From NCBI GenBank assembly GCA_964372045.1, contig CAYJPO010000012.1:517-64516 (forward strand): a stretch of 64,000 nucleotides of DNA. Reading direction: 5' to 3'. Under the pieces are notes generated by a model, which did not search any database, was not told the DNA's origin, and worked only from the letters and a program-made list of their open reading frames with translations. Positions 1-64,000 of the stretch are shown piece by piece; positions within the stretch are counted from its first letter, which is position 1, and every line of letters begins with the position of its first letter. Source of the stretch: an uncultured Anaerolinea sp. GTDB lineage: Bacteria; Chloroflexota; Anaerolineae; Anaerolineales; Villigracilaceae. The position numbers and the translations under genes were made by a program.

Positions 1-2
1 CC

Positions 3-830
3 ACCATTGCTCGCGGTGACGGGCGCTCACGTCCGCTGGCGGATGTCATCGCGGATATCAATTCCGCGTTGGCGGGTGAGTCGAAGGAGATCGTCCTTAC
101 CGGTGTGCATCTTGGCTCATGGGGGCAGGAGATGAATGTTCATCTGCGCGATCTGGTCAAAGCCATTCTGCGCGAAACGGATGTCAAGCGTCTGCGATTA
201 TCCTCCCTTGAGCCGTGGGATCTGGATGCAGACTTTTTTTCTCTTTGGGCGGATAAGCGGCTCATGCCGCACCTACACCTGCCGCTTCAGTCTGGAAGCG
301 AATCTACCCTCAAACGGATGGCGCGCAAGACCACGCCGGAATCCTTCCGCGAGTTGGTGCAAGCCGCCCGCGCCGCCATGCCTGATGTTGCCATCACCAC
401 GGATATCATTGCCGGTTTTCCAGGTGAGACCGAAGATGAGTTTGCAGAGACACTCGCCTTCGTCAAAGAGATGGATTTCTCCAGCGGGCATGTCTTCTCG
501 TATTCGCCGCGTCCCGGTACCGGGGCGGCAAAGATGAGGGGACAGGTCAAGCCAGAGGTGCGCAAGATGCGCAACCACATGTTGCAGGATGTCATTGAAG
601 AGTCAGGTGCGGCGTATCGCGCGCGTTTCGTCGGACTGTCGATGCCCGTCTTGTGGGAATCCACCACCGAGTACGGCGAATACGGTTGGCGCATGGAAGG
701 CTGGACGGGTAATTATCTCCGGGTCAGCGCAGTCGCCCCGTCGCCCCGCTGGAATCAAGTGGATGAAGTCAAGTTGGTTCAGGTTAAAAATGGGGTGTTT
801 AATGGAGAATTGACCGGCGTCAACCAGTGA
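3..830 (+). CDS. mtaB: tRNA methylthiotransferase MtaB (radical SAM), 5'-truncated by the window edge
   Basis: Frame is open from base 3 (TIARGDGRSR). Motifs EIVLTGVHLG, RLRLSSLEP, HLPLQSGS, DIIAGFPGET and HVFSYSPRPGT are typical of MtaB/MiaB; HVFxYS favours MtaB. Confidence 0.85.
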   Translation, partial: TIARGDGRSRPLADVIADINSALAGESKEIVLTGVHLGSWGQEMNVHLRDLVKAILRETDVKRLRLSSLEPWDLDADFFSLWADKRLMPHLHLPLQSGSESTLKRMARKTTPESFRELVQAARAAMPDVAITTDIIAGFPGETEDEFAETLAFVKEMDFSSGHVFSYSPRPGTGAAKMRGQVKPEVRKMRNHMLQDVIEESGAAYRARFVGLSMPVLWESTTEYGEYGWRMEGWTGNYLRVSAVAPSPRWNQVDEVKLVQVKNGVFNGELTGVNQ

Positions 831-1001
831 TAAAGTGAATTGCTTTCGCGCATTTGGGGGAAAGTTGTTCAAACAGGTGGTGAGTTTGGCTGAGAACGGT
901 CTCCTTCGTTACAAATGTCACTTTTTGAAAGAGAAGAGGTGATTGTATAATTTCGATGTTGCAATTCATCGGAGCGATTCCAAAAAAATAAGGAGCAAGC
1001 C

Positions 1002-1913
1002 ATGACGGCTCAATTGATCGACGGTACTGCGATCGCGCAAAAAGTTCGTGACGGTGTTAAAGAGAAAGTTGCCAAAAGACTCGCGGAGGGAAAGTCCCAG
1101 CCGGGGTTGGCGACCGTATTGGTTGGAGCCCGTATCGACTCTGCCGCCTATGTCAGCATGAAGCAGAAGGCATGCGCCGAATTGGGGATGACATCTTTCC
1201 ATCACCCTGTGGCTGCGGATATTACCCAGGAAGACCTTGAAAAACTGATCAAAGAATTGAACGCCGATCCCAAAGTGAACGGCATCCTCGTTCAATTGCC
1301 CCTGCCCGATCACCTGGATGAAGAGCGTGTCTTACAGCTCATCAGCATCGAGAAGGATGTGGATGGGTTCTCGCCGATCAACCTCGGTCGTTTGGCGCAA
1401 AAGGGACGTGAACCTTTATTCGTGCCGTGTACACCGTATGGATGCATTTACCTGCTCAAGGAAGCAGGCGTGAAGATCGCAGGTGCGAATGCTGTGGTAT
1501 TGGGTCGCTCGAATATTGTGGGCATGCCTGCCGCATTGTTGCTCATCAAGGAGAACGCCACGGTGACCGTTGTCCACTCGAAGACGAAGGATATCCCCGC
1601 GGTCATGCGCGACGCGGACATTATCATCGCTGCCATCGGTCGCGCCGAAATGGTGCGCGGCAGTTGGATTAAGCCCGGCGCGGCGGTCATTGATGTTGGC
1701 ATCAACGGCATCCCAATGTTGAACGAGGACGGCACACCTGTCATCAGCCAGAAGACCGGCAAGCCGCGCCAGAAACTGGTAGGCGATGTCAACTTTGAGG
1801 AAGCCAAAGAGGTTGCCGGGTTCATCACCCCCGTCCCCGGAGGTGTGGGTCCGATGACCATTGCAATGCTTATGGCGAACACCCTGAGAGCGGCAGAGAT
1901 CCAGGATAAATAG
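1002..1913 (+). CDS. folD: Bifunctional methylenetetrahydrofolate dehydrogenase/cyclohydrolase
   Basis: GILVQLPLP, EKDVDG, PCTP, GRSNIVG, DVGIN and ITPVPGGVGPMT motifs; SD AAGGAG upstream. Confidence 0.97.
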   Translation: MTAQLIDGTAIAQKVRDGVKEKVAKRLAEGKSQPGLATVLVGARIDSAAYVSMKQKACAELGMTSFHHPVAADITQEDLEKLIKELNADPKVNGILVQLPLPDHLDEERVLQLISIEKDVDGFSPINLGRLAQKGREPLFVPCTPYGCIYLLKEAGVKIAGANAVVLGRSNIVGMPAALLLIKENATVTVVHSKTKDIPAVMRDADIIIAAIGRAEMVRGSWIKPGAAVIDVGINGIPMLNEDGTPVISQKTGKPRQKLVGDVNFEEAKEVAGFITPVPGGVGPMTIAMLMANTLRAAEIQDK

Positions 1914-1933
1914 CCAGAACCCGAAAGGCAAAC

Positions 1934-1966
1934 AAATCAGTCCCGTCGTGAGGCGGGATTGATTTT
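1934..1966 (+). terminator. Intrinsic terminator after folD
   Basis: Hairpin aaatcagtcccg/cgggattgattt followed by a T-run. Confidence 0.75.
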
Positions 1967-2001
1967 CTATATCATCCAGTTGAAAAAAAGAGGAGAGCAA
2001 A

Positions 2002-2913
2002 ATGAAGAAGGTTCTGAAATGGGTGGGAATCTTGTTCGGCGTGCTGGTGGGGGTGATCGTCATTGCGTCCATCGCTATTTATGTTCTCAGCCAATCGAGA
2101 CTGACGCGCGTGTATGAGCTTCCAGAAGAGTCGGTCGCCATTCCATCCGATTTGGCGTCGATCGCGAACGGAAAGCATATCTTTCAGTTCCGCGGGTGCG
2201 AAGCCTGCCACGGAGAAAACTTGGAAGGCAAGGTGTATCTCGATGACCCAGCGATCGGGAAGGTCATCTCAACGAATCTCACCACCGGCAAAGGCGGAGT
2301 CGGAGGCGGGCTGACAGACGCCGATTGGGTGCGCGCCATCCGTCATGGTGTCCGCACTGATGGCACGGGTCATCTGTTCATGCCTTCAACCGAGTTCTAT
2401 TACTTGAGCGATGATGATCTGGGTGATGTGATTGCCTACATCAAAAGCGTCCCGCTTGCGGATAATGAATTACCTGCAAGTTCCATTTCATTCACAGGCA
2501 GGATGGTGATGACGTTGGTGAAGGATATAACCTTTATCCCGGCAGAATTGATCCCGCACAACGATGCGCGTCCGATCACGCCCGAAGTTGGGGCTACACC
2601 CGAATATGGTGCCTATCTGACGCAGTCTTGTCATGTCTGTCACGGCATGACAATGTCAGGCGGCGTCATTCCTGGTTTTCCTTCGAGCTGGCCCCCAGCC
2701 CCAAACCTGACGCTTGGCGACGGGTCTGTTCTTCCCACATGGTCTGAGCAGGATTTCATCACTGCCTTGCGGACAGGTATGACCCCGACAGGCGTGGAAC
2801 TTCGTTCCGAGTACATGCCGTGGAATTCGTATAAATTCATGAGCGATGATGAGTTGAAAGCGGTCTGGCTGTATTTGCAAACCCTGCCGAAGGTGGCGTA
2901 TGGGAATCGGTAG
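2002..2913 (+). CDS. Membrane-anchored di-haem cytochrome c
   Basis: N-terminal TM helix; two CxxCH motifs (CEACH, CHVCH); FMPS and YMPW distal Met motifs. Confidence 0.88.
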   Translation: MKKVLKWVGILFGVLVGVIVIASIAIYVLSQSRLTRVYELPEESVAIPSDLASIANGKHIFQFRGCEACHGENLEGKVYLDDPAIGKVISTNLTTGKGGVGGGLTDADWVRAIRHGVRTDGTGHLFMPSTEFYYLSDDDLGDVIAYIKSVPLADNELPASSISFTGRMVMTLVKDITFIPAELIPHNDARPITPEVGATPEYGAYLTQSCHVCHGMTMSGGVIPGFPSSWPPAPNLTLGDGSVLPTWSEQDFITALRTGMTPTGVELRSEYMPWNSYKFMSDDELKAVWLYLQTLPKVAYGNR

Positions 2914-2947
2914 CCGTCGGCTGTAAACCCTGAATATCTCGATTTGC

Positions 2948-2978
2948 GATCAGCCCCATTTTGCGGGGCTGATCTTCT
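2948..2978 (+). terminator. Intrinsic terminator
   Basis: Stem gatcagcccc/ggggctgatc. Confidence 0.65.
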
Positions 2979-2988
2979 ATTAACACCC

Positions 2989-3030
2989 TTGACATACTAA
3001 CAAATCCGTACTAATATTGATTTATTAGTA
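2989..3030 (+). promoter_or_regulatory. Sigma70 promoter with overlapping palindromic operator (probable PadR autoregulation)
   Basis: TTGACA(2989)-N17-TAATAT(3012); inverted repeat TACTAATA-N6-TATTAGTA at 3009-3030 covers the -10. Confidence 0.7.
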
Positions 3031-3062
3031 GTGAAAAATTGATACTACTGAAAGGAGCAAGG

Positions 3063-3419
3063 ATGACTGACCTTTTGGCGCATACAAAAAAATTCCAAAA
3101 AGAACTCAATGCAGGAACCTCCTCGCTGGTGCTTTTGAGTGTTCTAAGCCGCAGCGATGAGCCCATGTACGGGTATCAGATCGCAAAAATGCTTGAAGAT
3201 AGCGGGCCCGAAGTACCCATGATGAAGCAGGGGGCGTTGTATCCTGTGCTGCGTTCTTTGGAAGAGAACGGTTTACTGGAAAGTACCGTGGAGCCCTCGG
3301 TTTCCGGTCCGCCGCGGCGGTATTATAAGATCACAAAAGACGGGAACGCCGCACTGGATGAATGGTCCGATATGTGGAAGCAGACGAAGAAATTCGTCGA
3401 TGCGATTTTGAAAGGATGA
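3063..3419 (+). CDS. PadR-family transcriptional regulator
   Basis: MYGYQI, GALYPVLRSLEENGL and PRRYYKIT motifs; start set at ATG 3063 behind SD AAGGAG. Confidence 0.92.
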   Translation: MTDLLAHTKKFQKELNAGTSSLVLLSVLSRSDEPMYGYQIAKMLEDSGPEVPMMKQGALYPVLRSLEENGLLESTVEPSVSGPPRRYYKITKDGNAALDEWSDMWKQTKKFVDAILKG

Positions 3420-3423
3420 CGAC

Positions 3424-4305
3424 ATGTATAAGACAATCGAAGAATATCTTGACGCTTTGAAAACCGAGATGAAGGATGCCGATTCCGCGCTGGTGCAGGA
3501 TGCGCTGGCGGATGCGCGTGAGCACCTGTCCAATGCCATGGAGACGGCGAGAAATACGCAATCGGGCACGAGTGATGCGGATCTGCTGGGTGCTGTCATC
3601 GAAGAATATGGTACGCCCGAAGAGACCGCCTCCGCATACAAGGAAGTGGAACGCCGCACATCCCCTGTGTTGAAGCAGACGGGTCAATCGGGTTCTGCGC
3701 TCGGTCGTTTCTTTGGCGTGTACGCAGATCCGCGTGCCTGGGGCGCATTGCTTTATATGTTGATCGCTTTCATCACCGGCGTTTTCTATTTCACCTGGGC
3801 AGTGACGGGGATCTCGATCTCGGTCTCGTTCCTGATCTTCATCTTCGGTTTCCCGCTGGCGCTTTTATTCCTGCTCTCCGTACGCGGACTGGCTTTACTC
3901 GAAGGGCGCCTGGTCGAGGCGCTGATCGGTGTGCGGATGCCGCGACGTCCACTGTTCTCTCACCAGGGCATGAAGTGGGTGGACCGCCTCAAGGCGCTTG
4001 TCACCGATAAAGCCACCTGGCTGATGCTGGTCTACATGATCCTGCAATTCGTCCTTGGCACGGCTTATTTTATTGTGCTAGTGGTTGTGTTGAGCTTCTC
4101 GCTTTCGGCTATCGCATTCCCGTTCTTGCAGGAGTTTTTCGACCAGGGGATGTACATTGGAAGTATGCGATATATTTTCCCGGCATGGACGTATCCGATC
4201 TGGATGCTCGGCGGTTTCCTCTTGTGGACGACCTTCATGAACATTGCCCGGGGTGTCGTTCAGTTGCACGGGAAACTGGCGAAGTTCCTGCTGGTATCAG
4301 AGTAG
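3424..4305 (+). CDS. HAAS-like N-terminal domain plus membrane sensor domain protein (PadR partner)
   Basis: N-terminus IEEYLDAL...DAREHL...EEYGTPEETA (DUF1700/HAAS pattern), then four TM segments with LEGRLVEALIG (PF13796-like). Confidence 0.75.
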   Translation: MYKTIEEYLDALKTEMKDADSALVQDALADAREHLSNAMETARNTQSGTSDADLLGAVIEEYGTPEETASAYKEVERRTSPVLKQTGQSGSALGRFFGVYADPRAWGALLYMLIAFITGVFYFTWAVTGISISVSFLIFIFGFPLALLFLLSVRGLALLEGRLVEALIGVRMPRRPLFSHQGMKWVDRLKALVTDKATWLMLVYMILQFVLGTAYFIVLVVVLSFSLSAIAFPFLQEFFDQGMYIGSMRYIFPAWTYPIWMLGGFLLWTTFMNIARGVVQLHGKLAKFLLVSE

Positions 4306-4351
4306 TAAAACGAAAAGCAGCCCGGTTTACACTGGGCTGCTTTTCGTTTTA
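4306..4351. terminator. Bidirectional intrinsic terminator
   Basis: Stem taaaacgaaaagcagcccgg/ctgggctgcttttcgtttta between convergent genes. Confidence 0.9.
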
Positions 4352-4360
4352 ACTGGTTGT

Positions 4361-6799
4361 TTATGGTTTGATAAGCAAGCCTAGGTGATTGGCGACGCGG
4401 CGTTCCTTGCCCGGGCGAGCCAGATCAATGGGGGAATTGAGGACTCGCGCTTCACCATCAAATCCGCGGATCGACATGGCGGATGATCCGCCGCCATCCA
4501 TGTTTGCGCCGGTGTGCGCACCGTAGGAGATGAGCAGTTCTGCCAGTTCGGGGAAGGTCACACCTTCACTGTAACCCGGCTGACGTCCGTCAACGACCAT
4601 CAACGTGAGCCAGCGTCCGTTTCGGTTCAACCCGATGGCGGTGCGGGGATTAGGCGCCTGCGCAGCGAGATTCTTAACTACTTTGCCGTCCACGACCACC
4701 AAGCGATCGCCTGACACGGCATTGAAGATTCTTCCTGATTCCTTGTTGAAGGTCACCTGGTTCTTCTGACCAATATAGATCACCGGCTGAGCGGTCTTCT
4801 TTGGAGAGTAGATCTTTCCACGCGAGGCGGCATAGTCACTGATCCGCACCGGTTCGCCGCCATTTGGACAAAGAGTGTCGGGGTCGTATGATGGGTCGAG
4901 ATAGCTGAAATATCCGCCGTTGATCGCCGCCTGCAATTTGAATTCTTCGAGAAACGAGGAGGTCGTGCGCGTGCAGACGATATCCGTGTTGTTGGGCGAA
5001 GGAGTGACGAGGAATTCCAACTTTGCGGTTTGCAGGTCGATCGCCATTACATGCACCACGATCGGGCGCGGGCTGGTCAGATCCTTCCGCAGGTAGGTCA
5101 CTCCGGTGAACAGGTTCTGTGTGACGGATGTCGGTCTGCTGGCGGTTGTGAGCTTGACCAGATAATCTTTGGTACACCAGCCGGTCAGTCCGTCAAGTTT
5201 TTGGATCTGCGCCCAATGGGAATTTGAAGTATCGTCCACTGCAGGAATTGTGTCGTTCTTGTAGACCTTGGCGATGATCTTACTGGTTGGGTTCGGCGCT
5301 TCACGAACGTTCAAGGTAGTCGTATTGACCCGATACCAGTTCTTATCTGCGTGTTCGGGGACCGGAGTTGTGGCAGGCGGTTCTTCGGGGGCAGGGGAAT
5401 GTACACTGATCAGATATTCGCTGGAACTCCAACCGGAGAGACTCCCATCTTGTTTTTTGATCTTCAGCCACGAACCATCCATGGTCGCGTCGATCTTTTC
5501 CACAAGCTCGCCAAAGTAAACCAGCCCGATCGAGTCAAAATCCAACCCGGGTCCCTCGCGGACTTTTAGGGAGGAAGCTGTGACCCGATACCAATTCTCA
5601 TCCTCGTCCTCAGGCGGCGGGGTTGGCTCAGGCTCGGGTGTTGGGGAGGTGACGGGTTCAAGAAATTCGGCAGTGCTCCATCCGGTCAGGCTTCCATCCG
5701 TTTTGCGAACTTGCAGCCATGACCGGTCCGCATTGGCGCCGATCTCTTCCACGACTTCATTTAGAACGATGCTCCCTATCTGGCTAAAGGTTGTACTCGG
5801 TCCTTCGCGCACACGCAGGGATGCAGTGGTGACGCGATGCAGTTTTCCGGTCGGTGTCGGTTCTGGCTCAGGCTCGGGTTCAGGGTCAGGCGTCGGGTCG
5901 GGTGATGGCGCGCTCAGGCGTTGAAGATAAGCCGCAAAACTCCAGCCGCTCAGGCTGTCATCCTGTTTCTTGATCTTCAGCCAGGTCTTATCAGCGTTGG
6001 AATCTATTTCTTCCACAACTTCATTCAGCAGAATACTGCCGAGTTGAGAATAGGATAACCCTGGTCCTTCGCGGACTTTTAGGGATGGGACGGTCACCCG
6101 CAGGAATTTGCTGGGTGGCAACGGGTCGGGAATTGGGATGTCCTTCAAGCCAAAGCGTTCTCGGAATGCCTCCGGCTTGCCGTTGAAATAGTTCAAGTCG
6201 ATGTTCAGGCTCTCCACGCCGTAAATACTGCCATCGCCGTTGTCGGTGAATTGCCAGAAGGTCCAGGTATCCCACGGTTTTGGGACGAGCGGAGTGGCAA
6301 CGCCGTAGTTGGCGATCCAAAGCGGATATTGTTTGAAATAATTCAGCGAGGCGTTGGAGATCCCGGCAGCGACCGTGTTCTCTTTCCAGTAATAGTATCC
6401 GGTGTAGACGCCGATCTCCTTACCCTGCGGGATGAGTTCTTTGACGCGTTCAAGGAAGTTGTACCAATGTTTCCAGCCTTTATAGGGACCGTTGTAGGCA
6501 TCTTCGAAATCCCCGAACAGTGGCAGTTCGCCGTAGTCGCCTTCGAACATGGATACCCATTTTTCGGCTTGTTTTTTCGGGTCTATCCGGCTGTCGTAAA
6601 ACCAGTAGGAACCGCGCGGCATGCCTGCCAGCTTTGATTCGCGCCAATTGACTTTGAAATCACGGTCTCCCCAAAGGTTTTGACCGGCGCGGACGACCAC
6701 ATACCCCGCATAAGTGCGCATTTTTATGAAGTCAATGCCCTGGGGGGTCTCCGGGTCATCTTGATAAAAACTAACATCGGGTCCGATGACGTTTGCCAT
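4361..6799 (-). CDS. GH25 muramidase + 4 SH3b domains + phosphodiester glycosidase (NAGPA-like) domain
   Basis: GH25 motifs DVSFYQ, DFE, WTFWQFT, IDLN; four repeats of LxVRxGP...W...GW joined by P/E/T linkers; C-terminal AAINGGY, PRTAIG, VVDGRQ, NMDGGGSS. Start at ATG 6799 behind AAGGAG. Confidence 0.85.
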   Translation of the reverse strand: MANVIGPDVSFYQDDPETPQGIDFIKMRTYAGYVVVRAGQNLWGDRDFKVNWRESKLAGMPRGSYWFYDSRIDPKKQAEKWVSMFEGDYGELPLFGDFEDAYNGPYKGWKHWYNFLERVKELIPQGKEIGVYTGYYYWKENTVAAGISNASLNYFKQYPLWIANYGVATPLVPKPWDTWTFWQFTDNGDGSIYGVESLNIDLNYFNGKPEAFRERFGLKDIPIPDPLPPSKFLRVTVPSLKVREGPGLSYSQLGSILLNEVVEEIDSNADKTWLKIKKQDDSLSGWSFAAYLQRLSAPSPDPTPDPEPEPEPEPTPTGKLHRVTTASLRVREGPSTTFSQIGSIVLNEVVEEIGANADRSWLQVRKTDGSLTGWSTAEFLEPVTSPTPEPEPTPPPEDEDENWYRVTASSLKVREGPGLDFDSIGLVYFGELVEKIDATMDGSWLKIKKQDGSLSGWSSSEYLISVHSPAPEEPPATTPVPEHADKNWYRVNTTTLNVREAPNPTSKIIAKVYKNDTIPAVDDTSNSHWAQIQKLDGLTGWCTKDYLVKLTTASRPTSVTQNLFTGVTYLRKDLTSPRPIVVHVMAIDLQTAKLEFLVTPSPNNTDIVCTRTTSSFLEEFKLQAAINGGYFSYLDPSYDPDTLCPNGGEPVRISDYAASRGKIYSPKKTAQPVIYIGQKNQVTFNKESGRIFNAVSGDRLVVVDGKVVKNLAAQAPNPRTAIGLNRNGRWLTLMVVDGRQPGYSEGVTFPELAELLISYGAHTGANMDGGGSSAMSIRGFDGEARVLNSPIDLARPGKERRVANHLGLLIKP

Positions 6800-6912
6800 A
6801 ACTGTCTCCTTGTTGTTACATGGATGTACAGGACTTGTGTCCAAGTCTGTGTTAGTTATTTATGAATGGATTAATTATAAACGAAAGGGCTGTGGTGTGG
6901 ATACGCTGAGAG

Positions 6913-7266
6913 TTACACGGCGTTTTCGAAGTGAGTGACCTGCGGTGTGCCCCCCGGTTTCCCTTCGATGGCAATAACATCGATCTGCCAGCGGTCAATG
7001 GCATGTTCCGCGGCATAGTGCTGGGCGGTATTGAGCATGTGCTCGCGTTTGCGATTGGTGATTTGATGTTCGGGGAGCAGGTTTTTGCTGGATGTGAGGG
7101 TCTTGACTTCGACGAAGACGGTGACTTCTCCCTGACGGGCGATGATATCGATCTCACCATACGGCGTGCGGACGTTGCGGGCGAGGATCTCGTGTCCACG
7201 CTTCGCGAGCCATGCGGCAGCGATCTCTTCGCCCCATGCGCCGATCCTTTGGTTGTGATGGGTCAT
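6913..7266 (-). CDS. yraN: YraN/UPF0102 family protein
   Basis: GAWGEEIAA, GEIDIIA and VFVEVKT motifs; ATG overlaps the upstream stop (ATGA). Confidence 0.9.
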   Translation of the reverse strand: MTHHNQRIGAWGEEIAAAWLAKRGHEILARNVRTPYGEIDIIARQGEVTVFVEVKTLTSSKNLLPEHQITNRKREHMLNTAQHYAAEHAIDRWQIDVIAIEGKPGGTPQVTHFENAV

Positions 7267-8465
7267 GAAAGGAATCGTTCCAGAATGCTGCGCAGACGCG
7301 TTCTCCAACTGCTTTTTTGCAACCGCGAATCGTTGACCAGCATTTCGTAATGCTTGAGCATAATTCCGGTGGTGCGTTCGATGGAGTAGACCGTCGATGC
7401 TGAACGGGCGGAAAGGCTCATTTGCCGGCGCAGGTCCAGGTCAAGGCAGAGGCGGGTAAGTTTGGCTGTGAAGGCAGGCAGATTCTCTGTAGATAAGAAA
7501 CCGGTCACGCCATCTTCGACAGTATCCCCGACCCCGACAGATTCTATTCCCATAATGGGCAGACCTGCGCCCATCGCCTCGATCACGGAAAGCGGGTGGA
7601 CTTCCGTCACAGATGCCGTGACAAAAATATCGCACATGGCAAGGAACGCGGGGAGCTGATCGTATTCGATCCTGCCGGTCATGTGAACACGACTGTTGAG
7701 GTTCATCGTTTCAACAAGCGAGCGGATCTCTTCTTCGAAGGGCTGCACGCCGCCGCCGATGAGAAGCAGGTAAACATTGGGAATGGCTTTTGCGATCCCG
7801 GCGAATGATTCCAATAAGAAGGGAATGTTCTTTTCAAGCGCTATGCGACCCGCGTATATGAGGAGAACGTCATCTGCATGGTATCCGAACTGTTCACGCG
7901 GGAGCGGTTCTGCGGATTGGAAATTCTTAAGGTCTACACCGTTCGGCACGGTCTCGATCCTGGCTTCCACTTTCAGGTCGCGCAAGACACCTTCCATGCC
8001 GTGTGATGGAGTAATGACAAGGTCCACCGCCTTGCAGAACGGCGGCATGTAGGATTGAAGCAGCCCAAGGCTGACCTCCTCCGGCATCATCGGCAGGTAG
8101 GCTTGCGCATACAGATCGTAACGCGAATGATTGGTGTAAACGATCGGAATTCGCAGGGGACGGCAATACCGCAATGCCAGCCGTCCGCTCAGGAAAGGGT
8201 GGTGGACATGGACCAGGTCCATCGTTTGCAGGAGCTTCTTTGCCTGACGCGAATAGCGCATGGAAAGATAAAATCCTGTATCCGCCAGCGGCACGCCGGG
8301 GCTGCGAATGATATTCTTTTCGTTGTCAATGTGGTCAAGGTCGCCGAACGTGAAGACGAAAACATCGTGACCCGCTTTTTCGAGATATTGCTTGTTGGTC
8401 TCGACGTAATTGGTGATCCCGCTGATATACGGTTTGTAGCTGTCGACCATCATACCGATGCGCAT
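7263..8465 (-). CDS. GT4 glycosyltransferase (glycolipid synthase-like)
   Basis: N-terminal YKPYISGI, HVHHPF, GRIALEKNI and EVHPLSVIEAMGAG motifs. Confidence 0.88.
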   Translation of the reverse strand: MRIGMMVDSYKPYISGITNYVETNKQYLEKAGHDVFVFTFGDLDHIDNEKNIIRSPGVPLADTGFYLSMRYSRQAKKLLQTMDLVHVHHPFLSGRLALRYCRPLRIPIVYTNHSRYDLYAQAYLPMMPEEVSLGLLQSYMPPFCKAVDLVITPSHGMEGVLRDLKVEARIETVPNGVDLKNFQSAEPLPREQFGYHADDVLLIYAGRIALEKNIPFLLESFAGIAKAIPNVYLLLIGGGVQPFEEEIRSLVETMNLNSRVHMTGRIEYDQLPAFLAMCDIFVTASVTEVHPLSVIEAMGAGLPIMGIESVGVGDTVEDGVTGFLSTENLPAFTAKLTRLCLDLDLRRQMSLSARSASTVYSIERTTGIMLKHYEMLVNDSRLQKSSWRTRLRSILERFLS

Positions 8466-8524
8466 AAGGATATGCTAAGACAAGCACAGGTGAATGTCAA
8501 GTACGAGAATCTGCGTGGTAGAAT
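8466..8524. promoter_or_regulatory. Back-to-back divergent promoters; leaderless promoter for the GT4 gene
   Basis: Minus strand: TTGACA(8500-8495)-N17-TAGCAT(8477-8472)-N6-ATG. Plus strand: extended -10 TGgTAGAAT at 8516-8524. Confidence 0.7.
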
Positions 8525-8544
8525 AAAAATTCCTTAGGAGTTCC

Positions 8545-8739
8545 ATGACCGCGAAATTGGTCTTACGCAACAAAGAATATGAAGTGAAACCGGGCATGAC
8601 CCTGCTTGATTCGTTGAAGAAATGCGGCATCGTGCCCGAGTCGGTCATCGCCACCCATGACGGTGAGTTGATCACGGAGGATGAGATCCTCAAAGACGGG
8701 GAAACCATCAAGCTGATCGCTGTGATCTCAGGCGGCTGA
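8545..8739 (+). CDS. ttuB: ThiS/MoaD-family sulfur carrier (TtuB-like)
   Basis: 64 aa, ubiquitin-like, ends in ISGG, directly upstream of a TtuA-like gene. Confidence 0.75.
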   Translation: MTAKLVLRNKEYEVKPGMTLLDSLKKCGIVPESVIATHDGELITEDEILKDGETIKLIAVISGG

Positions 8740-8740
8740 T

Positions 8741-9676
8741 ATGAAATGCAGAAAATGTGGCGGCAAAGCCTCCGTCAACATGCGCCAGCACAGGCTGGCA
8801 TTGTGCAAGGAACATTTTCTTGAATGGATCCCCGAACAGACCGAACGCTTCATCAAGAAATATCATATGTTCACCCTCGACGAAAAGATCCTCGTGGCGG
8901 TTTCGGGCGGCAAGGATTCGCTTTCCCTCTGGGATATTCTTGCGCGGCTCGGCTATCAGGCTGACGGTCTCTATCTCGGTCTTGGCATCGATGGGGGCAT
9001 CGAGTACTCTCACGAATCCCAACGCTTGACAGAAAAGTTCGCGCAGGAGCATGGGCTAAAATTGCATGTTGTCGATATCGAAAAGGAATATGGACAGTCC
9101 ATTCCGATGCTGGCGCAGATCAGCCACCGTGGACATGGGAAGCCATGCGCCGTTTGTGGGTTGGCAAAACGCCATGAGATGAACCGCATCGCGCGCGACC
9201 TCGGGTATGACGTTCTCGCCACCGGGCATAATCTCGATGACGAGGCGGCTGTCTTGTTCGGGAACACCATGCAATGGTCCAGTGATTATTTGCTTCGTCA
9301 GGGTCCCGTCCTGCCTGCTTCGGATGGCTTGGCGCGCAAGGTCAAGCCGTTGTGCCGTTTCTATGAACGCGAGATGACCGCCTACGCTCTGGCGCGTGGG
9401 ATCGAATACATCTACGAAGAATGTCCGTTTGCAGAGGGGTCACAGCAGATCTACTATAAGGAAGCGCTGAATCAATTGGAGACATCGCGTCCCGGGACCA
9501 AGCTGACATTTTATGTCAGGTTTTTGGATGCGAAACGCAGCGGGGATCTATTTCTGGAAGAATCACCGGGTAAAGAGCATCTGCATGCCTGTTTGCAATG
9601 CGGACAAGCCACATCCGCGCCGGGGTTGTGTTCATTTTGCAGACTGCTTGAAAAAGCAAAAACCCAAACCGAATAA
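8741..9676 (+). CDS. ttuA: tRNA 2-thiolation enzyme TtuA/Ncs6 family (PP-loop)
   Basis: N- and C-terminal Zn-finger CxxC pairs, SGGKDS PP-loop, CAVC, TGHNLDD and ECPFA motifs. Confidence 0.85.
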   Translation: MKCRKCGGKASVNMRQHRLALCKEHFLEWIPEQTERFIKKYHMFTLDEKILVAVSGGKDSLSLWDILARLGYQADGLYLGLGIDGGIEYSHESQRLTEKFAQEHGLKLHVVDIEKEYGQSIPMLAQISHRGHGKPCAVCGLAKRHEMNRIARDLGYDVLATGHNLDDEAAVLFGNTMQWSSDYLLRQGPVLPASDGLARKVKPLCRFYEREMTAYALARGIEYIYEECPFAEGSQQIYYKEALNQLETSRPGTKLTFYVRFLDAKRSGDLFLEESPGKEHLHACLQCGQATSAPGLCSFCRLLEKAKTQTE

Positions 9677-9679
9677 CAA

Positions 9680-10669
9680 TTATCGCAAAAGGGTTGTGAC
9701 CAGCCCAACCAGGAATAGACCGGCGGCGACGTATCCCGCCACTTGTTCCGGTGTGACGATATTGAACTGCGGCAGTTCGAATCCGAACCGGTCTGCGGGT
9801 GCGATCTGCGGCGTGTCCCTTTTTCCGATCAGCGCGTCGCGGAAGATCATCACGTTGGTGGGGCGGTCATCCGGGTGGAGTGCCATTGCCCATAAGGTCG
9901 CCTTTTCCATCTGAAGGCTGAGGTGTGGATTTATATCCCTGGGCGGCACCAGGCTGCGGGGATTTAAGAAGCGCTTGCGTACTTCTGCAGGCGGCTCATT
10001 CGTCAATAAATGGTAGAGCGTTGCGCCGAAGGAGAAAATATCAGCTCGCGCATCAGTATGGGTGTCATCACCGCCGTATTGTTCCAACGGTGTGTACAGC
10101 GCGGTCCCCTGACCGTGGATGACCGTGATCGTCACTTCATCCGGCGCCATGATCTTTACCAGACCGAAATCCACCAGTTTGACCAGTCCGCTCGGGGTGA
10201 TCTTGATGTTGCTGGGCTTGATATCGCGATGAATGATGGGCGGGTCTTGATGGTGAAGATAATTCAACGCATCGGCAATTTGCATTGCCCAGCGCATGAC
10301 CTCTTTTTCAGAAAGGAAGGTCTGATGCCGGCGGGCGTCTTGCATCAATTGGCGCATATCCTTGCCGGGTACAAAATCCATGACAAGGTAGTCGCGGGTC
10401 AGGATCGAAAAGTAATCGGAGACTTTTGGCAGGTTGGGGTGGTCGAGGCGCGCAAGAACAGAGGCTTCGCGAAAGAATTGTTCGCGCGCCTGATTCAAAA
10501 GTTCATTTGGGAGAACCTGGTTGTGTTCCACTTCCTTGAGCGCGCAAAGGCGTCCCTGCAAGCGGGTATCTTCGGCAAGATAAATATTGCCGGTTCCACC
10601 CTGCCCAATCAGCTCACGGATCTTATAGCGGTCACGCAGGGTCTCCCCGTTCTCTAACGAATGGGGCAA
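9680..10669 (-). CDS. Hanks-type Ser/Thr protein kinase with C-terminal TM helix
   Basis: IGQGGTG, ALKE, HRDIKPSN, KLVDFG, GTALYTPLEQ and DIFSFG motifs; hydrophobic C-terminus; TTG start with SD. Confidence 0.93.
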   Translation of the reverse strand: MPHSLENGETLRDRYKIRELIGQGGTGNIYLAEDTRLQGRLCALKEVEHNQVLPNELLNQAREQFFREASVLARLDHPNLPKVSDYFSILTRDYLVMDFVPGKDMRQLMQDARRHQTFLSEKEVMRWAMQIADALNYLHHQDPPIIHRDIKPSNIKITPSGLVKLVDFGLVKIMAPDEVTITVIHGQGTALYTPLEQYGGDDTHTDARADIFSFGATLYHLLTNEPPAEVRKRFLNPRSLVPPRDINPHLSLQMEKATLWAMALHPDDRPTNVMIFRDALIGKRDTPQIAPADRFGFELPQFNIVTPEQVAGYVAAGLFLVGLVTTLLR

Positions 10670-10710
10670 ATCTTCTCCTATGTTTTCCTGCGGGTGGACC
10701 TCTGTGAAGC

Positions 10711-10755
10711 AGTGATATTTTCGGCGTGTATCACTTTGTAAACAGAGATGTTTAC
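10711..10755. promoter_or_regulatory. Two palindromes in the divergent kinase/FHA-regulator intergenic region
   Basis: AGTGATA-N11-TATCACT (10711-10735) and GTAAACA-N4-TGTTTAC (10738-10755). Confidence 0.4.
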
Positions 10756-10885
10756 TATTACAATTTAATTATGCACAGAAATCCACTTTTCTGCTATATT
10801 ATAAACGCCTTTCGTGCTGTGGAACATGATGTGCGGGACGAGGTTTAGACCCTGAATGATTTCAAAATTGATATTTGAGGAAACT

Positions 10886-11542
10886 ATGGAAAACGACGGT
10901 GATTATCCCATTCTTGTCGCGCAAGAAGGTCCGCTCAAGGGTCAACGTTGGGCGCTGGATCACGCCTTGATGATAGGTCGTGACCCGACTTGTGATATTT
11001 CCCTTCCGGATCGTCAGGTTTCCCGTTTCCATGCGCGGATCATCCCAACCCCCGAAGGTGTGACGATTGAAGACCTTGGAAGCAAGAATGGCACCAACCA
11101 TAACGGCACGGAACTAACGACTCCGATCATGCTGCAAGATGGTGACCTGCTTGGGATCGCGCTTGCACAGCAATTCGTTTTTCTCACATCCGATGCGACC
11201 ATGCCGCTTGCCGAAGGCGGAATCCGCTCGGGTCGTTTGTTGATGGATCAAAAATCGCGTCAGGTGTGGGTCAACCAGCAGCAGCTTGCGCCGCCCTTAT
11301 CCGCCCAGCAGTTCAAACTGCTTTGGATGTTGTATGAGCGTCAGGGTCAGGTCGTGACCCGCAGTGACCTTGTTTCGGTCGTGTGGGGCGAGGAGCAAAT
11401 GGCGGGCGTCTCCGATCAGGCTTTGGATGCCCTGATCCGCCGCCTGCGTGACCGGCTGGCTGTTCTCGATCCGAGCCATCAATACATCAACACAGTGCGT
11501 GGGCATGGATTGCAGTTGGATAATCCAGTGATGGGTGAATGA
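10886..11542 (+). CDS. FHA domain + OmpR/PhoB-type winged-helix DNA-binding regulator
   Basis: FHA motifs IGRD, VSRFHA, DLGSKNGT; C-terminal LSAQQFKLL, LVSVVW, LIRRLRDRL, TVRGHG; start at ATG 10886 behind GAGGA. Confidence 0.88.
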   Translation: MENDGDYPILVAQEGPLKGQRWALDHALMIGRDPTCDISLPDRQVSRFHARIIPTPEGVTIEDLGSKNGTNHNGTELTTPIMLQDGDLLGIALAQQFVFLTSDATMPLAEGGIRSGRLLMDQKSRQVWVNQQQLAPPLSAQQFKLLWMLYERQGQVVTRSDLVSVVWGEEQMAGVSDQALDALIRRLRDRLAVLDPSHQYINTVRGHGLQLDNPVMGE

Positions 11543-12021
11543 CAGGTATGGATGCTCAATCAGAAAAAGTCCTTGCTCAACTGATCCGCAATACGCGCAT
11601 CGCGACCCTCGGAACCATGCGTGACGAGATGCCGCGCGTTTCCATGGTGGCATATATTGCTGCCGATGATTTTTCCGCGTTCTATATTTTTGTCAGCCGC
11701 CTTGCCCAGCACACGTTGGATATGCAAAAGGATAAACGGGTCAGCCTGTTGATCTGTGAGACCGACGATGGACGACCCGATCCGCAAACGCTTGCGCGCG
11801 TATCCATCCGCGGCAATGCGGAGCTGATCGAAACGGGGGAGCCGGGCTATACACCGCTCAAAGCGAGCTATCTGGCGCGTTTCCCTGAATCGGAAAAAGT
11901 ATTCGGGCTTGGCGACTTTAATTTCTGGCGCATTGTCCCCAAAGGCGGACGGTACGTGGCGGGATTTGCCAAAGCGTACAACATTGCACCTGAAACTCTC
12001 AAGAAATCCTCAATTCGATAA
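11539..12021 (+). CDS. Pyridoxamine 5'-phosphate oxidase-like split-barrel protein (HugZ/HutZ-like)
   Basis: ATLGT, PRVSMV, SRLAQHT, RVSLL, RYVAGF motifs. Confidence 0.8.
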   Translation: MTGMDAQSEKVLAQLIRNTRIATLGTMRDEMPRVSMVAYIAADDFSAFYIFVSRLAQHTLDMQKDKRVSLLICETDDGRPDPQTLARVSIRGNAELIETGEPGYTPLKASYLARFPESEKVFGLGDFNFWRIVPKGGRYVAGFAKAYNIAPETLKKSSIR

Positions 12022-12035
12022 TTCCAATTTCCCCG

Positions 12036-12851
12036 ATGCCTATGAAAACGCTGAAACTGCTTGCCGTATTTGCTCACCCGGATGATGAATCCATGGGAAT
12101 GGGTGGGACTCTCGCGAAGTATGCCGCCGATGGAGTGGAGACGCATCTCGTCTGCGCCTCACGCGGGGAGCGGGGCTGGTTCGGTCCCGAGGAAGAGAAT
12201 CCAGGCTTTGAGCGACTCGGCCAGGTCCGCACCGCCGAGTTGGAGAACGCGGTCAGAGAACTAGGCATGACCAGCCTCTCCTTCCTCGGCTACATCGACG
12301 GGGACGTGGATAAAGCCGATCATGCCAACGCCATCGAAAAGATCGTCACTCACATCCGCCGCATTCAACCGCAGGTGGTTGTCACGTTCCCGCACGATGG
12401 GAATTATGGTCATCCCGACCATATCGCCATCGGACAATTCACCAACGCCGCCATCGTCTGCGCCGCGGATGCCGGGTACATCGACCCGGAGAACCTCCCT
12501 TCGCACCGCGTTTCAAAACTTTACTACATGGTGGATAGCGAAACGTTCGTCAATCTCATTACGCCGTTCATGGGCGATATGACCTTCCCGGTGGATGACC
12601 AGATCCGCGGCGAATCTCCGTGGAAAGAGTGGATGATCACCACCCGCATCGACACGGCAGAGCATTGTCCCACTGCCTGGCGGGCGATCATGTGCCACCA
12701 AAGTCAATTACCCACATTGGGTGCGCTCGCCAAAATGCATCCCGACGCTGCATCCGCTGTGCTGGCAATGCAAGGAACGTTTTTCAGGTCGTTTAGTGTA
12801 GTGAATGGGGGCAGGGATTTGGAAACGGACTTGTTTGAAGGACTGAAGTAA
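12036..12851 (+). CDS. PIG-L/LmbE family deacetylase (MshB/Mca/BshB-like)
   Basis: AHPDDE, GERG, YGHPDH and HQSQ motifs. Confidence 0.9.
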   Translation: MPMKTLKLLAVFAHPDDESMGMGGTLAKYAADGVETHLVCASRGERGWFGPEEENPGFERLGQVRTAELENAVRELGMTSLSFLGYIDGDVDKADHANAIEKIVTHIRRIQPQVVVTFPHDGNYGHPDHIAIGQFTNAAIVCAADAGYIDPENLPSHRVSKLYYMVDSETFVNLITPFMGDMTFPVDDQIRGESPWKEWMITTRIDTAEHCPTAWRAIMCHQSQLPTLGALAKMHPDAASAVLAMQGTFFRSFSVVNGGRDLETDLFEGLK

Positions 12852-12888
12852 AAAGAGAAGGTCACTTTTGAGGTGACCTTCTCTTTTT
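12850..12888. terminator. Bidirectional intrinsic terminator
   Basis: Stem aaaaagagaaggtcac/gtgaccttctcttttt. Confidence 0.9.
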
Positions 12889-14239
12889 AGCTCATATTCT
12901 TCTTCATCGAGATCTTTAGCGCCACCTTGTAGATCTCGCCCAATTTCTCGCCCATCGCCTTCGCTTCGGGATTATCTCCCTGCGATTCCATTTGAGTGGT
13001 CAAGCCTGTCAGCGTATCCAGCAATTGCTGGGTAACCATTGCCTCGTTCTGCGTAAGCGCGGACTCGATGGTCGCGGCATCTGGCAGTTGGATCAACTGC
13101 TCGATGAAGCTGATCTCCGGCGGAGCGCTTGCGGCTTGCAGGACCTGCATCATTTTTTGCAGTTTTCCCATACGGGCATAGTCGTTCGTCTCAGAGGCTT
13201 TCCGCAGCAGTTGATTGGCGATATCCACAGAATCCTGGGTGAAGTTTTCGAGGTTGTCGGTCACGGCTTTCTCGATGTCATCCTGTGCCAGCAAAGTTTC
13301 GATGAATTCCTGTGACTGCTTATAACGCGCTTCGAGCTGCTTATCCATCTCATCCACATATTTCAACAGCTTTTCGCGGATGCCTTCCAATCTTGTCTTT
13401 TCGTCTCCGGTCACCTTGTCGATGCGCTCGCTCAAGGTCTGGAAGAAGACGTAGTCCATGCCGCCGCGCGCCAGCGAAACATAAGCGCGGACTCGCGCAT
13501 CGCTTGTTGATTCGAGCACGAAGTCCAGCAGTTTTTCGCGGGTAAGTTCCTTGCCTGCATCCTGGAGGACCTTTTGCGCGGCTTCCAACTCGCCAACGGA
13601 TTCCTTCAATTGACGGCCGTATTCGGTCTCTTCGAGCAGTTGGGTCTGGATGTCGATCAGTACGCGCGCGACCGGTTCCTGTCCGCCGCTCATGGCGCTT
13701 TGCGCGATGCGGCTGAACAACGCGAAGAACTGTTCGTCGATGATCCTGGCGTTCTGCTTGATCAACTCCGAGCGGACATCCTTCGTTGTCACCTGCATCA
13801 AGCGCTCGATGAACTGCACCCGTTCCTGCTGCTGTTTAAGCATTTCAGGCGTGATCCCGTCCTTGCCCAAAATGGTCTCCAGCATCGATTCATACGTCAG
13901 GTTGGCTTGAGGCTTGAGTAAATATGCCTTGCGTTTTTCGGGCGGCAGCCGGTCGGTCACCTGCTTGATGAGCGGACCGATCATCCGTTCCTGTTCGTTC
14001 AGGGGCAATCCCAACTCGGAGGGGAAGAAGGTCAAAAGTAATTCCTTCTCGTTGTCGTGATACACCACCGGCGTGGCGAGCCTGCCTTGATAGCCGCAGT
14101 ACGGACAGCGCGCGTGGTTGGACTGTCCGCTCATCAAGCGTTGCTTGGCTTGCGGGTCAGCCGTCACATCGAACAACTGCTCGACGTTGGCAGGGATCAT
14201 CTGTTTACAGCGTGGACATGCGATTTGAGTTTGAGGCAT
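12887..14239 (-). CDS. CpXC-domain protein with long helical C-terminal region
   Basis: CPRC...CPYCG pairs, then YHDNEKELLL; remainder alpha-helical; start MPQTQ at 14239. Confidence 0.8.
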   Translation of the reverse strand: MPQTQIACPRCKQMIPANVEQLFDVTADPQAKQRLMSGQSNHARCPYCGYQGRLATPVVYHDNEKELLLTFFPSELGLPLNEQERMIGPLIKQVTDRLPPEKRKAYLLKPQANLTYESMLETILGKDGITPEMLKQQQERVQFIERLMQVTTKDVRSELIKQNARIIDEQFFALFSRIAQSAMSGGQEPVARVLIDIQTQLLEETEYGRQLKESVGELEAAQKVLQDAGKELTREKLLDFVLESTSDARVRAYVSLARGGMDYVFFQTLSERIDKVTGDEKTRLEGIREKLLKYVDEMDKQLEARYKQSQEFIETLLAQDDIEKAVTDNLENFTQDSVDIANQLLRKASETNDYARMGKLQKMMQVLQAASAPPEISFIEQLIQLPDAATIESALTQNEAMVTQQLLDTLTGLTTQMESQGDNPEAKAMGEKLGEIYKVALKISMKKNMS

Positions 14240-14249
14240 TTCAATTTCC

Positions 14250-14330
14250 GATTTACGATTTTTTGATTTACGAATTACGCACCACGTTTCACGCAATGCG
14301 CAACTACCTAACTACTAAACTACCTGACTA
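14250..14330. repeat. Intergenic degenerate short tandem repeats
   Basis: GATTTACGA x2-3 (14250-14280) and AACTAC(C)T x3-4 (14302-14330). Confidence 0.6.
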
Positions 14331-14332
14331 AA

Positions 14333-16141
14333 TTACCCGATCAATTCTTCCAACCGGTCGATGTAGCTTTCCATCACAGCAAAGGTTTCTTCCACCGGCT
14401 TCGGGGTGGTGAGGTCGACACCTGCACCCTTCAAAACCTCAAGGGGATATTTCGAAGAACCGGATTTGAGGAAGCCCAGATAATTTTCCGCCGCATTCGG
14501 TTCGCCGCGCAAAACTCGTCCTGCCAGCGCATGCGCACCGGAGATGCCGGTGGCATAGGCATACACGTAGTAATCCTGGAAGAGATGCGAGAATGTTGAC
14601 CAGACCATGCCCACGCGCGGACGATCCACTTTCACCTTGGGACCAAATCCCTCGGTGAACAGATCCGCCATCAGGTCCTGCATTGAATCGGCGGTCAGTG
14701 GTTCTCCGCGTTCGGCGCGTTGATGCGTTTCCAGTTCGAAGCGCGCCAGGGTCGGCATCTGGAAGAAGTAGCGGAAGAAGTTCCCGCCCACGGCTTCTTC
14801 GATCAAAGAGATCAGGAAGTTCTTGTCGGTGATGGTCTTGAGCAGGTGTCCGCGCATCATCGCCTGGTTGAAGTTCGAAGCGACTTCCGCGACGAAGAGC
14901 GAGTACCCGGAGTAGGCGAAGGGCTGATTCTTCCACGTCAGGTATGAGTGCATGGAATGACCGAGTTCATGCGCCAATGTGCTCATGCTGCCGATATCGT
15001 TGGTGAACGACATCATGATGAACGGATGAGTATCCGTCGAGCCGTAGGAGAACGCGCCGTTCATCTTCCCGGCGTTCACTGCCGAATCCACCCAGCGGTC
15101 TTTGAGACAACCCTGACGTAGTGTGCTGACGTACTCCTTGCCGAGCGGGGCGAGGCTGTCGCTGATCAGGTCAACCGCTTTTTCGAAGGAGATGGGGGTC
15201 TTCTTCTTTGCGATCGGCGCCCACATATCGTAGTATTGAATGTCCTTCAACTTCAATGCCTTGCGGCGCAGTTCGAAGTAGCGGTGCCAGACGGGCAGCT
15301 TCTTCTTGAAGGTGTTGATGAGGTTGTGGAATACTTCGACGGGAATGTTGTTGTTGAACATCGACGCCGCAAGTGTGGAATCGAATTTGCGCGCGCGCAT
15401 GTTGAATACGTTCGCGCTGATGGAGGAAGAAAGATTGGTGGCAAGCGTGTTCTTGAACTCGATATGTTTGTCTTGATAGTTATTGAACGCGGTTTGGCGC
15501 ACTTTTCGGTCGGGGTGTTCCAGCAGGGTGGAGTAGAAATTGCCCTGGGTCACATCGATCTTCTTACCTTTGCTGTCTTCCGCGGGGGCAAATTTGAAAT
15601 CCGCGTTGACCAGCATGCTGGTGCTGGTGGAAGGTCCGCCGAACGGGTCTGAAAGCATCCCGAGGATCTCTTCCACTTCTCCCGAGCGGACGTGCGCCTG
15701 CTGGCGGAAGAGGTCATCGATGGTCTGGCGATAGACCGCGAGTTTGGGATTCGCCTTCATCCAGGATTCAAGCTTTTTGTTACCGATCTTCAGCAGTTCG
15801 GGGTTTACGAAGGAGACGGCGGCAAAGACCTGACCGAACATCCCCTGTGCCTTCCCGATCATCGCGGCAGACGCCTGGTTGGTCGTGTCGACCGCGTACT
15901 CGAACTGCGCATACATGAAGATCGTTTGTGCGCGGCGGATCAGGTCTTCCACTGCAGCCATTCCCTTTAATAAGGCGGCAGGGCTTTCTCCCAATTTGCC
16001 TTCATATTTTTTTACCTTGGGAACATCGTTCATGACAGACTGCAGAGCGGCTTCCCATTCTTTCTGGGACTTGAACACGCTTTCGGAATTCCATGTATAT
16101 TTCTTTTCCGCCTTGGTTCGGGGAGGTACGGTGTTGGACAT
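14333..16141 (-). CDS. pepF: Oligoendopeptidase F (M3B)
   Basis: YTWNSESVF, GAFSYG, PFIMMSF, TLAHELGHSMH, YVYAYATG motifs. Confidence 0.95.
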   Translation of the reverse strand: MSNTVPPRTKAEKKYTWNSESVFKSQKEWEAALQSVMNDVPKVKKYEGKLGESPAALLKGMAAVEDLIRRAQTIFMYAQFEYAVDTTNQASAAMIGKAQGMFGQVFAAVSFVNPELLKIGNKKLESWMKANPKLAVYRQTIDDLFRQQAHVRSGEVEEILGMLSDPFGGPSTSTSMLVNADFKFAPAEDSKGKKIDVTQGNFYSTLLEHPDRKVRQTAFNNYQDKHIEFKNTLATNLSSSISANVFNMRARKFDSTLAASMFNNNIPVEVFHNLINTFKKKLPVWHRYFELRRKALKLKDIQYYDMWAPIAKKKTPISFEKAVDLISDSLAPLGKEYVSTLRQGCLKDRWVDSAVNAGKMNGAFSYGSTDTHPFIMMSFTNDIGSMSTLAHELGHSMHSYLTWKNQPFAYSGYSLFVAEVASNFNQAMMRGHLLKTITDKNFLISLIEEAVGGNFFRYFFQMPTLARFELETHQRAERGEPLTADSMQDLMADLFTEGFGPKVKVDRPRVGMVWSTFSHLFQDYYVYAYATGISGAHALAGRVLRGEPNAAENYLGFLKSGSSKYPLEVLKGAGVDLTTPKPVEETFAVMESYIDRLEELIG

Positions 16142-16279
16142 TGAATTTTCCTTTTATATGTAGAAATTATCTTGCATGGAGTATTTGCAGGATAACGCCT
16201 GCCGGTTGATGTTTGACTTCCAAAATAATGAAGAGATTTTACCTGTACATCCCCCGCTTTGGGAGACCCCAAAGGAGGA

Positions 16280-17830
16280 TCATCGCGGAAGGGAGAAACA
16301 GATCCGGGCGCCAGAATCAGGTACCGGGTCCGCCCAGATGCGACCGCCGTGCGCTTCCACGATGGCGCGCGCGAGGTAGAGTCCCAGTCCGGCTCCCTTC
16401 GTCTGTTTGACGGCATTGGTCGAGCGGTAAAAGCGGTCAAAGATGTGCGGCAGGTCCTTGGCTTCGATGCCGGGTCCTTCGTCGCTCACGCACAGGACGA
16501 CCTGATCGGATCGGACACTGCCGCTGATCTTGATCTCGCCCTTGGGCGTGTACTTCAACGCATTGGAAACGAGATTGGAAAGCACCTGCTCCAGGCGGTT
16601 TTCATCGCCGAGGATGATCGGAAAATTATGCGGGAACTCGGCGAGGAGATGATGCTTGGGCGCCTGGGATGCGAACCGTTCGATCACTCTCGACGCAAGG
16701 TTGGGCAATGAGACATCAGCCTGATTCAAGCTGAGACCTCCCGCTTGCAGCCGCGAAGCGTCGAGCAGGTCATCGATCATCTTGGACAGGCGGTCCGCCT
16801 CTTCTTCGATGACGGCGAGTGAATCGCTCATGGTGCGTTTGTCCCAGCGGGCATCGTCGCGCCGCAATGTGGAAGCGTATCCTTTGATCAGCGCGACCGG
16901 TGTGCGAAGTTCATGGCTGACGATGGAAATGAAGGTCGCTTTGATCTCATCGGCAGTTCGGAAGTGGGTGATGTCGCGCACGCTGACGATGACGTTGCGG
17001 AGTTTGCCTTCTTCCGAAAGCAGCGGCGCATACGTGATGCCGACAGGAATGGGCGGCGGGAGGGGTCTGTTGAGGTCGCCTTCCACATACAGGCTTGCAT
17101 TGGGTGTAAGGGGCCAGCCGTTCGCGAAGGATTCTTCGAGGGTGTTGCCTTGCGGTTCCTTCTTCCAGGCGATGACCTCTTCATGACTTCGCCCCGCGAT
17201 CTCCTCACGCGATTGCCCGAAGAGTTTGCTGAAGGCTTCGTTGCAGCGCTCGATGTTCAACTGCGAATCGAGGATCAGAATGCCGTCCGCGGCGGAGTCG
17301 AGCAACGCATCGAGCCGCTTCTTTTCGTATGTGACCTGACCATATAACTGCGCGTTGAAAACGGCGATGGCAGCCTGGTCTGCGAAGGATTGCAGGAGGA
17401 TACGGTCGTTGGGGGTGAAGAGGTCGGGATAATTACGGAAGATGAAAATAACGCCGATGACTTGTCCGTGTGCGGCGAGGGGCAGACCCGTGCCGTTGAG
17501 GATTCCCCGGCTGGCGGTGTAGGTCATCTCTTTTAACATGCGGTTGAGTTCGAGCACATCCAACTCGCGGACTTTCTCTTCGGCGAGCAGCGGGGTCAGG
17601 TAGGAGAGAAACGCCGGGGCAATGCCGTGTGCCGCAACAACCCGCCAGCCATCCGCGTGTTTAAGCGCAATAAGCCCAGCCTGCCCCGCCAGCATCTCGA
17701 TGGAGATGCGCAAAATGCGCGCCAGCAATTTTTCCAGGTCTAGTTCCTGGGTGAGCGCGCGCGAGATCTCAAGCAGATAATCGCGTTGACGGACGCGAAA
17801 ATCGGGGAGCATGGAGGGAATGATGGACAT
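16280..17830 (-). CDS. Cytoplasmic sensor histidine kinase (GAF-PAS-HisKA-HATPase)
   Basis: SHELRTP H-box, NLVSNALKY, DEGPGI, GAGLGL; GAF and PAS upstream; TGaTAAAAT-N7-ATG supports a leaderless start at 17830. Confidence 0.92.
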   Translation of the reverse strand: MSIIPSMLPDFRVRQRDYLLEISRALTQELDLEKLLARILRISIEMLAGQAGLIALKHADGWRVVAAHGIAPAFLSYLTPLLAEEKVRELDVLELNRMLKEMTYTASRGILNGTGLPLAAHGQVIGVIFIFRNYPDLFTPNDRILLQSFADQAAIAVFNAQLYGQVTYEKKRLDALLDSAADGILILDSQLNIERCNEAFSKLFGQSREEIAGRSHEEVIAWKKEPQGNTLEESFANGWPLTPNASLYVEGDLNRPLPPPIPVGITYAPLLSEEGKLRNVIVSVRDITHFRTADEIKATFISIVSHELRTPVALIKGYASTLRRDDARWDKRTMSDSLAVIEEEADRLSKMIDDLLDASRLQAGGLSLNQADVSLPNLASRVIERFASQAPKHHLLAEFPHNFPIILGDENRLEQVLSNLVSNALKYTPKGEIKISGSVRSDQVVLCVSDEGPGIEAKDLPHIFDRFYRSTNAVKQTKGAGLGLYLARAIVEAHGGRIWADPVPDSGARICFSLPR

Positions 17831-17932
17831 TTTAAGAATTTTATCACTGGAAATTTATTCGATTGTTTTAAAGTTGTAAGAATTTACCCCGATCTACGTG
17901 GGCGTTATAATCAAAGCAGCAGGAGAAGAGTG

Positions 17933-19303
17933 ATGAGGAAATTATTTCTTTTAACATTTGTGTCGATATTGTTATTAGCGTCGTGTGGTCCCGCTGTTTT
18001 GCCTGAAGATGTCTATTTGGCGACACCAGTGGTCAATCCTGAGCCAAGCCATCTTCTTGCCTTGGTGACATTGGATGATCCCGGACTTCGGTTTGATCTG
18101 GACCAACTCGTCGAGATGACCGAGGATCGGACGAGCAAGGAAATTTTAAATCTGAAAGAATGGCATACCCAGCCAGTGATCCGGTGGAATGAGGAATCCC
18201 GATATTGGGTCATGTATTACGCAGTGGATCCCGTTGTGGCATCTCGAATTTATGCCCTGGTGAGTGTTTCCCAACAGCGCGCTCTGGATGAGCTTGAAAA
18301 ATTGAACATCGATTACGAGTCTCGTCTGCCCGTTAATCTCGAAGAGGGGATTACCCCGCTGGAGCCGGGTTGTCAGCCGTTCGAATGTGCGGTCTTAGTG
18401 GGCGCCGTTGAACCAGTTCTTTTATATTTATTTCCCGACCAGCAGGAGACCATCCTTGCTACGATCCTGGATGCGCGGACCTCTCTGCTCGCATCGGGGA
18501 CCATCCTTCCCTCAGACCTTGATGCGGCAGAAGAATTCGGCAGAGTGATCGGATCTGAGTTGGTTGCCGAGCGTATGAATGATGGATCAGCAGATGCGAA
18601 GACCATTGAATCCATGCCGGAAGGGGAAGGAATCTGGAAAATTGACCCCATCCGCACCAGACCTGAACAGCCTGGGTGGAGCAAGGTCACACCCTGGGTT
18701 CTCGTTTCTTCAGATCAATTTCGCGCGCCGCCTCCGCCGGAGTTTGGTTCGCCTGAGTTTGATGCCGCGGTCAATGAAGTGCGCCAGACTGTTCTGAATA
18801 GTACGCCGGGTCAAAAGGAGATCGCGATTTTCTGGTCAGATAAACGCGGCACGTACACGCCTGCGGGGCATTGGAATGCGACCACCGCAGAGATTATCAC
18901 TGAGTATCATTTGTCAGAACGGGATGCGAGCCATGTTTATGCGGCGTTGAATATGACGATGATGGATGCAGGCATAGCTTGTTGGGATAGCAAGTTCCAT
19001 TATTACGTTGTGCGCCCCTGGCAGGCAGACCCGTCGATCACGTCCCTGATCGGATATCCGAATCATCCATCCTATCCTTCCGGTCATAGTTGTTTCTCCG
19101 GCGCGGCAGCGGAGATCCTTGCCTATTTCTTCCCTTCGGAACGCGAATCCCTTTGGGCGATGGCGGAAGAAGCTTCGATTTCAAGGTTGTACGGCGGAAT
19201 CCATTATCGCTTTGACCTCATCGCCGGGAAAGAGCTCGGGCGTCAGGTGGCTTTACTTGTCCAGTCCAGTTTAACCCCATTGGCGTGGAGTGTGTTCCCA
19301 TAA
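17933..19303 (+). CDS. Vanadium haloperoxidase/PAP2-superfamily lipoprotein
   Basis: Lipobox LLASC; motifs KFHYYVVRP, HPSYPSGHS, SRLYGGIHYRFD; SD AGGAG. Confidence 0.85.
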   Translation: MRKLFLLTFVSILLLASCGPAVLPEDVYLATPVVNPEPSHLLALVTLDDPGLRFDLDQLVEMTEDRTSKEILNLKEWHTQPVIRWNEESRYWVMYYAVDPVVASRIYALVSVSQQRALDELEKLNIDYESRLPVNLEEGITPLEPGCQPFECAVLVGAVEPVLLYLFPDQQETILATILDARTSLLASGTILPSDLDAAEEFGRVIGSELVAERMNDGSADAKTIESMPEGEGIWKIDPIRTRPEQPGWSKVTPWVLVSSDQFRAPPPPEFGSPEFDAAVNEVRQTVLNSTPGQKEIAIFWSDKRGTYTPAGHWNATTAEIITEYHLSERDASHVYAALNMTMMDAGIACWDSKFHYYVVRPWQADPSITSLIGYPNHPSYPSGHSCFSGAAAEILAYFFPSERESLWAMAEEASISRLYGGIHYRFDLIAGKELGRQVALLVQSSLTPLAWSVFP

Positions 19304-19561
19304 GCAATATCGGATAATTTGGGTGATATAATCTTTAGTTATCTTATTATTCTATCCCTGTCATTCCAGCCCCATTGCTTCCATCAACAACAAGAATCAG
19401 GCGCCTTCGTCGTAGCTGCTGGTTCAAACCCTGGCATGGGATTTTTTTTTTACCTTTTGAAAAGTCCCTCATGAAGCGAAGGTAATCGAAAATGATACCT
19501 TCCAAGTCCAATGCCTCTTGTGCAAAAGGTTTATTCTCAAAGATCAACGATTGAGGTTCAG

Positions 19562-22500
19562 ATGCGATTTGTTTCGAAGATATTTTCATTGTTATTCATC
19601 GCAGTCCTGCTGGCGGGGATGGTGGGAATTCCAAATATGATCGGGAGGGCGCTTTCCACTTCCATTGACGATATTCCCGGTGCGTCGATCGCATTGGCGG
19701 ATAACAGTTGCGCGGCTCCGATCACCCGCAACATTGTCGTCGCTTCGAGTTTTATCATCGCTGATCTGAATGTGGGCGTCAATGTGGCTCACGACCGGCG
19801 CAGTGATGTGCGTGTCACATTGGAGTCCCCCTCGGGTACTCTCGTTGTGCTTATTTCAGGCGGCGGGCTTGGTTCGCCTGCGCTTGCCAGCCCGGACACA
19901 TATGAAAGTTATGATGTCCTTCTTGATGACACGAGCATTAACTCGCTCTATGATAATGACGCCGATGCCACCATCGCGCCGTTTTATGATCGAAACGCAC
20001 GCCCGTTCGAATTGTTGAATACGTTCAAGGGGGAGGATGCTCAAGGGACCTGGATCCTGCGCATTTGCGATACCCTGGCGGGCGGTGCGGGTGGTGCGAT
20101 CGTGGAGCAATATAATCGCACTCAGTTGAATTTTACAAGCGCAGACCCGAACACGATCTCCGGCACTGTCTTTACCGATTACAACGATAATGGACTGCGC
20201 GGGACTGGCGATCTTCCGGTGCAAGGGGTGACGGCGACAGCATATGATGATACAGGCGCGGTAGTCGGGACGGATGTCACCGATGCGAATGGCGCATATT
20301 CCCTGAACATTCCTGATGGAACGCAGGTCCGCATCGAGTTCTCGACCCTCCCGGCAGACCTGCGACCCGGCGCGTTCGGCAGGGACTCCGGGACGACCGT
20401 CCAATTTGTAACCAGCCCGGCGGCAGGTGTGGATATGGGCTTGGTAAACCCGGAAGAGTATTGCCAGAACAATCCTTTCCTTGTCATGCCATGTTATATC
20501 AATGGGGATCCGCTTGGCGGCGGCTCCGCTGGTACGTTGGATGTAGTCGTATCCATTCCAAATGATGCTTATGGTCGCACTGATGCCACAATTGAAAGAA
20601 CACTGGCGACTGGCGGACAGGTTGGTACAACATGGGGACTTGCCTATCAGCGGTCAACTCATACTGTTTACGCTGGTGCGTTGGCAAAACGGCATTCGGG
20701 GTTGGGAACTCTCGGATCTGGCGGTATCTATCGGATCGTAGTGGATCCGCAGACCGGTCTTTCAACTTCAGTATCATCTTTTATCGATATCACAACGCTC
20801 GGTATTCCGGTGGGAAGTCTGCCTTCGAATGCCGCGCGCGGACTTCCCGCTATTGCCAACACACCGAATACCGACCCGGTCTGGAATGAGATCGGAAAAG
20901 CCGCGCTCGGTGACCTGGACATCGGCGCGGATGACGATACGTTGTGGCTCGTCAATCTGGCGGATCAGTCTTTATACAGGCTCAATGACATCACTGCGGG
21001 TCCTGTCACAGCCGACGGACCGTATTCGGTCGCATCGGCATTATCTGGAGCAGGGTCTGTCAGCCCGAATGCGTGTCCCGCCGCATCGGATGTGCGTCCG
21101 TGGGCGGTCGAGGTCTACAAAGGGGAAGTGTATGTGGGCGTGGTCTGTACTGCCGAGACAACGCAAAACGTTTCGGACCTGCGTGCTTACATTATTAAGA
21201 CAAGTGAAGCAACGCCTGGGACGTTCACGTTGGCGTTCGAGTTCGCTTTGAACTATCCGCGTGGAGTGGTGAGCGATACAGACGGCGGGTACCCGGCGGA
21301 ATGGCGCCCGTGGTCACCGACCATAACTTCGCTGTGCGCGAATCCGTGTGCTACGACCAATGACCTCGCATTTGACGGTCAGATCATTTATCCCCAACCG
21401 ATCCTCTCCGATATCGAATTCGATACAAGCGGCGACCTGATTCTTGGGTTGATGGATCGCACGGGTCACCAGACCGGTAATAACAACTATGCCACCACGG
21501 TCCCCTGGGGTACCGTGACACTCTACAACAAGGATACTGGATATACCCCAACGGTCGTGAATTTCGCAGTCGACCCGGCGGGTTTGTACGAAGGCGCAGT
21601 GGCGGGCGATATTTTACGGGCATGTCTATCTGGTGGTGTCTTTGTTCTCGAAAATAATGCTACCTGCGGTAGTATCACCACCGGAGGCAACAACAGCGCG
21701 CCGGGACAGGGTCCGGGTAATGGTGAATATTATTGGCAGGATATGTACCCCGTCACAACTGACAAGGATGGTGGCAGTCATGATGAAGTGACTCTTGGTG
21801 GTTTGGTGCTTTTCCCCGGAACGGATGAGATCGCAGTATCCATGTATGACCCATTTGCCGTCCGTTCAGGCGGTATATCATGGTTCAGCAACACAACAGG
21901 CGTGCGGACGCGTGCCTATGAAATATTCGGCGTGGATTCCGGAGGCGGCTCGACCACATTCGGGAAAGCCGCAGGTATCGGCGATATAGAAGGCTTTTGC
22001 TACGGCGCACCGATCGAGATCGGAAACCGCGTCTGGAGCGATACGAACAACAATGGCATCCAGGAACCGAGCGAACTTCCCATCGCCGGTGTGGATGTGG
22101 AATTGCTTGATTCGGGTGGCAACGTGATTGCCACAGTGACCACCGACGCGAATGGCAACTATTTCTTTAGCTCCGGTCCCGGTACGGATTCTGGCAATCA
22201 GGAGTATTTGATCCCCGATCTGCTGCCAAACTCAAACTATACGGTTCGAATACCGAATATCTCTGGCGGAAGTCAGCAGCCTGCGCTTGCCGGGTTGTCC
22301 TTATCGCCGAACGATACGGACGCCGACCAACGCGACTCTGATGCCACGGTCAGCGGGACGAATGCGGTGATTCCGATCACAACGGGCAACCCGGGTGAAA
22401 ATAATCATACGTATGATTTTGGTTTTGGAAATGAAACGTACAGCCTGGGCAACCGGGTGTGGTATGACACAGACAACGACGGGCTGATCGACATTGGCAC

Positions 22501-25500
22501 GGAGCAGGGCGTGACCGGAGTGCGGGTCGAGTTGTACCTGGATGCGAATACCAACGGCGTCTTCGACGGAGGCGACACGTTCCAATCGTTCGACACGACC
22601 GATGCGAACGGCTACTACCGCTTCGACAACCTGCCCGCAGGCGAATACGTGGTGGTCATCCCGACCACACAGTTCGGAACGGGCGGCGCATTGGACGGCT
22701 ATTGGAGCAGCGGCACGCAGATCTCGAACACCGGAACGGTGAGCGACAGTACCGCCAACGACGCGGACGCGGATCTGGACGACAGCGACGAGAACGGCAT
22801 CAGCACATTGACCGGCAACAGCTTGAACTATGTCTCTTCGGCAGCGGTCACGCTCGGACCGGGCAGCCTTGAACCGCTGAACGAACCGGATGCGCCGAAC
22901 GGACAGGGCGCAGTGGACGGACGCGGGAATATGACCGTGGACTTCGGGTTCTACCGTGTGGAAGTGGGCGACCTGGTGTTCGTGGACTCGAACGACGACG
23001 GCGATTACGACGCGGGCACCGACACCCCCTTGGCAGGCGCGTTGGTGCAGTTGTACGCTGGCGATGGAACGACCGAGATCATCACCGGCGCGGACGGCAT
23101 CCCTGGCACAGCCGATGACAGTTTTGGACCGGATGGCATCTCGGGCAATGCGGACGATAACACGGGCGGTGTCTTGACCCCAGCCAATGGCTTATATGAA
23201 TTCAGCGGGCTGCCCGCAGGCGACTATGTGGTGAAGGTCACCCCGCCGACGGGCTACGCCAGCACGCGCGACACGTCGGATGCGACCGACACGGGCAACC
23301 CGAACACGAACACGGACAACAACGACAACGGCGTTGGCACGGGACCGGGACAGGTCACGAGCAACGTGGTGACGCTGACCCCGGGCAGTACCGGAGCGCA
23401 GAACAACAACACAGTAAGCCAACCGACCGGCACGACCACCAATCCCACCGTGGACTTCGGGTTCACACCGCTCAACTATAGCCTGGGCAACCGGGTGTGG
23501 TACGACACGGACAACGACGGGCTGATCGACATCGGCACGGAGCAGGGCGTGACCGGAGTGCGGGTCGAGTTGTATCTGGATGCGAATACCAACGGCGTCT
23601 TCGACGGAGGCGACACGTTCCAATCGTTCGACACGACCGATGCGAACGGCTACTACCGCTTCGACAACCTGCCCGCAGGCGAATACGTGGTGGTCATCCC
23701 GACCACACAGTTCGGAACGGGCGGCGCATTGGACGGCTATTGGAGCAGCGGCACGCAGATCTCGAACACCGGAACGGTGAGCGACAGTACCGCCAACGAC
23801 GCGGACGCGGATCTGGACGACAGCGACGAGAACGGCATCAGCACATTGACCGGCAACAGCTTGAACTATGTCTCTTCGGCAGCGGTCACGCTCGGACCGG
23901 GCAGCCTTGAACCGCTGAACGAACCGGATGCGCCGAACGGACAGGGCGCAGTGGACGGACGCGGGAATATGACCGTGGACTTCGGGTTCTACCGTGTGGA
24001 AGTGGGCGACCTGGTGTTCGTGGACTCGAACGACGACGGCGATTACGACGCGGGCACCGACACCCCCTTGGCAGGCGCGTTGGTGCAGTTGTACGCTGGC
24101 GATGGAACGACCGAGATCATCACCGGCGCGGACGGCATCCCTGGCACAGCCGATGACAGTTTTGGACCGGATGGCATCTCGGGCAATGCGGACGATAACA
24201 CGGGCGGTGTCTTGACCCCAGCCAATGGCTTATATGAATTCAGCGGGCTGCCCGCAGGCGACTATGTGGTGAAGGTCACCCCGCCGACGGGCTACGCCAG
24301 CACGCGCGACACGTCGGATGCGACCGACACGGGCAACCCGAACACGAACACGGACAACAACGACAACGGCGTTGGCACGGGACCGGGACAGGTCACGAGC
24401 AACGTGGTGACGCTGACCCCGGGCAGTACCGGAGCGCAGAACAACAACACAGTAAGCCAACCGACCGGCACGACCACCAATCCCACCGTGGACTTCGGGT
24501 TTAGGACCAGCACCGGCTTGAGCAAGTCGATCATTGATACCTCTGAGACGTTCACGAGTGGTTATAACCTGGCGATCGGAGAGATCGTCACCTATGAAGT
24601 TGCTTTTGATCTGCCGGTGGGTGTCCCACTGAATAATGTTACGGTGACCGACCGCATGGACAGAGGTCTGGCATACGTCGATTGTTTGTTGGTGCAAGTT
24701 GCTGGAGTGAATCAGACCGGGACCGTTTGTCCGACGGCTGTGGTTTCATCGATCACCAACCCCGGCGATTCAGTATCCAATCCCGCCAACCCCGGCAGAC
24801 AGGTTCTATTCAACCTCGGGAATATTCCGGCTCAGGGCGGGGTGTCGGCGGTCATCATCCGCTATCGCGCCATCGTGCTGGATGTCATCGAGAATCAAGC
24901 TGGCGGAACGTTGAACAATGATGTCGTTTTTGCGTGGGACGCCGGTTCGTTCTCCACAAGTGCGCCGGATGTAACCATCGTTGAAGCGGAAATGAACATC
25001 GCAAAAACCGTAACACCTTCGACCAATGTTGCGATCGGTACGCCGGTTCAGTTCACGCTGACGATCGGGCACAGTGCCCAAAGCGGTACAGACGCATTTG
25101 ATGTTGTGGTCACGGATATCGTGCCGCCCAGCTTGCAATATATTCCCTGTACTATTCAATACAGTGGATTGGCTCCCACGACTCCGCCGGTGGGTTCTGC
25201 TTTTTGCCCTGGAGCGGCAACAGACCTGACCTTCGAGTGGGATGTGTTCCCGCGCGGTCAGACTGCCACCATTACCTTCAATGCCTATTTGTTGGTTTCT
25301 CCGGCGACGAATGTCGGCTCGGTGGCGTGGACTTCTCTGCCGATCAACCTGGATCAGAATGGGCTTCCGCAGCTGCTCTCGCTCCACAACGCCGAATCGA
25401 CCGAGCGTTGGTATGACCCAGGTGACCCGGTCAATGTGTACGGCATATCTGCCAGCGCGGCGATCAATGCGGTTCCAGGGGTCTCTGATGAGGAAGTTGA

Positions 25501-26053
25501 ATTGCCCGACGAACTTCCAGACACGGGCTTTGTTCCCGGGTCATCGATTTCCCTTCCCAGGAATCCCGAGGAAGCGGCATACAAACAGACCGGGGTATGG
25601 TTGGAGATCCCCAAACTTGGCGTGAACACTCCCATCGTCGGTGTGCCTTTATTAGATGATGACTGGGATGTTTCCTGGTTGGGGAATAGCACTGGCTGGC
25701 TGGAAGGTACTGCCTTCCCGTCCTGGCAGGGGAACAGTGTTGTGACCGGGCATGTGACCCTGCCCGCTGGGAATGATGGTCCGTTTGCGGCATTGGGCAC
25801 CCTTGGCTGGGGAGACCGGGTCATCGTCCATGCTTATGGAAGTGAGTACATTTATGAAGTGCGCCAGACCCGCACGGTCAGTCCGTTCAATACGACCGTC
25901 TTGCAGCATGAAGATGAAGCCTGGCTGACCTTACTCACGTGCAAGACTTACATCAAGTCAGCGGACACCTATCTCAGCCGCATCGCAGTCCGGGCTGTGC
26001 TGATCGATGTTCGGGAGGATGAAGCGCCGACTCCATCCGGCAGCATCCGTTAG
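19562..26053 (+). CDS. Giant secreted adhesin-like protein 1: signal peptide, proprotein-convertase P domain, SdrD-B domains, propeller-like region, DUF11/isopeptide domains, LPDTG, C-terminal sortase domain
   Basis: Hydrophobic N-terminus; DLNVGVNVAH..SD..VTLESP / GTWILRICD (P domain); about 6 GNRVW/GDLVF...DFGF SdrD-B repeats; LPDTG at 25514-25528; sortase His 25751, TLLTC Cys 25940, Arg 25979. Confidence 0.88.
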   Translation: MRFVSKIFSLLFIAVLLAGMVGIPNMIGRALSTSIDDIPGASIALADNSCAAPITRNIVVASSFIIADLNVGVNVAHDRRSDVRVTLESPSGTLVVLISGGGLGSPALASPDTYESYDVLLDDTSINSLYDNDADATIAPFYDRNARPFELLNTFKGEDAQGTWILRICDTLAGGAGGAIVEQYNRTQLNFTSADPNTISGTVFTDYNDNGLRGTGDLPVQGVTATAYDDTGAVVGTDVTDANGAYSLNIPDGTQVRIEFSTLPADLRPGAFGRDSGTTVQFVTSPAAGVDMGLVNPEEYCQNNPFLVMPCYINGDPLGGGSAGTLDVVVSIPNDAYGRTDATIERTLATGGQVGTTWGLAYQRSTHTVYAGALAKRHSGLGTLGSGGIYRIVVDPQTGLSTSVSSFIDITTLGIPVGSLPSNAARGLPAIANTPNTDPVWNEIGKAALGDLDIGADDDTLWLVNLADQSLYRLNDITAGPVTADGPYSVASALSGAGSVSPNACPAASDVRPWAVEVYKGEVYVGVVCTAETTQNVSDLRAYIIKTSEATPGTFTLAFEFALNYPRGVVSDTDGGYPAEWRPWSPTITSLCANPCATTNDLAFDGQIIYPQPILSDIEFDTSGDLILGLMDRTGHQTGNNNYATTVPWGTVTLYNKDTGYTPTVVNFAVDPAGLYEGAVAGDILRACLSGGVFVLENNATCGSITTGGNNSAPGQGPGNGEYYWQDMYPVTTDKDGGSHDEVTLGGLVLFPGTDEIAVSMYDPFAVRSGGISWFSNTTGVRTRAYEIFGVDSGGGSTTFGKAAGIGDIEGFCYGAPIEIGNRVWSDTNNNGIQEPSELPIAGVDVELLDSGGNVIATVTTDANGNYFFSSGPGTDSGNQEYLIPDLLPNSNYTVRIPNISGGSQQPALAGLSLSPNDTDADQRDSDATVSGTNAVIPITTGNPGENNHTYDFGFGNETYSLGNRVWYDTDNDGLIDIGTEQGVTGVRVELYLDANTNGVFDGGDTFQSFDTTDANGYYRFDNLPAGEYVVVIPTTQFGTGGALDGYWSSGTQISNTGTVSDSTANDADADLDDSDENGISTLTGNSLNYVSSAAVTLGPGSLEPLNEPDAPNGQGAVDGRGNMTVDFGFYRVEVGDLVFVDSNDDGDYDAGTDTPLAGALVQLYAGDGTTEIITGADGIPGTADDSFGPDGISGNADDNTGGVLTPANGLYEFSGLPAGDYVVKVTPPTGYASTRDTSDATDTGNPNTNTDNNDNGVGTGPGQVTSNVVTLTPGSTGAQNNNTVSQPTGTTTNPTVDFGFTPLNYSLGNRVWYDTDNDGLIDIGTEQGVTGVRVELYLDANTNGVFDGGDTFQSFDTTDANGYYRFDNLPAGEYVVVIPTTQFGTGGALDGYWSSGTQISNTGTVSDSTANDADADLDDSDENGISTLTGNSLNYVSSAAVTLGPGSLEPLNEPDAPNGQGAVDGRGNMTVDFGFYRVEVGDLVFVDSNDDGDYDAGTDTPLAGALVQLYAGDGTTEIITGADGIPGTADDSFGPDGISGNADDNTGGVLTPANGLYEFSGLPAGDYVVKVTPPTGYASTRDTSDATDTGNPNTNTDNNDNGVGTGPGQVTSNVVTLTPGSTGAQNNNTVSQPTGTTTNPTVDFGFRTSTGLSKSIIDTSETFTSGYNLAIGEIVTYEVAFDLPVGVPLNNVTVTDRMDRGLAYVDCLLVQVAGVNQTGTVCPTAVVSSITNPGDSVSNPANPGRQVLFNLGNIPAQGGVSAVIIRYRAIVLDVIENQAGGTLNNDVVFAWDAGSFSTSAPDVTIVEAEMNIAKTVTPSTNVAIGTPVQFTLTIGHSAQSGTDAFDVVVTDIVPPSLQYIPCTIQYSGLAPTTPPVGSAFCPGAATDLTFEWDVFPRGQTATITFNAYLLVSPATNVGSVAWTSLPINLDQNGLPQLLSLHNAESTERWYDPGDPVNVYGISASAAINAVPGVSDEEVELPDELPDTGFVPGSSISLPRNPEEAAYKQTGVWLEIPKLGVNTPIVGVPLLDDDWDVSWLGNSTGWLEGTAFPSWQGNSVVTGHVTLPAGNDGPFAALGTLGWGDRVIVHAYGSEYIYEVRQTRTVSPFNTTVLQHEDEAWLTLLTCKTYIKSADTYLSRIAVRAVLIDVREDEAPTPSGSIR
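22442..24501 (+). repeat. Near-perfect intragenic tandem duplication, period 1038 bp (346 aa, two SdrD-B domains)
   Basis: 22442-23463 versus 23480-24501; four synonymous differences seen in the first ~100 bp; alternate-frame ORFs in the track recur at +1038. Confidence 0.95.
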
Positions 26054-26087
26054 AGATTAGCAGATCCCTTTCATCTTTAACAAAATT

Positions 26088-26117
26088 AGGAGCGACCGAT
26101 CTCGGTCGCTCCTTTTG
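26088..26117 (+). terminator. Intrinsic terminator after adhesin 1
   Basis: 11-bp stem aggagcgaccg/cggtcgctcct followed by tttt. Confidence 0.9.
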
Positions 26118-26194
26118 ATTTCAAACAGGAAAGAAGCAGAATTTTTCGAGGCTGTGTAGACAATATTGCCTTTCATAACTGTGATTTTCATCTG

Positions 26195-26223
26195 TTGACC
26201 CTAGTACTAATTAGCTATAAAAT
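26195..26223 (+). promoter_or_regulatory. Sigma70 promoter of adhesin 2
   Basis: TTGACC(26195)-N17-TAAAAT(26218), about 20 nt upstream of the riboswitch aptamer. Confidence 0.7.
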
Positions 26224-26242
26224 ATATTAATAATCATCTTAA

Positions 26243-26336
26243 CTTACGGATGCACAGACCCAATGCGGGAATTGGTCGCATATCCAACTCAATTTGGATA
26301 CGCATTGGCGAGCAAAACAGCGAAACCGGCCGTAAG
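26243..26336 (+). ncRNA. c-di-GMP-II riboswitch aptamer
   Basis: P1 cttacgg/ccgtaag; kink-turn tgc-aca-GA / GA-gca; P3 ccaatgcg/cgcattgg; pseudoknot GG-TCGC (26274-26279) pairing GCGA-AA-CC (26320-26327), the same geometry as GG-GCAC/GUGC-AA-CC of known class II aptamers. Confidence 0.82.
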
Positions 26337-26360
26337 CCGTTATTGCTGTTTTATTTTCTT
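26314..26360 (+). terminator. Riboswitch expression-platform terminator overlapping the aptamer 3' half
   Basis: aaaacagcga..cggc-cgtaa-gccg..ttgctgtttt followed by attttctt; mutually exclusive with P1 and the pseudoknot. Confidence 0.75.
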
Positions 26361-26455
26361 AGTGACCCGGTGTGGAAAATTATATATTAGTGGTACCAGT
26401 GTAAAAAATTTATTCCAAAAAATTTATAGCTGAGATTCGGGCAGCCCATTTTTTT

Positions 26456-29400
26456 ATGAGGACTATCATGACTTCATTCTATTCATCACGTTCGCTCTCT
26501 CCGTATCACTTTTTTGTTACACTCCTATTCATTCTGACACAGGTGTTCGTATTTTCTCCGGCACAGGCATCGCCTGCGCCGGAACCGGTTGAACGACGAC
26601 CGTTATTTATGCCTGTGGCAGGAGTTGCCTTGGGAGTCCCAAGTGAAGTGTTCATCGGTCAGGAATTCACCTTTACAGCTTCGTTTTCCAACAATGCCAA
26701 TACTTCAGACGCTGATCCTGCCGACACCGGGTATGGTCCTTTCATTGACCTTGTCTTCCCGGTTACCGGCGTGGACGGCGACGATGGTATCGATTTTGTG
26801 AGTGCCAGTTATGGCGGTGCAGCGCTGCTTGGCTCACAGGTCTATGAAAACATTTTTCCGGATGACGATGGCATCGGACTCGGTACCACTGGATGTGTGC
26901 AACATCCCATTGCCGTTCTGGGCGCCAATGTGCCGCCTGTTCCGAGTGACGTGACACAGCCGCGCTACATGACGGTCTGTGGAACTGCGGGCGATAAACT
27001 GGTGACACTGGTCTTGCCCTTTGGTTCTTTCGTGCCGGGGCAACCCACCGCCGAAGTGACAGTTACCGCACAATTGAGTGACCTGGCGGATGTCAGCACT
27101 CCCTTGAACATCCAAGCGGCAGGTGGTTTCCAATATGGCGCGACCCCCACGAACGACTTTTGTTGTTCCCCGTTCGATGCGACCCTTTATAACGTTCCCA
27201 ACCCGGGCGATACTACCACCTGGCCCGGGAGTTCCGTTGAACCGATCATCATGACCCTTGCAAAGACATATGTCGGTCCAGAGAACGAAACCGCCACCGG
27301 ACCTAACTTCCCGCGCCAGTATCGGATCAGCGTGGATATTGCCGATGGGCAGACGGTAAGCAATTTGAACTTTGTGGATATCCTGCCGGATAATATTCAA
27401 TTCATCGGCATCGATTCGGTCACCGGCGGCAGTTATGCGGTCAACGGCAGTTTGCCATCCACATCCACCCCTGGCGGGACGCTTGACATCACCCTCGACA
27501 ATCCGGTCACGGGTACTTCGGGCAGTTCGGATGCGATTTTGTTATTTAGCTTCTACGTTGACCGGCTGGATGCAAGCAGTAACCCGGTTATAGACGCAAG
27601 CACGGGTGAACAAATCAACCCCACCAATAACAGCTCTTCTGCCAGCGGACCATGGGATCCGATCGATCCGCGTGATGATACCCTCCCTTTGCCGACCGCA
27701 TCAGGGGCATGTGCGCCCCCCTGTGTCGGCATTCAGGATGAATCCATTGCCGTGCAGAAAAGTGTGAGAAATATCACCGATGGCAGCAACAGCCCCGGTG
27801 ATGTTCTGGAATATACGCTTGAATTTCAGGTCTCGGATTTCTTTGGTTTTGAGGATGTCGTTCTGACCGATGTGATCTCGGATGGACAACGCTTCGACAC
27901 AGGATTCGCGCCCACGTTGGATTTTTCCGCCAACCCGGCTTCCAATGATTTCAGCGGCAACTTTGTACTGAATACCAATTACACAGTGGATAGTACAGAT
28001 ATAGGTAACACCGGTCCTGGTTGGCCTGCATCTGATGGAACAGACGGAACACAAACGATTACTTTCAATGTTTCAGGTTTGTTGGGAGAACAACTCCTGG
28101 GCGGGTGTGTGAATCCCACGGCAGCGAACAACCCGCCGGTCTGCACTGGAAGCGGTCCGTATGGAAATGACTCCACAGTCGGCACGATCCGCTTCCAAAC
28201 AATTATCCAGGATGAGTTCAGCGATGAATACCCATCCGGTGATGAATCTGTGGATCATGGCGATACCCTCGATAATAACGTGGATATTACCGGCACCGTG
28301 CTCGACCTGACGGATTACAGTCCGGTAACCGGTTTTGATACAGCCGCCGGTACGCCTGTGGACGACAGCGGCGCGGGTGTGACGATTGCCTTTGGCGGTT
28401 TGGTTAAATCCATTTACGCGGTTAATGGCAGCACCACCATTCCCGAGTATTTGACTCCAGGCGACGAGGTCACGTATTCCCTGACCTATACCCAGCCTGC
28501 CAGCGATTTTGAAGAGACTGTATTTACTGATTACCTGCCCCTGCCGGTCTATGATGCGAGTGAGATTACTGTGTTGAGTAATGCCGCCTGTGGTGGGACA
28601 TATCCGGCGGGCACGATCTGCCTTGGAAGTGGCGATACATTCCATACGACCTTCGCATCTGTCTGGGGGACGACCTACATCCCAACCCTGAGCGTTTCCC
28701 CCGCCGGAAACTCGTTCACGGTGACGTACCCAGAGTTTGACGACCTCAGCAATCGGAACACAATCATTGAATTAATGGTTACGGTCACGGTTCAGAATGA
28801 CCCCTTTGCTGACGGACTTTTCCTGACCAATCAGGCTGCCGCGCTAGAGGGCACCACCAATGCCGGCGATCAGAATGTTGATTCCATTATTCAGATCAGA
28901 TTAGGCGAGCCTGACCTGAGCACGTCGAAGACGGCGGTTTCCACCAGCCATACACCGGTGGCAGATGTTACCTTTGCGTCTGATGACCCGCTGGTCCCGG
29001 CTTCAAATTTGATCGTGGGACAATTTGCGTCGCCTGCCAACGCAGGTGTTCCATTCACGACCCCGCTTGGGTCGGACGATCTGAGCACCGATCCGGATGA
29101 TTTGACTCTTGCATTCAATCGTTTCAACAGCACCATGTTCGGCGTGGATGATCAAGATCTGGTCAAATATGCCATCCTGATCGAGAACCGCGGTCATAGC
29201 GCAAATGGCGGTTATGACATTGTCGTCTCGGATATTATGCCGCCGCAAATGGACTTTCCCGGCGGCGCTTCAGCCAACCTAAACCTCCAGCTTTATCGCG
29301 GCGATGGAGAACCATTGACATTTGCGGTCATCTATTTTGGCGGTGACGGCGAATACGGCGGCGGTGATGATATTGTCACGCCCGGCGATTCGACAAATGC

Positions 29401-32400
29401 TCACCTCATCTTCACATCCGGATACGCCATTCGTGTCAATGACCCGACTTCCGGCATTGATGCGGGCAAGGGTGCCTGTCAGGTGCATGAAGCCACCAGC
29501 GGCAGGAACGTCATCGTCATCACATATGACCTGCAAGTGGATGGCGACTACGACCCCAATACTATCATTGAGAATACGACCACGTTCCACAACTACGGTG
29601 GGACGGAGGGCGGACCCAATCACCTGCCCAAGCCTGAAGATGAGGATGCCAATATCGTTGTTGGAACACCATCCTTTGCACAAGGTGAAGGCAAGACCCT
29701 GCTCAGCACCGAATTGGACAGCGTGCTCACACCGGCAACTGTGACCGGCAATACCCGCACTCAGGCGGTGATCGGAGAACTCGCCACCTATGAGTTGGAG
29801 GTCAACCTGCATGAAGGCAGACTGCCCGCCGCGCAACTAGTGGACACGCTCGACGCCGGTCTTTCGTTTGTTCGGATCGATAGTGTTACTGTTTCTCCAG
29901 GTGTTACTGTACAAACGACTCCCGGCACTGGCACAATCCCCACAAATGTAACGATTGCCAGCGCCAATGGCGGGGTTGCCAATCAGTTGACCTACAATTT
30001 CGGGGATATCGTCAATGCCAATACCGATGACGCCGTGAACGAGACGATCACCATCGTCTATACAGCTGTGGTGAATAATGTTGGCACAAATCAGAGCGGT
30101 ACAGGTCTCAATAACAGTGCCCAATTGACTTGGGGTGGCGGTGGTTCCCTGCCTGCCATTACGTCCGAAGAAGTGATCGTCCTCGAACCTGTGATGACCA
30201 TTAACAAAGATACGGTTCCCTCCACCATTACCAGCCTGGATGCGGGCGATACCCTCGACTACAGAATTATCATCACAAACAGTGGCGCCACTGAAGCCTA
30301 CGATGTGACCTTCAGCGATCCGCTGCCGCAGTATTACGAATCTATTTCGATCACAGGTGTCAGCGGTACAGGCGGGGCGGCGCTCTCCGATTTTGAGATC
30401 GTCGGTTCGGGCACTTTCCCTGCTGATCCGTATATTCTCCAAACCACTGTCGCAGCCAACCTGGACTTGAATCCCGGCGAGACCATCATCGTCGATCTGC
30501 AAGGTACTCTTTCTAATTCCATTCCGCCAAGTTCAACATTGAGTAACACCGGCACCGTCATGTGGACGAGTTTGAATGGTAATGTTGTTGATCGTTCCAC
30601 GCACAACCCGGGAGAATCCGACGAACGCACGGGAACGAATCCGGTTGTGCAGCCCAATGATTACACAGCCAGCAGTTCTGTGGTGATCGATATCAGCAAT
30701 CCGCTGCTTCTGACCAAGTCCCTGATCGCTACATCTGAAAGCCACACGACCTTGAACGGCGGTACTGGTCTTGAAGATGTCGCCATCGGTGAGATCGTGC
30801 GCTATCGTCTGGCGGTGCGAATTCCAGAAGGCACCAGCCGCAACCTGCAATTCCAGGATCGTCTGCCCGCGGGCATGACCTTCCTCGATGATGGTACAGC
30901 ACGCCTATCCTTCGTCTCCGATGCCGCTGTTTTGGGAAGCGTCAGTTCAGCCGCATCTGGCGGCATTCCTGCCATTGTCTGCGCGAACGATGACGGTAGC
31001 TCTGCGGCAGCTGCCAGCATGACTTGTACCTTTGCAGACGATAATATATCCAATTCACTGGCGGGTTTTGACGATACATTCACATCCGGCAGAAACGTTT
31101 ACTTTAAGTTCGGTGATGTGACCAACAGCGAAAATGACCTGAACGACGAGTTCATCGTCGTGGAATTCAATGCCATCGTCGATAATGCAATTATCACCGG
31201 ACTGCCTTCCAGCCAGAACGATAATGGCGACACCCTGATCAATGATTTCGTTGCACACGAAAACGGTTCACCCTCACCTGTAGGTGTGAATTCGGACGAT
31301 ATCAACGTTACGGTACGCGAGCCGGTCATCAATAATGTGGATAAAGTGCTTACCGCGCCGATTCCCACCAGCTTTGACGCGGGCGATACCGTTTCCTTCA
31401 CCGTTGCCTTTTCAAATACCGGCTCGGTCGACGCCTTTGATGTGGTCTTGCGCGATACGCTTCATCCCGCCCTCGACCTGACCTCGGTTTCCGCTCCAAC
31501 GTATACATCCTGCTCCATCGTACCCACTGGGACGAATAACTCTGATACGGGTGCGGGCAATCTCGTTCAATACACCTTTGACCGGGTAGCTTCGAACTGC
31601 CAGATCAGCCTGACATACACTGCCAATATTTTGTATAGTGTTACCCCCGCTCAGGTTCTTACGAACACCGGCGTGGTGACCTATACCAGCCTTCCCGGAA
31701 CAAATGGCACCACCAGCAATCCCACTGGTTCCAGCGTCCCTGGCGCCAGCGGCACAGAGACTGGTGAACGCAATGGGACATACCCAACAATCATCGAGCC
31801 GAATGATTACATGCATTCGGACAATGCCCAGCTCACAATTGACAATGTTGTACCGACAAAATCCATTATCGCCACATCTGAAACTCATACCAGCGATGCA
31901 ACGGCAGATACAATTGTGGATCCGCGCCCCGTTGCTATTGGTGAGATCATGCGCTACCGCCTGGTGGTTCAAGTTCCCGAAGGCTCCAATACAGACTTGA
32001 CATTGACCGATCAGCTATCCACTGGCGTCACGTCTATTTTCGATACAACTACCGAGATCAGCACGTTGAACTTTGGGGCAGGCAATTTTGGCAGCCTCGA
32101 TTTCGGGGCTGCTTTGGAAGCCGCCAATGGGGTGACGGTTGACCTGTACAATGCGGGCGGGGCACCGCAATTTACCGCGCCGTTCAATTTAGTGACTCTC
32201 AACGGTTCGAACTTGCTGACCTTCAACCTTGGCGATATCGTCAACAACGACAACGATGCCAATGCGGAATACATCATCATCGATTTCAATGTCCTTGTGG
32301 ATAATGAGGGCGGTATTGATAATGGTGATGTCTTTGCGAATAATTTTGGTGTTTCAGTTAATTCGCGCCCCGTGGTTACCTCCAATACGGTTTATGCGCG

Positions 32401-35400
32401 GGTGAATGAACCGGCTATCACCAATCTCGACAAAACGGTCACGTCTGCGGGTCCGTATGATGCGGGCGATACGGTCAGCTATTCTGTGACATATACCAAT
32501 TCAGGCACATCCGACGCCTTTGAAGTGCAAGTCCTCGACGCCTTGAATTCGACCTACTTTACGATCAATACCGGCTCTGTCTCAGTGACTTCGGTTTGCG
32601 CAACCCTCCCGGCGACTGTGGTGACCTCGAGTAACACCGTCGATGTGACGGTCAGCCGTGTGCCGGTCGGTTGTGTGGTCACGATCACCTACTCGGCTGT
32701 CCTGACCACCTCGGTCAACCCAAGCACAAATTACCTCAACACTGCCAATATCACATACACCTCTCTGCCCGGCACGGGTACGACCGGCAACCCGACCGGT
32801 TCGAACACTCCCGGCGGGAGCGGCGCGGCGAATGGCGAACGTAATGGCGTAGGTGGTGTGAACGACCAAAACGATACCGATACCGCCCAGATCACCATCG
32901 CGGCGATCCAGCCGGAGAAGCGTATCATCGCAACCTCTGAGACGCACACCATCGACCCGGCGAATCCCACCAACATCCTCGTGGATGATATTTTAACAAA
33001 TCCGCGCCCGGTTGTGGTCGGCGAAGTGATGCGTTATCAGTTGGCGATGACTGTGCCCGAAGGCACCAGCACTGACTTTGTAATCTCCGACCAGCTTTCC
33101 ACTGGCGTCACACCGATCTTTGACGCGACCACTGAAATCCGCACGTTGAATTTCGGCGTACCATTCACGAGCGTTGATTTTGGCGCGCCATTGGCGGCAG
33201 CCAGCACCGGCACAGTTGACCTGTATAACGCTGGTGGGACTCCACAGTTCACCGCGCCGTTCAACCTGGTGACGCTCAACGGTTCGAACCTGCTGACCTT
33301 CAACCTCGGCGACATCGTCAACAACGACCTCAACGACGGCAACGCGGAATACATCATCGTCGAGTTCAATGTGCTGGTGGATAATGAAGCCGGTAACCAA
33401 AACCTGACCGTCTTCGACAACGACTTCACGGTTTCGATCAACGGTGCGACCAGCGGGACTTCCAACACGGTCTACCATCGCGTTGTCGAGCCGGTCCTTG
33501 CCACCACCAAGAACGATAACGACCCCGACGGCTGGGCGTACGGTCAGACCGTTACCTATACGGTTCAAGTTGCCCATGTCAGCGGCGATCCCACCCCAGC
33601 GGACAACAGCGCGGCAGATGCCTTCGATCTCGTCGTCACAGACACCATCCCTGCCGGGTTGACGTACGTGACCAATACAATGACCGCCCCTGCCGGTTGG
33701 ACGTTGGATCAATCCGCTGCTCCCATCCTGATCTGGCGCTGTACTTCACCCGTCTGTGCCATGACCTTGGCGGGCGGAGCTGTCAACCTGACTTATCAAG
33801 TGGTTGTCAATGATGTGACAGTCACCCCGCATATTGACGGAAACACAACCGTGACCAACACCGCCGTCACTACCTGGACTTCCCAGCCCGGCGCGGGCAC
33901 GACCGGCAATTCCACCGGCTCGAATACCCCTGGCGTCAGCGGCGCGACGGACGGTGAGCGCAATGGTTCAGGTGGTGTGAACGACTACACAGTGACCGTC
34001 AACCACACTGATGGTCTGGCTCCTTACTATGCGCTCGGCAATCGCGTCTGGTTCGATACGGACAACAGCGCCGACATCAATGGCGCGGAAGTAGGCGTTG
34101 GCGGCGTCCAAGTCCGCTTATATGAATCCGACGGCGTTACTCCCGTCTATGAACCGAATAGCGTCATTCCGCGTGTGACCACCACCAACGCCACCGGGTA
34201 TTACCTGTTCGATTATCTCGAACCGCGTGACTACATCGTGGTCATTCCAGCGGCAAACTTTGACAACACAGGTGTTGGCGATACCACCACCGCTTTAGTG
34301 GGTTATTGGTCTTCTCAAACATCCAGAGACGCCGCCGGAGCCATCATCGAAACTGCCGCGCCTGGTCCCAATAACGATACCGACTCGGACGATAACGGCA
34401 CTCGACAGGCAAGCGGCGATGTCGTCTCGCTTCCGATCACCATCGGTCCGGGCGAACCGACCGGGGAAGTTGCCCCAGGCGGACAGGGTGCCCAGCCCGA
34501 TGACCGCGCCAACATGACCGTGGACTTCGGCTTCTACAAGGTCGCCATTGGCAATCTTGTCTATGAAGACATCAATGCCAACGGAACCTATGACAACGGA
34601 ATCGACACCCCGCTCAATAACGTGCCTGTCGAGTTATTGTCCTCAACCGGTGTGCTCATCGAGTCGACGAGTACGAACGGAAGCGGGCTTTACTCCTTCG
34701 TGAACCACCCTGACGGCGATTACATCGTGCGCGTCACCACCCCGACGGGTATGGTCAGCACCATTGATACGTTTGCCGCCACCGATAACGCCAACCCGGA
34801 TAACGAACCCACCGGTGAAGTGGATGACAACGACAACGGCATCGGCATTGGCGCGGATACGCTCATCAATGTGTCCTCCGGCGTCCTGACTATGGACTCG
34901 GGTGAAAGCGGCAGTACTCCCGCCGTCATCACGGTGGATGACAACACCGGTACGACCACCGACACCGGGCTGGACTTCGGCTTTGTCTACCCGTACGCGC
35001 TCGGCAATCGCGTCTGGTTCGATACGGACAACAGCGCCGATATCAACGGCGTGGAAGTCGGCGTGGATGGTGTGCTCGTCACGCTCTATCACGCTGATGC
35101 ACTTGGCGTTGCCACCACACCGGTCACGGTCGGTGGCTTGCCTGTCAGCGATACGACTACGAACGGCGGCTATTACCTCTTTGACTATCTCAACCCAGGC
35201 AACTATGTTGTAGTTCTTCCGGCATCCAACTTTGCTGTTGGCGCTGTTCTCGAAGGCTACTGGTCATCGCAGACGTTTCGCAATGACACCACCGGAGCCA
35301 TCACCGAAACCCCCGCGCCCAATCCCGACCTCGGAGTCGATGGCGCAGTCGGCGGCGGCGATGACGATGAAGACTCGGATGACAACGGCACGCTCCAAAC

Positions 35401-38400
35401 CGGCGGCACGTTCAACGGAGCCGTGATCGCTCAGTCGGCCACACTCGGACCGAGCGGCAATACCGAGCCGACGAATGACAACGACCTTGAGACTGGCGTC
35501 AACCACGGCGATCAGCCCGATGGACGCTCGAACCTGAGCGTGGACTTCGGCTTCTACAAGGTCAGCGTGGGTAACCTTGTCTGGGCAGATGCCGACAAAG
35601 ATGGCGTCTATGATGCTGGCGAGCCGCTCTTCCAAAATGCGACAGTCTATCTCTATGCCGCGAATCCTACTACGAATGCAGTCATCGGCGCGGCGCTTGC
35701 TTCCACGACAACAGACATCAACGGCGTCTATAACTTCGATACCCTGCCCGAAGGCAATTACATTGTCGCTGTGGATGCGCCGGTTGGTACATTCAGCACC
35801 ATCGACTCGGCGGATACGATCACCCCGAACACCAATACCGATGATGCGGATAACGGCATCGGCGAGACTGGCGGAACGGTGTACTCGAACGCGGTCTTCC
35901 TCGAAGCAGGCAATGCCGGGATCAACAACGTTGTGGATGACGGCGCAGGTCCGCTGACGATCGACTTCGGCGCGACCTACAATCCCACCATGGACTTTGG
36001 CTTCACGCCGGTCTACTCGCTTGGCAACCGCGTCTGGTTCGATACCAACAACAACCGCATCATCGATAACTTCGAAGTTGGGGTGGATGATGTAGCCGTT
36101 CTACTTTACGATATTTCCGGCAATCAGATCCTTATTGGCGCGGACGGTATCCTTGGAAGTGCCGACGATGGCACGACCAACCCGGTGCTCACCGACAACG
36201 GCGGCTATTACCTCTTCAACGGACTTGAAGCGGGCGATTATGTGGTTGTCATTGCTGCGTCCAATTTTGTCAGCGGCGGTGAACTCGAAGGCTATTGGTC
36301 TTCTGAAACCCGCCGCGATACAACTACGGGTCTGGTCACCGAACCTCTGGCGCACTCGCCTGAAACGAGTCAGGACTCGGACGATAACGGCACGCTCCAG
36401 ACCAGCGGCGCATTCAACAATGCAGTTATTGCGCAGACAGTCACGCTGGGTCCAACCTTCAATGAACCTCAAAACGAAGGCAGCGTCGCTGGGGCACTCG
36501 ATGCAACCCTGCCCGGCAATCAGCAAGGTCAACCCGACGCGCAGGCGAACATGACCGTGGACTTCGGTTTCTACACCATCACCCTCGGTGACCTGGTCTG
36601 GATCGACACTGATAACAGCGGCACCGTCACAGGTGCAGAGGCTGGTATCGACGGCGTGACCGTTCATCTTTACCCGGTGAATGGTATTGGTGCGCCAGTC
36701 GGCTCACCTGTCATTGCCACCACTGCTGGCGGCGGACTCTATTCCTTCACCGGTCTGCCGCAGGGCAACTACATTGTCCACCTGCCCGATACTAACTTCA
36801 TGGGGGCGGCTGCCCTCCGCGATTACTATTCCAGCACCGGCGCGGGCAATCTCTACGAAGTACCGGCTGCTCCCAACCCCGATATTGTCACCGTCGATTC
36901 GGATGACAATGGCACGGAAGTCGGCACTCTCGGCTTCACTGGCGGTTATATCCAAAGCGGCATCTTTGCGCTCACGCCGACTTTTGAAGGTTCGTATGAC
37001 AATACCATCGGAACAACCAACGAACCGCGCGTAGACTTTGGTGTATATCGCAGTCCGCAGGTTAATCTCTCCATTGTCAAGACCGAAACGCCTGACAAGG
37101 GCTATTACCTGCAAGGTGAAACGACCACCTACTCCATCCTGGTCACCAACCACGGTCCGGCAGACGTGATCAACGCGGTCATTGACGACGCCATACCGCT
37201 CGATGGTTCCTCCAACCCGATGTTCACCGAATGGGACTGGGTATGCACTACCACTGGCGGCGCGACCTGCAATCCGCAGCTCAATTTGACCGGCGACTTT
37301 ATCGACACGGTCGATATGCCCTACGGCTCGACCATCACCTACACGGTCTCAGTGACCGTAGCCGGCACTGCCACGGGCACATTGGTCAACACTGCCACTG
37401 TCACAGCTCCTGCGAGCGTCACGGAAGGCAACCTGACGGATAATAGTTTCAGCGATACGAACAACCCCGCATCCATCACCATCACGAAGACAGATGGCTT
37501 GACCGTTGTTGCGCCGAACTCACCGCTGACATATACCATCACGGTCACAAACAATGGCGCGGTTGACCTTACCAGCCTCACAGTCACAGATACCCTGCCG
37601 GGTGAGGTGATCTTCCAAAGCGCGAATCCTGTACCCGCGACTGCCCCGGCTCCCAACACGCCGGGTGGAACGCTCACCTGGACGGGACTCAGCCTGCTCT
37701 CTGGCGCATCGACGGACATCTCGGTCACGGTTCTGGTCATCCCGACGGCGATCGGACCGAACCTCCTCAACTCTGTCACCGTCACCGATGCGAACACGAA
37801 TGCCACCGCCTCAGCGACAGATTCAGATGTCGTCGCCTGGGATAAGACCAAGGTTTTGGCTGGGACGAGCGAAGCCTTCACACCTGAGACGATCACACCG
37901 CCTTCTACACTTCGTCCGGTCGCCATTGGTGAGGTCCTTACTTACCAGATCAGCGTGGAAGTGCCTGCGAACTCGACCCTAACCAATCTCCGGGCGTTGG
38001 ATATCATGGATGCAGGCTTGGCATTCGTGCGCTGTGTCAGCATTGCGCCAGATGCGAATCTCACAACTGACCTGACGGGTGGGTTTGCGGCGGCTTGTAA
38101 TGCTCCATTTAGCCTGCTTGTCGGTCCAATCCCGAATCCGGTTATCTCGCGTGAACCGGTGGGTGATCCCAGCACGTACAATGACGGACGCCGGGTTGAT
38201 TTCAACCTCGGTAATGTCACCAACACGGATCTGGCGAACGTCCAAACCCTCACCATCACCTACGAAGCCATCGTGCTTGATATTCCGTCCAATGTGCAGG
38301 GCACCCCGGGTCTTGATAACGGGGTGACATGGTCGTGGCTGGGAGGCTCGCTTTCTGCTTCTGCCAACGCGGTCGAGATCAAAGAGCCTAAATTGAGCAT

Positions 38401-39406
38401 CTCCAAGACCGCCGACCCGCTCATTGCTGCGATCGGTTCGACAATTACGTTCACGGTGTCGATCGCACATACCCCTGATAGCGCTTTGGATGCCTTCGAC
38501 GTGGTCGTCACAGATGACCTACCCGAAGGGCTCACGTTGATCCCCGGCACGATCAGCTTTACCGGTCTGCCTGCGGATATCACCGACTTTGATACTGCAA
38601 CCGGCGTGCTCACATTCACCTGGCACACCTTCCCGTTGAGTGCGTCCAGCGTTATCACCTTCCAGACGACCTTCGTTGGACCGGCCCCGGTGACGAACGC
38701 CGCCAACGTTGCGTGGACAAGCCTGCCCATCGACCCGCAACCGCAACCGAGCGGTCCGCCGGTGTTACTTTCCACCTTCAATGACTTTGCCACCGAGCGT
38801 TGGTATGACCCGACAGACCTTACCGGTGTGAACGATTACGGTGTGAGTGCTTCCGTTGTCGTGAATGCACCGTCCGGCGGGAAGTGGCTGCCAAAGACCG
38901 GTTTTGCGCCGGATGTCATCACCGAACTCCCGCCCATGCCTGCGGACTTTGCCTACGCCCAAACCGACGTCTGGATCGAGATTCCAAAGCTCGATCAGAA
39001 ACTGACGTTGGTGGGTGTGCCGTTCAACAACGAGACCGGCGAGTGGGATCTGCGCTGGCTTGGAAGTGAAGCCGGCTGGCTGGAGTACACTGCCTTCCCG
39101 ACGTACTCCGGTAATTCTGCCATCACTGCCCACGCCACCCTGCCTACCGGCGAGGATGGTCCCTTCGCGCAACTGGACAGCCTCAGTTATGGCGACCAGA
39201 TCATTGTCCATATCAACGGTCAGCGCTACATTTATGAAGTGCGCGCGAAGCTCCAGGTACTGCCTGAGGCAGTCCGCTCCGTCCTCAAGCATGAAGAAAT
39301 TTCGTGGCTGACCCTCATCACGTGTAAATCCTATAACGAGAGGACAGGCGAGTACAAATATCGCAGTGTTGTGCGCGCCGTGTTGCTCACGGTTGAGGAT
39401 GAGTAA
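26456..39406 (+). CDS. Giant secreted adhesin-like protein 2 (4316 aa): signal peptide, many DUF11/isopeptide pilin-D2-like domains, 3 SdrD-B pairs, LPKTG, C-terminal sortase domain
   Basis: Signal ending in AQA; repeated xKS/xKT...IGE..xY...D.LP.G domains; YALGNRVWFDT at 34028, 34994 and 36014; LPKTG 38888-38902; sortase His 39131, TLITC Cys 39323, Arg 39362. Confidence 0.9.
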   Translation: MRTIMTSFYSSRSLSPYHFFVTLLFILTQVFVFSPAQASPAPEPVERRPLFMPVAGVALGVPSEVFIGQEFTFTASFSNNANTSDADPADTGYGPFIDLVFPVTGVDGDDGIDFVSASYGGAALLGSQVYENIFPDDDGIGLGTTGCVQHPIAVLGANVPPVPSDVTQPRYMTVCGTAGDKLVTLVLPFGSFVPGQPTAEVTVTAQLSDLADVSTPLNIQAAGGFQYGATPTNDFCCSPFDATLYNVPNPGDTTTWPGSSVEPIIMTLAKTYVGPENETATGPNFPRQYRISVDIADGQTVSNLNFVDILPDNIQFIGIDSVTGGSYAVNGSLPSTSTPGGTLDITLDNPVTGTSGSSDAILLFSFYVDRLDASSNPVIDASTGEQINPTNNSSSASGPWDPIDPRDDTLPLPTASGACAPPCVGIQDESIAVQKSVRNITDGSNSPGDVLEYTLEFQVSDFFGFEDVVLTDVISDGQRFDTGFAPTLDFSANPASNDFSGNFVLNTNYTVDSTDIGNTGPGWPASDGTDGTQTITFNVSGLLGEQLLGGCVNPTAANNPPVCTGSGPYGNDSTVGTIRFQTIIQDEFSDEYPSGDESVDHGDTLDNNVDITGTVLDLTDYSPVTGFDTAAGTPVDDSGAGVTIAFGGLVKSIYAVNGSTTIPEYLTPGDEVTYSLTYTQPASDFEETVFTDYLPLPVYDASEITVLSNAACGGTYPAGTICLGSGDTFHTTFASVWGTTYIPTLSVSPAGNSFTVTYPEFDDLSNRNTIIELMVTVTVQNDPFADGLFLTNQAAALEGTTNAGDQNVDSIIQIRLGEPDLSTSKTAVSTSHTPVADVTFASDDPLVPASNLIVGQFASPANAGVPFTTPLGSDDLSTDPDDLTLAFNRFNSTMFGVDDQDLVKYAILIENRGHSANGGYDIVVSDIMPPQMDFPGGASANLNLQLYRGDGEPLTFAVIYFGGDGEYGGGDDIVTPGDSTNAHLIFTSGYAIRVNDPTSGIDAGKGACQVHEATSGRNVIVITYDLQVDGDYDPNTIIENTTTFHNYGGTEGGPNHLPKPEDEDANIVVGTPSFAQGEGKTLLSTELDSVLTPATVTGNTRTQAVIGELATYELEVNLHEGRLPAAQLVDTLDAGLSFVRIDSVTVSPGVTVQTTPGTGTIPTNVTIASANGGVANQLTYNFGDIVNANTDDAVNETITIVYTAVVNNVGTNQSGTGLNNSAQLTWGGGGSLPAITSEEVIVLEPVMTINKDTVPSTITSLDAGDTLDYRIIITNSGATEAYDVTFSDPLPQYYESISITGVSGTGGAALSDFEIVGSGTFPADPYILQTTVAANLDLNPGETIIVDLQGTLSNSIPPSSTLSNTGTVMWTSLNGNVVDRSTHNPGESDERTGTNPVVQPNDYTASSSVVIDISNPLLLTKSLIATSESHTTLNGGTGLEDVAIGEIVRYRLAVRIPEGTSRNLQFQDRLPAGMTFLDDGTARLSFVSDAAVLGSVSSAASGGIPAIVCANDDGSSAAAASMTCTFADDNISNSLAGFDDTFTSGRNVYFKFGDVTNSENDLNDEFIVVEFNAIVDNAIITGLPSSQNDNGDTLINDFVAHENGSPSPVGVNSDDINVTVREPVINNVDKVLTAPIPTSFDAGDTVSFTVAFSNTGSVDAFDVVLRDTLHPALDLTSVSAPTYTSCSIVPTGTNNSDTGAGNLVQYTFDRVASNCQISLTYTANILYSVTPAQVLTNTGVVTYTSLPGTNGTTSNPTGSSVPGASGTETGERNGTYPTIIEPNDYMHSDNAQLTIDNVVPTKSIIATSETHTSDATADTIVDPRPVAIGEIMRYRLVVQVPEGSNTDLTLTDQLSTGVTSIFDTTTEISTLNFGAGNFGSLDFGAALEAANGVTVDLYNAGGAPQFTAPFNLVTLNGSNLLTFNLGDIVNNDNDANAEYIIIDFNVLVDNEGGIDNGDVFANNFGVSVNSRPVVTSNTVYARVNEPAITNLDKTVTSAGPYDAGDTVSYSVTYTNSGTSDAFEVQVLDALNSTYFTINTGSVSVTSVCATLPATVVTSSNTVDVTVSRVPVGCVVTITYSAVLTTSVNPSTNYLNTANITYTSLPGTGTTGNPTGSNTPGGSGAANGERNGVGGVNDQNDTDTAQITIAAIQPEKRIIATSETHTIDPANPTNILVDDILTNPRPVVVGEVMRYQLAMTVPEGTSTDFVISDQLSTGVTPIFDATTEIRTLNFGVPFTSVDFGAPLAAASTGTVDLYNAGGTPQFTAPFNLVTLNGSNLLTFNLGDIVNNDLNDGNAEYIIVEFNVLVDNEAGNQNLTVFDNDFTVSINGATSGTSNTVYHRVVEPVLATTKNDNDPDGWAYGQTVTYTVQVAHVSGDPTPADNSAADAFDLVVTDTIPAGLTYVTNTMTAPAGWTLDQSAAPILIWRCTSPVCAMTLAGGAVNLTYQVVVNDVTVTPHIDGNTTVTNTAVTTWTSQPGAGTTGNSTGSNTPGVSGATDGERNGSGGVNDYTVTVNHTDGLAPYYALGNRVWFDTDNSADINGAEVGVGGVQVRLYESDGVTPVYEPNSVIPRVTTTNATGYYLFDYLEPRDYIVVIPAANFDNTGVGDTTTALVGYWSSQTSRDAAGAIIETAAPGPNNDTDSDDNGTRQASGDVVSLPITIGPGEPTGEVAPGGQGAQPDDRANMTVDFGFYKVAIGNLVYEDINANGTYDNGIDTPLNNVPVELLSSTGVLIESTSTNGSGLYSFVNHPDGDYIVRVTTPTGMVSTIDTFAATDNANPDNEPTGEVDDNDNGIGIGADTLINVSSGVLTMDSGESGSTPAVITVDDNTGTTTDTGLDFGFVYPYALGNRVWFDTDNSADINGVEVGVDGVLVTLYHADALGVATTPVTVGGLPVSDTTTNGGYYLFDYLNPGNYVVVLPASNFAVGAVLEGYWSSQTFRNDTTGAITETPAPNPDLGVDGAVGGGDDDEDSDDNGTLQTGGTFNGAVIAQSATLGPSGNTEPTNDNDLETGVNHGDQPDGRSNLSVDFGFYKVSVGNLVWADADKDGVYDAGEPLFQNATVYLYAANPTTNAVIGAALASTTTDINGVYNFDTLPEGNYIVAVDAPVGTFSTIDSADTITPNTNTDDADNGIGETGGTVYSNAVFLEAGNAGINNVVDDGAGPLTIDFGATYNPTMDFGFTPVYSLGNRVWFDTNNNRIIDNFEVGVDDVAVLLYDISGNQILIGADGILGSADDGTTNPVLTDNGGYYLFNGLEAGDYVVVIAASNFVSGGELEGYWSSETRRDTTTGLVTEPLAHSPETSQDSDDNGTLQTSGAFNNAVIAQTVTLGPTFNEPQNEGSVAGALDATLPGNQQGQPDAQANMTVDFGFYTITLGDLVWIDTDNSGTVTGAEAGIDGVTVHLYPVNGIGAPVGSPVIATTAGGGLYSFTGLPQGNYIVHLPDTNFMGAAALRDYYSSTGAGNLYEVPAAPNPDIVTVDSDDNGTEVGTLGFTGGYIQSGIFALTPTFEGSYDNTIGTTNEPRVDFGVYRSPQVNLSIVKTETPDKGYYLQGETTTYSILVTNHGPADVINAVIDDAIPLDGSSNPMFTEWDWVCTTTGGATCNPQLNLTGDFIDTVDMPYGSTITYTVSVTVAGTATGTLVNTATVTAPASVTEGNLTDNSFSDTNNPASITITKTDGLTVVAPNSPLTYTITVTNNGAVDLTSLTVTDTLPGEVIFQSANPVPATAPAPNTPGGTLTWTGLSLLSGASTDISVTVLVIPTAIGPNLLNSVTVTDANTNATASATDSDVVAWDKTKVLAGTSEAFTPETITPPSTLRPVAIGEVLTYQISVEVPANSTLTNLRALDIMDAGLAFVRCVSIAPDANLTTDLTGGFAAACNAPFSLLVGPIPNPVISREPVGDPSTYNDGRRVDFNLGNVTNTDLANVQTLTITYEAIVLDIPSNVQGTPGLDNGVTWSWLGGSLSASANAVEIKEPKLSISKTADPLIAAIGSTITFTVSIAHTPDSALDAFDVVVTDDLPEGLTLIPGTISFTGLPADITDFDTATGVLTFTWHTFPLSASSVITFQTTFVGPAPVTNAANVAWTSLPIDPQPQPSGPPVLLSTFNDFATERWYDPTDLTGVNDYGVSASVVVNAPSGGKWLPKTGFAPDVITELPPMPADFAYAQTDVWIEIPKLDQKLTLVGVPFNNETGEWDLRWLGSEAGWLEYTAFPTYSGNSAITAHATLPTGEDGPFAQLDSLSYGDQIIVHINGQRYIYEVRAKLQVLPEAVRSVLKHEEISWLTLITCKSYNERTGEYKYRSVVRAVLLTVEDE

Positions 39407-39419
39407 AAACTGGTAGTGT

Positions 39420-39459
39420 AGAGTGCGGAGTTGCCAAAAACAATTCCGCACTCTCTTTA
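39420..39459 (+). terminator. Intrinsic terminator after adhesin 2
   Basis: Stem agagtgcggagttg/caattccgcactct followed by ctttat. Confidence 0.8.
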
Positions 39460-39475
39460 TAAGCATGCGGTGATT

Positions 39476-39636
39476 ATGGCTGTAGCAAAGTCAGTTGACG
39501 AACTTTTGGTTTTATGGCACAGGCTTAACGCGAAAAGCGCGAAGTGAGCGAATGTTCGCGAAATCTATTAAAAATTCGCGTTATTCGCCTTTTTGCGAAA
39601 TTCGCGTTAAGGTTTTGCCGACTTTGCTACAGCCAT
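39476..39636. mobile_element. MITE-like element (161 bp) with 17-bp terminal inverted repeats and an internal REP-like palindrome
   Basis: ATGGCTGTAGCAAAGTC (39476-39492) and its reverse complement (39620-39636); internal TTAACGCGAA (39525) ... TTCGCGTTAA (39601) with repeated GCGAA/TTCGC; no ORF. Confidence 0.7.
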
Positions 39637-39691
39637 GATACGGTGACAAGTCCCACTATTTTATTGTGACCGCGCTGGGTATAATTGGCTC

Positions 39692-40279
39692 ATGACACCC
39701 CGTTCCCTCAAAGTTTTCCTCTGCCACGCTTCGGTCGATAAACCTGAAGTTGGGAAGTTATACGCCTTTCTCCGCAGTCAAGGCGCAGACCCCTGGCTTG
39801 ATTCAGAGAATCTTCTCCCCGGTCAGGATTGGAATTTCGAGATCCGCAAATCGCTGGATGATTCGGATGTCATCCTGATCTGCCTCTCGAAGAAATCGGT
39901 CAGCAAAGAGGGGTATGTTCAGAAAGAACTCCGCATCGCTCTGGACCTTGCGCTTGAGATGCCGGAGGAACGCATTTTCCTCATCCCAGCCAGGCTCGAA
40001 GATTGCGACCTGCCCTATAGTCTGAAGCCCTATCACTGGGTCGACCTGTACACCCCAAGCGGCATGGAGAAATTGGTCAAAAGCCTCAACCTGCGCGCCA
40101 GGCAGGTCGGTGCGAGATCGCTGTCAGAGGACGGCGCACCTGCCCCTGAGATCAAGAAAACCACCCCGAAGAAAAAACCTCGCGCGAAACCTTCCTCCGG
40201 ACCCACCATCAACATTCACGGAAATGTCACCGGCTCGACGATCGTCGTCGGCGACGATAATCAAGTGGATACCGATTGA
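39692..40279 (+). CDS. TIR_2 domain protein with RHIM-like C-terminal tail
   Basis: KVFLCHAS, DPWLD, LPGQDW, VQKEL (catalytic Glu), IPARLEDC; K/P-rich linker; tail INIHGNVTGSTIVVGDDNQV; leaderless TATAAT-N6-ATG. Confidence 0.88.
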   Translation: MTPRSLKVFLCHASVDKPEVGKLYAFLRSQGADPWLDSENLLPGQDWNFEIRKSLDDSDVILICLSKKSVSKEGYVQKELRIALDLALEMPEERIFLIPARLEDCDLPYSLKPYHWVDLYTPSGMEKLVKSLNLRARQVGARSLSEDGAPAPEIKKTTPKKKPRAKPSSGPTINIHGNVTGSTIVVGDDNQVDTD

Positions 40280-40292
40280 TCTCTTTTGTAAA

Positions 40293-40326
40293 AAACTCCC
40301 CGCGCCATTCACGACGCGGGGAGTTT
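40293..40326. terminator. Bidirectional terminator between TIR and NYN genes
   Basis: Stem aaactccccgcg/cgcggggagttt. Confidence 0.8.
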
Positions 40327-40328
40327 GC

Positions 40329-41078
40329 TTATTCTTTGAGCTTCACAAAGAACAGGGTGGAGCCGTCCATCTCCTGCGCTCGGATGTCGAAGCGGTCTTT
40401 GTATTTGCTGAGCATTTTGGAGAGCTGCTTGTGTCCGTACGTCCGCGGATCGAAGGCGGGGTCGAGTTGGTAAAGCGCATTGCCCATGGTTGCCAATGAT
40501 GCCCAGCCATCCTGTTGGACCGCCATCTCGAACGCCTGTGTCAGCAGGGGAGTGGGGTCTGATTCGTCCCTCTTTTTTGTGCCGCTTTTTTGAGAGCGTT
40601 GTTGCGCCGCTTCTTTCTTGGCGGTGACAAGGTTCTCCGTGTAGACGAATACATCGCAGGCGTTGACAAAAGGCTTCGGCGTTTTCTTCTCCCCAATGCC
40701 CATCACAAAGATACCGGTTTCGCGGATGCGCGTAGCCAATCTGGTGTAGTCGCTGTCACTGGAGACCAGGCAAAAGCCATCCACCACGCCTGTGTGCAAA
40801 ATATCCATTGCATCGATGATCATGGCGCTGTCGGTGGCATTTTTCCCGATCGTATACCGGAATTGTTGAATGGGTTGGAAGGCATGGAAGTTGAGCGTTT
40901 CCTTCCATGAATTCATGTTGTTCGTTGTCCAATCGCCATAGATGCGGCGGACGGTGACCTGTCCATGCCGACCGGATTCAACCAGCATTTGCGGCAGCAG
41001 TCCCGCCTGTGCGTTATCGCCGTCGATGAGCATTGCGATCTTGTTCCTGGAGAGGGATTTTATCTTTTCATCAGCCAT
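40329..41078 (-). CDS. NYN (LabA/DUF88) domain protein with C-terminal OST-HTH/LOTUS domain
   Basis: LIDGDNA, RRIYGDW, GKNATD, VSSDSDY, and PAFDPRTYGHKQL motifs; leaderless TATAAT-N6-ATG at 41078. Confidence 0.9.
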   Translation of the reverse strand: MADEKIKSLSRNKIAMLIDGDNAQAGLLPQMLVESGRHGQVTVRRIYGDWTTNNMNSWKETLNFHAFQPIQQFRYTIGKNATDSAMIIDAMDILHTGVVDGFCLVSSDSDYTRLATRIRETGIFVMGIGEKKTPKPFVNACDVFVYTENLVTAKKEAAQQRSQKSGTKKRDESDPTPLLTQAFEMAVQQDGWASLATMGNALYQLDPAFDPRTYGHKQLSKMLSKYKDRFDIRAQEMDGSTLFFVKLKE

Positions 41079-41207
41079 GACGCCATTATACCTGCTGGTA
41101 TGGCTTTTGATGGGTTCTAAAGGGACGGAATTCCCCCAACGTAATCGGTTATACTCATGCGAGTTTCGTAATGATTCTCTAACCAATCATCTCAAGAGGC
41201 AAAAGGT

Positions 41208-42551
41208 ATGCAGGAACGATTCAATCGGTGGATTCCGATCCGTTCAGGGGAGTCGGGGTTGGTGCTTGCCCTCGGCTTTATTTTGTTCGCGAATTACGCT
41301 GCAATGGGCATCACCAAAGTAGTTTCGGTCAGCGGATTTCTGAGCGAAGTCAAGGATCATTACATCCTTCTCGTTTGGGCAGTGGATATGGTTCTGTTGA
41401 TCCTGGCGACGGGAGTCCAGTCCCTCATTGTGGATCGGTTCGACCGGATCAAACTTGTGGCGGGGGTGTTGTTGGTTTTTGCGCTCTTGTATGCAATTCT
41501 TCCCCTGGCTTTCATCATCAAAGGAATTCCCGGTTCAGTCGGTTATACCCTGATCTATCTACTGAACGACCAGCAATGGCGTTTCTTTCCGGTCATTTTT
41601 TGGATCCTCGTCACAGATATTTATGATCCCGGAACCGGGCGTAGGGTGATGCCGGTTATCGGCACCTTCGCCTTTTTAGGTACGATCATTGGCTTGGGAG
41701 TGGCGGCTCTCGATGCAAAACTTCAGTTTGGTCCTGCCCGGTTGTTGTTCTTGAATGCCGCGATCTTTTTTATCGCCTTTCTGATCTCTCGATTCGGTGT
41801 TCGGAATCTTAATGTCCCGCCTCCCATCAAAACCTCGGATTCCATGAAGGAAACCCTCACGGAAGGCTGGGAATTCATCAAAACGGTTCCCGCCTTTGCC
41901 TATCTCGCGTTGGGAATGCTTGCGGCTGGAAGTGTCATGACCATTCTCCTCTATGATGCGCTTTCAGACGCGAAGCTCGACCTTGGCAGTGGGTTTCAAT
42001 CGTTTTATGCCAGCTACAACCTGATCATTGCCGTCGTTTCCATTTTTGTGCAGGGAATTGCAAGCAAGGTTATCGAACGGATATCGCTTAAACGCAGCTT
42101 TTTGATCCAGCCGATCATGATGCTGGGATCCGTGATCGCCAATTTCTTCATCCCTGGGTATATGGGCAGCGGGTTTGCACAAGGCGCCTCCCGGGTCACG
42201 TATGATACCGTTGACCTCTCTGCGCGGAAGTCTTTCCAGGCGATGGTCCCAAATGAAAAACGCGGACGTGTCAGCATGTTTATCGATAGTTACCTGCCCT
42301 CCGGCGGTACGATCCTTGGAAGTCTCATCACTTTTGCGCTTATAGTCACTGGGATGCGCTTTGGGCTGGCGCGGGAGCAATATTCCGAGGCATATCTTGT
42401 TCTGGGTATCGGGCTTGCCCTGATCGCCTTATTTGCAGCCTACAAAGTTCGCACGACCTACGAACAAAGCATGTTGAATTGGCAACTGAAACGCCGCACG
42501 CGCGGTGCCAGTGTCTTGGACAAGCTGGACTTTGGAGATGGGGGCAAATAA
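41208..42551 (+). CDS. MFS-like membrane transporter, Npt1/Npt2 (TLC-like) family
   Basis: About 12 TM segments; FWILVTDIYD..TGRRVMPVIG and RKSFQAMVPNEKRGRV patterns. Confidence 0.65.
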   Translation: MQERFNRWIPIRSGESGLVLALGFILFANYAAMGITKVVSVSGFLSEVKDHYILLVWAVDMVLLILATGVQSLIVDRFDRIKLVAGVLLVFALLYAILPLAFIIKGIPGSVGYTLIYLLNDQQWRFFPVIFWILVTDIYDPGTGRRVMPVIGTFAFLGTIIGLGVAALDAKLQFGPARLLFLNAAIFFIAFLISRFGVRNLNVPPPIKTSDSMKETLTEGWEFIKTVPAFAYLALGMLAAGSVMTILLYDALSDAKLDLGSGFQSFYASYNLIIAVVSIFVQGIASKVIERISLKRSFLIQPIMMLGSVIANFFIPGYMGSGFAQGASRVTYDTVDLSARKSFQAMVPNEKRGRVSMFIDSYLPSGGTILGSLITFALIVTGMRFGLAREQYSEAYLVLGIGLALIALFAAYKVRTTYEQSMLNWQLKRRTRGASVLDKLDFGDGGK

Positions 42552-43267
42552 TGTCTGCAAACGAGGTGGTTACAGAAGGGAATGTAACGATCTACGAATT
42601 GCTCGGCTCCGGCGATACCGACCGGATCGAAGTCATGCTCGGTTTGTACGCAAAGCTTTTTCCGCAATACCAGCATTACGTTCCACGAATGAGGCGCAGG
42701 GCTCAATTTGGGAACGAGCATCGCACGGGTCATATTCTTCATTATTGGCTGGTTGAAGTGGGCGGTCAACCAGCCGGTCTGCGCACATTTCGGTATGTCC
42801 GCGGGCGCAGGTGCGGCTTGGCTCACGCCCTCGCCGTTGACCCGGCATTTCGTGATGTGCTTGTCCGGGATAAAAAGCTGGCGGTGTTTGTCATCTACGA
42901 ATGTCTTGCGCGGGTCATCTGCGATGCGCATGATCGGGGTGACGCGCCCCTGCTGGGCATGGTCAATGAAGTGGAACCGGATCGATTGATGGAACATTAC
43001 GCGCGTAACGGTCTGGTGAAATTGCCGGTAAAATATGTGGAACCGATCTTCCCACCGGAGTTGAACGGCAGGAGCCGTGAAGAGGAAGTGTCTATGATCC
43101 GATTTTCTCCCATGCATATGGGATTCCTGCCGAATCCAGATGCTGGAATAACGGCATATACTCATGCCATGATATCGGATTTTGCGCTCGCATTTCTCGT
43201 GGATCATTATGGACTGCCGGAAACACATCCTGCAGTTCAGGAAGTTCTTAAAACCATCGAAGGATAG
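42551..43267 (+). CDS. Hypothetical protein, probable GNAT-like fold
   Basis: ATG overlaps upstream TAA; ALAVDPAFR strand-helix pattern; YARNG. Confidence 0.5.
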   Translation: MSANEVVTEGNVTIYELLGSGDTDRIEVMLGLYAKLFPQYQHYVPRMRRRAQFGNEHRTGHILHYWLVEVGGQPAGLRTFRYVRGRRCGLAHALAVDPAFRDVLVRDKKLAVFVIYECLARVICDAHDRGDAPLLGMVNEVEPDRLMEHYARNGLVKLPVKYVEPIFPPELNGRSREEEVSMIRFSPMHMGFLPNPDAGITAYTHAMISDFALAFLVDHYGLPETHPAVQEVLKTIEG

Positions 43268-43275
43268 GATGACTT

Positions 43276-44352
43276 ATGAGCGAACAAAAAATTGACCTAG
43301 CCAGATCGACGGGACGTTTTTTCAGTCTTCGTCTCAAAATGTGGATCGGCTTTATTCTGATCTTTACCCCTGTTTTCGTCGCCAGTTATTACTGGTTTTA
43401 TCAATACACAGTCGACCGGGTTTTGCAGACCGTAACCGATGACCTTCAGGAAACTCTGACGGGAGCGATCCAGGGTATGGATAAAGAAGGCTTCGTCCAA
43501 CTCTATGAAGAAGAGAGTGCGAACAACCCGATGTGTCCGCCTGAAAAACCAACCTCCGATACTCCGCCTGAGGAAAATGGGTATTACCCTGATGACAATC
43601 CGCTCTACATTGCTCATGAGAACTGGCTGCTCGCTGTCCAACGGCTCGAGCCGCAGACCAAGATATATACCTACATCAAAGGACCGGATGCGGGCGAGAT
43701 CATTGCCATCGGAAGCACCGGCTACTTCCGCGAGCCGCGCGGCGGGTTCCGATTCTGCCAGCGTTATACTTCCACGACCAGCCGAATTTATGATGGGCTG
43801 ACTTCTCAGGTCAACGTCTGGGATCCCTACGATGACGGGAATTTTGGTGTCTGGATCACTTCTTATGCGCCGATCAATGATGCCAATGGAAACATCATCG
43901 GTGCGATCGGTGTCGACATTTCGGCGCTGTATGTAGAGGAAGTCCGCAGTGAGATCCTCCGAAATGGGGCGATCGCTTTTGTTGCCAGCTACGTTTTGAT
44001 CTTCATCCTGGTTTATTGGTTGTCCGGCTTCCTTACGCGCCCCATTATCGGGCTTGCCGGTTCTGCCAAAAAGATCGGTGAAGGAGATTATGACCAGGAG
44101 ATCAATGTCACCCGACCGGATGAAAAAGGTTTCCATGATGAGATCGATACACTGACCGACGTTTTCAAGGTCATGGTGGATAAAGTTGCCCAGCGTGAAA
44201 AATCCCTGCGAGCGCGCGTCCAGCAATTGGAGATCATGATCGACAAATCCAAGCTGGTCAAGCAGGTCAGCGAGATCGTGGAAAGTGATTTCTTCCAGGA
44301 ACTCCAATCCAAAGTAAAAGGGATGAGAGATCGTTTCAACAAGGATGAGTAA
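43276..44352 (+). CDS. Two-TM sensor with extracytoplasmic Cache-like domain, HAMP and coiled-coil tail; no output domain
   Basis: TM1; WITSYAPINDANGNIIGAIGVD; TM2; RPII.L...A..IG.G.Y...DEI..L HAMP; tail LEIMIDKSK..QVSEIVESDFFQELQ. Confidence 0.75.
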   Translation: MSEQKIDLARSTGRFFSLRLKMWIGFILIFTPVFVASYYWFYQYTVDRVLQTVTDDLQETLTGAIQGMDKEGFVQLYEEESANNPMCPPEKPTSDTPPEENGYYPDDNPLYIAHENWLLAVQRLEPQTKIYTYIKGPDAGEIIAIGSTGYFREPRGGFRFCQRYTSTTSRIYDGLTSQVNVWDPYDDGNFGVWITSYAPINDANGNIIGAIGVDISALYVEEVRSEILRNGAIAFVASYVLIFILVYWLSGFLTRPIIGLAGSAKKIGEGDYDQEINVTRPDEKGFHDEIDTLTDVFKVMVDKVAQREKSLRARVQQLEIMIDKSKLVKQVSEIVESDFFQELQSKVKGMRDRFNKDE

Positions 44353-44393
44353 ACAAAAAGTCCGCAACCTGATACGTTGCGGACTTTTTGTTT
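44351..44393. terminator. Bidirectional terminator
   Basis: 18-bp stem aaacaaaaagtccgcaac/gttgcggactttttgttt. Confidence 0.9.
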
Positions 44394-44457
44394 AACCTTC
44401 TCGCATCATCTGGACCTGAAACTGACTCGCTCCATTTGAATTTTTCGCCCCGTTGCC

Positions 44458-45123
44458 TTACGGCTGGATCGGCTTGACCACGCCGACATCCGAAGGAACC
44501 CCTCCGAACAGGCTGATATCGCGGCAGGATTGTTTGTCCACACGCATCAGGATGGCGTCATTCGATGTTACGTCGACCTGGATGATCGTGTCCTTTTGGT
44601 ATGTGGAATCCACGGTCAGCTTTAGCGTCACTTGATTTTGGGCGGGGAGATTCGTTGCGCACACTTTCTTGTCTGGGTGTTCCCGTCCTTCGTCGATCGC
44701 ACGCAGTAACCCGCATGTATTTGGCAGGTCAACTGTGCCGGTATTCTTGATCAGAACGTAGGCATTGGTAACTTCCCCCATTCCATTTCGAATATCGATG
44801 CTCGTATTGCACCCCAGGATATCCACGGTGACAGATTGTATGGGGGCAAACGTGACCGTTTCTGAAGGGGTGGGGGGCGTGAATGTAAAGGTCGGGCTTG
44901 GTAGATTTGTGTTGGTGGGCGTGACCGGCGTGAGAATGATGACCCCGGGAGTCAGCGTCGCCTCGAAAGTTGGCGGCGGGATGATCAAAGGGGTGGCGGT
45001 GACGATACTCGGCGTATTCGTGGAGACCGGCGTCCAGACTGGGAAGGGCTGCGGAGGGACTCCCCATGTATCGCAGGCAGAAATGAAAAGCGCAAAGAAC
45101 AGTATGACTCGATGCAGTTTCAT
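44458..45123 (-). CDS. Lipoprotein with P/T-rich linker and small C-terminal beta domain
   Basis: Lipobox FISAC; long P/T stretch; leaderless TATAAT-N7-ATG. Confidence 0.75.
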   Translation of the reverse strand: MKLHRVILFFALFISACDTWGVPPQPFPVWTPVSTNTPSIVTATPLIIPPPTFEATLTPGVIILTPVTPTNTNLPSPTFTFTPPTPSETVTFAPIQSVTVDILGCNTSIDIRNGMGEVTNAYVLIKNTGTVDLPNTCGLLRAIDEGREHPDKKVCATNLPAQNQVTLKLTVDSTYQKDTIIQVDVTSNDAILMRVDKQSCRDISLFGGVPSDVGVVKPIQP

Positions 45124-45287
45124 GTTTCTGATTATACCTCCGGTGATTCGGTTCCCGGACTAGAGCTTTGCCTTCGAGTCTTGAGAATGTGAGGATGTCT
45201 CTACGAAAATTCGTGATTTTTGATAAAATTTAGTGTTATGATATATGTTGGAAATAGTTTTCATTAAAATCTTTTTGGGCAGACCTC

Positions 45288-46154
45288 ATGAGCGAATTGA
45301 AATTATCGATAACAATACTTGTATCCTATGTGATCACCGTACTCGGCATCGCAAATATTGAGCGCTTTCAGGAAAGTGTCATCGACTTTAGCCCGGTCTT
45401 TTTCATCCTCATAGCGATTGTGGTTTTTTCTGAATTATTGATCACCAGTTCCCTCGTGAAGATCGGGGTTCGGCTGTCTTACTATGCAGTGATTTCATTC
45501 TGGCTGGTGGTTTATGTTCTGTTCTGGGCATTCTACCTCAAGGATAGCAAACCGATCGAAGTTCATCTGATCCAGCTTTTGTTGGTCTTGCTCTCCGCGG
45601 TGCTTGCCTATGATGTGGGGCGCAGGATCGATCAATTGGACATCACTCTGGATGGGTTATCCGCCAGTGCGTACCCGAACCGTGCCCAGGAGATACAAGC
45701 AGCGCGGGGAACCATCGCCGCCGAGATAACTCGCAGTCGTAGATATCATCATCCTTTGTCGGTTCTGGCGATCCGCCTGGGCGTACCCGAAACGGATGAT
45801 GGTTATCGAAATCTGGAGCCGATCGCGAAGGACATGTTGGAGCGTTTTGCGGTCGCAAAAACGAGTCAAATACTAAGCGACCTTGCTCGAAGCACGGATC
45901 TGGTTCTCCTCGATAAGGATCGGCAATTTGTCCTCCTTTGCCCGGAGACAAACCCTAATTCCCTGCATATCCTTGCGGAACGAATTGCAGACGCGGTCGA
46001 TCAACAACTCAAGACGAATATCGAGTGGGGAAGCGCGTCTTTCCCTGATGAAGCGCTTACATTCGATGATTTGCTGGAGACAGCTCAAAAACGGCTTTCG
46101 CCATTTGCTGTCAGCGAAGTTGCCGATAAGGTTGTAGCCAGCGATAATGGATAG
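45288..46154 (+). CDS. Membrane protein with degenerate GGDEF domain (I-site RSTD retained)
   Basis: Four TM helices; RSRRYHHPLSVL, RSTD..LDKDRQFVLLCPET, GSASFPDEA fold pattern; no GG(D/E)EF. Confidence 0.75.
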   Translation: MSELKLSITILVSYVITVLGIANIERFQESVIDFSPVFFILIAIVVFSELLITSSLVKIGVRLSYYAVISFWLVVYVLFWAFYLKDSKPIEVHLIQLLLVLLSAVLAYDVGRRIDQLDITLDGLSASAYPNRAQEIQAARGTIAAEITRSRRYHHPLSVLAIRLGVPETDDGYRNLEPIAKDMLERFAVAKTSQILSDLARSTDLVLLDKDRQFVLLCPETNPNSLHILAERIADAVDQQLKTNIEWGSASFPDEALTFDDLLETAQKRLSPFAVSEVADKVVASDNG

Positions 46155-46192
46155 GGTTTTATTTTTATTGATGGAGAGAAGAGAATCTCGGC

Positions 46193-46882
46193 ATGGTGAA
46201 TTTATTATTGGGTCGAACAATGAGAGATGATTGGGTGAAAAGATTTAACCCGGAGAAACGCCTCCTTACCGGACGGGCGTATTTATTTGTCAAGCGTATG
46301 ATGGATTTGGTAATTGTATTTGCTTCTGCGATATTTTGGCTGCCGTTGATGGGCTTGATTGCCCTGATCATCAGGGTTACGTCGCCGGGAGGTCCGGTCT
46401 TTTTTGTTCAAGATAGAACTGGAAAAGACGGGCATCGTTTCCGGATGTTGAAATTCAGGTCAATGGTTCCCGATGCAGATAAATTAAAGGGTACTCTGGC
46501 TAAGCTGAATTCAAAGGGGGAGCTGGCAGGACCCTTGAAATTAAAAGATGACCCGCGTATTACCCACATTGGACATATCCTTCGCAAGACCAGTCTCGAT
46601 GAACTCCCTCAAGTGATAAACGTGTTGAAGGGTGAGATGAGTCTGGTGGGTCCCCGCCCTACGTCTTGGAGTCCTACATCCTATAAACTGTGGCATACCG
46701 AACGATTGGATGTCCTCCCAGGTATCACGGGGTTATGGCAGTTGTATGGTCGTGGTGGAGAGGATTTTGATGAATGGCTTCGCTGGGACATCTTGTATAT
46801 TGAAAAGAGATCGGTGGCTTTTGATCTCATCATTTTATTTAAGACAGCGACAATTTTCTTGAAACAAAAGGGAGCCCGTTGA
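46193..46882 (+). CDS. Priming sugar-phosphate transferase (Bac_transf, WcaJ/CpsE-like)
   Basis: KRMMD, KFRSM, DDPRIT, RKTSLDELPQ, MSLVGPRP, PGITGLWQ motifs. Confidence 0.95.
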   Translation: MVNLLLGRTMRDDWVKRFNPEKRLLTGRAYLFVKRMMDLVIVFASAIFWLPLMGLIALIIRVTSPGGPVFFVQDRTGKDGHRFRMLKFRSMVPDADKLKGTLAKLNSKGELAGPLKLKDDPRITHIGHILRKTSLDELPQVINVLKGEMSLVGPRPTSWSPTSYKLWHTERLDVLPGITGLWQLYGRGGEDFDEWLRWDILYIEKRSVAFDLIILFKTATIFLKQKGAR

Positions 46883-46924
46883 ACTGATTTTCATGGCGTA
46901 GAAGGACTGATCAATATATATGCT

Positions 46925-46961
46925 TGAAAGACATCACTTCCAACAGAAGTGATGTCTTTCA
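46925..46961. terminator. Perfect 16-bp stem-loop after the sugar transferase
   Basis: tgaaagacatcacttc-caaca-gaagtgatgtctttca; U-tract weak. Confidence 0.55.
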
Positions 46962-47025
46962 CAATACGGATTGGATCGAAAGGATTAAGTTGCAGATGAA
47001 GATGAACTTGTGGTTTAATTAATAA

Positions 47026-47748
47026 ATGCGATGGATATACATATCACCTCATCTGGATGATGCAATTCTTTCGGCAGGTGGGCTTATTTACGATCAAGCG
47101 CGCGCCGGAAATGAGGTTGAGATCTGGACGATGGTTTGCGGCTACCCTAACGACCAAGAAGCAAGTCCGTTTGCGAGGGAGTTACACGAAAAATGGGGAT
47201 TCCATTCCATTGAAGAGACGATCCGCTCGCGAAGGGAAGAGAACCGGCTGGCAGCCAAAATCGTTGGCGCGCGAGATGTTTATTTCGATTTTATCGATTG
47301 CATCTATCGCCGCGGTCGGGATGGAAAATGGCTGTATGAAGCGAATACATTTGTCCCTCCGCAGCCGGATGATGACGGCATTCCAACTCGAATGACCCAA
47401 TCTCTGCTTGAAAGATTAAAGCCCGATGACGTGATTGTGTGTCCGCTGGCGATTGGCGGACACACCGACCATGTTATTGTGAGGCGCGCAGTCGAGAATT
47501 TGAACCGCCTCCTTTTTTATTATGCTGATATCCCTTATTTGCTTGATAATGCATCAGCGTTGGATCCGATCAAAAACATGATGCGTTCTAAACGCCAATG
47601 GATAAGCGCAAAAGGCTTGTCTGCCTGGCAGGATGGCTCTGCCGCTTATGCTTCCCAGATCACGTTGGAGTTCGAGAGCCAGAAAAAAATGCGAAGGGCG
47701 ATCGCGAGATATGGTCGTTGGAGTTTCCGGCTGTGGACCTTGCCATAG
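47026..47748 (+). CDS. PIG-L family deacetylase
   Basis: SPHLDDAILSAGG, GGHTDH, YASQI motifs. Confidence 0.88.
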   Translation: MRWIYISPHLDDAILSAGGLIYDQARAGNEVEIWTMVCGYPNDQEASPFARELHEKWGFHSIEETIRSRREENRLAAKIVGARDVYFDFIDCIYRRGRDGKWLYEANTFVPPQPDDDGIPTRMTQSLLERLKPDDVIVCPLAIGGHTDHVIVRRAVENLNRLLFYYADIPYLLDNASALDPIKNMMRSKRQWISAKGLSAWQDGSAAYASQITLEFESQKKMRRAIARYGRWSFRLWTLP

Positions 47749-47848
47749 TGCAATTCTCGGAAGCCATTTTTATCCCTGGTGCTGTGTCCATTTTGTGCAA
47801 TATAAAGAAAATGATTACTTCCCAGTCTTAATGTAAAATAAAATTCTC

Positions 47849-49042
47849 ATGACGAAAAATTTCCCGGTCGATCTTATGCTCGAACAACCAGCCGGGTGGT
47901 TGCGCGCCAGTTTGCCAAAGATACAATCGGCAACCGGCTCTGTTGGTGAGTTGATCTCGCAGAGAAGTGTATCGCTGTCCGAAGCTCAAGCGGAGTACCA
48001 CAAGCGGCGATGGTTCGAACTGACCGGAACGGAACTATCGGATACGCATTTTTCCATTATTATTCCAATTCATAATGAGCGGCGTTCGCTCCCATCATTT
48101 CTTGGCGCGCTTTTATCGTCGGAACTGCCTTCGAGTGCCGATATCCAGATTGTTTTTGTTGTAAATGCGTCAAGCGATCAAAGTGCGGAATTGATCATGA
48201 ACCGGCTGGCATGTATTCATCCTCCGGCGGAAATGACTTTGCCACAATCTGTTTTCGATAAAAATTGTGAAAGGGCGGCTTTTGAGGTTTGCCATGCGAA
48301 TATCAGGTTCCTTGTTGTTGAAACACCAACTGCTGGGAAGGCAAATGCGCTCAATCTTGGAAACGAAATTGCACGGCAGCGATTTCATGCGATTGCAATA
48401 AATATCGACGCGAACAATTGGGTCGAACCTGATTCGATTGCATTAATGTTTCGTAAGGCAAAACAAAGCTTTGTGGATTCCGCTGATTCGACCGCCGTGA
48501 TCATCAATGCCAGTGAATACTGTCAACCGCGGAATACTCAGATGCAAGTTTCGGTAAAAATTAAGACTCAAAAAGCTGAAGTATCGGGGTGTATGTTCGC
48601 GTGGTCAACACAATGGATTCACGAAAATAATGGGTTTATTCAGCAGGCAATTGAAGATTATGGCATGGGGCTCCTCGCCTTATCGCAGCGAAAGCAGATT
48701 CTGGAAAGTGAAGCAAGTATTTGGGTTTACACTGCCGGGACCCCCTCTGACGAGAACAGAGAATTAGTCCGCTTCCTTTACGGTGCCATGCAATTAACCC
48801 GGCGATTTGAAAATGATCCTATTGCGATGCAGATTCTTCTCGATGATTTTCCTCACCTTCGCCCATTGCGGGGCCGAATGGAAGTTTTTCTCTCCAGCAG
48901 ACTGAAAGCAAATCAGCCATTATTAATAGCTCGTGGAATTTTGAAATGGCTGTTCAATGAGTTCCTGATCTTTAAAGCCCGCAAAATGTTAAGGAAAAAT
49001 CCGGATGGACAGACCTGGGAGCCCATCAAGAGCACTAAATAA
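47849..49042 (+). CDS. GT2/GT-A fold glycosyltransferase (divergent)
   Basis: IIIPIHNE, GKANALNLG, IDAN motifs. Confidence 0.7.
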   Translation: MTKNFPVDLMLEQPAGWLRASLPKIQSATGSVGELISQRSVSLSEAQAEYHKRRWFELTGTELSDTHFSIIIPIHNERRSLPSFLGALLSSELPSSADIQIVFVVNASSDQSAELIMNRLACIHPPAEMTLPQSVFDKNCERAAFEVCHANIRFLVVETPTAGKANALNLGNEIARQRFHAIAINIDANNWVEPDSIALMFRKAKQSFVDSADSTAVIINASEYCQPRNTQMQVSVKIKTQKAEVSGCMFAWSTQWIHENNGFIQQAIEDYGMGLLALSQRKQILESEASIWVYTAGTPSDENRELVRFLYGAMQLTRRFENDPIAMQILLDDFPHLRPLRGRMEVFLSSRLKANQPLLIARGILKWLFNEFLIFKARKMLRKNPDGQTWEPIKSTK

Positions 49043-49283
49043 CAGGTGGGTTTCCTTTGTTTTTGCGAGGCGTGAGTGCAGATATTTTCACTGCATGGAT
49101 ATTGCAATGTTCCCCAAAAGCCCTTTTTTGTACATTTAAACCACTCAAGAGAAGAGTTTTTATGAAAAACTATTAAATTTCTACTTATTAGGGAATCATA
49201 CCAATGTATTATTTCTATTTTTACCAGTTTAGTCATAAAGACTGTTATACTTCTTTTTTTAATGCCCATAGATTTGAGTAAAT

Positions 49284-50756
49284 ATGAAAATCAATAAAAC
49301 GGATAATATCTACATACTTATGGGAATAGCCTTTGCTGCCGCCAGCGCGGTAGTCACTGCCAACCCAAATGCCAAAGTTTGGTTATTAAGCGCGGCAGCA
49401 TTGCTCGCGGTTGGATTGGTCATAGCGATTTATATTAATCCTCATCTTGGTGCGTCAGTCTTGATTGTTGCGGTTTTTACCAATATATCCACGACTTTTA
49501 CCGATAATGGTTTGCCTAGCATCAACAAACCGCTTGTTGCAATGGTAGCCGCCGCCATTCTCGTCCGGTATTATAATGCTTCCCGTTTACCTGGTGGACG
49601 CGAAAAAACTGGCGGGATCGAAGCGTTCCTGTTTGTATACTTTATGGTGATAGCCCTTTCCTATGTTGCGGCAGATAATAAGGAACGCACTCTTGATGCG
49701 ATCGTAGACCTTGGAAAGGATATTGTAATTATTTACTGCTTTCTGTTTGCATTGCGGAAGCCGGAAACGTGGAAACAATCTGCCTGGATCATTATTTTCG
49801 TCACTGCATTTTTATGCCTCCTTGGAAGTTTTCAGGTGCTCACAGGTAATTATGACCAGAAATTCTTTGGTATGGCAGGTGTGGCTGCGGATGTCGGTGA
49901 ATTTTCGACCACCCAACGTATCGCCGGTCCGATCACGGAGCCGAACATTTGGGCGCAGGTTGTTGTTGCGGTCGTACCGCTGGTCATCTACAGGATCATT
50001 TATGAAAAACGCCTGCGTATGAAGTTGTTAGCTGCCGGGATCTTGGGAGTTCTCTTATTCGAGATATTAAATACATATAGCCGCGGAGCCTACCTTGGGT
50101 TGGGCGTGATCGTATTTATTATATTATTGGGGCAGCGTCCGCGCTTGCAAACCTGGTTTGGAATCGGGGCGGCAGCGGTCCTGATGTTAGTCATGCTTCC
50201 GGCTAGTTACGCCGAACGTTTTCAGACGTTGTCCCTTCTAACGCCAAGCACTGAAAATGGAATATATCAGGAGGGGTCGTTCCGTGGGCGTGCCAGTAAA
50301 ATGCTTACTGGGTTGACTATGTTCGCTCGCAATCCAATTCTGGGTGTTGGAGCATATAATTACCCTAACAATTACGAACTATACACTCAGGAAATTGGAT
50401 TGGAAACAGAGACGGGCGAACGTGACCCTCATTCTTTGTATGTTCAAATCCTGGCTGAAACTGGAATTTTAGGTGCGATCGCATTTATGGGGTTCTCGAT
50501 ATTGCTTCTGGTTACACTTTCCCGCACAAGGAAATCGATTGAACATATTGTCAAATACCAAAGTTGGGTGCCGTGGATCACGGCTATCCAGTTATCGATC
50601 GTATCATATATGGTCACCAGTACTTTTCTACATGGTGGTTACATAAGATATTTTTGGATTCTTGTCGCGCTTGCGCTGTCCGCCATTCAACTTACGGAGG
50701 AATTAGTGCTCGAGACTCATCAACATTCATCTACCGAACTGCCTTCCGCCTTATGA
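49284..50756 (+). CDS. O-antigen ligase/Wzy polymerase family membrane protein
   Basis: Multi-TM; EPNIWA, TYSRGAYL, NPILGVG, PHSLYVQILAETGILG motifs. Confidence 0.88.
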   Translation: MKINKTDNIYILMGIAFAAASAVVTANPNAKVWLLSAAALLAVGLVIAIYINPHLGASVLIVAVFTNISTTFTDNGLPSINKPLVAMVAAAILVRYYNASRLPGGREKTGGIEAFLFVYFMVIALSYVAADNKERTLDAIVDLGKDIVIIYCFLFALRKPETWKQSAWIIIFVTAFLCLLGSFQVLTGNYDQKFFGMAGVAADVGEFSTTQRIAGPITEPNIWAQVVVAVVPLVIYRIIYEKRLRMKLLAAGILGVLLFEILNTYSRGAYLGLGVIVFIILLGQRPRLQTWFGIGAAAVLMLVMLPASYAERFQTLSLLTPSTENGIYQEGSFRGRASKMLTGLTMFARNPILGVGAYNYPNNYELYTQEIGLETETGERDPHSLYVQILAETGILGAIAFMGFSILLLVTLSRTRKSIEHIVKYQSWVPWITAIQLSIVSYMVTSTFLHGGYIRYFWILVALALSAIQLTEELVLETHQHSSTELPSAL

Positions 50757-52222
50757 CCGATATTCCGATCACTGAAGATAAGGGACGACGAGTCCTGCAA
50801 AAAACGGTCCGCGGCATATTTTGGAATTTTATTGCATACGGATTGAGCAAAGTTGTCGTTTTGGTGACGACATCCATCCTCGCCAGATTGTTAAGCAAGG
50901 ATGACTTTGGTCTCGTTGCCCTGGCTGTGGTGGCGATCAATTATCTTGCGGTCATAAAAGATCTTGGTTTGGGCGTTGCTCTGATCCAAAGGCGGGAGGA
51001 TGTCAACGAAGCTGCCAATACGGTGTTTACGATCAACATCATTTTTGGCATATTCCTGTCATTGGTTTTGATTCCAATTGCTCCCCTGGTGGCAGACTAT
51101 TTTAATAATCCCATGGTCACCTCTGTATTGAGGTGGCTCGGGTTGTCGTTTTTCCTGAGTGCCATAGGATCTGTGCATGTTGTTTGGCTGATGAGGGAAT
51201 TGGATTACCGGCGAAAATTGATCCCGGATATGGGCAGTGCGTTGATCAAAGGTGCAGTCTCCATTGGACTTGCGCTGGCTGGGTATGGTGTTTGGGCGCT
51301 GGTTTTTGGGCAGCTAAGCGGCGTGTTGAGTTCCATCATCCTCTATTGGATCATTGTGCCTTGGCGGCCTCGCTTCGCATTGGACCCGAAAATCACTCGT
51401 GCTCTTATGAAATTCGGCTCCTCGATTTTTACCAGTGATATCGTTAATGTTTCGATCGACAATCTGGGCTACATCATCATTGGCAGGGTGTTTGGCGCCG
51501 TTCAACTAGGCGTCTATACATTGGCTTTTCGTCTTCCTGAGATGCTCGTCCTGGGAAATCTTTGGATCATGGCAAGTGTAACGTATCCGGCATTCGCAAA
51601 TATCCAGGATGACCTGACAAATATGCGTCGCGGTTTCTTGGGATCGATCCGTATAGTCGGGTTGATTGTAGTACCGATCTGCCTGGGATTGATCATTGCC
51701 GCTGATCCGGTCATCCGTGTTGTGTTTGGTGAGCAGTGGGCAGATGCCATCCCCATTCTTCGTATTTTGGCGTTATACACACTTATCGCGTCAGTCGGCT
51801 ATCACGTAGGGGATGTATATAAAGCAATTGGTCGCCCCGGCATTTTGTTAAATATGACGATCCTGACGTTGGTGTTAATGGGAATATCCCTGTCAATTGG
51901 TTCGCGTTTTGGGTTGGAAGGGATAGCTTGGGGATATGTTACAGCCATGTTCATCGAGCGTGTATTAAGCCTCTTTCTCGCAGCGCACTATATCAAATTA
52001 TCGCTTCGTGAGATTCTGTCACAATTGATTCCATCTACGGTGGGAGGGGCGGTCATGGCGGTTGTCACATTGGGCGTCCTTTTTTTGACGAAGGAATTTC
52101 CGGTATTTGTACAACTTGTACTGGTCGTTCTTTCGGGTGCTGTAAGTTATCTTGGTGTCTTATGGCGGACCGAACGGGAAAATCTTATCCACTTAATAGG
52201 TGTAATTCGGAGCACTGATTGA
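50753..52222 (+). CDS. wzx: Wzx flippase (PST family)
   Basis: LARLLSKDDFG, DLGLGVALIQ, GVYTLAFR, VVFGEQW motifs; ATG overlaps the upstream stop. Confidence 0.9.
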   Translation: MTDIPITEDKGRRVLQKTVRGIFWNFIAYGLSKVVVLVTTSILARLLSKDDFGLVALAVVAINYLAVIKDLGLGVALIQRREDVNEAANTVFTINIIFGIFLSLVLIPIAPLVADYFNNPMVTSVLRWLGLSFFLSAIGSVHVVWLMRELDYRRKLIPDMGSALIKGAVSIGLALAGYGVWALVFGQLSGVLSSIILYWIIVPWRPRFALDPKITRALMKFGSSIFTSDIVNVSIDNLGYIIIGRVFGAVQLGVYTLAFRLPEMLVLGNLWIMASVTYPAFANIQDDLTNMRRGFLGSIRIVGLIVVPICLGLIIAADPVIRVVFGEQWADAIPILRILALYTLIASVGYHVGDVYKAIGRPGILLNMTILTLVLMGISLSIGSRFGLEGIAWGYVTAMFIERVLSLFLAAHYIKLSLREILSQLIPSTVGGAVMAVVTLGVLFLTKEFPVFVQLVLVVLSGAVSYLGVLWRTERENLIHLIGVIRSTD

Positions 52223-52509
52223 ATAGGTTATGAAAGCTGTTTTTCCCAAATTACCCACGGATACTTCGTGTATCCATTTGATTACATCAAAATTTGTTCG
52301 GACGGACTTTCATTATAAATACTTTACAAAATCTATTTTAGATATCCAATTAAAAAAACGACATTATAATTGGTATACATTGCAAAATTGAAAGGTGAGT
52401 TAGCGCATAAAATAAATTAAAGTTTTCTGAATGTTATTATTGGTTAGCTGTTATAAAACCCTTGGTAGTTTTTTATTCCTACCTGTATTTAAGAGAAAAT
52501 GAGGCGAAT

Positions 52510-53652
52510 ATGGAATTAAATCTGTACCTTCAGACTTTAAGAAGGGGATGGTGGCTGATCTTATTGACCGTTTTAGTATCGGCGAGTGTTTCGCTCCTGA
52601 TTTCCTACTTCACGCCACCTGTATATCAGACCAGTATGCGGTTTGTCGTAGCGCCCAACCCCGATATATTTTCGAGCAGCTGGGACCTTGTTTCCAGCCT
52701 TGATACTCTGGACCGCCGTTCCATTGTAAATACCTATAAGGAACTCCTGGCAAGCCCGACTGTTTACAGACGGGATCCGGAAATTAATGCCATGGGTGTG
52801 GAGATGGAGAATTATATAATTCTCGCTGTCGTTGTGCCGGAAACAAATATCATTGAGTTGACAGTTGAAGGACCGGATGCTCCCCGGGTTGCACTTGTCG
52901 CAAATGCGGTTGGAGAACAAGCCATCAGCTACATCAATCAGTTATATCCTGTATACATTTTTAATGTTCTGGATAGACCCGCTATACCGACCACACCCAT
53001 CCGTCCATTGCCGCTTCAAAGTGCCGGGTTGGCGGTTATCTTTGGCGGCGTGATCGGTATGGCGCTTGCATTTACCAAGGAACAGTTCCAAAATACGATC
53101 GATAAGATCCGCGAACGAAGCATTATTGACGTGGTTACATCTTCTTACACGCGGGCATATTTTGAACGCAGGCTGCTCGAGGATATAACCCAACACCCGG
53201 ATGGCAGTCTTTGCATCGGGATCATCAACTTCCGCGGATTGCGCGACATGGCAGATGTGTTGCCGCAGCCCATCCACGATCGATTGCTTCATCAATTGAC
53301 CCAGATGTTGAAGGAAGAATTGCGTGGACGTGATATTGTCGGGCGCTGGGGCGCTTCGCAGTTGGCTGTATTGCTTCCATCGACTCCAAGCTCCGCTTTG
53401 GAAGCCACCTTTAATCGCATCAAGAACCACCTCTCCGATGCGATCGCTCTTGATACGACCGGTGAGATGACGGTTCGTCCTGATCCCTGTATCGGTGTGG
53501 CTTCCCATGTCCAGTTTGAATCAGACAAGGAATTGATCAAGCGCGCGGAACTCGCAGTGGAGAAAGCGTCAGCAATGAACGCGTCTGCGGTCACTATTCT
53601 TGCGAGACCCTTCGTGTTTGTGGAAGACGAATCGTTGAAGGATCTTTCGTAG
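52510..53652 (+). CDS. Wzz/CpsC-type co-polymerase fused to a degenerate GGDEF domain
   Basis: N-terminal LRRGWWLI, PPVYQTS, P..P..P.P + TM2; C-terminal D.VTSSYTR.YF..RL, RGRD-IVGRW-GASQL, IGVA. Confidence 0.8.
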   Translation: MELNLYLQTLRRGWWLILLTVLVSASVSLLISYFTPPVYQTSMRFVVAPNPDIFSSSWDLVSSLDTLDRRSIVNTYKELLASPTVYRRDPEINAMGVEMENYIILAVVVPETNIIELTVEGPDAPRVALVANAVGEQAISYINQLYPVYIFNVLDRPAIPTTPIRPLPLQSAGLAVIFGGVIGMALAFTKEQFQNTIDKIRERSIIDVVTSSYTRAYFERRLLEDITQHPDGSLCIGIINFRGLRDMADVLPQPIHDRLLHQLTQMLKEELRGRDIVGRWGASQLAVLLPSTPSSALEATFNRIKNHLSDAIALDTTGEMTVRPDPCIGVASHVQFESDKELIKRAELAVEKASAMNASAVTILARPFVFVEDESLKDLS

Positions 53653-53691
53653 ATTTTGTGGTTGATAAGTACATTGCAAAGGATGGCTTGT

Positions 53692-55950
53692 ATGCGCAAG
53701 AATATTTATAAATTTTTTGTTTTGTCCCAAATTATCCTTTTGCTGTTTACCGGTATCGGTACGGTTTCTGCAAAAGACCTCCTACAACAAACCGAGCAGG
53801 ATTCTATCTACACCTTCAAGGAGCTAGGTTATACCGAGCGGGTCATGATGGGACCTTACGACTCAGCCCGCTTGATCATCAGCCTCCCGCCGACCTGGGA
53901 ATTGACCACGAACTCGAAGATAACCCTTCGATACAAATTTAATTCCACCAATACAATTACCGGAACTGCCTTTCAGGACGGGCGTGTGGGTGGGTTCTTG
54001 ACGGTTAGATTCAATGGCGTTGTAATTGATACGATCGTACTCGATCAATACCTTCCCGTTGTCAGGGAACTCTCGATCCCGGCTGAAGCGTTAACTCCAG
54101 TTACCGAGGATGGTCGTCATGTGCTCTCGATCTTCATGGATGCCAGTTTCGATTGTGATAAGGGTAGCCAGTCTACCTTTGTCCTGTCAGCCGATTCGGC
54201 GATTGACCTGCAGCATACGGAGGTTCCGCCGGTCATTGACCTTGCTCAATTTCCGAATTCGATCTACCGTCCCGATCCGCTTATTCCGATCAATACTGTG
54301 ATGGTGATCCCCGACCAGCCCTCTGAGGTTGAGTTGCAGGCTGCGATGGCAGCCTCGTCCGGCATCGGCTCTGTGACGAATGGTGAAATGGTAATCCCTT
54401 TGATCACCGTAGGGAGCCTCAACCAGGATGTTCTGTCGACAAGCAATCTTATCTTTGTGGGTTCCCCAACCAAATTCCCTGTGCTCGGGTCTGTGGAGTT
54501 TCCCATTCAGGTGGCAAATAACAAGCTTTCTATTAATGGCGCACAAGATGACGATGGGATCATTCAGATGGCTCCTTCGCCGTGGAATCCTGCCAGGGTT
54601 GCTTATTTCATCAGCGGAAATACGGATGTAGGTATTCTGAAGGCCGGGCAAACAATAGGAACAGGATATATCGTTACCAGCGGCAGGCCGGATATTTCCG
54701 TCATTCGAAGTGTTACCCCGCAATCCAACCAGGGGGTCATTGCTGAAAATCAGACTTTTGCGGACCTTGGCTATGGAAACAGGTTGATGGGTATCGATTA
54801 TGAGCAGGAAGTAACGTATAGCTTCTTCGCATCTGCTGAACAAGCCGCTTCCACGGATGGATATTTGGATCTCATCGTCTCACGCACAAGCCTGATCGAC
54901 AAAGAAAAAAGCGGTGTTTCCGTTTTGCTTAATGGTGATTTAATCGGTACCATTGGCTTTACTGAGACGACTGAAGATCAGATCGTAATCACCCGATTTA
55001 AGTTTTTTGCAGGTCTCTTGAATCGCGGTGAAAACTACATTGATATCATCAGTAATCTTGTCCCGCTCGATGTGTGCTCGACCCAGGCTGTTTCCGGGGC
55101 AACTATTACCATTGCCGAATCTTCATTGATCCATTTGCCAACGACTTCACCTGTTGCCGGATTAGGGAATGAAGTTTTCTTGAACAGCTTCCCGGCGATG
55201 TTCCTGACGCAAAAAGATTTAAGCGACCTTTCCATTATTGTTCCATCGAATGATCCGGTTTCATGGAATTACGCCTCCCGGATCGCCTATTACGTTGGCG
55301 ACCGAGGTGGAGTGACCATTTCTGATATTAGCGTTGCATTTGGCGAAAATGTCAGTGATGAAGTTCGAAGTACAAAGAACATGATCCTCGTCGGTCGGGC
55401 GAGCATTTTGCCGGTTGTTAGTGAGATGGGCAGTGCGATGCCTGCTCCATTCGAGGCTGGCAGTGATGAGGCGATTCAGCCGTCCATGATGGTTAATTAT
55501 CGCCTTTTACCCGGTGTGAACGTCGGTTATCTTCAATTGTTCACATCGCCGTGGAATACTGATAAGGTTATCCTGGCGGTCATGGCGAATTCTCCCGAAG
55601 GGCTTCCGCTAGCCGGGGATATGATGGTTACGGATACATCGATTGAAAAACTGGGCGGGAACTTCTCAATTATCTATGGTGCCCAGGTATTGAATACGGA
55701 TACCCGTCTTGGTGTTGGCAGCGGCGGCTTAGTGAGCGAATTGCCGGTGGCTGTAACGGTTACGCCTTCCGGGATTAGCCAGGATTCACAGAATACCCCC
55801 GCAACCCCTGAGATTGAAGGACGACCAACCTGGATCATGCCGGTCTTGCTTGTCCTCCTGTTTGCAAGTTTGGTTGTTGTCGGGATCGCCATTCGCCGCA
55901 GTTTTGCAGGTTCCGCGAAAAAGATGAATGTTGAACAGGATAAAAAGTAA
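53692..55950 (+). CDS. BcsB-like (cellulose synthase subunit B family) extracytoplasmic protein with C-terminal TM
   Basis: Signal peptide; two-fold repeat TFKELGY/TFADLGY; VR(F/L)NG, SPWN motifs; single C-terminal TM helix. Confidence 0.75.
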   Translation: MRKNIYKFFVLSQIILLLFTGIGTVSAKDLLQQTEQDSIYTFKELGYTERVMMGPYDSARLIISLPPTWELTTNSKITLRYKFNSTNTITGTAFQDGRVGGFLTVRFNGVVIDTIVLDQYLPVVRELSIPAEALTPVTEDGRHVLSIFMDASFDCDKGSQSTFVLSADSAIDLQHTEVPPVIDLAQFPNSIYRPDPLIPINTVMVIPDQPSEVELQAAMAASSGIGSVTNGEMVIPLITVGSLNQDVLSTSNLIFVGSPTKFPVLGSVEFPIQVANNKLSINGAQDDDGIIQMAPSPWNPARVAYFISGNTDVGILKAGQTIGTGYIVTSGRPDISVIRSVTPQSNQGVIAENQTFADLGYGNRLMGIDYEQEVTYSFFASAEQAASTDGYLDLIVSRTSLIDKEKSGVSVLLNGDLIGTIGFTETTEDQIVITRFKFFAGLLNRGENYIDIISNLVPLDVCSTQAVSGATITIAESSLIHLPTTSPVAGLGNEVFLNSFPAMFLTQKDLSDLSIIVPSNDPVSWNYASRIAYYVGDRGGVTISDISVAFGENVSDEVRSTKNMILVGRASILPVVSEMGSAMPAPFEAGSDEAIQPSMMVNYRLLPGVNVGYLQLFTSPWNTDKVILAVMANSPEGLPLAGDMMVTDTSIEKLGGNFSIIYGAQVLNTDTRLGVGSGGLVSELPVAVTVTPSGISQDSQNTPATPEIEGRPTWIMPVLLVLLFASLVVVGIAIRRSFAGSAKKMNVEQDKK

Positions 55951-55955
55951 TAATA

Positions 55956-57137
55956 ATGGCATTTCTATTCGCGCTGATTTTTTGGTTGTCTGTTGGGTTT
56001 GTGCTCTATACCTACTTTGGCTATCCGCTGCTCATTGACCTGATGGCTCGCTTTCGCCCGAAGCCCAGTTGGTCAAGGGAGAACAAACCCACAGTAACCT
56101 TCCTGATCGCCGCATATGATGAAGAAAAACATATGCGCGAAAAGATCGAAAACACCCTCGCCCTCGATTATCCACCGGAGAAGCTGCAGATCATCGTAGC
56201 CGCTGATGGTTCGTCGGATCGAACGGTTGAAATTGCGCGTGGTTTTTCCGATCAGGGAGTTGAAGTGAGCTTTGTCCCAGAACGCGGCGGGAAGATGGCA
56301 GCCATTAAGCGCGCCATGCTTGTTGCGCGCGGAGATGTCGTTGTATTTTCAGATGCGAATAACATGTATGATAAGGAAGCAGTCGGTTATCTGGCTGCTC
56401 CTTTTGTTGATGAGAACATCGGCGCGGCAATTGGGGCGAAGCTGATCGTGGAAGATGGCAGGAGCCTCAGTTCGGCGGAAGGTCTTTATTGGAAGTACGA
56501 GTCGTGGATAAAGAAAAATGAGACCGCCGTTGGCTCATGTACTGCTGCTGCGGGGGAGATCCTCGCAATTCGCCGCTCGTTGTTTAAGGCACCCGAGGCG
56601 AATATTATCAATGACGATCGCTATATGGTTTTTGACCTCCTCCGCAGGGGATTCCGCGTGGTGTATATACCGGCAGCACGGTCCTATGAATTCGTATCGC
56701 AGTCTGCGCAGGATGAACTGACCAGGCGCTCACGCATGACGGCTGGTGCTATCCAGACGATTGCCATGTCTGCGAGCCTGCTGCCCTTCAATCGTCCCTT
56801 GGTGGCGTGGCAGATGATCTCACACAAATACTTTAGGGCATTTGTGCCTTATGCCATGATCCTCGCCCTTTTTGCTAATATTGCACTGGTGTTGCTTCAA
56901 AGCCAGACGGCCCTGCCCTTGTTGTTGCAGATGCCGGTCGCTCAGGTACTGCTTGGGCTTCAGGTCGTCTTTTATGGTATGGCAATTGTCGGTAATCTTT
57001 TCCAATTTAAGGGGCTTCTCGGAAAGTTGCTCTACCTGCCAACGTTTCTAGTGAACTCGAACTTTGCTTTGGTCTTGGGGATGCACAAATTCCTAACCAA
57101 AAAACAAACACATATCTGGAAGCGGGTCCAACGCTGA
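55956..57137 (+). CDS. Membrane GT2 glycosyltransferase (PgaC/IcaA-like)
   Basis: LIAAYDEE, DGSSD, GGKMAA, SDAN, INDD, RRSRMTAG motifs; N- and C-terminal TMs. Confidence 0.88.
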   Translation: MAFLFALIFWLSVGFVLYTYFGYPLLIDLMARFRPKPSWSRENKPTVTFLIAAYDEEKHMREKIENTLALDYPPEKLQIIVAADGSSDRTVEIARGFSDQGVEVSFVPERGGKMAAIKRAMLVARGDVVVFSDANNMYDKEAVGYLAAPFVDENIGAAIGAKLIVEDGRSLSSAEGLYWKYESWIKKNETAVGSCTAAAGEILAIRRSLFKAPEANIINDDRYMVFDLLRRGFRVVYIPAARSYEFVSQSAQDELTRRSRMTAGAIQTIAMSASLLPFNRPLVAWQMISHKYFRAFVPYAMILALFANIALVLLQSQTALPLLLQMPVAQVLLGLQVVFYGMAIVGNLFQFKGLLGKLLYLPTFLVNSNFALVLGMHKFLTKKQTHIWKRVQR

Positions 57138-57141
57138 ATCT

Positions 57142-58176
57142 ATGCCTTCATTTTTCAAACAGATCGCAAGCCCTGCAATTGGGTTGCTAATTAAGCTCGG
57201 AATATTTGATGCGGCGCGGGTTCTTTCCCCGCAGTTCCTGACCGTATTGAACTACCATCGCATTAATGATCCGGATGCGGCGGATTTTGATACCTTTGTC
57301 CCTAATGTGAGTGCAACGCCTGCAGATTTTGCCGTTCAGATGGATTACGTGAAGGAAAAATATAATGTTATCTCTTGCCAGCAACTGATTTCCTTCTTGC
57401 GAGGCAAGGCGCCCCTGCCGCCCCATGCCGCAATGATCACCTTTGATGACGGCTATTTCGATAATCTGTCCAATGCCTTTCCCATCCTCAAGGAACGAAA
57501 TCTCCCCGCGATTATCTTCCTGACCACCGGCTTTATGGGTGCCACTGCACCTTTTTACTGGGACTATATCGCTTATTGCTTTCACCATACGCAGAAAAAG
57601 TCTGCGAATTTCCCATTGGTCGGGGAACTTAGCTGGAGCGATGCGGGTTCCCGTTATCTGGCAATGATCCGCTGGATAGAAACTCTTAAGCGGATACCTG
57701 AAGCTGAAAAGCAGGAATTAATAAGTCAGGCTGGCGATATCCTTGGGGTAAATCCTCCGCCTGATGCGTTCGCCAACTTATATCTGACCTGGGATCAGGT
57801 CAGGGAAATGAGCCGCAGCGGCATCATTGAGTTTGGTTCACACACCGTTACACATCCGATCCTGACGCGTGTCGATCCTGAACAAGCCCAATACGAGATC
57901 GAAGCCTCGAAGAAACGCATCGAGCAGGAGACAGGGAAACCGGTCCTGAGCGTGGCGTACCCCAACGGCGGTGCAGCGGACTTCTCTACGGAAGTGATCT
58001 ATGCGGCTAAGGCTGTGGGGATTGAGGCAGGATTTACGTTATTACCGGGTCCCAGCCGATATGGAACTGTCGAAAGATCACCTTTCGCGATACGAAGGGT
58101 TTTCATAACGCATATCGACACCTTCCAGAGATTTGTTTTGAAGTTAAGTACGATGACAAGATTAGTTAGATCGTAA
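57142..58176 (+). CDS. Polysaccharide deacetylase (CE4/NodB)
   Basis: LNYHRI, ITFDDGY, FGSHTVTHP, AYPNG motifs. Confidence 0.92.
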   Translation: MPSFFKQIASPAIGLLIKLGIFDAARVLSPQFLTVLNYHRINDPDAADFDTFVPNVSATPADFAVQMDYVKEKYNVISCQQLISFLRGKAPLPPHAAMITFDDGYFDNLSNAFPILKERNLPAIIFLTTGFMGATAPFYWDYIAYCFHHTQKKSANFPLVGELSWSDAGSRYLAMIRWIETLKRIPEAEKQELISQAGDILGVNPPPDAFANLYLTWDQVREMSRSGIIEFGSHTVTHPILTRVDPEQAQYEIEASKKRIEQETGKPVLSVAYPNGGAADFSTEVIYAAKAVGIEAGFTLLPGPSRYGTVERSPFAIRRVFITHIDTFQRFVLKLSTMTRLVRS

Positions 58177-59451
58177 GCGTTCTGCAGGGGGAGTTGTGAC
58201 TTTAAACTGACGCAAATTCTCATACGCCTTCAAGATATCCCTTGCAATAGGCTCCCATGCAAATTGGGTGTCCGAAAGGTGTTTTGATTGTTCCCCCATT
58301 TTTTTCGCCAGATCGTCATCGCTGATGATGCGCAGGATTGCGCCTGCCAATTCGTCCGGCGCATCTGCCGGGACGAGATACCCATTTTTTCCATCCTCGA
58401 CCGCTTCCGGGAAGCCGCCAACGTTAGTCGTCACAACGGGTTTTCCAAATGCGTACGCGACCTGAAGCGCACCGCTTTGGGTGATGTTTCGATAGGGGTA
58501 CACCATGACCGTGGCAAGCTTCATCAACGGACCGATCTCTTCGATCTCCAGATACCTGCTGTCAAATACTACCCGCGCCCCCAGGTGTAGCTCTTTCACA
58601 AGTTGGTGAACTGCCGCCATATCCATTTGTTTTGTGGGCATGCCTGCTATGAGAAGTTTTGCCCGTTTGTCGCGCTCTGAGATGATCGAAAACGCCTTGA
58701 TCAGATCCGGCACACCTTTGCTTGGGGTGAGATTTCCGAAGAATGCTATCACCCGGTCGTCGGATTGGATCTCATATTTGCTTTTCAACGATTCGAGGAT
58801 TGCATCTGCGTTTTCAGGGTTTGGAAATATCTGTTCATTACCATGCCTGATGGTTAACAGCCTGTTTTCAGGGATATCGAAAAGGGATAAGAACCGCTTC
58901 TTGTTTGCTTCTCCATGAAAAAATAGAACCGAGAAATTATTGAATACCATTCCCAGGATACTGTCACTTAGACGTACCCAAAGGTTCTTTTCCGCCTCGC
59001 GGGTTTCAAACTCATGGCAGATTTGACTTAACACAAGTCCATTGCGTTTCAGCACTGAATAAAAAAAAGCTTCGAATTGGAATTGTGTTTCGCCAAATTG
59101 GGTGATATCCGGTCGGGTTTTGAGGAGATAAGCTGTTAACTGAACCCAGCCTGTAAAGAATCTGATGGCGCGAAATCCCCGACGGATCTGCCAGAAAGCT
59201 TTTATCCAGATCGCCTCAAATTTGTTCCGAGGCGGTCGCATGAGAAGCCGGTCGCCCTTCCGTGAGGGGAGATTCATTAACCGCACGACCTTAAAGTTGT
59301 GCGGAAAGTTTTCAAGCTCGTATTCGCGTGCGGTAATAAGCGAAACTTCAGCGCCTTCGTTTGCCATTGCTGTGCATAATTGGTAGGCATAATGGATCAT
59401 ACCGCCTGTGCCGCGATGTTCCACCACCGAAACTCTTATCGGATTACTCAT
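58162..59451 (-). CDS. GT4 glycosyltransferase
   Basis: FFGNLTPSKG, YPYRNITQSGALQVA, VGGFPEAV motifs. Confidence 0.9.
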   Translation of the reverse strand: MSNPIRVSVVEHRGTGGMIHYAYQLCTAMANEGAEVSLITAREYELENFPHNFKVVRLMNLPSRKGDRLLMRPPRNKFEAIWIKAFWQIRRGFRAIRFFTGWVQLTAYLLKTRPDITQFGETQFQFEAFFYSVLKRNGLVLSQICHEFETREAEKNLWVRLSDSILGMVFNNFSVLFFHGEANKKRFLSLFDIPENRLLTIRHGNEQIFPNPENADAILESLKSKYEIQSDDRVIAFFGNLTPSKGVPDLIKAFSIISERDKRAKLLIAGMPTKQMDMAAVHQLVKELHLGARVVFDSRYLEIEEIGPLMKLATVMVYPYRNITQSGALQVAYAFGKPVVTTNVGGFPEAVEDGKNGYLVPADAPDELAGAILRIISDDDLAKKMGEQSKHLSDTQFAWEPIARDILKAYENLRQFKVTTPPAERLRSN

Positions 59452-60571
59452 GTTTCACCAGTTTTGTATAAAGTTGACCGAGCGTTATCACTTGTGTGTG
59501 AATGTTGAATTTTTCTTGTGCGATCCTGAGCCCAGCGGATTCCATTGCTGCTCTCATTGCCTGATCCTGGGCGAGCAAGAGACATGCTTTCTCCAGTTGG
59601 GCTGGGTCACCCGGCTGGACTAGGAGTCCATTAACTTCATTTTCTACGATCTCCGGCACGCCGCCCACATTGGATGCAACGATGGATTTTCCGGCAGCGG
59701 TGGCTTCGATCAACACCGTTGGCAGTGCGTCGATCAGTGTTGGCAATACAAATAGATCGCTGATTGAAAGAATCTCAGGGATGTCTGGGCGTTGCCCTGC
59801 AAATGTAACCTGGTGTTCGAGGTGCGATGTTTCCACTTCATTTTTCAGCGCGGATTCGTAATCGCCCGTACCGACAATAAGGTAGTGCGCGTTGGGCAGC
59901 GAGCGGATAATGTTCGTCATTGCCTTGAGCATGAATTGGATTCCTTTTGCTTCGCGTAGGACGGCAACGGTCAAAATCAGGAACGCGTTATCGGGGATCC
60001 CTAATTCTTTTCGTTTTGCATCCCGAATATCCCCACTAACAGGTTTGAAATTGGAAGGATCGATCCCGTTATACATGGTAATTATTTTTTGCGGTTGAAT
60101 ACGACCATACTTGATGAGGTGGTCGCGAGTGCTATTGGAGACCGCGATCAATTTGGTTGAGAACAGGCGCATGCAAGCCCAGCTCAACTCATTACGCCAG
60201 TGTGAAGTTCCCTTTTGAGGGTTGTCGAGAGTATGAAGTGTGGCCGTGTTTGGAATCCGAAGCAGCCATGAACCGACACTTCCAAGCACGGTTGCAAATT
60301 CCAGTTGAGTGTGAACGAGGTCCGGTTTTTGTTGGCGAAGATACCGTAGAATTTTCGGCAAGTTGGCGGGGTGGCGCAGGTTTGGGATGGGGACAAGGTC
60401 AACGGGTATTCCGATGCGCGTCAATTCCTTCGCGATGGGATTTCCCTGTTTTATCTGGAGAGCGCACACGCGTACGTCAAATTGACTCCGGTCCATTTGT
60501 TCGAGGATCGAAAAGGTCATTTTTTCAGCCCCTCCATGACCCAATCCATCTATGATCCAAATCACACGCAT
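59444..60571 (-). CDS. GT4 glycosyltransferase
   Basis: GGAEK, AVLREAKG, DALPTVLIEA, VGGVPEIV motifs. Confidence 0.9.
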   Translation of the reverse strand: MRVIWIIDGLGHGGAEKMTFSILEQMDRSQFDVRVCALQIKQGNPIAKELTRIGIPVDLVPIPNLRHPANLPKILRYLRQQKPDLVHTQLEFATVLGSVGSWLLRIPNTATLHTLDNPQKGTSHWRNELSWACMRLFSTKLIAVSNSTRDHLIKYGRIQPQKIITMYNGIDPSNFKPVSGDIRDAKRKELGIPDNAFLILTVAVLREAKGIQFMLKAMTNIIRSLPNAHYLIVGTGDYESALKNEVETSHLEHQVTFAGQRPDIPEILSISDLFVLPTLIDALPTVLIEATAAGKSIVASNVGGVPEIVENEVNGLLVQPGDPAQLEKACLLLAQDQAMRAAMESAGLRIAQEKFNIHTQVITLGQLYTKLVKHE

Positions 60572-60572
60572 G

Positions 60573-61817
60573 TTAGTTTGCTTCCATCGTTTCTGAATGT
60601 GTTTGAACAGCTGCCGCAGACTTCATGGTATTAAATAATCCAGCAAGCTTATTCGCGTTCTTGTTCAAATTGAATTCTTGAATGACCCATTCGTGCCCAT
60701 TCCTCCCCAGTTGACTTGCTCTTTCGGGGTTTTCCTTGACTCGCATGATCGCTTCCGCCAGGGCGTTTGCGTCGGCGGGGGGAACTAGGAATCCGGTCTG
60801 GTCATCGATAACGAGTTCAGGGATACCAGTGATGCGAGTGGCGACAACCGGTAACTCACATGCCAATGCTTCCATCAATGCCACCGGTATTCCTTCGCTT
60901 ACGCTGGATTGAACGTAACAGTCCGCAGTGGGGAGCAGTTGTGCAACTTCCGTCTGGGTCTTTGCTCCCATCAATTCAACCACATCGCCGACGTTAAGGC
61001 GCATGATCTCGGCTTCGATCTTTGGACGTTCCTTGCCCTCACCAATTATTCTTAATCGGAAGGGGAAGTTCTTTTCCTTTAGCTTGGCAATCGCTTGGAT
61101 CAGATACAATTGTCCTTTTTTCCAGTGCAGCGAACCGATTTGCAGAATTTCAAATTTTTCGCCCGTGTCATTTGATTTCTTTGAAAATGGAGTGTAGTTG
61201 TTGCTGTCCACGCCGCAGCGGACGACAGTACATTTCTCGCGGACGTGATCTCCAACCAACTTTGCCATATAGTCGATATTGTAATGGGATATCGGAGTGA
61301 GAAAACTTGCGCCATCTAGTTTTGTCTTGAGCATTGCCTGACGGTCATAAATATCGTGAGAGTGTATGGTAATGCTGTATTGGATCCCCGTTAATTGGTT
61401 GATGATCCAGGCTTCGAGACCCGGGTGTGTAGCGTAATGAGCGTGGATGTGCTCAATGCCCTCGTTCGATATTTGACCTGCCGTGTAAACAGCCTTGGGG
61501 AACATATAGATCGCTCTGATAAAAAAATTGGGCGATGATAGATTTTCTTTAAAGACCTGCCAAAACAATCGCATATAGGTTCCCGGTTTTTTGGAAAATA
61601 CACGCAGGTTTTCACGGATTACATTTGCTGAAACGAATGGAATGCATTTTACGCGCGTAAGCCATCCCCGCGCTTCCTCATGGATGACGGGTTGCTTTTG
61701 GCAAATAATTGGATAAACAACGATCTCATGACCGAGCTTTTCGATCTCGATCATTTCCCTGAGAATGAATGTTTCAGACAGCAATGGGAAGCGGGATATA
61801 ATGTATGCAATTTTCAT
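60573..61817 (-). CDS. GT4 glycosyltransferase (WcaL-like)
   Basis: FPLLSETFI, HIHAHY, KKGQLYL, EGIPVALMEA motifs; start MKIAY at 61817. Confidence 0.9.
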   Translation of the reverse strand: MKIAYIISRFPLLSETFILREMIEIEKLGHEIVVYPIICQKQPVIHEEARGWLTRVKCIPFVSANVIRENLRVFSKKPGTYMRLFWQVFKENLSSPNFFIRAIYMFPKAVYTAGQISNEGIEHIHAHYATHPGLEAWIINQLTGIQYSITIHSHDIYDRQAMLKTKLDGASFLTPISHYNIDYMAKLVGDHVREKCTVVRCGVDSNNYTPFSKKSNDTGEKFEILQIGSLHWKKGQLYLIQAIAKLKEKNFPFRLRIIGEGKERPKIEAEIMRLNVGDVVELMGAKTQTEVAQLLPTADCYVQSSVSEGIPVALMEALACELPVVATRITGIPELVIDDQTGFLVPPADANALAEAIMRVKENPERASQLGRNGHEWVIQEFNLNKNANKLAGLFNTMKSAAAVQTHSETMEAN

Positions 61818-61830
61818 AAAAATAGTACCC

Positions 61831-61849
61831 TTATCATTTACAATGATAA
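61831..61849. promoter_or_regulatory. Palindrome in 57-bp divergent intergenic gap, overlapping a TACAAT -10
   Basis: TTATCATT-TAC-AATGATAA. Confidence 0.45.
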
Positions 61850-61874
61850 CCCAAAATAACACATCAGAGGAAGT

Positions 61875-63380
61875 ATGTCAGGTTTTTACAATAAAAGAAT
61901 TTTCATTACAAGTGTTTTTCTCATCGTCATTGCTATTTCTGGTTGCGTTCAGGCAACTCCGGAAAATAATAAACCTGAAGATGCGACTATAACAGAATCT
62001 CCACTCAATGAGACGGCGACGGGCACAGTGATCCCTGACCCTGTTAGCGTTTTTGCTCCTGACATGGAAACGTATCTGCCAAACCCGGGAGTTGGCTGGC
62101 AAAATGACCACGCCCATGAGGAAATATTTCCGTTTTTCCCAGAGACCATTTATTACCCGGTCAGACATCAAATCGCCTGGGACGTTCTGAATCCGGCGAA
62201 AGGTGTATATGATTGGACGGCGCTGGATGCAGAATATAACCGGGCGATTCAGGAAGGAAAACAATTTTCCTTCCGGGTCTATACAATGACCTACGCGGAG
62301 TACGGAGATAGGATCCCTGACTGGGTGGAAGCAGAAGGTGTCCTTTTTACCGAATTAGGTGACCCGGATTATACGAGTTGTGTATATCAACAGGAATGGG
62401 GGACATTTGTCGACGCCATGTTGGCGCGGTACGATGGCGACCCAAATGTCGCCTTCATCGACATTTCTGGTTATGGAGATTTCAATGAGTGGCCCTGGTT
62501 GGACCATCAAACTGCATGGGATGACGAGTGGGCGGAAGCTTACGAATCTGGGGAAGCGTCTCCGGCGACCATGAAGGAACTGGACGCTCAGGCAAGAAGA
62601 AGATTGGCGGATATGTTCATTGGCGGCTCGTTTGATGTGCACCTTTGCCGTGATGCTTCCGGGCAGATCCTTCAGACGAGCTATTCATACAAAGGCGCCG
62701 AGCGCACGCAGCTAATAATGCCGTATGCCGGCCTTCGCCAGTCGATTCAATATGTTTTCACGCAGCGATCGGACGTCGGGTTTCGATACGATTGCCTCGG
62801 TCGCCCGGGGACGCTTGATTACATGCCCGACATGATCGGAGAGCGCTGGATGTATGCACCGGTCGTCTTTGAATTGTGCAGCGATACAATTGACTTGCAG
62901 GATATGAAGGCGTTGCTCGAACAAACGCATGGCTCGGTTGTTCACAATAATGACTTCCATGATCTGCCTTCTTTGCAAGACATTATCTTGCCGATCGGGT
63001 ATCGCTTCCATTTGGCGTCTGCGGGCGTTGAGCCTTCTGATATCCCCGGCGATGTCTTTTTAGCGATGACATGGGAGAACATTGGGTCGGCTCCCAATTA
63101 CCCCAAGATGGGACAGGAATTCGAACTCCATGTTTATTTATTGGATGAGAACGACAAAATTCTCGTCGATGAAATTGCCTCCGATCAAACCTCTACCTGG
63201 ATGCCGGATGTGCCTCAAACCATTCACGTCATTCTTGAGATGCCCGAAAATGCGGTTCCCGGTCATTACACTATCAAAGTGTCCATTATTGATAAGCGTA
63301 CGGGGAAACCTATCTACCTGGCATTAGGTGATGAAGATCAATATGGCGGATATTTTGCTACTTCATTTGAATTTCGGTGA
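61875..63380 (+). CDS. Lipoprotein, putative glycoside hydrolase (TIM barrel + DUF4832-like C-terminus)
   Basis: Lipobox ISGC; NPGVGW, W..LNPAKGVYDW, G.RYDGDP, GYRF, WENIGSAP motifs. Confidence 0.7.
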   Translation: MSGFYNKRIFITSVFLIVIAISGCVQATPENNKPEDATITESPLNETATGTVIPDPVSVFAPDMETYLPNPGVGWQNDHAHEEIFPFFPETIYYPVRHQIAWDVLNPAKGVYDWTALDAEYNRAIQEGKQFSFRVYTMTYAEYGDRIPDWVEAEGVLFTELGDPDYTSCVYQQEWGTFVDAMLARYDGDPNVAFIDISGYGDFNEWPWLDHQTAWDDEWAEAYESGEASPATMKELDAQARRRLADMFIGGSFDVHLCRDASGQILQTSYSYKGAERTQLIMPYAGLRQSIQYVFTQRSDVGFRYDCLGRPGTLDYMPDMIGERWMYAPVVFELCSDTIDLQDMKALLEQTHGSVVHNNDFHDLPSLQDIILPIGYRFHLASAGVEPSDIPGDVFLAMTWENIGSAPNYPKMGQEFELHVYLLDENDKILVDEIASDQTSTWMPDVPQTIHVILEMPENAVPGHYTIKVSIIDKRTGKPIYLALGDEDQYGGYFATSFEFR

Positions 63381-63504
63381 ATAATTTCGGTGTTCCTGCC
63401 TGATAACTTTTGTGTTTAAATTCACAATCTTATGAAACTGTATTGTTTTTGAAGTTTCAATATGGTAATATAAAAGTGTTATTGTTTTAAAATTGGAGTA
63501 AGTC

Positions 63505-64000
63505 ATGAAAAAAATTATGAAGTTTAATTTTTTATTAGTAGCGCTATGTATTGCAATTATTCTGTCCTTGTTTATGACGGTCTCAGTCGTCGCAGACGAT
63601 GGTACTCCCACACCGGGAGCAGGGGAAGAGCAGACGCCAATTTCCACAGAAGAACCGCCACAGGACGGGACCGAAGAAGCTGCTACTGAGATACCCGAAG
63701 ATTTCCCCACCCCTGAAGGGGATAATTTGCTTGCTCCAACCCCAGAACCTGTTGAATTAGATGGTGATGCTCCAGCTGAAAATTCCTTGTCGCTTCCTGA
63801 AGTTCAAGAGGAATTGCCACAGGATGCCGCCTTTGTCGTCCTTATTGATGGGGAGGTGGAACCGCTTGTGACACAGGCAGCGGCGGATGCTATCGTTATT
63901 GGTGACCCGATATGGTGCCCTGCAACGGTCGCGCCCGATGCAGGGATGAACGGTTGTACGCCCACCCAGCCGGACTTGTATACCTTGATCGACGGAATTC
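63505..64000 (+). CDS. Secreted protein with acidic P/T/E-rich linker, 3'-truncated (absent from ORF track)
   Basis: Open to the window end: MKKIMKFNFLLVALC...VVADDGTPTP...GDPIWCPAT...GCTP; SD GGAG. Confidence 0.8.
   Translation, partial: MKKIMKFNFLLVALCIAIILSLFMTVSVVADDGTPTPGAGEEQTPISTEEPPQDGTEEAATEIPEDFPTPEGDNLLAPTPEPVELDGDAPAENSLSLPEVQEELPQDAAFVVLIDGEVEPLVTQAAADAIVIGDPIWCPATVAPDAGMNGCTPTQPDLYTLIDGI

Follow-up and report, generated by a model that had tools for sequence, protein, structure and literature searches.

Two adjacent genes of an uncultured Anaerolinea sp. (Chloroflexota; Anaerolineae; Anaerolineales; Villigracilaceae) encode very large proteins that end in a sortase fused directly behind the protein's own LPxTG motif. 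The genes, ORF1 and ORF2, lie in a window of 64,000 nt, the whole stretch of DNA analysed here (GCA_964372045.1, contig CAYJPO010000012.1, positions 517-64,516, forward strand). We propose, with about an even chance of being right, that both products are Sec-secreted, adhesin-like fibrillar surface proteins, in which the fused sortase would cleave its own chain and transfer the passenger. Judged from the family alignments, the universal unit of this arrangement is only LPxTG, linker and sortase, approximately 170 aa in all.

Anatomy of ORF1 and ORF2

The C-terminal tails of the two proteins are collinear over approximately 515 aa and share 43% identity over 534 columns (BLASTP, E 8e-116), with the same order in both: an RrgB-D2-like domain, a DUF11/CLIPPER domain, LPxTG, a conserved linker of 25 residues and the sortase (Table 1). 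An earlier note on this DNA had described collinear modules at 24515-26053 and 37838-39406, and the similarity indeed begins within two to three codons of these positions, at nt ~24521 in ORF1 and ~37847 in ORF2. All motifs that it quoted were recovered from both tails (AIGEIVTY/AIGEVLTY, DRGLAYVDC/DAGLAFVRC, FNLGN, DAFDVVVTD, AWTSLPI, TERWYDP, YGISAS/YGVSAS and LPDTG/LPKTG), and its pilin-D2-like, DUF11 and sortase calls were borne out by matches in each tail above the model cutoffs (TIGR04226, 30 bits; PF01345, 24.6 bits; PF04203, 26.6 bits).

The N-terminal parts had also been said to differ. This held for the heads, since residues 1-807 of ORF1 and 1-2524 of ORF2 are unrelated, but not for the stalks, in which aa 808-1668 of ORF1 and aa 2525-3586 of ORF2 are SdrD_B-type homologues with 36-41% identity (E ~1e-98). 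The head of ORF1 contains a proprotein-convertase P-domain. ORF2 consists of a head of ~1080 aa, four internal D2+DUF11 units, the SdrD_B stalk, two DUF11/DUF7507 domains and the cassette, and its terminal D2+DUF11 unit shares 27-30% identity with the internal ones. A near-perfect internal duplication was also observed within ORF1, indicating active local duplication.

Table 1. Features of ORF1 and ORF2 (nucleotide positions in the window unless marked aa; residue labels in tail numbering).
Feature	Position	Strand	Details
ORF1	19511..26053	+	2180 aa; head, stalk, C-terminal cassette
ORF1 signal peptide		+	start probably Met18, MRFVSKIFSLLFIAVLLAGMVG...
ORF1 stalk	aa ~808-1668	+	SdrD_B/SpaA-type
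ORF1 RrgB-D2-like isopeptide domain	24515..24982	+	TIGR04226 40.8 bits; conserved E23, C57/C72, N127/N135
ORF1 DUF11/CLIPPER domain	24983..25471	+	PF01345 30.2 bits; K164/D201/N266 triad, AWTSLPI...TERWYDP loop, closing strand NVYGISASAAINA
ORF1 acidic hinge	25472-25513	+	just before LPDTG
ORF1 LPDTG motif	25514..25528	+	followed by conserved linker GFVPGSSISLPRNPEEAAY
ORF1 linker and sortase domain	25529..26050	+	PF04203 78.3 bits; no transmembrane segment
ORF1 catalytic residues	His 25751-25753; Cys of LTLLTC 25940-25942; Arg 25979-25981	+	H413/C476/R489
ORF2	26456..39406	+	4316 aa
ORF2 signal peptide		+	…FVFSPAQA/SPAP
ORF2 internal D2+DUF11 units	29693..34015	+	aa ~1080-1412, 1420-1790, 1801-2150, 2155-2520
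ORF2 terminal RrgB-D2-like isopeptide domain	37838..38383	+	TIGR04226 41.5 bits; conserved K5, E32, C66/C87, N152/N161
ORF2 terminal DUF11/CLIPPER domain	38384..38869	+	PF01345 56.5 bits; K190/D226/N287 triad, AWTSLPI...TERWYDP loop (ER at 38795-38800), closing strand DYGVSASVVVNA
ORF2 hinge PSGGKW, stalk unit to LPxTG	38870..38887	+	pLDDT <50, residues 347-352, whole-cassette model
ORF2 LPKTG motif	38888..38902	+	predicted scissile Thr-Gly site
ORF2 conserved linker (FAPDVITELPPMPADFAY) and sortase beta-barrel	38903..39403	+	PF04203 75.4 bits
ORF2 catalytic residues	His 39131-39133; Cys of LTLITC 39323-39325; Arg 39362-39364	+	H432/C496/R509

The Sortase Module and Its Motif

Both C-terminal domains belong to the sortase superfamily (PF04203, MEROPS C60), with TIGR01076 scores of 49.8 and 45.9 bits for ORF1 and ORF2 against a cutoff of 39.35. 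An AF2 model of the ORF2 module alone predicted an eight-stranded sortase β-barrel (mean pLDDT 94, pTM 0.89), which Foldseek matched with probability 1.0 to approximately 50 solved sortases of classes A, C, D and E (TM 0.57-0.76). The alignment of 107 tails revealed an intact catalytic triad, with His and the Cys of TLxTC conserved in all 107 and Arg in 106. The motif was equally well kept: Pro in 105 of 107, Thr in 104 with Ser in the other three, and Gly in every tail, with L, I or M at the first position and a free x. Conservation extends beyond the motif into F-A-P (104, 84 and 96 of 107, respectively) and the ..VT.LP.QP...AY linker. The spacing is also nearly fixed: of 145 independent representatives at 50% identity, 139 have [LIMV]Px[TS]G placed 141-147 residues ahead of the catalytic Cys.

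In a canonical sorting signal, the motif stands within ~35-50 residues of the C-terminus and is followed by a hydrophobic segment and a positive tail. Here it is placed 168-175 residues from the C-terminus, and behind it come a linker, polar and conserved, and then an enzyme of 150 aa; no hydrophobic 19-mer follows it in the 139 representatives, and no transmembrane segment is visible after it in ORF1 or ORF2. The system resembles canonical LPXTG proteins and their housekeeping sortases (class A/E) in its free-x pentapeptide, signal peptide and stalk-plus-head protein, but the place of the hydrophobic segment and positive tail is taken by conserved post-Gly residues and then the enzyme itself.

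No NCBIfam cutoff for sortase classes A-F or GN was reached, the best scores for ORF1/ORF2 being 48.5/49.1 bits for class C (cutoff 160), 45.1/29.6 for F (166), 45.0/34.2 for D (165), 39.7/43.3 for E (160) and 30 for GN (158), and Foldseek singled out no class. The nearest solved sequences were class C sortases (E 4e-17). Class C enzymes (S. pneumoniae SrtC-1, 2w1j; GBS SrtC1/C2; E. faecalis Ebp SrtC, 24rr) have the same β-barrel and His/Cys/Arg triad, but each is a membrane protein in its own right, has a C-terminal transmembrane helix and processes separate pilin substrates over many turnovers, whereas the module lacks such a helix and forms the C-terminal end of its presumed substrate. In class C, a pre-barrel DP[FWY] lid covers the active site and serves as a pseudo-substrate, overlapping in position with the LPAT peptide of the SrtA complex (PMC3493515); here, a true LPxTG is found at about the same distance before β1. 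In a weak part of one HMM alignment, TG-FAP is matched to the DPF-containing lid region of 24rr, ~25 residues before β1; the DP[FWY] motif itself is absent from the module.

The two structure predictions differed regarding the position of the motif. In the module-only model, LPKTG and the linker were predicted at pLDDT 93-95 with a β-bridge at Gly, while the whole-cassette model, built on a shallower alignment (pTM 0.65), gave pLDDT <50 at residues 347-352, including the L and P of LPKTG, only 74-78 over the next 20 residues and no β-bridge. Docking of LPxTG in the groove is therefore model-dependent.

The lid-like position raises another reading, namely that LPxTG-FAP stays uncleaved and is autoinhibitory, so that the sortase is never detached from the giant protein and has other substrates, or becomes active only upon target contact. 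The segment corresponds in sequence position to the class C lid, itself a pseudo-substrate, which speaks for this reading, as do the conserved post-Gly residues (FAP..VT.LP.QP), which would be unusual for a mere leaving group. We consider it quite unlikely, given that a cleavable consensus is retained (P, T and G at least 97%, x free) with no DP[FWY]-type mimic and an intact triad, that tethered sortase-LPXTG constructs self-cleave, and that separate canonical substrates were not seen in ~1.4 Mb of flanking DNA; it also leaves unexplained why dozens of unrelated passengers would need their own enzyme.

Stalk Units Next to the Motif

The D2-like and DUF11 domains resemble known fibrillar-adhesin stalk domains (DUF11/CLIPPER and RrgB-D2-type) in their above-threshold Pfam/TIGRFAM matches and their tandem repetition in the stalk. 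They differ in the terminal unit, where a distinct variant is conserved (ERWYDP and a Cys pair) and the place directly before the LPxTG-sortase module is fixed. The Lys/Asp/Asn triad of DUF11 (K190, D226 and N287) was invariant across 38 sequences, and its spacing in ORF2, 36 and 61 residues, is near the 33 and 58 residues of the triad in the CLIPPER crystal structure 9IFR (PMC12617251), the bond being predicted only. In the D2-like domain, K5 was present in 32 of 32 sequences, E32 was nearly invariant, and N152 and N161 were invariant. Both domains are probably isopeptide-type stalk units that stand by the anchor point and outside the catalytic device, an arrangement also found in AgI/II adhesins, where isopeptide-type Ig-like domains adjoin the anchor.

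These domains are shared by other sortase fusions in part: D2+DUF11 adjoins LPxTG in 47 of 116 sufficiently long representatives (~40%), but DUF11 occurs in only one of 22 complete small members. D2+DUF11 is thus an optional repeated stalk unit; ORF2 has four more copies in its interior, none of them near a sortase.

Each unit closes with an ER motif, [WY]TS[LQ]P followed after 25-27 residues by ER[NW][GY], and the [WY]TS[LQ]P...GERNG ending is present in the last three of the four internal units of ORF2. By comparison of these endings, TERWYDP is the terminal variant of the ER motif that ends every D2+DUF11 unit. The suggestion that TERWYDP docks onto the sortase found no support, because in the whole-cassette model one more β-strand and then the low-confidence hinge separate it from LPxTG; moreover, the motif is absent from sortase modules without DUF11. 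As the ER motif closes internal units far from the sortase too, a docking role is regarded as unsupported rather than disproved.

Distribution, Passengers, and Genomic Context

The sortase-module family comprises 1601 clusters at 50% identity (E<=1e-30). Among the 150 best-matching of these clusters, 149 have the module at the extreme C-terminus, and the host proteins range from 239 to 5482 aa. A scan of species-representative genomes with a six-sequence alignment (A2) found relatives encoded at 514 loci, the best 79 of which belong almost entirely to Anaerolineae/Anaerolineales. Nor is the cassette confined to this pair: besides ORF1 and ORF2, ~60 clusters at 90% identity have the whole D2+DUF11+LPxTG+sortase tail, and 38 of these resemble ORF2 more closely than ORF1 does.

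The adjacency of ORF1 and ORF2 and the internal duplication in ORF1 might suggest that the pair arose by local paralogous duplication, or that an error of gene calling or assembly has joined the gene for a substrate to that for a sortase next to it. This explanation is hardly credible and was rejected, given that the tails are only 43% identical, with clusters from other genomes nearer to ORF2, that the in-frame fusion without a transmembrane segment recurs throughout the clusters and loci described above, and that independent metagenome contigs span both junctions at 99-100% identity. In one activated-sludge RNA run, only short fragments of relatives were detected (90-95% identical), which is weak evidence of transcription.

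The passengers were highly diverse. The N-termini of 126 full-length members formed 33 clusters unrelated to each other (at least 33 groups), with Pfam matches to Ice_binding, FG-GAP, β-helix, β-propellers, Big domains and DUF11 arrays. The modular display platform envisaged in the earlier note therefore stands as regards a sortase end borne by very diverse passengers, but the conserved part is LPxTG, linker and sortase rather than the 510-aa cassette.

All-against-all comparison of 1670 ORFs from the 79 loci and the window detected no conserved accessory gene; it showed only synteny of housekeeping genes and, repeatedly, a TIR gene downstream. In the ~1.4 Mb of flanks, each of the 89 sortase ORFs was of the fused type, and the search of these flanks for canonical sorting signals and stand-alone sortases returned only spurious minus-strand ORFs, while conventional ones may exist elsewhere in the genomes. 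Tandem pairs or triplets of fused genes are present both in the window and at loci L011, L015, L030, L048, L052, L054 and L059, and the second gene often carries the variant IPVTGF.

This tandem arrangement, and the IPVTGF variant with its likeness to pilin-specific motif variants, would fit a sortase acting in trans. Such an enzyme would cleave the LPxTG of an adjacent molecule, whether a copy of its own protein or the tandem partner, and link it to a Lys on a further subunit, so that ORF1 and ORF2 co-assemble into covalent fibres like class C pili. The pilus-polymerising class C enzymes being the nearest solved sequences and the RrgB-D2-like, pilin-type domains in the tails point the same way. 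We nevertheless regard such polymerisation as unlikely. ORF1 and ORF2 lack a YPK(N)-type pilin motif: the search for YPKN or WxxxVxVYPK found no [YF]PK in either, a result of regular expressions only that leaves room for a divergent acceptor. A common N-terminal acceptor domain was not found among the 126 full-length members with their 33 unrelated clusters, and many family members are single genes with non-pilin passengers. In addition, an intramolecular arrangement is suggested by the linker, which is conserved, constant in length and predicted at high pLDDT when the module is modelled alone, and the class C score of 49 bits is far from the cutoff of 160.

Proposed Mechanism and Significance

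In the preferred self-processing reading, the protein would be exported by means of the N-terminal signal peptide present in both ORFs, and the C-terminal sortase barrel, with its intact triad and no membrane anchor, would then fold. The 25-residue linker would keep LPxTG in or near the substrate groove, where the pseudo-substrate lid of class C sits. The Cys may then attack the Thr-Gly bond of the same chain, giving a passenger-LPxT-S-Cys(sortase) thioester with the sortase polypeptide as a tethered leaving group. An envelope amine would resolve this thioester, fixing the passenger covalently and releasing the sortase of ~170 aa; the likeliest acceptor would be a peptidoglycan stem peptide or lipid II, with a Lys of another surface protein also possible. 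Such a single-use enzyme would travel with its substrate, which would explain why each passenger, whatever its fold, brings its own copy. Two difficulties attend the self-processing model: how, with no membrane anchor, transfer to lipid II would prevail over hydrolysis or loss by diffusion is unclear, and the tethered Gly leaving group could re-ligate.

Sortases slowly hydrolyse the acyl intermediate when a nucleophile is absent, as is known from SrtA enzymology. This behaviour, and the lack of an anchor holding the enzyme near lipid II, would be compatible with a module that merely hydrolyses its own LPxT/G and frees the mature passenger to the medium or matrix, with no transpeptidation. Release of this kind seems very unlikely to us: a complete transpeptidase is a costly means for a single cut, the passengers are of the stalk-plus-head type and have wall-anchored adhesins as solved relatives (AgI/II C-domains and PrgB), and the isopeptide-type stalk beside the motif suggests load-bearing attachment.

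Self-cleavage has a man-made precedent in engineered sortase fusions to an LPXTG-tagged target (PMC2901362). These SrtA-LPXTG-target fusions (Mao method, BISOP) likewise have enzyme and motif on one polypeptide and are cleaved at the motif, but the enzyme is N-terminal, the target is the leaving group and the purpose is release rather than attachment. In the natural order of passenger, LPxTG and enzyme, the passenger would thus become the acyl donor. Autoprocessing through a thioester intermediate is also a property of the Hedgehog Hint domain and inteins, self-processing C-terminal domains by which the N-terminal partner is linked to a small molecule. The likeness to these, and to autotransporter and T9SS C-terminal modules, is limited to the working principle that a conserved C-terminal module, lost as the protein matures, sets the fate or anchoring of a variable passenger, with unrelated folds and chemistry; the analogy with autotransporter and T9SS modules drawn in the earlier note is functional only, as Pfam models run against the two full proteins and their tails matched a sortase alone at the C-terminus and no autotransporter, T9SS or Hint domain.

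More broadly, and at slightly less than even chances, the module may represent a naturally occurring "auto-sortase", a membrane-free protein ligase that acts for a single turnover and is spread across the Anaerolineae lineage. It would cleave LPxTG in cis, keep the passenger in thioester form while the Gly leaving group stays tethered, and ligate it to the envelope or a partner, thereby constituting an unnamed, distinct sortase class and a counterpart of Hedgehog/intein autoprocessing. In the searchable literature, including a sortase review and a polymorphic-toxin survey, neither a naturally occurring substrate-sortase fusion nor any sortase of Chloroflexota was found described, although such accounts may exist elsewhere.

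In the accepted picture, a sortase is anchored in the membrane, turns over many times and acts on separate substrates that a C-terminal helix keeps in the membrane. If the proposal is true, an enzyme fused behind its own motif, with neither partner anchored in the membrane, would achieve covalent surface display in another way, and the compact module would offer protein engineers a self-ligating tag that is ready for use. Surveys of adhesins and sorting signals scan the last 50 residues for the motif (PMC12617251, PMC9210967) and thus overlook these proteins, in which it lies ~170 residues from the C-terminus. For the filamentous Anaerolineae that abound in sludge and sediment, the finding is relevant to the construction of the cell surface and to attachment to flocs.

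Shared C-terminal tail of ORF1 and ORF2

Features of the window (window positions; Cys residues in tail numbering)
Feature	Position	Strand	Size	Detail
ORF1	19511-26053	+	2180 aa	
ORF2	26456-39406	+	4316 aa	
Cys pair of terminal D2-like domain, ORF1	within 24515-25471			C57/C72
Cys pair of terminal D2-like domain, ORF2	within 37838-38869			C66/C87
Tandem stalk unit, ORF1	22436-23470 and 23474-24508		1035 nt (345 aa) each	SdrD_B/SpaA type
Cell-wall-active enzyme (putative)	4361-6844	-	827 aa	GH25 lysozyme, four SH3_3, NAGPA phosphodiester glycosidase domains
TIR_2-only gene	39692-40279	+		
NYN + OST-HTH/LOTUS gene	40329-41186	-		

Alignment of the C-terminal regions of ORF1 and ORF2 showed 43% identity over 534 columns (E 8e-116), starting within a few codons of the positions proposed in an earlier note, and every motif quoted there was found in both copies. 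Profile searches bore out the reading of both tails as a D2-like domain, a DUF11 domain and a sortase, with scores for ORF1 and ORF2 of, respectively, 40.8 and 41.5 bits for TIGR04226, the RrgB D2-type isopeptide domain (cutoff 30), 30.2 and 56.5 bits for DUF11 (cutoff 24.6), and 78.3 and 75.4 bits for Sortase PF04203 (cutoff 26.6). Both are secreted proteins with a signal peptide at the N-terminus. Their passengers, described as different, are indeed unrelated in the heads, whereas the SdrD_B-type stalks are homologous (ORF1 808-1668 vs ORF2 2525-3586, 36-41% identity).

The search with the ORF2 tail retrieved 106 clusters at 90% identity, mainly from Anaerolineales MAGs; the whole tail was present in about 60, while about 40 had only its last third, with different domains upstream (Big_1, Big_5, Big_12, Ice_binding, BNR, DUF285, and others). 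ORF1 ranked only 39th among the matches, and thus the window copies are old paralogues rather than the product of a local duplication. An artefact is refuted as well.

Within ORF1, the near-perfect tandem duplication of a stalk unit ends 6 nt upstream of the cassette, its copies differing by about 5 substitutions away from the repeat ends and 7 more at the two boundaries. It looks real and recent, because short-read contigs of one run (X1) merge both copies at ~2x depth (33.7 vs ~14).

The conserved unit and its passengers

Residue conservation was counted in an alignment of 107 tails. LPxTG was effectively invariant (P in 105, T in 104 and S in 3, G in 107), with L, I or M at position 1 and x free, and was followed by a conserved linker (F-A-P-G-x-V-T-x-L-P-x-Q-P-x-x-x-A-Y) and the sortase barrel, whose catalytic His and Cys occurred in 107/107 and Arg in 106/107. 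A 184-aa profile of this module, searched against 1.84 billion representatives, gave 1601 clusters at E<=1e-30. The module formed the extreme C-terminus in 149 of the 150 best matches (host proteins of 239-5482 aa), and [LIMV]Px[TS]G lay 141-147 residues upstream of the catalytic Cys in 139 of 145 best-match representatives, the other six having xPxTG or lacking the TLxTC pattern used in the scan. No hydrophobic segment was found downstream of the motif in the representatives scanned; since this LPxTG has neither hydrophobic segment nor charged tail and lies ~170 residues from the end, it is not a canonical sorting signal.

Relatives were encoded at 514 loci (one genome per species), the best 79 of which were almost all from Anaerolineae/Anaerolineales. 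Members at L046 (contig CALOCI010000015.1, 477 kb) and L006, in MAGs labelled Thermodesulfobacteriota and Acidithiobacillus, are either mis-binned or rare cases from outside Chloroflexota. One representative, P0107 (1048 aa), has two modules in series (residues 688-859 and 877-1047), the second with LPKMG in place of LPxTG. At locus L061 (9965-10510), an in-frame stop 12 codons upstream of LPATG severs the module from any passenger, likely a frameshift error or pseudogene because the assembly is Nanopore-based; at L031 (~4576-5097) only a 157-aa sortase ORF was called, with no upstream passenger.

ORF length at the best 79 loci varies between a few hundred and >3500 aa, and the domains found are FG-GAP repeats, beta-helix/PMP-like repeats, propellers, ice-binding-like domains or DUF11 arrays. 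When 126 full-length members, all with a signal peptide, were grouped by N-terminus, they fell into 33 unrelated clusters. Pfam domains of 22 complete small members included Ice_binding (5), DUF5122, FG-GAP, Beta_helix, Vgb_lyase, and others, with DUF11 in only one, and the D2+DUF11 unit abutted LPxTG in 47 of 116 long-enough representatives. The idea of a platform with interchangeable passengers is therefore right, but the cassette had been drawn too long: the platform is LPxTG-linker-sortase, with one enzyme to each passenger however unrelated the passengers are, and D2+DUF11 is a stalk unit that members may have or lack.

The D2+DUF11 unit

Four further D2+DUF11 units lie inside ORF2 (aa ~1080-2520), with 27-30% identity to the terminal unit. 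The last three close with [WY]TS[LQ]P, 25-27 residues and GERNG, a spacing equal to that of AWTSLPI...TERWYDP in the terminal unit; ERWYDP is strictly conserved in terminal units only, the internal ones having ERNG. Invariant residues in 38 aligned cassettes correspond to two isopeptide-type triads, K5/E32/N152 or N161 (D2-like) and K190/D226/N287 (DUF11), the latter spaced similarly to that of the CLIPPER crystal structure (PMC12617251). The D2-like Cys pair, its first residue invariant and its second nearly so, probably forms a disulfide. The stalk part is similar to C-terminal domains that contain isopeptide bonds in the wall-anchored AgI/II adhesins and PrgB.

An AF2 model of the whole cassette (mean pLDDT 89.9, pTM 0.65) placed an extra strand (335-343) after ERWYDP, closing the unit, and a hinge (347-352, pLDDT <50) directly before and into LPKTG. 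Fusions without DUF11 also lacked ERWYDP. Together, these results argue against TERWYDP as an element docking onto the sortase, as had been suggested.

Structure and class of the sortase

The domain scores above the profile cutoff, carries the triad and has the sortase fold according to Foldseek, which favoured no class; the NCBIfam class models reached at most 49 bits, none near its cutoff (158-166). It thus belongs to the sortase superfamily and to none of the curated classes. The closest solved proteins by sequence were class C sortases, and the best such alignment placed the TG-FAP segment on the lid (DPF) region, ~25 residues before beta1. In class C enzymes this lid overlaps with the LPAT peptide of the SrtA complex and is considered a pseudo-substrate (PMC3493515), whereas a real, predicted-cleavable LPxTG occupies that sequence position here; that it would serve as an uncleaved pseudo-substrate lid is distinctly unlikely.

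The module-only AF2 model (50-sequence alignment; mean pLDDT 94, LPKTG and linker 93-95) contained a beta-bridge at the LPKTG Gly, suggesting an ordered, docked segment. Docking in the active site itself we only infer, because the whole-cassette model was less confident at LPKTG and linker.

Genomic context

The chromosome around the two ORFs is unremarkable (kinase, peptidase M3, PAP2, glycosyltransferases, etc.), and no conserved accessory gene was found across loci. The 89 sortase ORFs in ~1.4 Mb of flanks were all fusions, and canonical sorting signals were not convincingly present there. The window sequence occurs in sediment metagenome contigs at 99-100% identity, and relatives occur in activated sludge.

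A TIR_2-only gene lies directly downstream of ORF2, adjoined by the NYN + OST-HTH/LOTUS gene. Homologous TIR genes were present in 11 of 79 related loci; at L002, where alone the position was checked, the gene (10592-11188) directly follows the fused-sortase gene. The association may reflect synteny alone or a link in function.

Fused genes recur as tandem pairs or triplets (L011, L015, L030, L048, L052, L054, L059). In L011, L015, L048 and L059 one pair member has IPVTGF instead of LPxTGF, reminiscent of pilin-specific motif variants; IPVTGF also occurs in L028 and L044, and IPVTGL in L077, while ORF1 and ORF2 both have LPxTG.

Proposed mechanism and significance

In each protein the sortase triad is intact, LPxTG is strictly conserved at a fixed distance, and the fused sortase domain lacks a membrane anchor. 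The sortase would cut its own LPxT|G in cis, forming a thioester with the passenger, which an envelope amine, most plausibly of peptidoglycan, would resolve as the sortase leaves; we give this route about an even chance. Engineered sortase-LPXTG fusions self-cleave (PMC2901362). Action in trans or polymerisation would agree with the similarity to class C enzymes, the presence of pilin-type domains and the tandem arrangement of fused genes, but no common acceptor was found, and it appears rather unlikely; hydrolytic release of the passenger is quite improbable.

No natural substrate-sortase fusion of this kind was found described in the literature searched, and databases label the proteins simply "sortase". 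Published adhesin surveys sought sortase motifs in the last 50 residues only and would miss such proteins. They form a large family that spans the lineage, and the mechanistic hypothesis for it is clear and cheap to test.

Follow-up and report, generated by a model that had tools for sequence, protein, structure and literature searches.

The leader upstream of a gene for a 4316-aa secreted repeat adhesin (26456-39406, + strand) raised the question of whether this gene is governed by a riboswitch and, if so, by which ligand and in which direction. Coordinates are positions in the window, i.e., the whole stretch of 64,000 nt that was analysed, and the riboswitch lies on its + strand. Judging from its sequence, we consider the leader likely to be a c-di-GMP-II riboswitch (RF01786) that turns transcription ON; it belongs to a lineage-specific subfamily, and c-di-GMP is its presumed ligand.

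The aptamer was delineated with the RF01786 alignment, and P1 also from the sequence itself. P1 consisted of CUUACGG (26243-26249) and CCGUAAG (26330-26336). The J1/2 adenine (26250), the equivalent of A13 of the crystallised aptamer 3Q3Z, was followed by P2 (UGC/GCA, 26251-26253 with 26312-26314), a kink-turn with an ACA bulge (26254-26256) and tandem sheared G.A pairs (GA/GA, 26257-26258 with 26310-26311), and a C.C mismatch adjoining P3 (5' C at 26259). P3 itself comprised 8 bp (CCAAUGCG/CGCAUUGG, 26260-26267 with 26301-26308), and its 3' side continued from CGCAUUGG into a C, the sheared GA and the GCA of P2 (26301-26314). Between the pseudoknot strand in the P3 loop and the 3' strand of P3, the window carried an insertion of 21 nt in place of approximately 3 RF01786 model positions. 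The insertion folded as an extra hairpin, P3a (UAUCCAA, loop CUCAAU, UUGGAUA; 26281-26287 with 26294-26300), with a free energy of -6.0 kcal/mol, compared with -0.3 kcal/mol for shuffles. P3, the inserted hairpin and a terminator hairpin were all present in the minimum-free-energy fold of 26230-26362. A first-pass annotation made from the letters alone had described P1, the kink-turn, P3 and the extra hairpin; all of them were found, at coordinates that were exact or at most one base off. The window contained a single copy of the composite motif, and 100 dinucleotide-preserving shuffles yielded no copy.

The 5' strand of the pseudoknot (U-GGUCGC, 26273-26279) was located within the P3 loop. 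Its GGUCGC (26274-26279) could pair with GCGA (26320-26323) and CC (26326-26327) around two adenines (26324-26325), which correspond to A69/A70 of 3Q3Z. The 3' strand therefore read GCGA-AA-CC, followed by GG (26320-26329), with A26323 replacing C68. Where the RF01786 consensus has UGGGCAC ... GUGCAACCG, the window had UGGUCGC ... GCGAAACCG. Since the change from G to U was matched by one from C to A, and that from A to G by one from U to C, the compensatory change in the pseudoknot was complete. It amounted to two double substitutions relative to GGGCAC/GUGC-AA-CC, as had been proposed.

In a search of 381 nt, RF01786 matched 26239-26340 (+) with 35.3 bits and an E-value of 4.6e-6, covering model positions 1-84 of 84. 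The covariance-model check that the annotation had called for thus gave a significant full-length match, though one 18 bits under the curated Rfam gathering cutoff of 53.5 bits. When the whole 64-kb window was scanned with Rfam gathering thresholds, no match was reported. With an E-value threshold, the speed filters of Infernal lost the RF01786 site in the whole-window scan, which listed spurious matches to Thr_leader, bxd and mir only. A strong bidirectional terminator hairpin between convergent genes (44336-44444) was the source of the spurious sub-threshold Thr_leader matches on both strands. The 21-nt insertion and the four pseudoknot substitutions plausibly explain part of the score deficit. 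Two other members of clan CL00127, which we take to be c-di-GMP-II-GAG and c-di-GMP-II-GCG, also matched the site; they scored lower than RF01786 and were hidden by the clan filter. RF01786 was the best fit, and no other clan model fitted better.

Relatives were sought with two pattern scans. A degenerate pattern, applied to one genome per species, gave 9 matches, 6 of which were Anaerolineales genome bins with the whole architecture (Anaerolinea sp., Ca. Villigracilis propinquus, Ca. V. proximus, Brevefilum fermentans (L007) and two other Anaerolineales). The second scan covered metagenome contigs, left the pseudoknot 3' strand free and returned 28 loci: 12 real members and 16 chance matches in G+C-rich coding sequence. 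These 16 loci were rejected together with the genome matches L002, L005 and L009, all being G+C-rich coding sequence lacking a pseudoknot or terminator. After removal of duplicates, the family contained 16 distinct members (the window and 15 relatives). Viral contigs were also scanned with a canonical class II pattern, as an outgroup for pseudoknot covariation, and gave 2 matches, of which L038 looked like chance G+C-rich coding sequence.

RF01786 matched seven relatives over its full length, with 53.9 (L011), 46.5 (L035), 43.1 (L036), 42.3 (L022), 42.2 (L019), 41.8 (L010) and 33.7 bits (L015). Among these seven, only L011 exceeded the cutoff of 53.5 bits. Five chance pattern matches, used as negative controls, had no RF01786 match. 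With scores of 33.7-53.9 bits in the relatives, the subfamily lies on both sides of the curated cutoff, and the window copy belongs to its more divergent members.

Public runs holding the window sequence were sediment, activated-sludge and wastewater metagenomes. Short contigs from sludge metagenomes (runs X7, X9 and X10) were approximately 87-91% identical to window positions 26168-26356 and then diverged in the hairpin and P3; some of them covered the promoter plus the aptamer's 5' half, others its 3' half plus the terminator. This indicates, as far as such fragments can be read, more paralogous or orthologous copies in related populations. In many relatives (L001, L007, L008, L019, L027, L035 and L036), a conserved motif, AGTACyTTTrGGTGAT, was located 5-8 nt before P1. 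Its AGGTGAT resembles a ribosome-binding site, in which case the GG-AUG-Cnn-UGA of the aptamer (P2 and the kink-turn bulge) would be a two-codon mini-ORF. The window lacked this leader motif and had ACA in the kink-turn bulge. A small SRP RNA gene (RF00169, 59-62 bits, above the cutoff) was found approximately 200 nt from the riboswitch in two relatives (L010, 1343-1441; L011, 2906-3004).

The proposed helices were examined across the 16 sequences. The MAFFT alignment (A1) had the inserted hairpin out of register in some rows. A covariance model (R1) was built, and the sequences were realigned to it (A3). In A3, which is fitted to the tested structure by this realignment and favours it, 90.8% of cells were paired, versus 36-44% with the partners slid; its covariation score exceeded those of all 500 shuffles (500/500), and double changes occurred in 10 pairs. 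In P3, four pairs had changed on both sides and 93.8% of cells were paired (A1 for the pairs, and also A3), and P3a had five pairs with double changes (A3). RNAalifold independently predicted P3 and P3a from A1. Every member had an insert at the position of P3a, with differing sequence. Folded alone, the inserts formed a clear stem in 15 of the 16 members, L011 being the exception, and were usually more stable than shuffles. A semi-conserved UAAAG 3' of the hairpin may extend P3 or P3a.

P1 was 7 bp in the window, the longest of the set, and had 4-5 conserved pairs in most relatives. Its inner ACGG/CCGU was kept in 15-16 of the 16 members, its fifth pair varied (U-A, A-U or U-G), and L015 had lost most of it. 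The columns of J1/2, P2, the kink-turn and the GA pairs (26250-26259) were invariant in A1 and partly fixed by the search patterns, which accounts for P2 and the GA pairs being without covariation. The pseudoknot UCGC and GCGA were identical in all 16 members though left free by the search patterns. Elsewhere in the 3' strand, L035 alone differed (GCGAACCC vs GCGAAACC). Because the pseudoknot and P2 are invariant, the subfamily provides no internal covariation for or against either of them. As an alternative, RNAalifold paired GCGAAACCG with the 5' CGGAUGC; covariation does not separate the two pairings, and the pseudoknot is preferred by homology to RF01786.

Nucleotides of the ligand pocket were mapped onto the window through the RF01786 alignment and the crystallised sequence of 3Q3Z, which agreed with the listed contact nucleotides at 13 of 13 letters. 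In 3Q3Z, c-di-GMP is contacted by A13, A14, U37, G39, U60, A61, C68, A69, A70, C71, C72, G73 and A74 (review, PMC7288161). The window kept A13 (26250), U37 (26273), G39 (26275), A61 (26316), A69/A70 (26324-26325), C71/C72 (26326-26327) and G73 (26328). Where the consensus is weakly conserved (lower case), A14-U60 had become U-A and A74 had become G. At a conserved position, C68 was replaced by A26323 and its partner G40 by U26276, and this exchange was fixed in all 16 members. As C68-G40 is A-U throughout the lineage, affinity or specificity could differ from those of the characterised aptamer.

A sigma-70-type promoter-like site (+ strand) preceded the aptamer, with TTGACC (26195-26200) and TAAAAT (26218-26223) separated by a 17-nt spacer and 10 of 12 matches. 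It corresponds to the promoter that had been noted in the first-pass annotation. Near-identical -35, spacer and -10 sequences occupied the equivalent position in relatives L003, L017 and L006. A TAGTAC element was noted in the promoter spacer of the window (26203-26208), L003 and L006. The terminator of the upstream gene (26088-26113) was located before the promoter-like site, and transcription is predicted to start near 26230.

Downstream of the aptamer, the minimum-free-energy fold contained an intrinsic terminator on the + strand (-17.1 kcal/mol). Its hairpin spanned 26314-26352, with a G+C-containing core at 26318-26348, and was followed by the U tract UUUUAUUUU (26349-26357). The 5' arm overlapped the 3' strand of the pseudoknot and the start of the 3' strand of P1, so that the U-tailed terminator does reuse the 3' strand of the aptamer, as had been suggested. 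The arrangement was shared by the family: a hairpin and U tract were found 3' of the aptamer in 16 of 16 members, with differing 3' arm sequences. The 8-nt 3' strand of the pseudoknot contributed 1-8 nucleotides to pairing with the terminator (4 or more in 15 of the 16 members), and in all 16 the 5' arm also included nucleotides of the P1 3' strand. As the terminator 5' arm is made of the pseudoknot and P1 3' strands, the terminator and the ligand-bound fold are mutually exclusive. A ligand-stabilised pseudoknot and P1 would exclude the terminator in all 16 members, and the ON logic thus appears conserved. The conformer with the terminator had a free energy of -36.4 kcal/mol, versus -20.1 kcal/mol for the aptamer secondary structure with the pseudoknot and ligand uncounted, a gap of approximately 16 kcal/mol. 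The terminator conformer being the more stable, readthrough must be secured during transcription, and control is presumably kinetic.

We propose the following sequence of events. Transcription would begin near 26230 from the promoter at 26195-26223, and the nascent leader would fold P2 and the kink-turn first, then P3 and P3a. If c-di-GMP is present, GGUCGC would pair with GCGA-AA-CC as the pseudoknot and P1 would close, sequestering 26320-26336 in the aptamer. The 5' arm of the terminator would then be occupied, and RNA polymerase would read into the adhesin gene. Without ligand, the more stable terminator hairpin (26314-26352) and its U tract would form, and transcription would stop near 26355. 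High c-di-GMP would accordingly be expected to induce the giant surface adhesin.

The open reading frame of the regulated gene begins with an in-frame ATG at 26456. As read from the sequence, the likely true start is the ATG at 26468, with a likely ribosome-binding site, GAGGA, at 26458-26462 (+ strand); the first ATG has no such site. The relatives shared this arrangement (AGAGGA/AAGGA-N5-8-ATG). The 4316-aa protein had an N-terminal hydrophobic signal, six stretches matched by SdrD_B and six by DUF11, SpaA-like folds and an isopeptide-forming pilin domain (TIGR04226, 175 bits). Near its C-terminus, LPKTG at residue 4145 (38888-38902) led straight into a sortase domain, whose Cys motif was TLITC (39311-39325). 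The same C-terminal sortase module was detected in L034 and L013 with Pfam, these being the two with the C-terminus in their sequence, and in L027 with tblastn. Of the proteins downstream of the relatives' riboswitches, 5 of the 6 scanned were secreted giant repeat proteins (DUF7933, DUF11, SdrD_B, SpaA); a 329-aa fragment downstream in L010 had no matching Pfam family.

A search of the 64-kb window with R1 found no second riboswitch. With this single copy, the upstream adhesin gene (19511-26053; 5' region 19303-19510) is without such a leader, and the two adhesin genes in tandem seem to be under different control. The C-terminus of the upstream adhesin (within 25514-26053) contained LPDTG (25514-25528) and the Cys motif TLLTC (25928-25942). 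In both adhesins of the window, LPxTG led directly into a sortase catalytic domain, as it did in L013, L034, L027 and L035. No membrane-spanning segment was found after LPxTG in either of the two (maximum Kyte-Doolittle value approximately 1.0). The replacement of the sorting signal by the sortase itself suggests self-processing or self-polymerising adhesins. Of solved structures, class C (pilus) sortases were the closest to the adhesin sortase domains. The one NCBIfam sortase model to pass its cutoff was the generic sortase_fam; no sortase class model did so.

Directly 3' of the adhesin gene were genes for a small TIR-domain protein (39692-40279, +) and a convergent protein with NYN and OST-HTH/LOTUS domains (40329-41186, -). 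Further downstream, sugar transferase, Wzy and flippase genes (46193-52222) preceded a gene for a Wzz-GGDEF fusion protein (52462-53652), followed by genes for a BcsB-like protein, a family-2 glycosyltransferase and a polysaccharide deacetylase (52462-58176). This region resembles an exopolysaccharide locus that includes a putative diguanylate cyclase of its own, at a distance of 13 kb from the riboswitch. With Wzz-GGDEF in the window, parts of the c-di-GMP machinery are encoded nearby.

Several other explanations of the leader were weighed. It might be an ordinary terminator with hairpins that mimic a class II aptamer by chance, as the score below the Rfam cutoff and the absence of the site from the whole-window scan would allow. 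The full-length alignment with its E-value of 4.6e-6, the composite motif missing from all 100 shuffles, and 15 relatives with covariation and the same gene context stand against such a coincidence, which is practically refuted. A second explanation is that the switch works in the OFF direction or on translation, given the approximately 100 nt between terminator and start codon. We regard this as very improbable, since the ribosome-binding site (26458-26462) is far from the aptamer and the terminator 5' arm is the 3' portion of the aptamer in 16 of 16 members, such that the ligand-bound fold excludes the terminator. Somewhat less improbable, yet still unlikely, is a decayed or ligand-independent leader, in which an aptamer-like relic accompanies a constitutive or protein-controlled attenuator. 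The window copy has one of the lowest RF01786 scores (35.3 bits) and deviates from the consensus at two places, the kink-turn bulge and the linker leading to the pseudoknot, and one relative (L015) is without most of P1. A relic is hard to reconcile with the 7-bp P1, the longest of the set, the intact pseudoknot and kink-turn and the good P3a stem of the window, and the long invariant stretches among divergent metagenomic relatives argue for purifying selection.

The alternative to which we assign the most weight, while still considering it unlikely, is a class II fold with changed ligand or affinity. Owing to the added helix and the exchange of the pocket-adjacent C68-G40 for A-U, the RNA would recognise c-di-GMP over a very different range of concentrations, or else respond to another cyclic dinucleotide or a related nucleotide. 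In c-di-GMP-I riboswitches, single changes in the pocket switch the ligand to c-AMP-GMP. C68 is on the ligand-proximal list of 3Q3Z, its replacement and that of G40 by A26323 and U26276 are fixed in 16 of 16 members, and Rfam holds separate variant families in the same clan, CL00127. Against a changed ligand, the other strongly conserved pocket nucleotides are all retained, including the equivalents of A69 and A70; the base-pair swap preserves the helix; surface adhesins are a classic c-di-GMP output; and RF01786 outscores the two other clan members. An extended form of this idea seems to us a bold conjecture with little chance of being right: the Anaerolineales RNAs would be a distinct structural subclass of c-di-GMP-II, retuned by the change from C68-G40 to A-U to another cyclic dinucleotide or a very different c-di-GMP range and dedicated to 'self-sorting' giant adhesins (LPxTG fused to its own sortase) in activated-sludge Chloroflexota. 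In such a subclass, the added helix may turn the pseudoknot-forming hairpin loop into an internal loop. We therefore favour a c-di-GMP-responsive transcriptional ON switch, the reading already given in the first-pass annotation; it agrees with the terminator-aptamer overlap shared by all 16 members, the surface-protein target and the significant RF01786 match.

Characterised examples of RF01786 include the aptamer of Clostridium acetobutylicum (PDB 3Q3Z) and, in C. difficile, Cdi-2-4 (pilA1), Cdi-2-3 (CD2831) and Cdi-2-1 (CD3246). Class II ON switches of C. difficile control pilA1 and the sortase substrates CD2831 and CD3246 (PMC6366702; also PMC4591827 and PMC6200980), so the annotation was correct in treating control of pili and adhesins in this species as established. 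The window RNA has the same order of P1, P2 with kink-turn, P3 and a loop-to-3'-tail pseudoknot with two bulged adenines, and keeps the equivalents of A13, U37, G39, A61, A69, A70, C71, C72 and G73. Like the C. difficile class II riboswitches, it has a competing intrinsic terminator, predicted ON control and a surface adhesin target with sortase motifs. It differs from RF01786 in that two of the four pairs at the centre of the pseudoknot are exchanged (G40-C68 to U-A and A42-U66 to G-C), a variable hairpin of approximately 20-30 nt takes the place of a linker of approximately 3 nt after the pseudoknot strand, and P1 is short. The genome-derived members come from six Anaerolineales (Chloroflexota) bins, not from Clostridia.

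Other known systems resemble the locus in part. The models c-di-GMP-II-GAG and c-di-GMP-II-GCG are listed among the Rfam riboswitch models (PMC9943018). Like the window RNA, these variants derive from the class II fold and have changes at conserved nucleotides; those nucleotides of the window that could be mapped were parent-like except for C68-G40. Tandem class II aptamers are located upstream of COG4932 surface-anchor proteins in Paraclostridium (PMC9481103). There, too, a class II aptamer precedes a large surface-anchor protein, whereas the aptamer studied here is single, belongs to another phylum and carries an extra hairpin. In Bacillus thuringiensis, Bc2, a c-di-GMP-I (GEMM-I) ON riboswitch, is located upstream of the collagen adhesion protein gene cap (PMC4933901). 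Induction of readthrough into an adhesin gene by c-di-GMP is common to both, as a prediction in the present case, but the aptamer folds are unrelated, Bc2 being of class I.

By its sequence features, then, the leader represents a structural variant, specific to its lineage, of an established riboswitch class with a known job, and not a new kind of system; the regulatory logic and the type of target are known from Clostridia. What is new is the lineage, the inserted helix, the re-paired pseudoknot including the pocket-adjacent pair, and the fact that most members score under the Rfam cutoff. Within the full-text collection searched, no paper mentioned both c-di-GMP-II and Chloroflexi. With this finding, the known range of class II c-di-GMP riboswitches reaches into Anaerolineales, with members in Ca. 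Villigracilis and Brevefilum bins and in metagenomes from sludge and sediment. As most such RNAs score below the cutoff, routine annotation misses them, and the alignment and model R1 could recover missed members. The natural pair swaps in the pseudoknot and the inserted helix are also ready-made structure-function variants of a solved aptamer. The riboswitch also makes a connection between c-di-GMP and giant-adhesin expression open to testing. Filaments of Anaerolineales help to structure activated-sludge flocs, and such a link between c-di-GMP and adhesins could therefore be of practical interest.

Follow-up and report, generated by a model that had tools for sequence, protein, structure and literature searches.

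The locus studied here raises the question of how a surface protein might be attached to its cell when the LPxTG sorting motif near its C-terminus is followed by a sortase, and not by a hydrophobic segment and basic tail as in the classical system. The window, a 64,000-nucleotide stretch of contig CAYJPO010000012.1 from an uncultured Anaerolinea sp., a filamentous member of the Chloroflexota, encodes a 4316-residue protein of this kind (Table 1). A first-pass annotation had placed LPKTG at 38888, a 23-residue linker behind it, the catalytic His, Cys and Arg at 39131, 39323 and 39362, and a terminal TVEDE, all of which proved correct, and had read the product as a self-sorting giant adhesin of an architecture with no known experimental description. 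Literature searches likewise returned no description, experimental or other, of a C-terminal LPxTG-linker-sortase cassette, and the earlier interpretation as a whole is partly supported by the analysis below.

A sorting motif and a complete sortase end the same polypeptide

The final 172 residues of the giant protein consist of LPKTG, the linker and a complete sortase domain, scoring 77.4 bits with PF04203 (cutoff 26.6) and 47.7 with the generic sortase model TIGR01076 (cutoff 39.35). The N-terminus carries a predicted signal peptide, whose core reaches a 19-residue Kyte-Doolittle maximum of 1.78 in the window starting at residue 18; values above 1.6 occur only in windows starting at residues 14-20 and, borderline, at residue 50. 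As first claimed, the cassette contains neither a transmembrane (TM) segment nor a basic tail: the highest 19-residue mean over the last 185 residues is only 0.65, so a TM helix is absent there. The remainder of the protein matches SdrD_B, DUF11/CLIPPER, DUF7507 and DUF7619 in Pfam, next to Sortase, and the isopeptide-forming fimbrial domain TIGR04226 in NCBIfam, with a GramPos_pilinBB match also in the passenger. In fibrillar adhesins, DUF11/CLIPPER domains form the stalk and contain isopeptide bonds (PMC12617251).

Table 1. Features of the two cassette-bearing genes in the window.
Feature	Position	Strand	Details
Upstream paralogue gene	19511..26053	+	2180-aa secreted protein (P-domain, SdrD_B); ends in the same cassette type
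Paralogue LPDTG motif	25514..25528	+	aa 2002-2006
Paralogue linker	25529-25597	+	23 aa, FVPGSS...KQTGV
Paralogue sortase domain	25598..26050	+	His2081 (25751), Cys2144 (25940), Arg2157 (25979)
Giant surface protein gene	26456..39406	+	4316 aa, predicted secreted; ends in LPKTG-linker-sortase; ORF list and translation
Predicted Sec signal peptide	26456..26569	+	aa 1-38 (...FSPAQA/SP); cleavage site inferred by eye
Passenger stalk	26570..38887	+	SdrD-B-like, DUF11/CLIPPER and RrgB-like isopeptide domains; Pfam/NCBIfam matches
LPKTG sorting motif	38888..38902	+	aa 4145-4149; presumed scissile bond Thr4148-Gly4149; position conserved in homologous modules
Conserved linker	38903..38971	+	23 aa, FAPDVITELPPMPADFAYAQTDV; F-A-P directly after the motif
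Sortase domain	38972..39403	+	aa 4173-4316; PF04203; core starts WIEIPK (38972), ends ...TVEDE
Catalytic His4226 codon	39131..39133	+	triad conserved in homologous modules
Catalytic Cys4290 codon	39323..39325	+	within TLITC; triad conserved in homologous modules
Catalytic Arg4303 codon	39362..39364	+	13 residues past Cys; triad conserved in homologous modules
Hairpin, terminator-like	39420..39454	+	14 nt past stop codon; 14-nt arms, 93% complementary

The composition of a protein of 4316 residues predicts about 0.24 LPxTG motifs, and a second one (LPGTG, residue 2104) does lie inside a passenger repeat. Chance origin of the C-terminal LPKTG is nonetheless excluded, because its position relative to strand beta1 is the same in 381 of 386 homologous modules (see below). 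Independent assemblies confirm that the reading frame is continuous. Positions 38400-39504 are identical in contigs from two sediment metagenomes and differ by substitutions only, with no indels or stops, in contigs of two activated-sludge metagenomes; the 3' end of the gene is also represented in metatranscriptome contigs of related strains. Neither these four metagenomes nor 96 independent ORFs from about 70 Anaerolineae genomes show a stop or frameshift between passenger and sortase. The stop codon occupies 39404-39406, and the hairpin behind it did not satisfy the scan's T-tract rule for terminators.

The neighbouring upstream gene ends in a second cassette. Its sortase scores 75.8 bits with PF04203, and the family HMM gives the sortase core 215 bits. 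Aligned globally, this cassette (179 residues) and that of the giant protein (172 residues) are identical at 90 positions.

The cassette recurs on unrelated secreted proteins

A scan of species-representative genomes yielded 198 loci encoding a relative, of which the best 80 were examined; these come from about 70 genomes labelled Anaerolineae/Chloroflexota, with one labelled Thermodesulfobacteriota among them. All 96 sortase-bearing ORFs in these 80 loci end 24-37 residues past the catalytic Cys, and 83 of them carry xPxTGFAP, with near variants in the remaining 13. When modules were pooled (416 unique homologues, 386 of them extending to the motif), xPx[T/S/A]G[F/Y/W] stood at a fixed distance from beta1 in 381/386, so that LPxTG is indeed kept upstream of the sortase. 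The motif T is present in 377 and the G in 385 of the 386, and the F-A-P that follows is nearly invariant (F 381, A 356, P 371). From the motif G to beta1 there are 24-28 residues, 26-27 in 92% of modules; the linker differs in length by one or two residues only and has further conserved positions (T, L-P, Q-P and Y). His, Cys and Arg are intact in 410 of 416 modules, and the fused sortase is therefore likely an active enzyme. In a few members the motif is degenerate (LVSGGFGFAP, LPKMGYSP, LLTGFAP), yet the catalytic Cys is retained.

A profile search extended the family to 1434 clusters (50% identity) at E<=1e-30. Among the best 150 of these, all 150 have the module, and in 147 the profile match stops no more than about 10 residues short of the C-terminus. 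Passengers are mutually unrelated, comprising DUF11, SdrD_B, ice-binding-like, TIG, VWA and FctA domains, and all full-length homologues start with similar signal peptides; the module therefore behaves as a generic sorting cassette. Its presence on proteins of 287 to 5482 residues, the neighbouring gene product included, means that the giant adhesin is not the singular feature it was first taken for.

Cassette genes often form tandem pairs or triples with distinct motifs, such as LPATG beside IPVTG, or LPKTG beside LPDTG in the window, and the other neighbours conserved across loci are housekeeping genes only. In 1.38 Mb (the window plus the loci, about 20 kb per genome) we found no stand-alone sortase and no substrate with LPXTG, TM segment and basic tail; either may be encoded elsewhere in these genomes. 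The window also encodes a GH25 muramidase with SH3 domains and an exopolysaccharide/biofilm cluster, and genes for LytR-CpsA-Psr and VanW/PG_binding_4 proteins lie in a related locus. Nothing in these loci lends support to the earlier premise that peptidoglycan is missing, and a filamentous Chloroflexota relative has peptidoglycan beneath further envelope layers (PMC13319060).

The sortase is closest to classes C and E, and its motif is predicted to be ordered

The first-pass label of a class F-like enzyme is not supported: the NCBIfam class F model scores 26-32 bits against a cutoff of 166 and is outscored by class C (45-51 bits, cutoff 160) and class E (40-46 bits), both themselves below their cutoffs. 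The class GN model reaches 26-33 bits (cutoff 158). The best sequence matches among structures are class C sortases (24rr, 7d6p, 6ixz and 2w1j). Foldseek searches with AlphaFold2 models of the domain (pLDDT 84-86, pTM 0.78-0.82) retrieved sortases of classes C, E, D and A at target-normalised TM scores of 0.52-0.78, the class C structures 5k9a, 6bwe and 2xwg being among the best. By profile and predicted fold, then, the sortase is an unclassified clade, nearest to class C (pilus-specific) and class E.

The same modelling bears on whether LPKTG reaches the active site. With 40 residues of upstream context, LPKTGFAPDV has a mean pLDDT of 90 and the preceding residues (20-33) fall below 50; with only 10 residues upstream, pLDDT stays below 50 up to the Pro of LPKTG. 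The motif is therefore a predicted ordered part of the sortase domain and not a free tether. The AlphaFold2 scores speak to the order of the segment and not to the distance between Thr4148 and Cys4290. Together with the fixed spacing and the conserved linker, the predicted order fits a motif kept in contact with the sortase domain of the same chain.

In class C sortases, a lid with the motif DP[F/W/Y] takes the position of the substrate peptide in the LPXTG groove (PMC3493515), which sets a precedent for a chain that enters its own groove. In both groups the barrel is preceded by a conserved segment that contains a Pro and lies 24-30 residues ahead of beta1, and HMM alignment pairs GLDPF of the E. 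faecalis SrtC lid with the TGFAP segment of the cassette, matching the lid Pro to that of F-A-P and not to that of L-P; by this alignment, F-A-P instead of LPxT might occupy the groove in the resting state. Yet the cassette lacks DP[F/W/Y], the flanking helices and the TM anchor, its class C score is far under that model's cutoff, its enzyme sits at the C-terminus of a passenger, and a complete, potentially cleavable LPxTG stands at the place of the lid.

A single-turnover reaction in cis is the most likely mechanism

We consider it most likely, with a probability of roughly 55%, that the cassette acts in a single turnover, cutting its own LPxTG between T and G and handing the passenger over to an envelope amine. 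Sec would export the protein through its N-terminal signal peptide, and the cassette, as the last part to exit the translocon, would fold at the membrane surface. The conserved linker would pack on the sortase barrel at the site of the class C pseudo-substrate lid and keep LPxTG near the active site, where Cys4290 would attack the Thr4148-Gly4149 bond, leaving the passenger as a thioester on the Cys and the sortase domain with a new N-terminus, GFAP. An amine of a peptidoglycan stem peptide, of lipid II, or of a Lys on another envelope protein or another copy would then resolve the thioester; the passenger would thereby be covalently fixed, and the sortase domain of about 19 kDa, spent, would be released. 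Access to lipid II is not assured, because the protein has no membrane tether, and hydrolysis, that is plain release, would be an equally simple outcome. The constant distance between motif and beta1 favours a cassette acting in cis, as it would not be needed if a separate enzyme merely had to find the site.

The strongest alternative, which we regard as unlikely, has the sortase cut the LPxTG of another copy or of a tandem partner and join it to a Lys or N-terminal amine, giving pilus-like polymers or a cross-linked surface layer without a membrane-bound pilin polymerase. The nearest sequence relatives of the sortase are indeed pilus-polymerising class C enzymes, the passenger has RrgB-type isopeptide pilin domains (TIGR04226) and the GramPos_pilinBB match, and tandem genes with distinct motif variants are common. 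Moreover, in another filamentous member of the Chloroflexota giant DUF11 proteins assemble into polar filaments (PMC13319060), and many family members share a Lys-containing PAEINKxFxP directly past the signal peptide. PAEINK is, however, absent from both window proteins (19511-26053 and 26456-39406) and no pilin motif was identified; the fixed linker of 23-24 residues and the ordered motif prediction fit an intramolecular arrangement better. Past the acyl-enzyme, action between copies differs from the cis reaction in the acceptor only.

Less probable still is a C-terminal autoprotease whose thioester is resolved by water, so that the passenger stays unattached, either freed into the matrix or rid of a pro-domain for folding or secretion. 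Sortases slowly hydrolyse their substrates when a nucleophile is absent, and no membrane anchor would keep the acyl-enzyme near lipid II. Engineered sortase fusions serve as self-cleaving tags (PMC4658790), and the exopolysaccharide/biofilm cluster in the window is in keeping with release into a matrix. But a transpeptidase with a fully conserved triad is a costly means for one cut, stalk-type isopeptide-stabilised adhesins normally need a fixed anchor (PMC12617251), and an unanchored adhesin of 4316 residues would be lost to the medium.

That LPxTGFAP is an uncleaved lid gating an enzyme that works in trans, with the passenger as scaffold or address, seems improbable. The segment is at the lid position, where DPF aligns with A-P-x, class C lids are uncut pseudo-substrates (PMC3493515), and a few motifs (LPKMGYSP, LVSGGFGFAP) should resist cleavage. 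A lid needs far less than a complete canonical substrate with its scissile T-G, though, and a true substrate in an active groove would get cut; this reading also implies that more than 1400 unrelated passengers each bear a private enzyme for another client, and candidate clients with a classical sorting signal were absent from the 1.38 Mb. Very improbable, finally, is cleavage by a separate membrane-anchored housekeeping sortase, with the fused domain replacing the hydrophobic-basic tail or serving another role: such an enzyme could be encoded beyond the 20 kb or so searched around each gene, but the intact triads argue for an active fused enzyme, a soluble domain lacks the classical tail's ability to retain a substrate at the membrane, and the fixed spacing would be left unexplained.

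Relation to known sorting and self-processing systems

The cassette shares with the classical system (S. aureus SrtA and its LPXTG substrates) the enzyme family, the fold, the His-Cys-Arg triad and TLxTC, as well as an LPxTG close to the C-terminus, on secreted proteins of stalk type that begin with a signal peptide. It differs in combining enzyme and substrate in one polypeptide, the enzyme itself replacing the hydrophobic segment and basic tail, and in the F-A-P after the motif; the enzyme has no membrane anchor, and on its own motif it would be limited to one turnover. Engineered sortase-LPETG fusions, which cleave themselves (PMC4658790), show that a fused enzyme and substrate can carry out this chemistry. 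There the order sortase-LPETG-cargo releases Gly-cargo, whereas in the natural order cargo-LPxTG-sortase the cargo would stay on the enzyme Cys, ready for transfer; in addition, the cassette has a short, conserved linker for which order is predicted.

The same logic, with unrelated fold and chemistry, is found in Hedgehog/Hint-type domains. There, a C-terminal domain attacks the junction at its own N-terminus, keeps the passenger bound as a (thio)ester and, in one turnover, passes it on to a nucleophile, after which the processing domain is discarded. Hint domains use an N-S acyl shift at their first residue, whereas the Cys of the cassette, 141 residues beyond the scissile bond, is proposed to attack that bond directly. 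Short, conserved and found at the C-terminus of many unrelated secreted proteins within a lineage, the cassette also resembles the T9SS C-terminal domain and PEP-CTERM, a portable C-terminal sorting module (PMC1569441) served by exosortase; we group with these the class GN 'marine' sortase and its dedicated neighbouring substrate. In all of those systems the enzyme is separate and membrane-embedded or membrane-anchored, whereas here it is part of each substrate.

The cassette is a portable C-terminal module, carried by well over 1000 different surface proteins in this group of Chloroflexota, and this spread suggests a self-contained route to surface attachment. If the proposed mechanism is true, attachment would be complete in itself, with the sorting signal and its enzyme in one chain.

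The cassette at the end of the giant surface protein

The C-terminus of the giant protein reads ...SGGKW-LPKTG-FAPDVITELPPMPADFAYAQTDV-WIEIPKLDQ...TLITC...YKYR...TVEDE-stop, with the LPKTG placed 172 residues from the end and followed by a linker and a domain carrying the catalytic His, Cys (in TLxTC) and Arg of a sortase. Translation and a coordinate check confirmed every coordinate given in the first-pass annotation. The same arrangement, henceforth the cassette, terminates the paralogue, a protein of P-domain and SdrD_B repeats that has LPDTG, a 23-aa linker and a sortase domain with His2081, Cys2144 and Arg2157. Both are secreted proteins with an LPXTG pentapeptide close to the C-terminal end, as a classical sorting signal requires, but the cassette lacks the hydrophobic-basic tail of such a signal. 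No hydrophobic membrane-spanning segment follows the motif (the top 19-residue Kyte-Doolittle mean is 0.65 in the last 185 aa of the giant protein and 1.0 in the paralogue), and the giant protein has no basic C-terminal tail, its end (...LLTVEDE) being acidic. Whereas the enzyme of a classical sortase system is membrane-anchored, by an N-terminal signal-anchor or, in class C, by a C-terminal TM segment, no anchor was found in or near the cassette sortase domain: the hydrophobic windows of the giant protein are all N-terminal and end ~4100 residues upstream, where the signal peptide (...FFVTLLFILTQVFVFSPAQA/SP) is the sole hydrophobic segment besides a borderline window at aa 50-68.

Behind the signal peptide, the passenger (the whole protein part N-terminal of the cassette) matches SdrD_B and DUF11 six times each, TIGR04226 three times, DUF7507 and DUF7619; in the N-terminal ~400 aa, Pfam gives nothing at E<=0.01. 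By these domain assignments the passenger forms a stalk made up of SdrD-B-like, DUF11/CLIPPER, DUF7507/DUF7619 and RrgB-type isopeptide domains. With tandem domains of the stalk kind (DUF11/CLIPPER, SdrD_B, CnaB-type) after a signal peptide, the protein is a putative fibrillar adhesin or isopeptide-stabilised stalk protein; such stalk domains have been treated elsewhere (PMC12617251). LPGTG, another LPxTG, is part of a linker that recurs in the passenger (TSLPGTxGTTxNPTGS); neither F-A-P nor a sortase domain follows it, and its presence is compatible with chance (0.24 expected). The motif S-x-[F/Y]-N-x-x-[S/A]-T-E-R-[W/R/F]-Y-D-P, found ~30-40 residues before LPxTG, is conserved in members with DUF11-type passengers, and because members with other passengers lack it we assign it to the last passenger domain and not to the cassette. 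The paralogue contains a 1038-bp near-perfect tandem duplication (98-100% identity, 300 nt compared) that yields two near-identical SdrD-B blocks of ~346 aa each and reflects either a very recent duplication or assembly collapse/expansion.

Features of the window, by nucleotide position
Feature	Position (nt)	Strand	Residues or remark
GH25/SH3_3/NAGPA protein	4361-6844	-	826 aa
Paralogue ORF	19511..26053	+	2180 aa
Tandem duplication in paralogue	22439-24514		1038 bp
Giant protein ORF	26456..39406	+	4316 aa
LPGTG (passenger linker)	32765-32779		aa 2104-2108
Motif S-x-[F/Y]-N...Y-D-P	38765-38830		FNDFATERWYDP
LPKTG	38888-38902		aa 4145-4149
Linker FAPDVITELPPMPADFAYAQTDV	38903-38971		aa 4150-4172 (23 aa)
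Catalytic His4226	codon from 39131
Catalytic Cys4290	codon from 39323		TLITC
Catalytic Arg4303	codon from 39362		
Hairpin after stop codon	39420-39454
Repeat element	39473-39639		167 bp
TIR_2-domain protein	39692-40279	+
NYN/LOTUS protein	40329-41186	-
Exopolysaccharide/biofilm cluster	46193-58176

A stop or frameshift that would separate the sortase from the passenger was looked for in contigs of four metagenomes, and none was found. Contigs of two sediment metagenomes are identical to the window over 38400-39504, and those of two activated-sludge metagenomes differ from the window gene by substitutions only, with no indel and no stop. Since the architecture is also unbroken in 96 ORFs from independent assemblies (see below), we reject an assembly artefact, a hidden stop or a frameshift as the origin of the fusion. 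The stretches 38347-38743 and 38987-39471 are matched at 85-99% identity by contigs of compost and activated-sludge metatranscriptomes; related strains thus appear to transcribe the gene, a suggestion that is weak because DNA carry-over is possible.

The cassette enzyme is a sortase outside the curated models of classes C, E and F

The reading of the domain as a sortase held up against PF04203, which matched with 72-77 bits (77 for the giant protein) against a cutoff of 26.6. TIGR01076 scored 42-48 bits, above its cutoff of 39.35, and 410 of 416 modules of the family retain the catalytic triad. Sequence, fold and catalytic residues all assign the cassette enzyme to the sortase family (Pfam PF04203 / MEROPS C60), and its transpeptidase or cleavage activity on an LPxTG-type motif is predicted. 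By contrast, the label "class F-like" given in the first-pass annotation had to be abandoned: the NCBIfam class F model (NF033748) gave 25.9-31.7 bits against a cutoff of 166 and was outscored by both class E (NF033747, 39.8-45.7 bits against 160) and class C (NF033745, 45.4-51.1 bits against 160), the latter being the best of the classes and still far short. The curated models thus place the cassette sortase outside classes C, E and F. One distant family fragment is named "class F sortase, partial" by NCBI. Database names for the family are "sortase", "LPXTG-site transpeptidase family protein" and "large repetitive protein", and the first two, as given by annotation pipelines, mask both the passenger and the fusion.

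AlphaFold2 models of the cassette (pLDDT 84-86, pTM 0.78-0.82) have the eight-stranded beta-barrel of sortases, with a Foldseek probability of 1.00 to many solved sortases at a target-normalised TM of 0.52-0.78. The matches comprise class C, E, D and A sortases, with the pilus-specific 5k9a, 6bwe and 2xwg and class E structures (9iok family) ranked at the top; class E structures 9iok and 5cuw are good fold matches, and a profile search of PDB sequences put class C sortases at the head of the list. When 40 aa upstream were included, LPKTGFAPDV reached a mean pLDDT of 90, against <50 for residues 20-33 just before it, and the motif is therefore predicted to be part of the ordered domain. In a shorter model with less upstream context the chain is ordered only from about the Lys/Thr of LPKTG.

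The cassette is shared by proteins with unrelated passengers

With the last 250 aa as query, 71 relatives were found, and nearly all that are long enough carry [L/I/M]PxTGFAP 23-24 residues before strand beta1. We then scanned species-representative genomes with a profile built from 8 sequences and analysed the best 80 of 198 loci. A MAG labelled Thermodesulfobacteriota, probably mis-binned, is the single one of these 80 without an Anaerolineae, Anaerolineales or Chloroflexota label. The 80 loci hold 96 sortase-bearing ORFs of 220 to >3500 aa, often as tandem pairs and triples of cassette genes, and every one of the 96 ends 24-37 aa past the catalytic Cys. The motif reads xPxTGFAP in 83 of them and a near variant (LPxTGFEP, LPxSGFAP, LPNAGFAP, LLTGFAP or LVSGGFGFAP) in the other 13.

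Searched with a profile, 1.84 billion cluster representatives yielded 1434 clusters at E<=1e-30. The module is present in all of the best 150, and its match ends <=~10 aa from the C-terminus in 147 of them, in proteins of up to 5482 aa. Pooling gave 416 unique modules, 386 of which reach the motif; xPx[TSA]G[FYW] is found in 381 of the 386, so the LPxTG noticed in the giant protein is conserved upstream of the sortase in its homologues. By position, the counts among the 386 are P 385, T 377, G 385, F 381, A 356 and P 371, and the beta1 Ile follows the motif Gly at a distance of 24-28 residues (26-27 in 92% of pooled modules). Full-length members begin with signal peptides, and their passengers are mutually unrelated (DUF11, SdrD_B, ice-binding-like, TIG, VWA, FctA/SHIRT), which is how one expects a portable C-terminal sorting module to behave. 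We conclude on sequence grounds that it is a feature of a family and not an accident.

Short database entries (140-440 aa) were considered as stand-alone sortases and rejected: P0026, from locus L081, is the tail of a broken 2232-aa ORF, and the starts of the remaining entries fall within linker or passenger. Even in the truly short full-length members P0174 and P0182 (287-289 aa), the sortase is preceded by signal peptide, stub and LPxTG. The cassette-bearing ORF of L081 (4466-11164 of a 1-Mb contig) contains two in-frame stops (TAA, TGA), so that gene callers give three proteins; loss of the gene's function, faulty sequencing and read-through are the candidate causes. In P0168 (locus L082, 4064-7210) an FctA (Spy0128-like pilin)/SHIRT passenger is followed by two tandem cassettes, LPRTGFAP and then a degenerate LPKMGYSP, and the gene calls around them resemble fragments of a single larger frameshifted gene. 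A further subfamily (loci L030 1-2866, L033 2-1601 and L053 0-3066) has LVSGGFGFAP in place of LPxTG, after a poly-Gly tract, and retains the catalytic Cys motif; its genes always sit just ahead of one whose cassette is normal.

Self-cleavage as the most likely mechanism

From architecture, conservation, context and structure we infer that the cassette most likely cleaves itself and transfers the passenger to an amine. Sec export would come first, and the cassette, emerging last, would fold at the membrane surface, where the linker would pack on the barrel and present LPxTG to Cys4290. The Thr-Gly bond would then be cut, with the passenger held as a thioester on the sortase Cys, until it is taken over by an amine (from a wall peptide, or from a Lys in another copy or in an envelope protein) and the spent GFAP-sortase domain is set free. 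No hydrophobic-basic tail would be needed, because no enzyme has to be sought, and a cis mechanism would account for the strict C-terminal position, the missing tail, the fixed spacing, the conserved triad and the tolerance of any kind of passenger. Engineered sortase-LPETG fusions cleave themselves, which shows the chemistry to be feasible when enzyme and motif are fused (PMC4658790).

Two rivals, polymerisation between copies and hydrolytic self-release of the passenger, differ from this mechanism solely in what resolves the thioester. As to the former, a conserved sequence [S/T][L/F/V/Y]PA[E/Q][I/M]NKxF[T/S/D]P directly follows the predicted signal-peptide cleavage site in many full-length members of the family (P0078, P0087, P0091, P0112, P0115, P0126, P0127, P0167, P0206 and P0209), and its Lys is a candidate acceptor for ligation between copies; the motif is absent from both window proteins.

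Class C sortases have a DP[F/W/Y] lid before beta1, which occupies the LPXTG groove instead of the substrate peptide and is viewed as a pseudo-substrate (PMC3493515), so structures already exist in which a stretch of chain 24-30 residues ahead of beta1 occupies the groove of its own enzyme. The only alignment to extend into the linker sets the lid GLDPF of E. faecalis SrtC (24rr_A) over TGFAP of the cassette, whose groove may be filled by either LPKT or F-A-P. DP[F/W/Y] itself is absent before beta1 of the cassette, where LPKTGFAP takes its place. A third rival holds that the LPxTG segment is an uncleaved lid, and a fourth that a separate sortase cuts it. A sortase-core HMM run against all ORFs of the window and loci (1.38 Mb) gave 100 matches, all to the cassette family, and neither a stand-alone sortase nor a classical LPXTG substrate with TM and basic tail was found in this 1.38 Mb around cassette genes; either may be encoded elsewhere in the genomes.

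Neighbouring genes and the cell envelope

A conserved partner or acceptor gene was sought beside the cassette genes, and the recurrent neighbours were an aminotransferase, ROK, CofD, GAPDH, PGK, TIM and kinases, housekeeping genes that speak for synteny and not for a system. Directly downstream of the giant gene lies the gene of a small TIR_2-domain protein with homologues in 9 related loci, one of which (L001) has it flanked by two cassette-bearing genes; beyond it, on the opposite strand, lies the gene of a protein combining NYN RNase with LOTUS/OST-HTH domains. Just past the giant gene, the 167-bp element has 20-nt terminal inverted repeats (ATTATGGCTGTAGCAAAGTC / GACTTTGCTACAGCCATGAT), occurs in metagenome contigs at 2-6x the depth of the flanking gene and coincides with many contig breaks at 39475/39476, a behaviour that fits a MITE-like repeat. 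The exopolysaccharide/biofilm cluster encodes a sugar transferase, PIG-L deacetylases, GT2 enzymes, a Wzy-type polymerase, a flippase, a Wzz-GGDEF fusion, a BcsB-like protein and a polysaccharide deacetylase.

Another gene of the window specifies a wall-remodelling enzyme in which a GH25 muramidase is joined to four SH3_3 domains and to a phosphodiester glycosidase domain (NAGPA), which implies a peptidoglycan-type wall. A related locus holds LytR-CpsA-Psr and VanW/PG_binding_4 proteins, and nothing in the window or in that locus suggests a wall-less organism. In a filamentous relative among the Chloroflexota, peptidoglycan lies below further envelope layers, and polar filaments are made of a 6596-aa DUF11 protein (PMC13319060).

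A possible in-chain sorting system

We propose, at a probability of roughly 0.4, that Anaerolineae and related Chloroflexota possess an unrecognised sorting system in which each surface protein carries a disposable sortase of its own 23-24 residues behind LPxTG, and in which the cassette cleaves itself in cis, holds the passenger as a thioester and ligates it to the wall or to other envelope proteins. Gram-positive bacteria use a membrane sortase made as a protein apart and a hydrophobic-basic retention signal, both of which the cassette would replace. For 25 years, research has treated sortases as separate, membrane-anchored enzymes acting in trans on membrane-held substrates. No description of a natural fusion of LPxTG substrate and sortase was found in full-text searches covering chiefly papers outside subscription journals.

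If the proposal is true, a single N-terminal segment would exist in two states, as the pseudo-substrate lid of pilus sortases and as the in-chain substrate, with one evolutionarily derived from the other, and the cassettes would offer a direct handle on the nature and origin of class C lids. For protein engineers, confirmation would supply self-activating, enzyme-free cassettes of ~170 aa for ligation or self-cleavage, in many natural variants. Self-contained, single-turnover surface display would join the known sorting systems, represented by a natural family of >1400 clusters in which motif and enzyme share one chain at fixed spacing, and it would explain how giant adhesins and stalk proteins are fixed to the multilayered envelopes of the filamentous Chloroflexota that abound in sludge and sediment.

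What the first reader, a model, noticed from the sequence alone, without database searches (positions are those of the whole stretch)
39692..40279. TIR effector with a RHIM/BASS-like amyloid signalling tail
Seen: a TIR_2 domain with catalytic Glu (VQKEL, 39926), a disordered K/P linker, and the terminal INIHGNVTGSTIVVGDDNQV (40208-40276), whose IVVGDDN matches the RHIM core (I/V)x(I/V)GxxN. Established: filamentous bacteria encode effector-amyloid motif proteins activated by NLRs carrying the same motif, and TIR NADases need oligomerisation. Inference: an amyloid-templated cell-death or defence effector. No NLR partner is in this window, so it would act in trans.
Basis: partly seen in the sequence, partly recalled or inferred. 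Interest (0 to 1): 0.62.

Follow-up and report, generated by a model that had tools for sequence, protein, structure and literature searches.

The report
TIR effector with NLR-matching tail motif
A small, highly conserved TIR (probable NAD-cleaving) protein of filamentous Anaerolineales bacteria ends in a 21-residue beta-strand motif that also opens a family of NLR-like sensor proteins encoded elsewhere in the same genomes, so it looks like a shared cell-death or defence effector switched on in trans.

Summary
The ORF at 39692-40279 (+, 195 aa) is real. It has a TIR_2 domain (aa 8-126, E 1.7e-26) with invariant Glu79, a K/P-rich linker that AlphaFold2 leaves unstructured, and a conserved tail, TINIxGNVxGSNI(V/I)(V/I)GDDNxV.

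The tail is not RHIM or BASS3. It lacks G-phi-Q-phi-G, and the Pfam RHIM model and a BASS3 profile both fail to match it. The "RHIM core" regex hits eight times in this window alone.

About 25 of the 120 closest relatives of one Anaerolineales NB-ARC+TPR protein start with the same motif behind a lysine-rich leader (hhalign 97.6%, E 2.7e-12). Profiles built from one side find the other side and nothing else. Two MAGs carry both genes, unlinked: 1.16 Mb apart in CFX11, on different contigs in BIN17.

The nearest catalogued motif is the Chloroflexi form of BASS6, which is also the beta half of Pfam EAD10. In an Anaerolineae island that motif joins caspases to a STAND NTPase.

Unusually, the TIR gene sits in a fixed core-genome position, behind a giant sortase-fused surface protein, and is never next to an NLR.

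Amyloid formation, NADase activity and the physical interaction are untested. I class it as a new variant of a known kind.

The parts
39692..40279 (+). Gene for a 195-aa TIR-tail protein (TIR domain, K/P linker, C-terminal beta motif).
   Evidence: ORF list. There are 658 homologues; the best 120 are 173-229 aa, 62-90% identical and cover 89-100% of the query.
39713..40069 (+). TIR_2 domain, aa 8-126.
   Evidence: Pfam PF13676 at E 1.7e-26. PDB sequence hits to PdTIR, AbTir and TcpB. Foldseek top hits are SPARTA TIR-APAZ, TIR-STING and AbTir. pLDDT is mostly 70-87.
39926..39928 (+). Codon of Glu79, the candidate catalytic glutamate in GYVQKEL.
   Evidence: Invariant in 34 sequences. Aligned to the QKEL Glu of PdTIR. 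Catalytic activity is inferred, not shown.
40124..40204 (+). Linker, about aa 145-171, rich in K and P (EDGAPAPEIKKTTPKKKPRAKPSSGP).
   Evidence: Read directly from the sequence. pLDDT falls below 50 from aa 156. A similar lysine-rich stretch precedes the motif at the NLR N-termini, as MPKSSKPKKKQ...
40205..40267 (+). Terminal motif TINIHGNVTGSTIVVGDDNQV, aa 172-192. This is the proposed homotypic coupling, possibly amyloid-forming, element.
   Evidence: - Conserved in the family.
- hhalign against NLR N-termini gives 97.6%, E 2.7e-12.
- It is the only hit of an NLR-derived profile in this window.
- hhalign against the Chloroflexi EAD10/BASS6-type motif gives 95.5%.
40294..40325 (.). GC-rich inverted repeat between this gene and the convergent NYN/OST-HTH gene. 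Probably a shared terminator.
   Evidence: Read directly: aactccccgcg...cgcggggagtt. The simple scan calls a terminator-like site on the minus strand at 40314-40300. Weak evidence.

Best explanation
The gene encodes a cytoplasmic TIR effector whose activity is gated by its C-terminal 21-residue motif.

Proposed mechanism:
1. The same motif, preceded by a similar lysine-rich stretch, forms the extreme N-terminus of a family of NB-ARC+TPR (NLR-like STAND) proteins. These are encoded elsewhere in Anaerolineales genomes.
2. When such a sensor is triggered it oligomerises, and its N-terminal motifs come together into a beta-sheet nucleus.
3. That nucleus recruits the matching tail of the TIR protein, either by templating or by simple beta-augmentation.
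4. The clustered TIR domains become catalytically competent and consume NAD+ or make a signalling nucleotide. This stops or kills the affected cell of the filament.

Shown here:
- Domain identities and conservation of the Glu and the tail.
- Co-occurrence in two genomes without linkage.

Inferred:
- Physical pairing, the amyloid or prion-like nature of the assembly, NADase chemistry, the trigger, and the death or defence outcome.
For: - The TIR_2 domain and invariant Glu79 are present. The fold is nearest to oligomerisation-activated NADases.
- The tail is under purifying selection and unstructured as a monomer.
- The motif is modular. It sits at the C-terminus of a Ser/Thr kinase and YukD-like ubiquitin-like proteins, at the N-terminus of other proteins, and at Roc-COR C-termini.
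- L035 is a 753-aa NB-ARC+TPR protein of an Anaerolineales MAG that starts MPQSKDRKRSAINAKIEIDGNVSGSNIIVGDGNTI. About 25 of its 120 closest relatives start the same way.
- hhalign of the whole TIR family against the NLR N-termini returns only the tail against the N-terminal motif, at 97.6%, E 2.7e-12.
- A profile built only from NLR N-termini finds exactly one hit, the TIR tail, in 28 of 29 TIR loci (481 kb, six frames).
- A profile built only from TIR tails finds exactly the NLR N-terminus in each NLR locus.
- Same-genome pairs exist. In CFX11 the TIR-tail lies at 2.34 Mb and the NLR at 1.17 Mb of one 3.1-Mb contig. In BIN17 (GCA_030834895.1) the TIR-tail is on contig 59 and the NLR on contig 24.
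- In an Anaerolineae island the related EAD10/BASS6-type motif ends two caspases, and a motif variant starts the neighbouring nSTAND5-TPR NTPase. This is the canonical effector/NLR layout.
- A 153-nt metatranscriptome contig, 97% identical, covers 39831-39983.
Against: - No partner lies in this window, and the window's own genome could not be searched.
- In the two same-genome pairs the motifs share only 9-10 of 21 residues.
- The CFX11 NLR is split by a frameshift. This may be an assembly error or a pseudogene.
- The exhaustive profile search of 1.84 billion representatives returned no long NLR at E<=1e-3. NLR-side motifs are therefore too diverged to be found that way, and specificity of pairing is unproven.
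- The gene sits in a fixed housekeeping neighbourhood and is 62-90% conserved. That is atypical for defence effectors.
- Adjacency, the criterion used to define BASS pairs, is not met in 29 TIR loci or in the NLR loci L035, L037, L038 and L043, nor in L044, a second contig carrying the same NLR as L043.
- Nothing here bears on amyloid formation. AlphaFold2 predicts no structure for the tail.
- The metatranscriptome contig may derive from DNA or from a related strain.
Confidence: 0.6

Rival explanations
1. The tail is a self-association or auto-inhibition element of a housekeeping or regulatory TIR protein, for example one acting in NAD metabolism or signalling within the filament. Its resemblance to NLR N-termini reflects a common beta-strand oligomerisation module, not a dedicated sensor-effector pair.
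For: - The gene is a fixed resident of a core neighbourhood: peptidase M3, GAF-PAS histidine kinase, giant surface protein, TIR, then aminotransferase, ROK, CofD, GAPDH and PGK.
- It is strongly conserved.
- It is never adjacent to an NLR.
- The motif also occurs on kinases, ubiquitin-like proteins and Roc-COR proteins.
Against: - Every other carrier identified belongs to the conflict-system repertoire: NB-ARC, NACHT, nSTAND5, caspases, Roc-COR and TCAD2-like proteins.
- The reciprocal profile searches are specific.
- A lysine-rich stretch precedes the motif on both sides.
Confidence: 0.2
2. The protein works with the giant sortase-fused surface protein encoded immediately upstream. The tail would be a docking, sorting or cargo signal for that envelope machinery.
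For: A gene ending in a sortase domain stops just upstream of the TIR gene in 24 of the 27 loci that include upstream sequence. This holds across genomes in which the downstream genes differ.
Against: - L005, L033 and L034 keep the TIR-tail gene without a sortase gene upstream.
- By reading, the TIR protein shows no obvious signal peptide, LPXTG-like sorting motif or membrane segment.
- In the window a hairpin and a 167-bp repeat element separate the two genes.
- The motif occurs in many proteins with no such neighbour.
Confidence: 0.08
3. The tail is a true RHIM/BASS3 homologue. It would form a RHIM-type amyloid with a RHIM-bearing partner.
For: - IVVGDDN matches (I/V)x(I/V)GxxN literally.
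- BASS3 members read GVQ(V/I)GDxN, so the phi-x-phi-G-D-x-N half is similar.
Against: - G-phi-Q-phi-G occurs in 0 of 29 tails and 0 of 23 NLR N-termini. The strict regex matches 46 of the 90 BASS3 sequences I pasted.
- The BASS3 profile scores the tails 3-9 bits against a background top of 8.2, while BASS3 members have a median of 42. hhalign gives 24%.
- There is no Pfam RHIM hit.
- The regex occurs 8 times in this window.
Confidence: 0.04
4. The tail is a low-complexity ending with no specific function, and the similarities are compositional.
For: The motif is short, rich in G, N, V and I, and unstructured in the model.
Against: - Conservation is position-specific across hundreds of sequences, with three invariant residues.
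- Only 29 hits at E<=1e-3 appear among 1.84 billion representatives.
- The profile-profile E-value is 2.7e-12.
Confidence: 0.03

Closest known systems
Bacterial amyloid signalling sequences (BASS) pairing effectors with NLRs (Dyrka et al. 2020, bioRxiv 10.1101/2020.01.06.895854). The nearest family is BASS6, internal name C09 (PMC8086366 supplement).
   Same: - A motif of about 21-25 residues, rich in G, N, V and I and poor in K, P and L, at the C-terminus of an effector and the N-terminus of NB-ARC/TPR proteins.
- It occurs in filamentous bacteria, including Chloroflexi.
- TIR2 is one of the non-Bell effectors those authors noted.
- Chloroflexi BASS6 members (A9WJ48 SGNRSVAIGGNVSGSTIITGDQNQ; A7NJM5 GERSVAIGGDVTGSVIVTGDRNTV) resemble the tail. 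hhalign against that subgroup gives 95.5%.
   Different: - The genes are not adjacent, whereas BASS pairs were defined within 5 kb and 91% are collinear.
- The full BASS6 profile does not recognise the tail: 6-11 bits against a background top of 9.8, and hhalign 28%.
- The effector is a core, syntenic gene.
- No amyloid data exist for this motif. I also found none for BASS6 in the papers I read.
Effector-associated domain 10, EAD10, Pfam PF19954 (Kaur et al. 2020, PMC7159879; Kaur et al. 2021, PMC8195603).
   Same: - A small non-enzymatic adaptor at the N- or C-termini of both core NTPases and effectors.
- Proposed to couple them by homotypic contact.
[quoted passage not shown]
- Associated with TIR, caspase and ubiquitin-like components.
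- Model positions of about 33-69 cover the xVAIGGNVSGSxIxTGDxNxV motif.
   Different: - The Pfam model does not hit the window protein or any tail.
- The helical first half of EAD10 is missing, and only the beta half is alike.
- EAD10 was described as a mixed alpha+beta domain, not as an amyloid motif.
Bab/Agp antiphage system of E. coli, with the BASS11 motif (bioRxiv 10.1101/2024.11.07.622273).
   Same: An effector and its activator share an amyloid motif. Activation leads to death of the infected cell.
   Different: The genes are adjacent, the effector is a pore-forming Bell-type domain, and the motif family differs. I read only the abstract and outline of this paper.
RHIM, fungal PP and BASS3 motifs.
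   Same: A short beta motif with phi-x-phi-G-(D)-x-N and a role in cell-death signalling.
   Different: The defining G-phi-Q-phi-G core is absent, and the profile tests fail.
TIR NADases activated by oligomerisation: SPARTA TIR-APAZ, TIR-STING, AbTir.
   Same: The TIR fold and conserved Glu. These are the closest structural matches.
   Different: Those are switched on by Argonaute tetramerisation, cyclic dinucleotide filaments or self-assembly. None uses a short terminal motif shared with an NLR.
Genetically dispersed sensor/helper NLR networks of plants, such as the NRC network (PMC9851556, abstract only).
   Same: Many diversified sensors are unlinked from a conserved downstream executor.
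   Different: This is an analogy only. The plant helper is itself an NLR, and coupling is not through a shared terminal motif.

Membership tests
TIR_2 (PF13676) / bacterial TIR NADase | Profile match above the curated cutoff | tested here: met
   93.5 bits against a cutoff of 28, aa 8-126.
TIR_2 (PF13676) / bacterial TIR NADase | Conserved catalytic Glu after beta-C | tested here: met
   Glu79 is invariant in 34 sequences and aligns with the QKEL Glu of PdTIR.
TIR_2 (PF13676) / bacterial TIR NADase | NAD+ cleavage | not testable with these tools
   Needs an enzyme assay.
RHIM / BASS3 | Central G-phi-Q-phi-G core | tested here: not met
   Present in 0 of 29 tails and 0 of 23 NLR N-termini. The family has I or V where RHIM has Q.
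RHIM / BASS3 | Profile similarity | tested here: not met
   No Pfam RHIM hit. The BASS3 HMM scores the tails 3-9 bits against a background top of 8.2 and a member median of 42. hhalign gives 24%.
BASS in general (Dyrka 2020) | Motif of about 25 aa at the C-terminus of an effector, with beta propensity and G/N/V/I-rich composition | tested here: met
   The 21-residue motif contains no K, P or L (direct reading) and is conserved. Beta propensity was judged from the alternating hydrophobic pattern only.
BASS in general (Dyrka 2020) | Same motif at the N-terminus of an NB-ARC/NACHT protein | tested here: met
   This was not shown for the window's own genome.
BASS in general (Dyrka 2020) | Effector and NLR genes adjacent (within 5 kb) | tested here: not met
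   Each of the 29 TIR loci and each NLR locus (L035, L037, L038, L043, and L044, which carries the same NLR as L043) holds a single motif-bearing ORF. The pair is 1.16 Mb apart in CFX11.
BASS in general (Dyrka 2020) | Forms amyloid fibrils or prion-like aggregates | not testable with these tools
   AlphaFold2 gives pLDDT below 50 for the tail. Needs ThT, EM, FTIR or Podospora assays.
BASS6 | Match to the family profile | tested here: not met
   Tails score 6-11 bits against a background top of 9.8, while Chloroflexi EAD10-like sequences score 32-41. hhalign gives 28%. The similarity is confined to the Chloroflexi subgroup, at 95.5%.
EAD10 (PF19954) | Match to the Pfam model | tested here: not met
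   No hit at E<=1 for the protein or E<=10 for the 29 tails. P0168 and P0170 do hit, at 26 bits against a cutoff of 24.1.
EAD10 (PF19954) | Duplicate presence on a core NTPase and on effectors, at termini | tested here: met
   The motif sits on NB-ARC, nSTAND5 and Roc-COR proteins and on TIR, caspase and kinase proteins.

The most novel reading that the evidence does not exclude
Anaerolineales keep one vertically inherited, core-genome TIR protein as a common executioner. Many dispersed, diversifying NB-ARC+TPR sensors plug into it in trans through a short prion-like beta motif. This would be a bacterial sensor/hub-effector network, and the motif would be a previously uncatalogued amyloid signalling family sister to BASS6/EAD10.
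Probability: 0.3. Interest if true: 0.75.

Novelty: new variant of a known kind. Interest (0 to 1): 0.6.

Why it matters
Motif-coupled effector/NLR pairs in bacteria have been found and defined through gene adjacency. Here the same logic appears with the two partners unlinked. The effector is frozen in a housekeeping neighbourhood, while the sensors sit in variable places, at least one of them a defence island.

If the coupling is real, three things follow:
- Adjacency-based mining misses a class of bacterial immune or cell-death circuits.
- It would be a candidate prokaryotic example of many sensors converging on one conserved effector.
- It supplies concrete testable pairs: P0068 with P0251 in MAG BIN17, and the CFX11 pair. 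These could show whether a TIR enzyme can be switched on by templated assembly of a 21-residue tail.

The work also links two separately named catalogue entries. The Chloroflexi BASS6 motif and the beta half of Pfam EAD10 are the same motif.

Tried and rejected
- **RHIM/BASS3 homology.** Rejected.
- **Membership in BASS6 as a whole and in Pfam EAD10.** Profile tests were not met.
- **A partner in cis.** The window and 28 homologous TIR loci were scanned in six frames with three profiles, and no second motif copy was found.
- **Exhaustive tail-profile search of 1.84 billion representatives.** It returned only 29 hits and no long NLR. Two long hits were spurious: a eukaryotic GCP6 and an Ig-repeat protein.
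- **Word-indexed motif search.** It returned only proteins under 92 aa and missed known longer carriers, so it was of no use for architectures.
- **Metagenome scan with NLR N-termini.** The first alignment was too diverse. The second gave four short contigs with no context.
- **Linking more TIR-tail and NLR proteins to one assembly through accession numbers.** Most entries carry none.
- **AlphaFold2 on the family alignment.** It gave no structure for the tail.
- **The promoter scan.** It found nothing convincing upstream of the gene.
- **Contexts of the kinase-motif protein (L009) and the N-terminal-motif protein (L008).** Neither showed a second copy.

Full report
**What is in the window.** The ORF 39692..40279 (+) encodes 195 aa. 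Pfam finds a TIR_2 domain at aa 8-126 (E 1.7e-26, 93.5 bits against a cutoff of 28). Defence-system and NCBIfam libraries give only partial TIR matches, to Argonaute-associated TIRs, retron TIR and Thoeris ThsB. Glu79 (VQKEL, codon 39926-39928) is invariant in 34 homologues. It aligns with the QKEL glutamate of the bacterial TIR PdTIR. An AlphaFold2 model built on the family alignment gives a TIR fold with pLDDT mostly 70-87, and no structure for aa 156-195 (pLDDT below 50). Foldseek places the fold next to SPARTA TIR-APAZ, TIR-STING, AbTir, PdTIR and TcpB. By my own knowledge these are enzymes that become active on oligomerisation. After a K/P-rich linker the protein ends in TINIHGNVTGSTIVVGDDNQV-DTD (aa 172-195).

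**The tail is real; the RHIM label is not.**
- The full-length search returned 658 homologues. The best 120 are all 173-229 aa, 62-90% identical, from Anaerolineales/Chloroflexi MAGs.
- Their alignment keeps the tail as (T/V)INIxG(N/D)VxG(S/G)NI(V/I)(V/I)G(D/N)(D/N)N(E/Q)V, with G177, G187 and N190 invariant.
- The regex (I/V)x(I/V)GxxN hits 8 times in the six-frame translation of this window.
- RHIM, PP and BASS3 are united by G-phi-Q-phi-G (bioRxiv 10.1101/2020.01.06.895854). None of 29 tails has it.
- A profile built from 90 published BASS3 sequences scores the tails 3-9 bits, against a background top of 8.2 and a member median of 42.
- Pfam RHIM does not appear even at E<=10.

**Genomic setting.** The gene is not in a defence island.
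- In the window the order is peptidase M3 (-), GAF-PAS histidine kinase (-), a PAP2 protein, two giant surface proteins of 2180 and 4316 aa that end in sortase domains, the TIR gene, then a convergent NYN/OST-HTH gene and an MFS transporter.
- The same order recurs in other genomes: histidine kinase, giant sortase-fused protein, TIR, then aminotransferase, ROK, CofD, GAPDH and PGK.
- In 24 of the 27 loci that include upstream sequence, a gene ending in a sortase domain stops just upstream of the TIR gene. L005, L033 and L034 keep the TIR gene without it.
- No NACHT, NB-ARC or other STAND gene, and no second copy of the motif, lies within 10 kb in any of 29 loci.

**The motif is modular.** A profile of the tail alone, searched against 1.84 billion representative proteins, gave only 29 hits at E<=1e-3.
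- Apart from fragments of the TIR family, these carry the motif at the C-terminus of a Ser/Thr kinase (P0138), of YukD-type ubiquitin-like proteins (P0131, P0143) and of several domains without a Pfam match.
- It sits at the N-terminus of P0140, P0146 and P0133.
- A second search found small proteins, two of which pass the Pfam threshold for EAD10 (PF19954). Model positions of about 33-69 cover xVAIGGNVSGSxIxTGDxNxV.
- Kaur et al. (PMC7159879) describe the EADs as small non-enzymatic adaptors. One copy sits on a core NTPase and another on effectors, often adjacent but sometimes elsewhere in the genome.
- One of the small proteins (P0178) lies in an Anaerolineae island. There its gene overlaps by 4 bp an nSTAND5+TPR gene whose product starts MSERTITIQGNARGTVLITGDGNRV. 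Two caspases in the island end in GERSVAIGGDVSGSVIVTGDRNTV.
- Another group proved to be the C-terminal ends of Roc-COR GTPases.
- The published BASS data sets show that the Chloroflexi form of this motif is already filed under BASS6, through Chloroflexus A9WJ48 and Roseiflexus A7NJM5. EAD10's beta half and Chloroflexi BASS6 are therefore the same thing.
- The TIR tail aligns with that subgroup (hhalign 95.5%, E 1.3e-8, 28 columns). It does not align with BASS6 as a whole, which is mostly actinobacterial: tails score 6-11 bits against a background top of 9.8, and hhalign gives 28%.

**NLR-like proteins with the matching N-terminus.** Scanning one genome per species for the tail pattern gave 23 loci.
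- Twenty-one are the TIR family, including two paralogues in one MAG.
- One (L035, an Anaerolineales MAG) is a 753-aa protein that starts MPQSKDRKRSAINAKIEIDGNVSGSNIIVGDGNTI. It continues with a P-loop, an NB-ARC match above threshold, and TPR repeats.
- One (L036) is a small TCAD2-like protein with the motif at its N-terminus, next to a NACHT/FGE-sulfatase protein.
- Of the 120 closest relatives of the L035 protein, about 25 begin M(P/A)KSSKxKKKQ...(I)NIGGDVSGSNIIVGHGNTIN. This is a lysine-rich leader followed by the motif, mirroring the lysine-rich linker before the TIR tail.
- hhalign of the entire TIR family alignment against these N-termini returns one hit: tail aa 167-195 against NLR aa 13-40 (97.6%, E 2.7e-12).
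- A profile made only from NLR N-termini picks out the TIR tail and nothing else in 28 of 29 TIR loci. A profile made only from tails picks out the NLR N-terminus and nothing else in every NLR locus scanned.

**Same genome, different places.**
- In MAG CFX11 the TIR-tail gene lies at 2.34-2.36 Mb of a 3.1-Mb contig. An NB-ARC+TPR gene starting MAKKSSKKPKDLEIHIDGNVTGSNILVGENISV lies at 1.17-1.19 Mb. It is split by one frameshift.
- In MAG BIN17 (GCA_030834895.1) the TIR-tail protein P0068 is on contig 59 and the motif-bearing NLR P0251 on contig 24.
- None of the NLR loci seen (L035, L037, L038, L043) has a motif-bearing effector nearby. L044 is a second contig carrying the same NLR as L043 and shows the same.
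- One NLR sits in a defence island with a type I restriction system. The others sit among ordinary genes.

**Reading.** The best-supported model is that this TIR protein is an effector coupled in trans to NB-ARC+TPR sensors through a shared terminal beta motif. Sensor oligomerisation would cluster the tails, and hence the TIR domains. I put this at about 0.6. Whether the assembly is a true amyloid or prion-like template, rather than ordinary beta-augmentation, is open. I would put amyloid at roughly 0.35-0.4 overall, mainly by analogy with BASS1 and BASS3, which were tested, and with the composition rules of BASS motifs. The main rival is a housekeeping TIR with a generic oligomerisation tail. 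It draws on the unusual core-genome position and strong conservation. A link to the upstream sortase-fused giant is suggested by synteny, but it is weakened by three loci that lack the giant gene.

**Limits.**
- The window's own genome is not in the genome collection and could not be searched. The closest tails there are 73-79% identical.
- The organism occurs in sediment and activated-sludge metagenomes.
- Same-genome motif pairs share only 9-10 of 21 residues.
- There is weak evidence of transcription: one 153-nt metatranscriptome contig, 97% identical.

Noticed in passing
window 39473-39639: A 167-bp element with 20-nt terminal inverted repeats (ATTATGGCTGTAGCAAAGTC / GACTTTGCTACAGCCATGAT) and internal TTCGCG-rich repeats lies between the giant gene and the TIR gene. 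In a sediment metagenome that holds the window, it has depth 46-100x against 14-15x for the flanks, and contigs break there. It looks like a multi-copy MITE-like element.
   Followed up: partly
window 19511-26053 and 26456-39406 (+): Two tandem giant proteins (2180 and 4316 aa) carry SdrD_B, DUF11/CLIPPER and Cna-B-like repeats and a C-terminal sortase domain fused to the same polypeptide. A sortase-ended giant gene in this position recurs across Anaerolineales, directly upstream of the TIR gene.
   Followed up: partly
window 40329-41186 (-): A NYN ribonuclease-like domain plus OST-HTH/LOTUS protein lies convergent with the TIR gene. In most related genomes this position is occupied instead by an aminotransferase and a ROK kinase, so the window has a local rearrangement.
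   Followed up: partly
L038 6161-7585: A 474-aa protein whose N-terminal TIR domain visibly resembles the window family, followed by a probable membrane segment and LysM domains instead of the tail. It is encoded between hsdS and hsdR of a type I restriction system, directly upstream of a motif-bearing NB-ARC+TPR gene.
   Followed up: no
L011 10001-17487 (also L012): An Anaerolineae island contains two small helix+motif proteins, an nSTAND5+TPR NTPase with an N-terminal motif variant, two caspases ending in the EAD10/BASS6-type motif, WD40 fragments and an AbiEii gene.
   Followed up: partly
L036 7171-10360: A NACHT protein with a C-terminal FGE-sulfatase domain and a degenerate N-terminal motif (QSIAVGGAVTDSAIIHG). 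It is followed by a small protein with a clean N-terminal motif and a helical region that weakly matches TCAD2.
   Followed up: no
L013 8703-10237: The Roc-COR GTPase gene is split by frameshifts. Its C-terminal extension ends in NIYIGGDVKGGTIIAGDENEVKK. Many short database "proteins" with this motif are fragments of such C-termini.
   Followed up: partly
L023 and L025 (MAG UWPOB_ANAER1): One genome holds two paralogous TIR-tail genes, each preceded by a sortase-ended gene.
   Followed up: no
PMC8086366 supplement against Pfam PF19954: The Chloroflexi sequences filed under BASS6 and the beta half of Pfam EAD10 are the same motif. Neither of the two Kaur et al. papers connects EAD10 to amyloid signalling in the passages my term searches returned.
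   Followed up: partly
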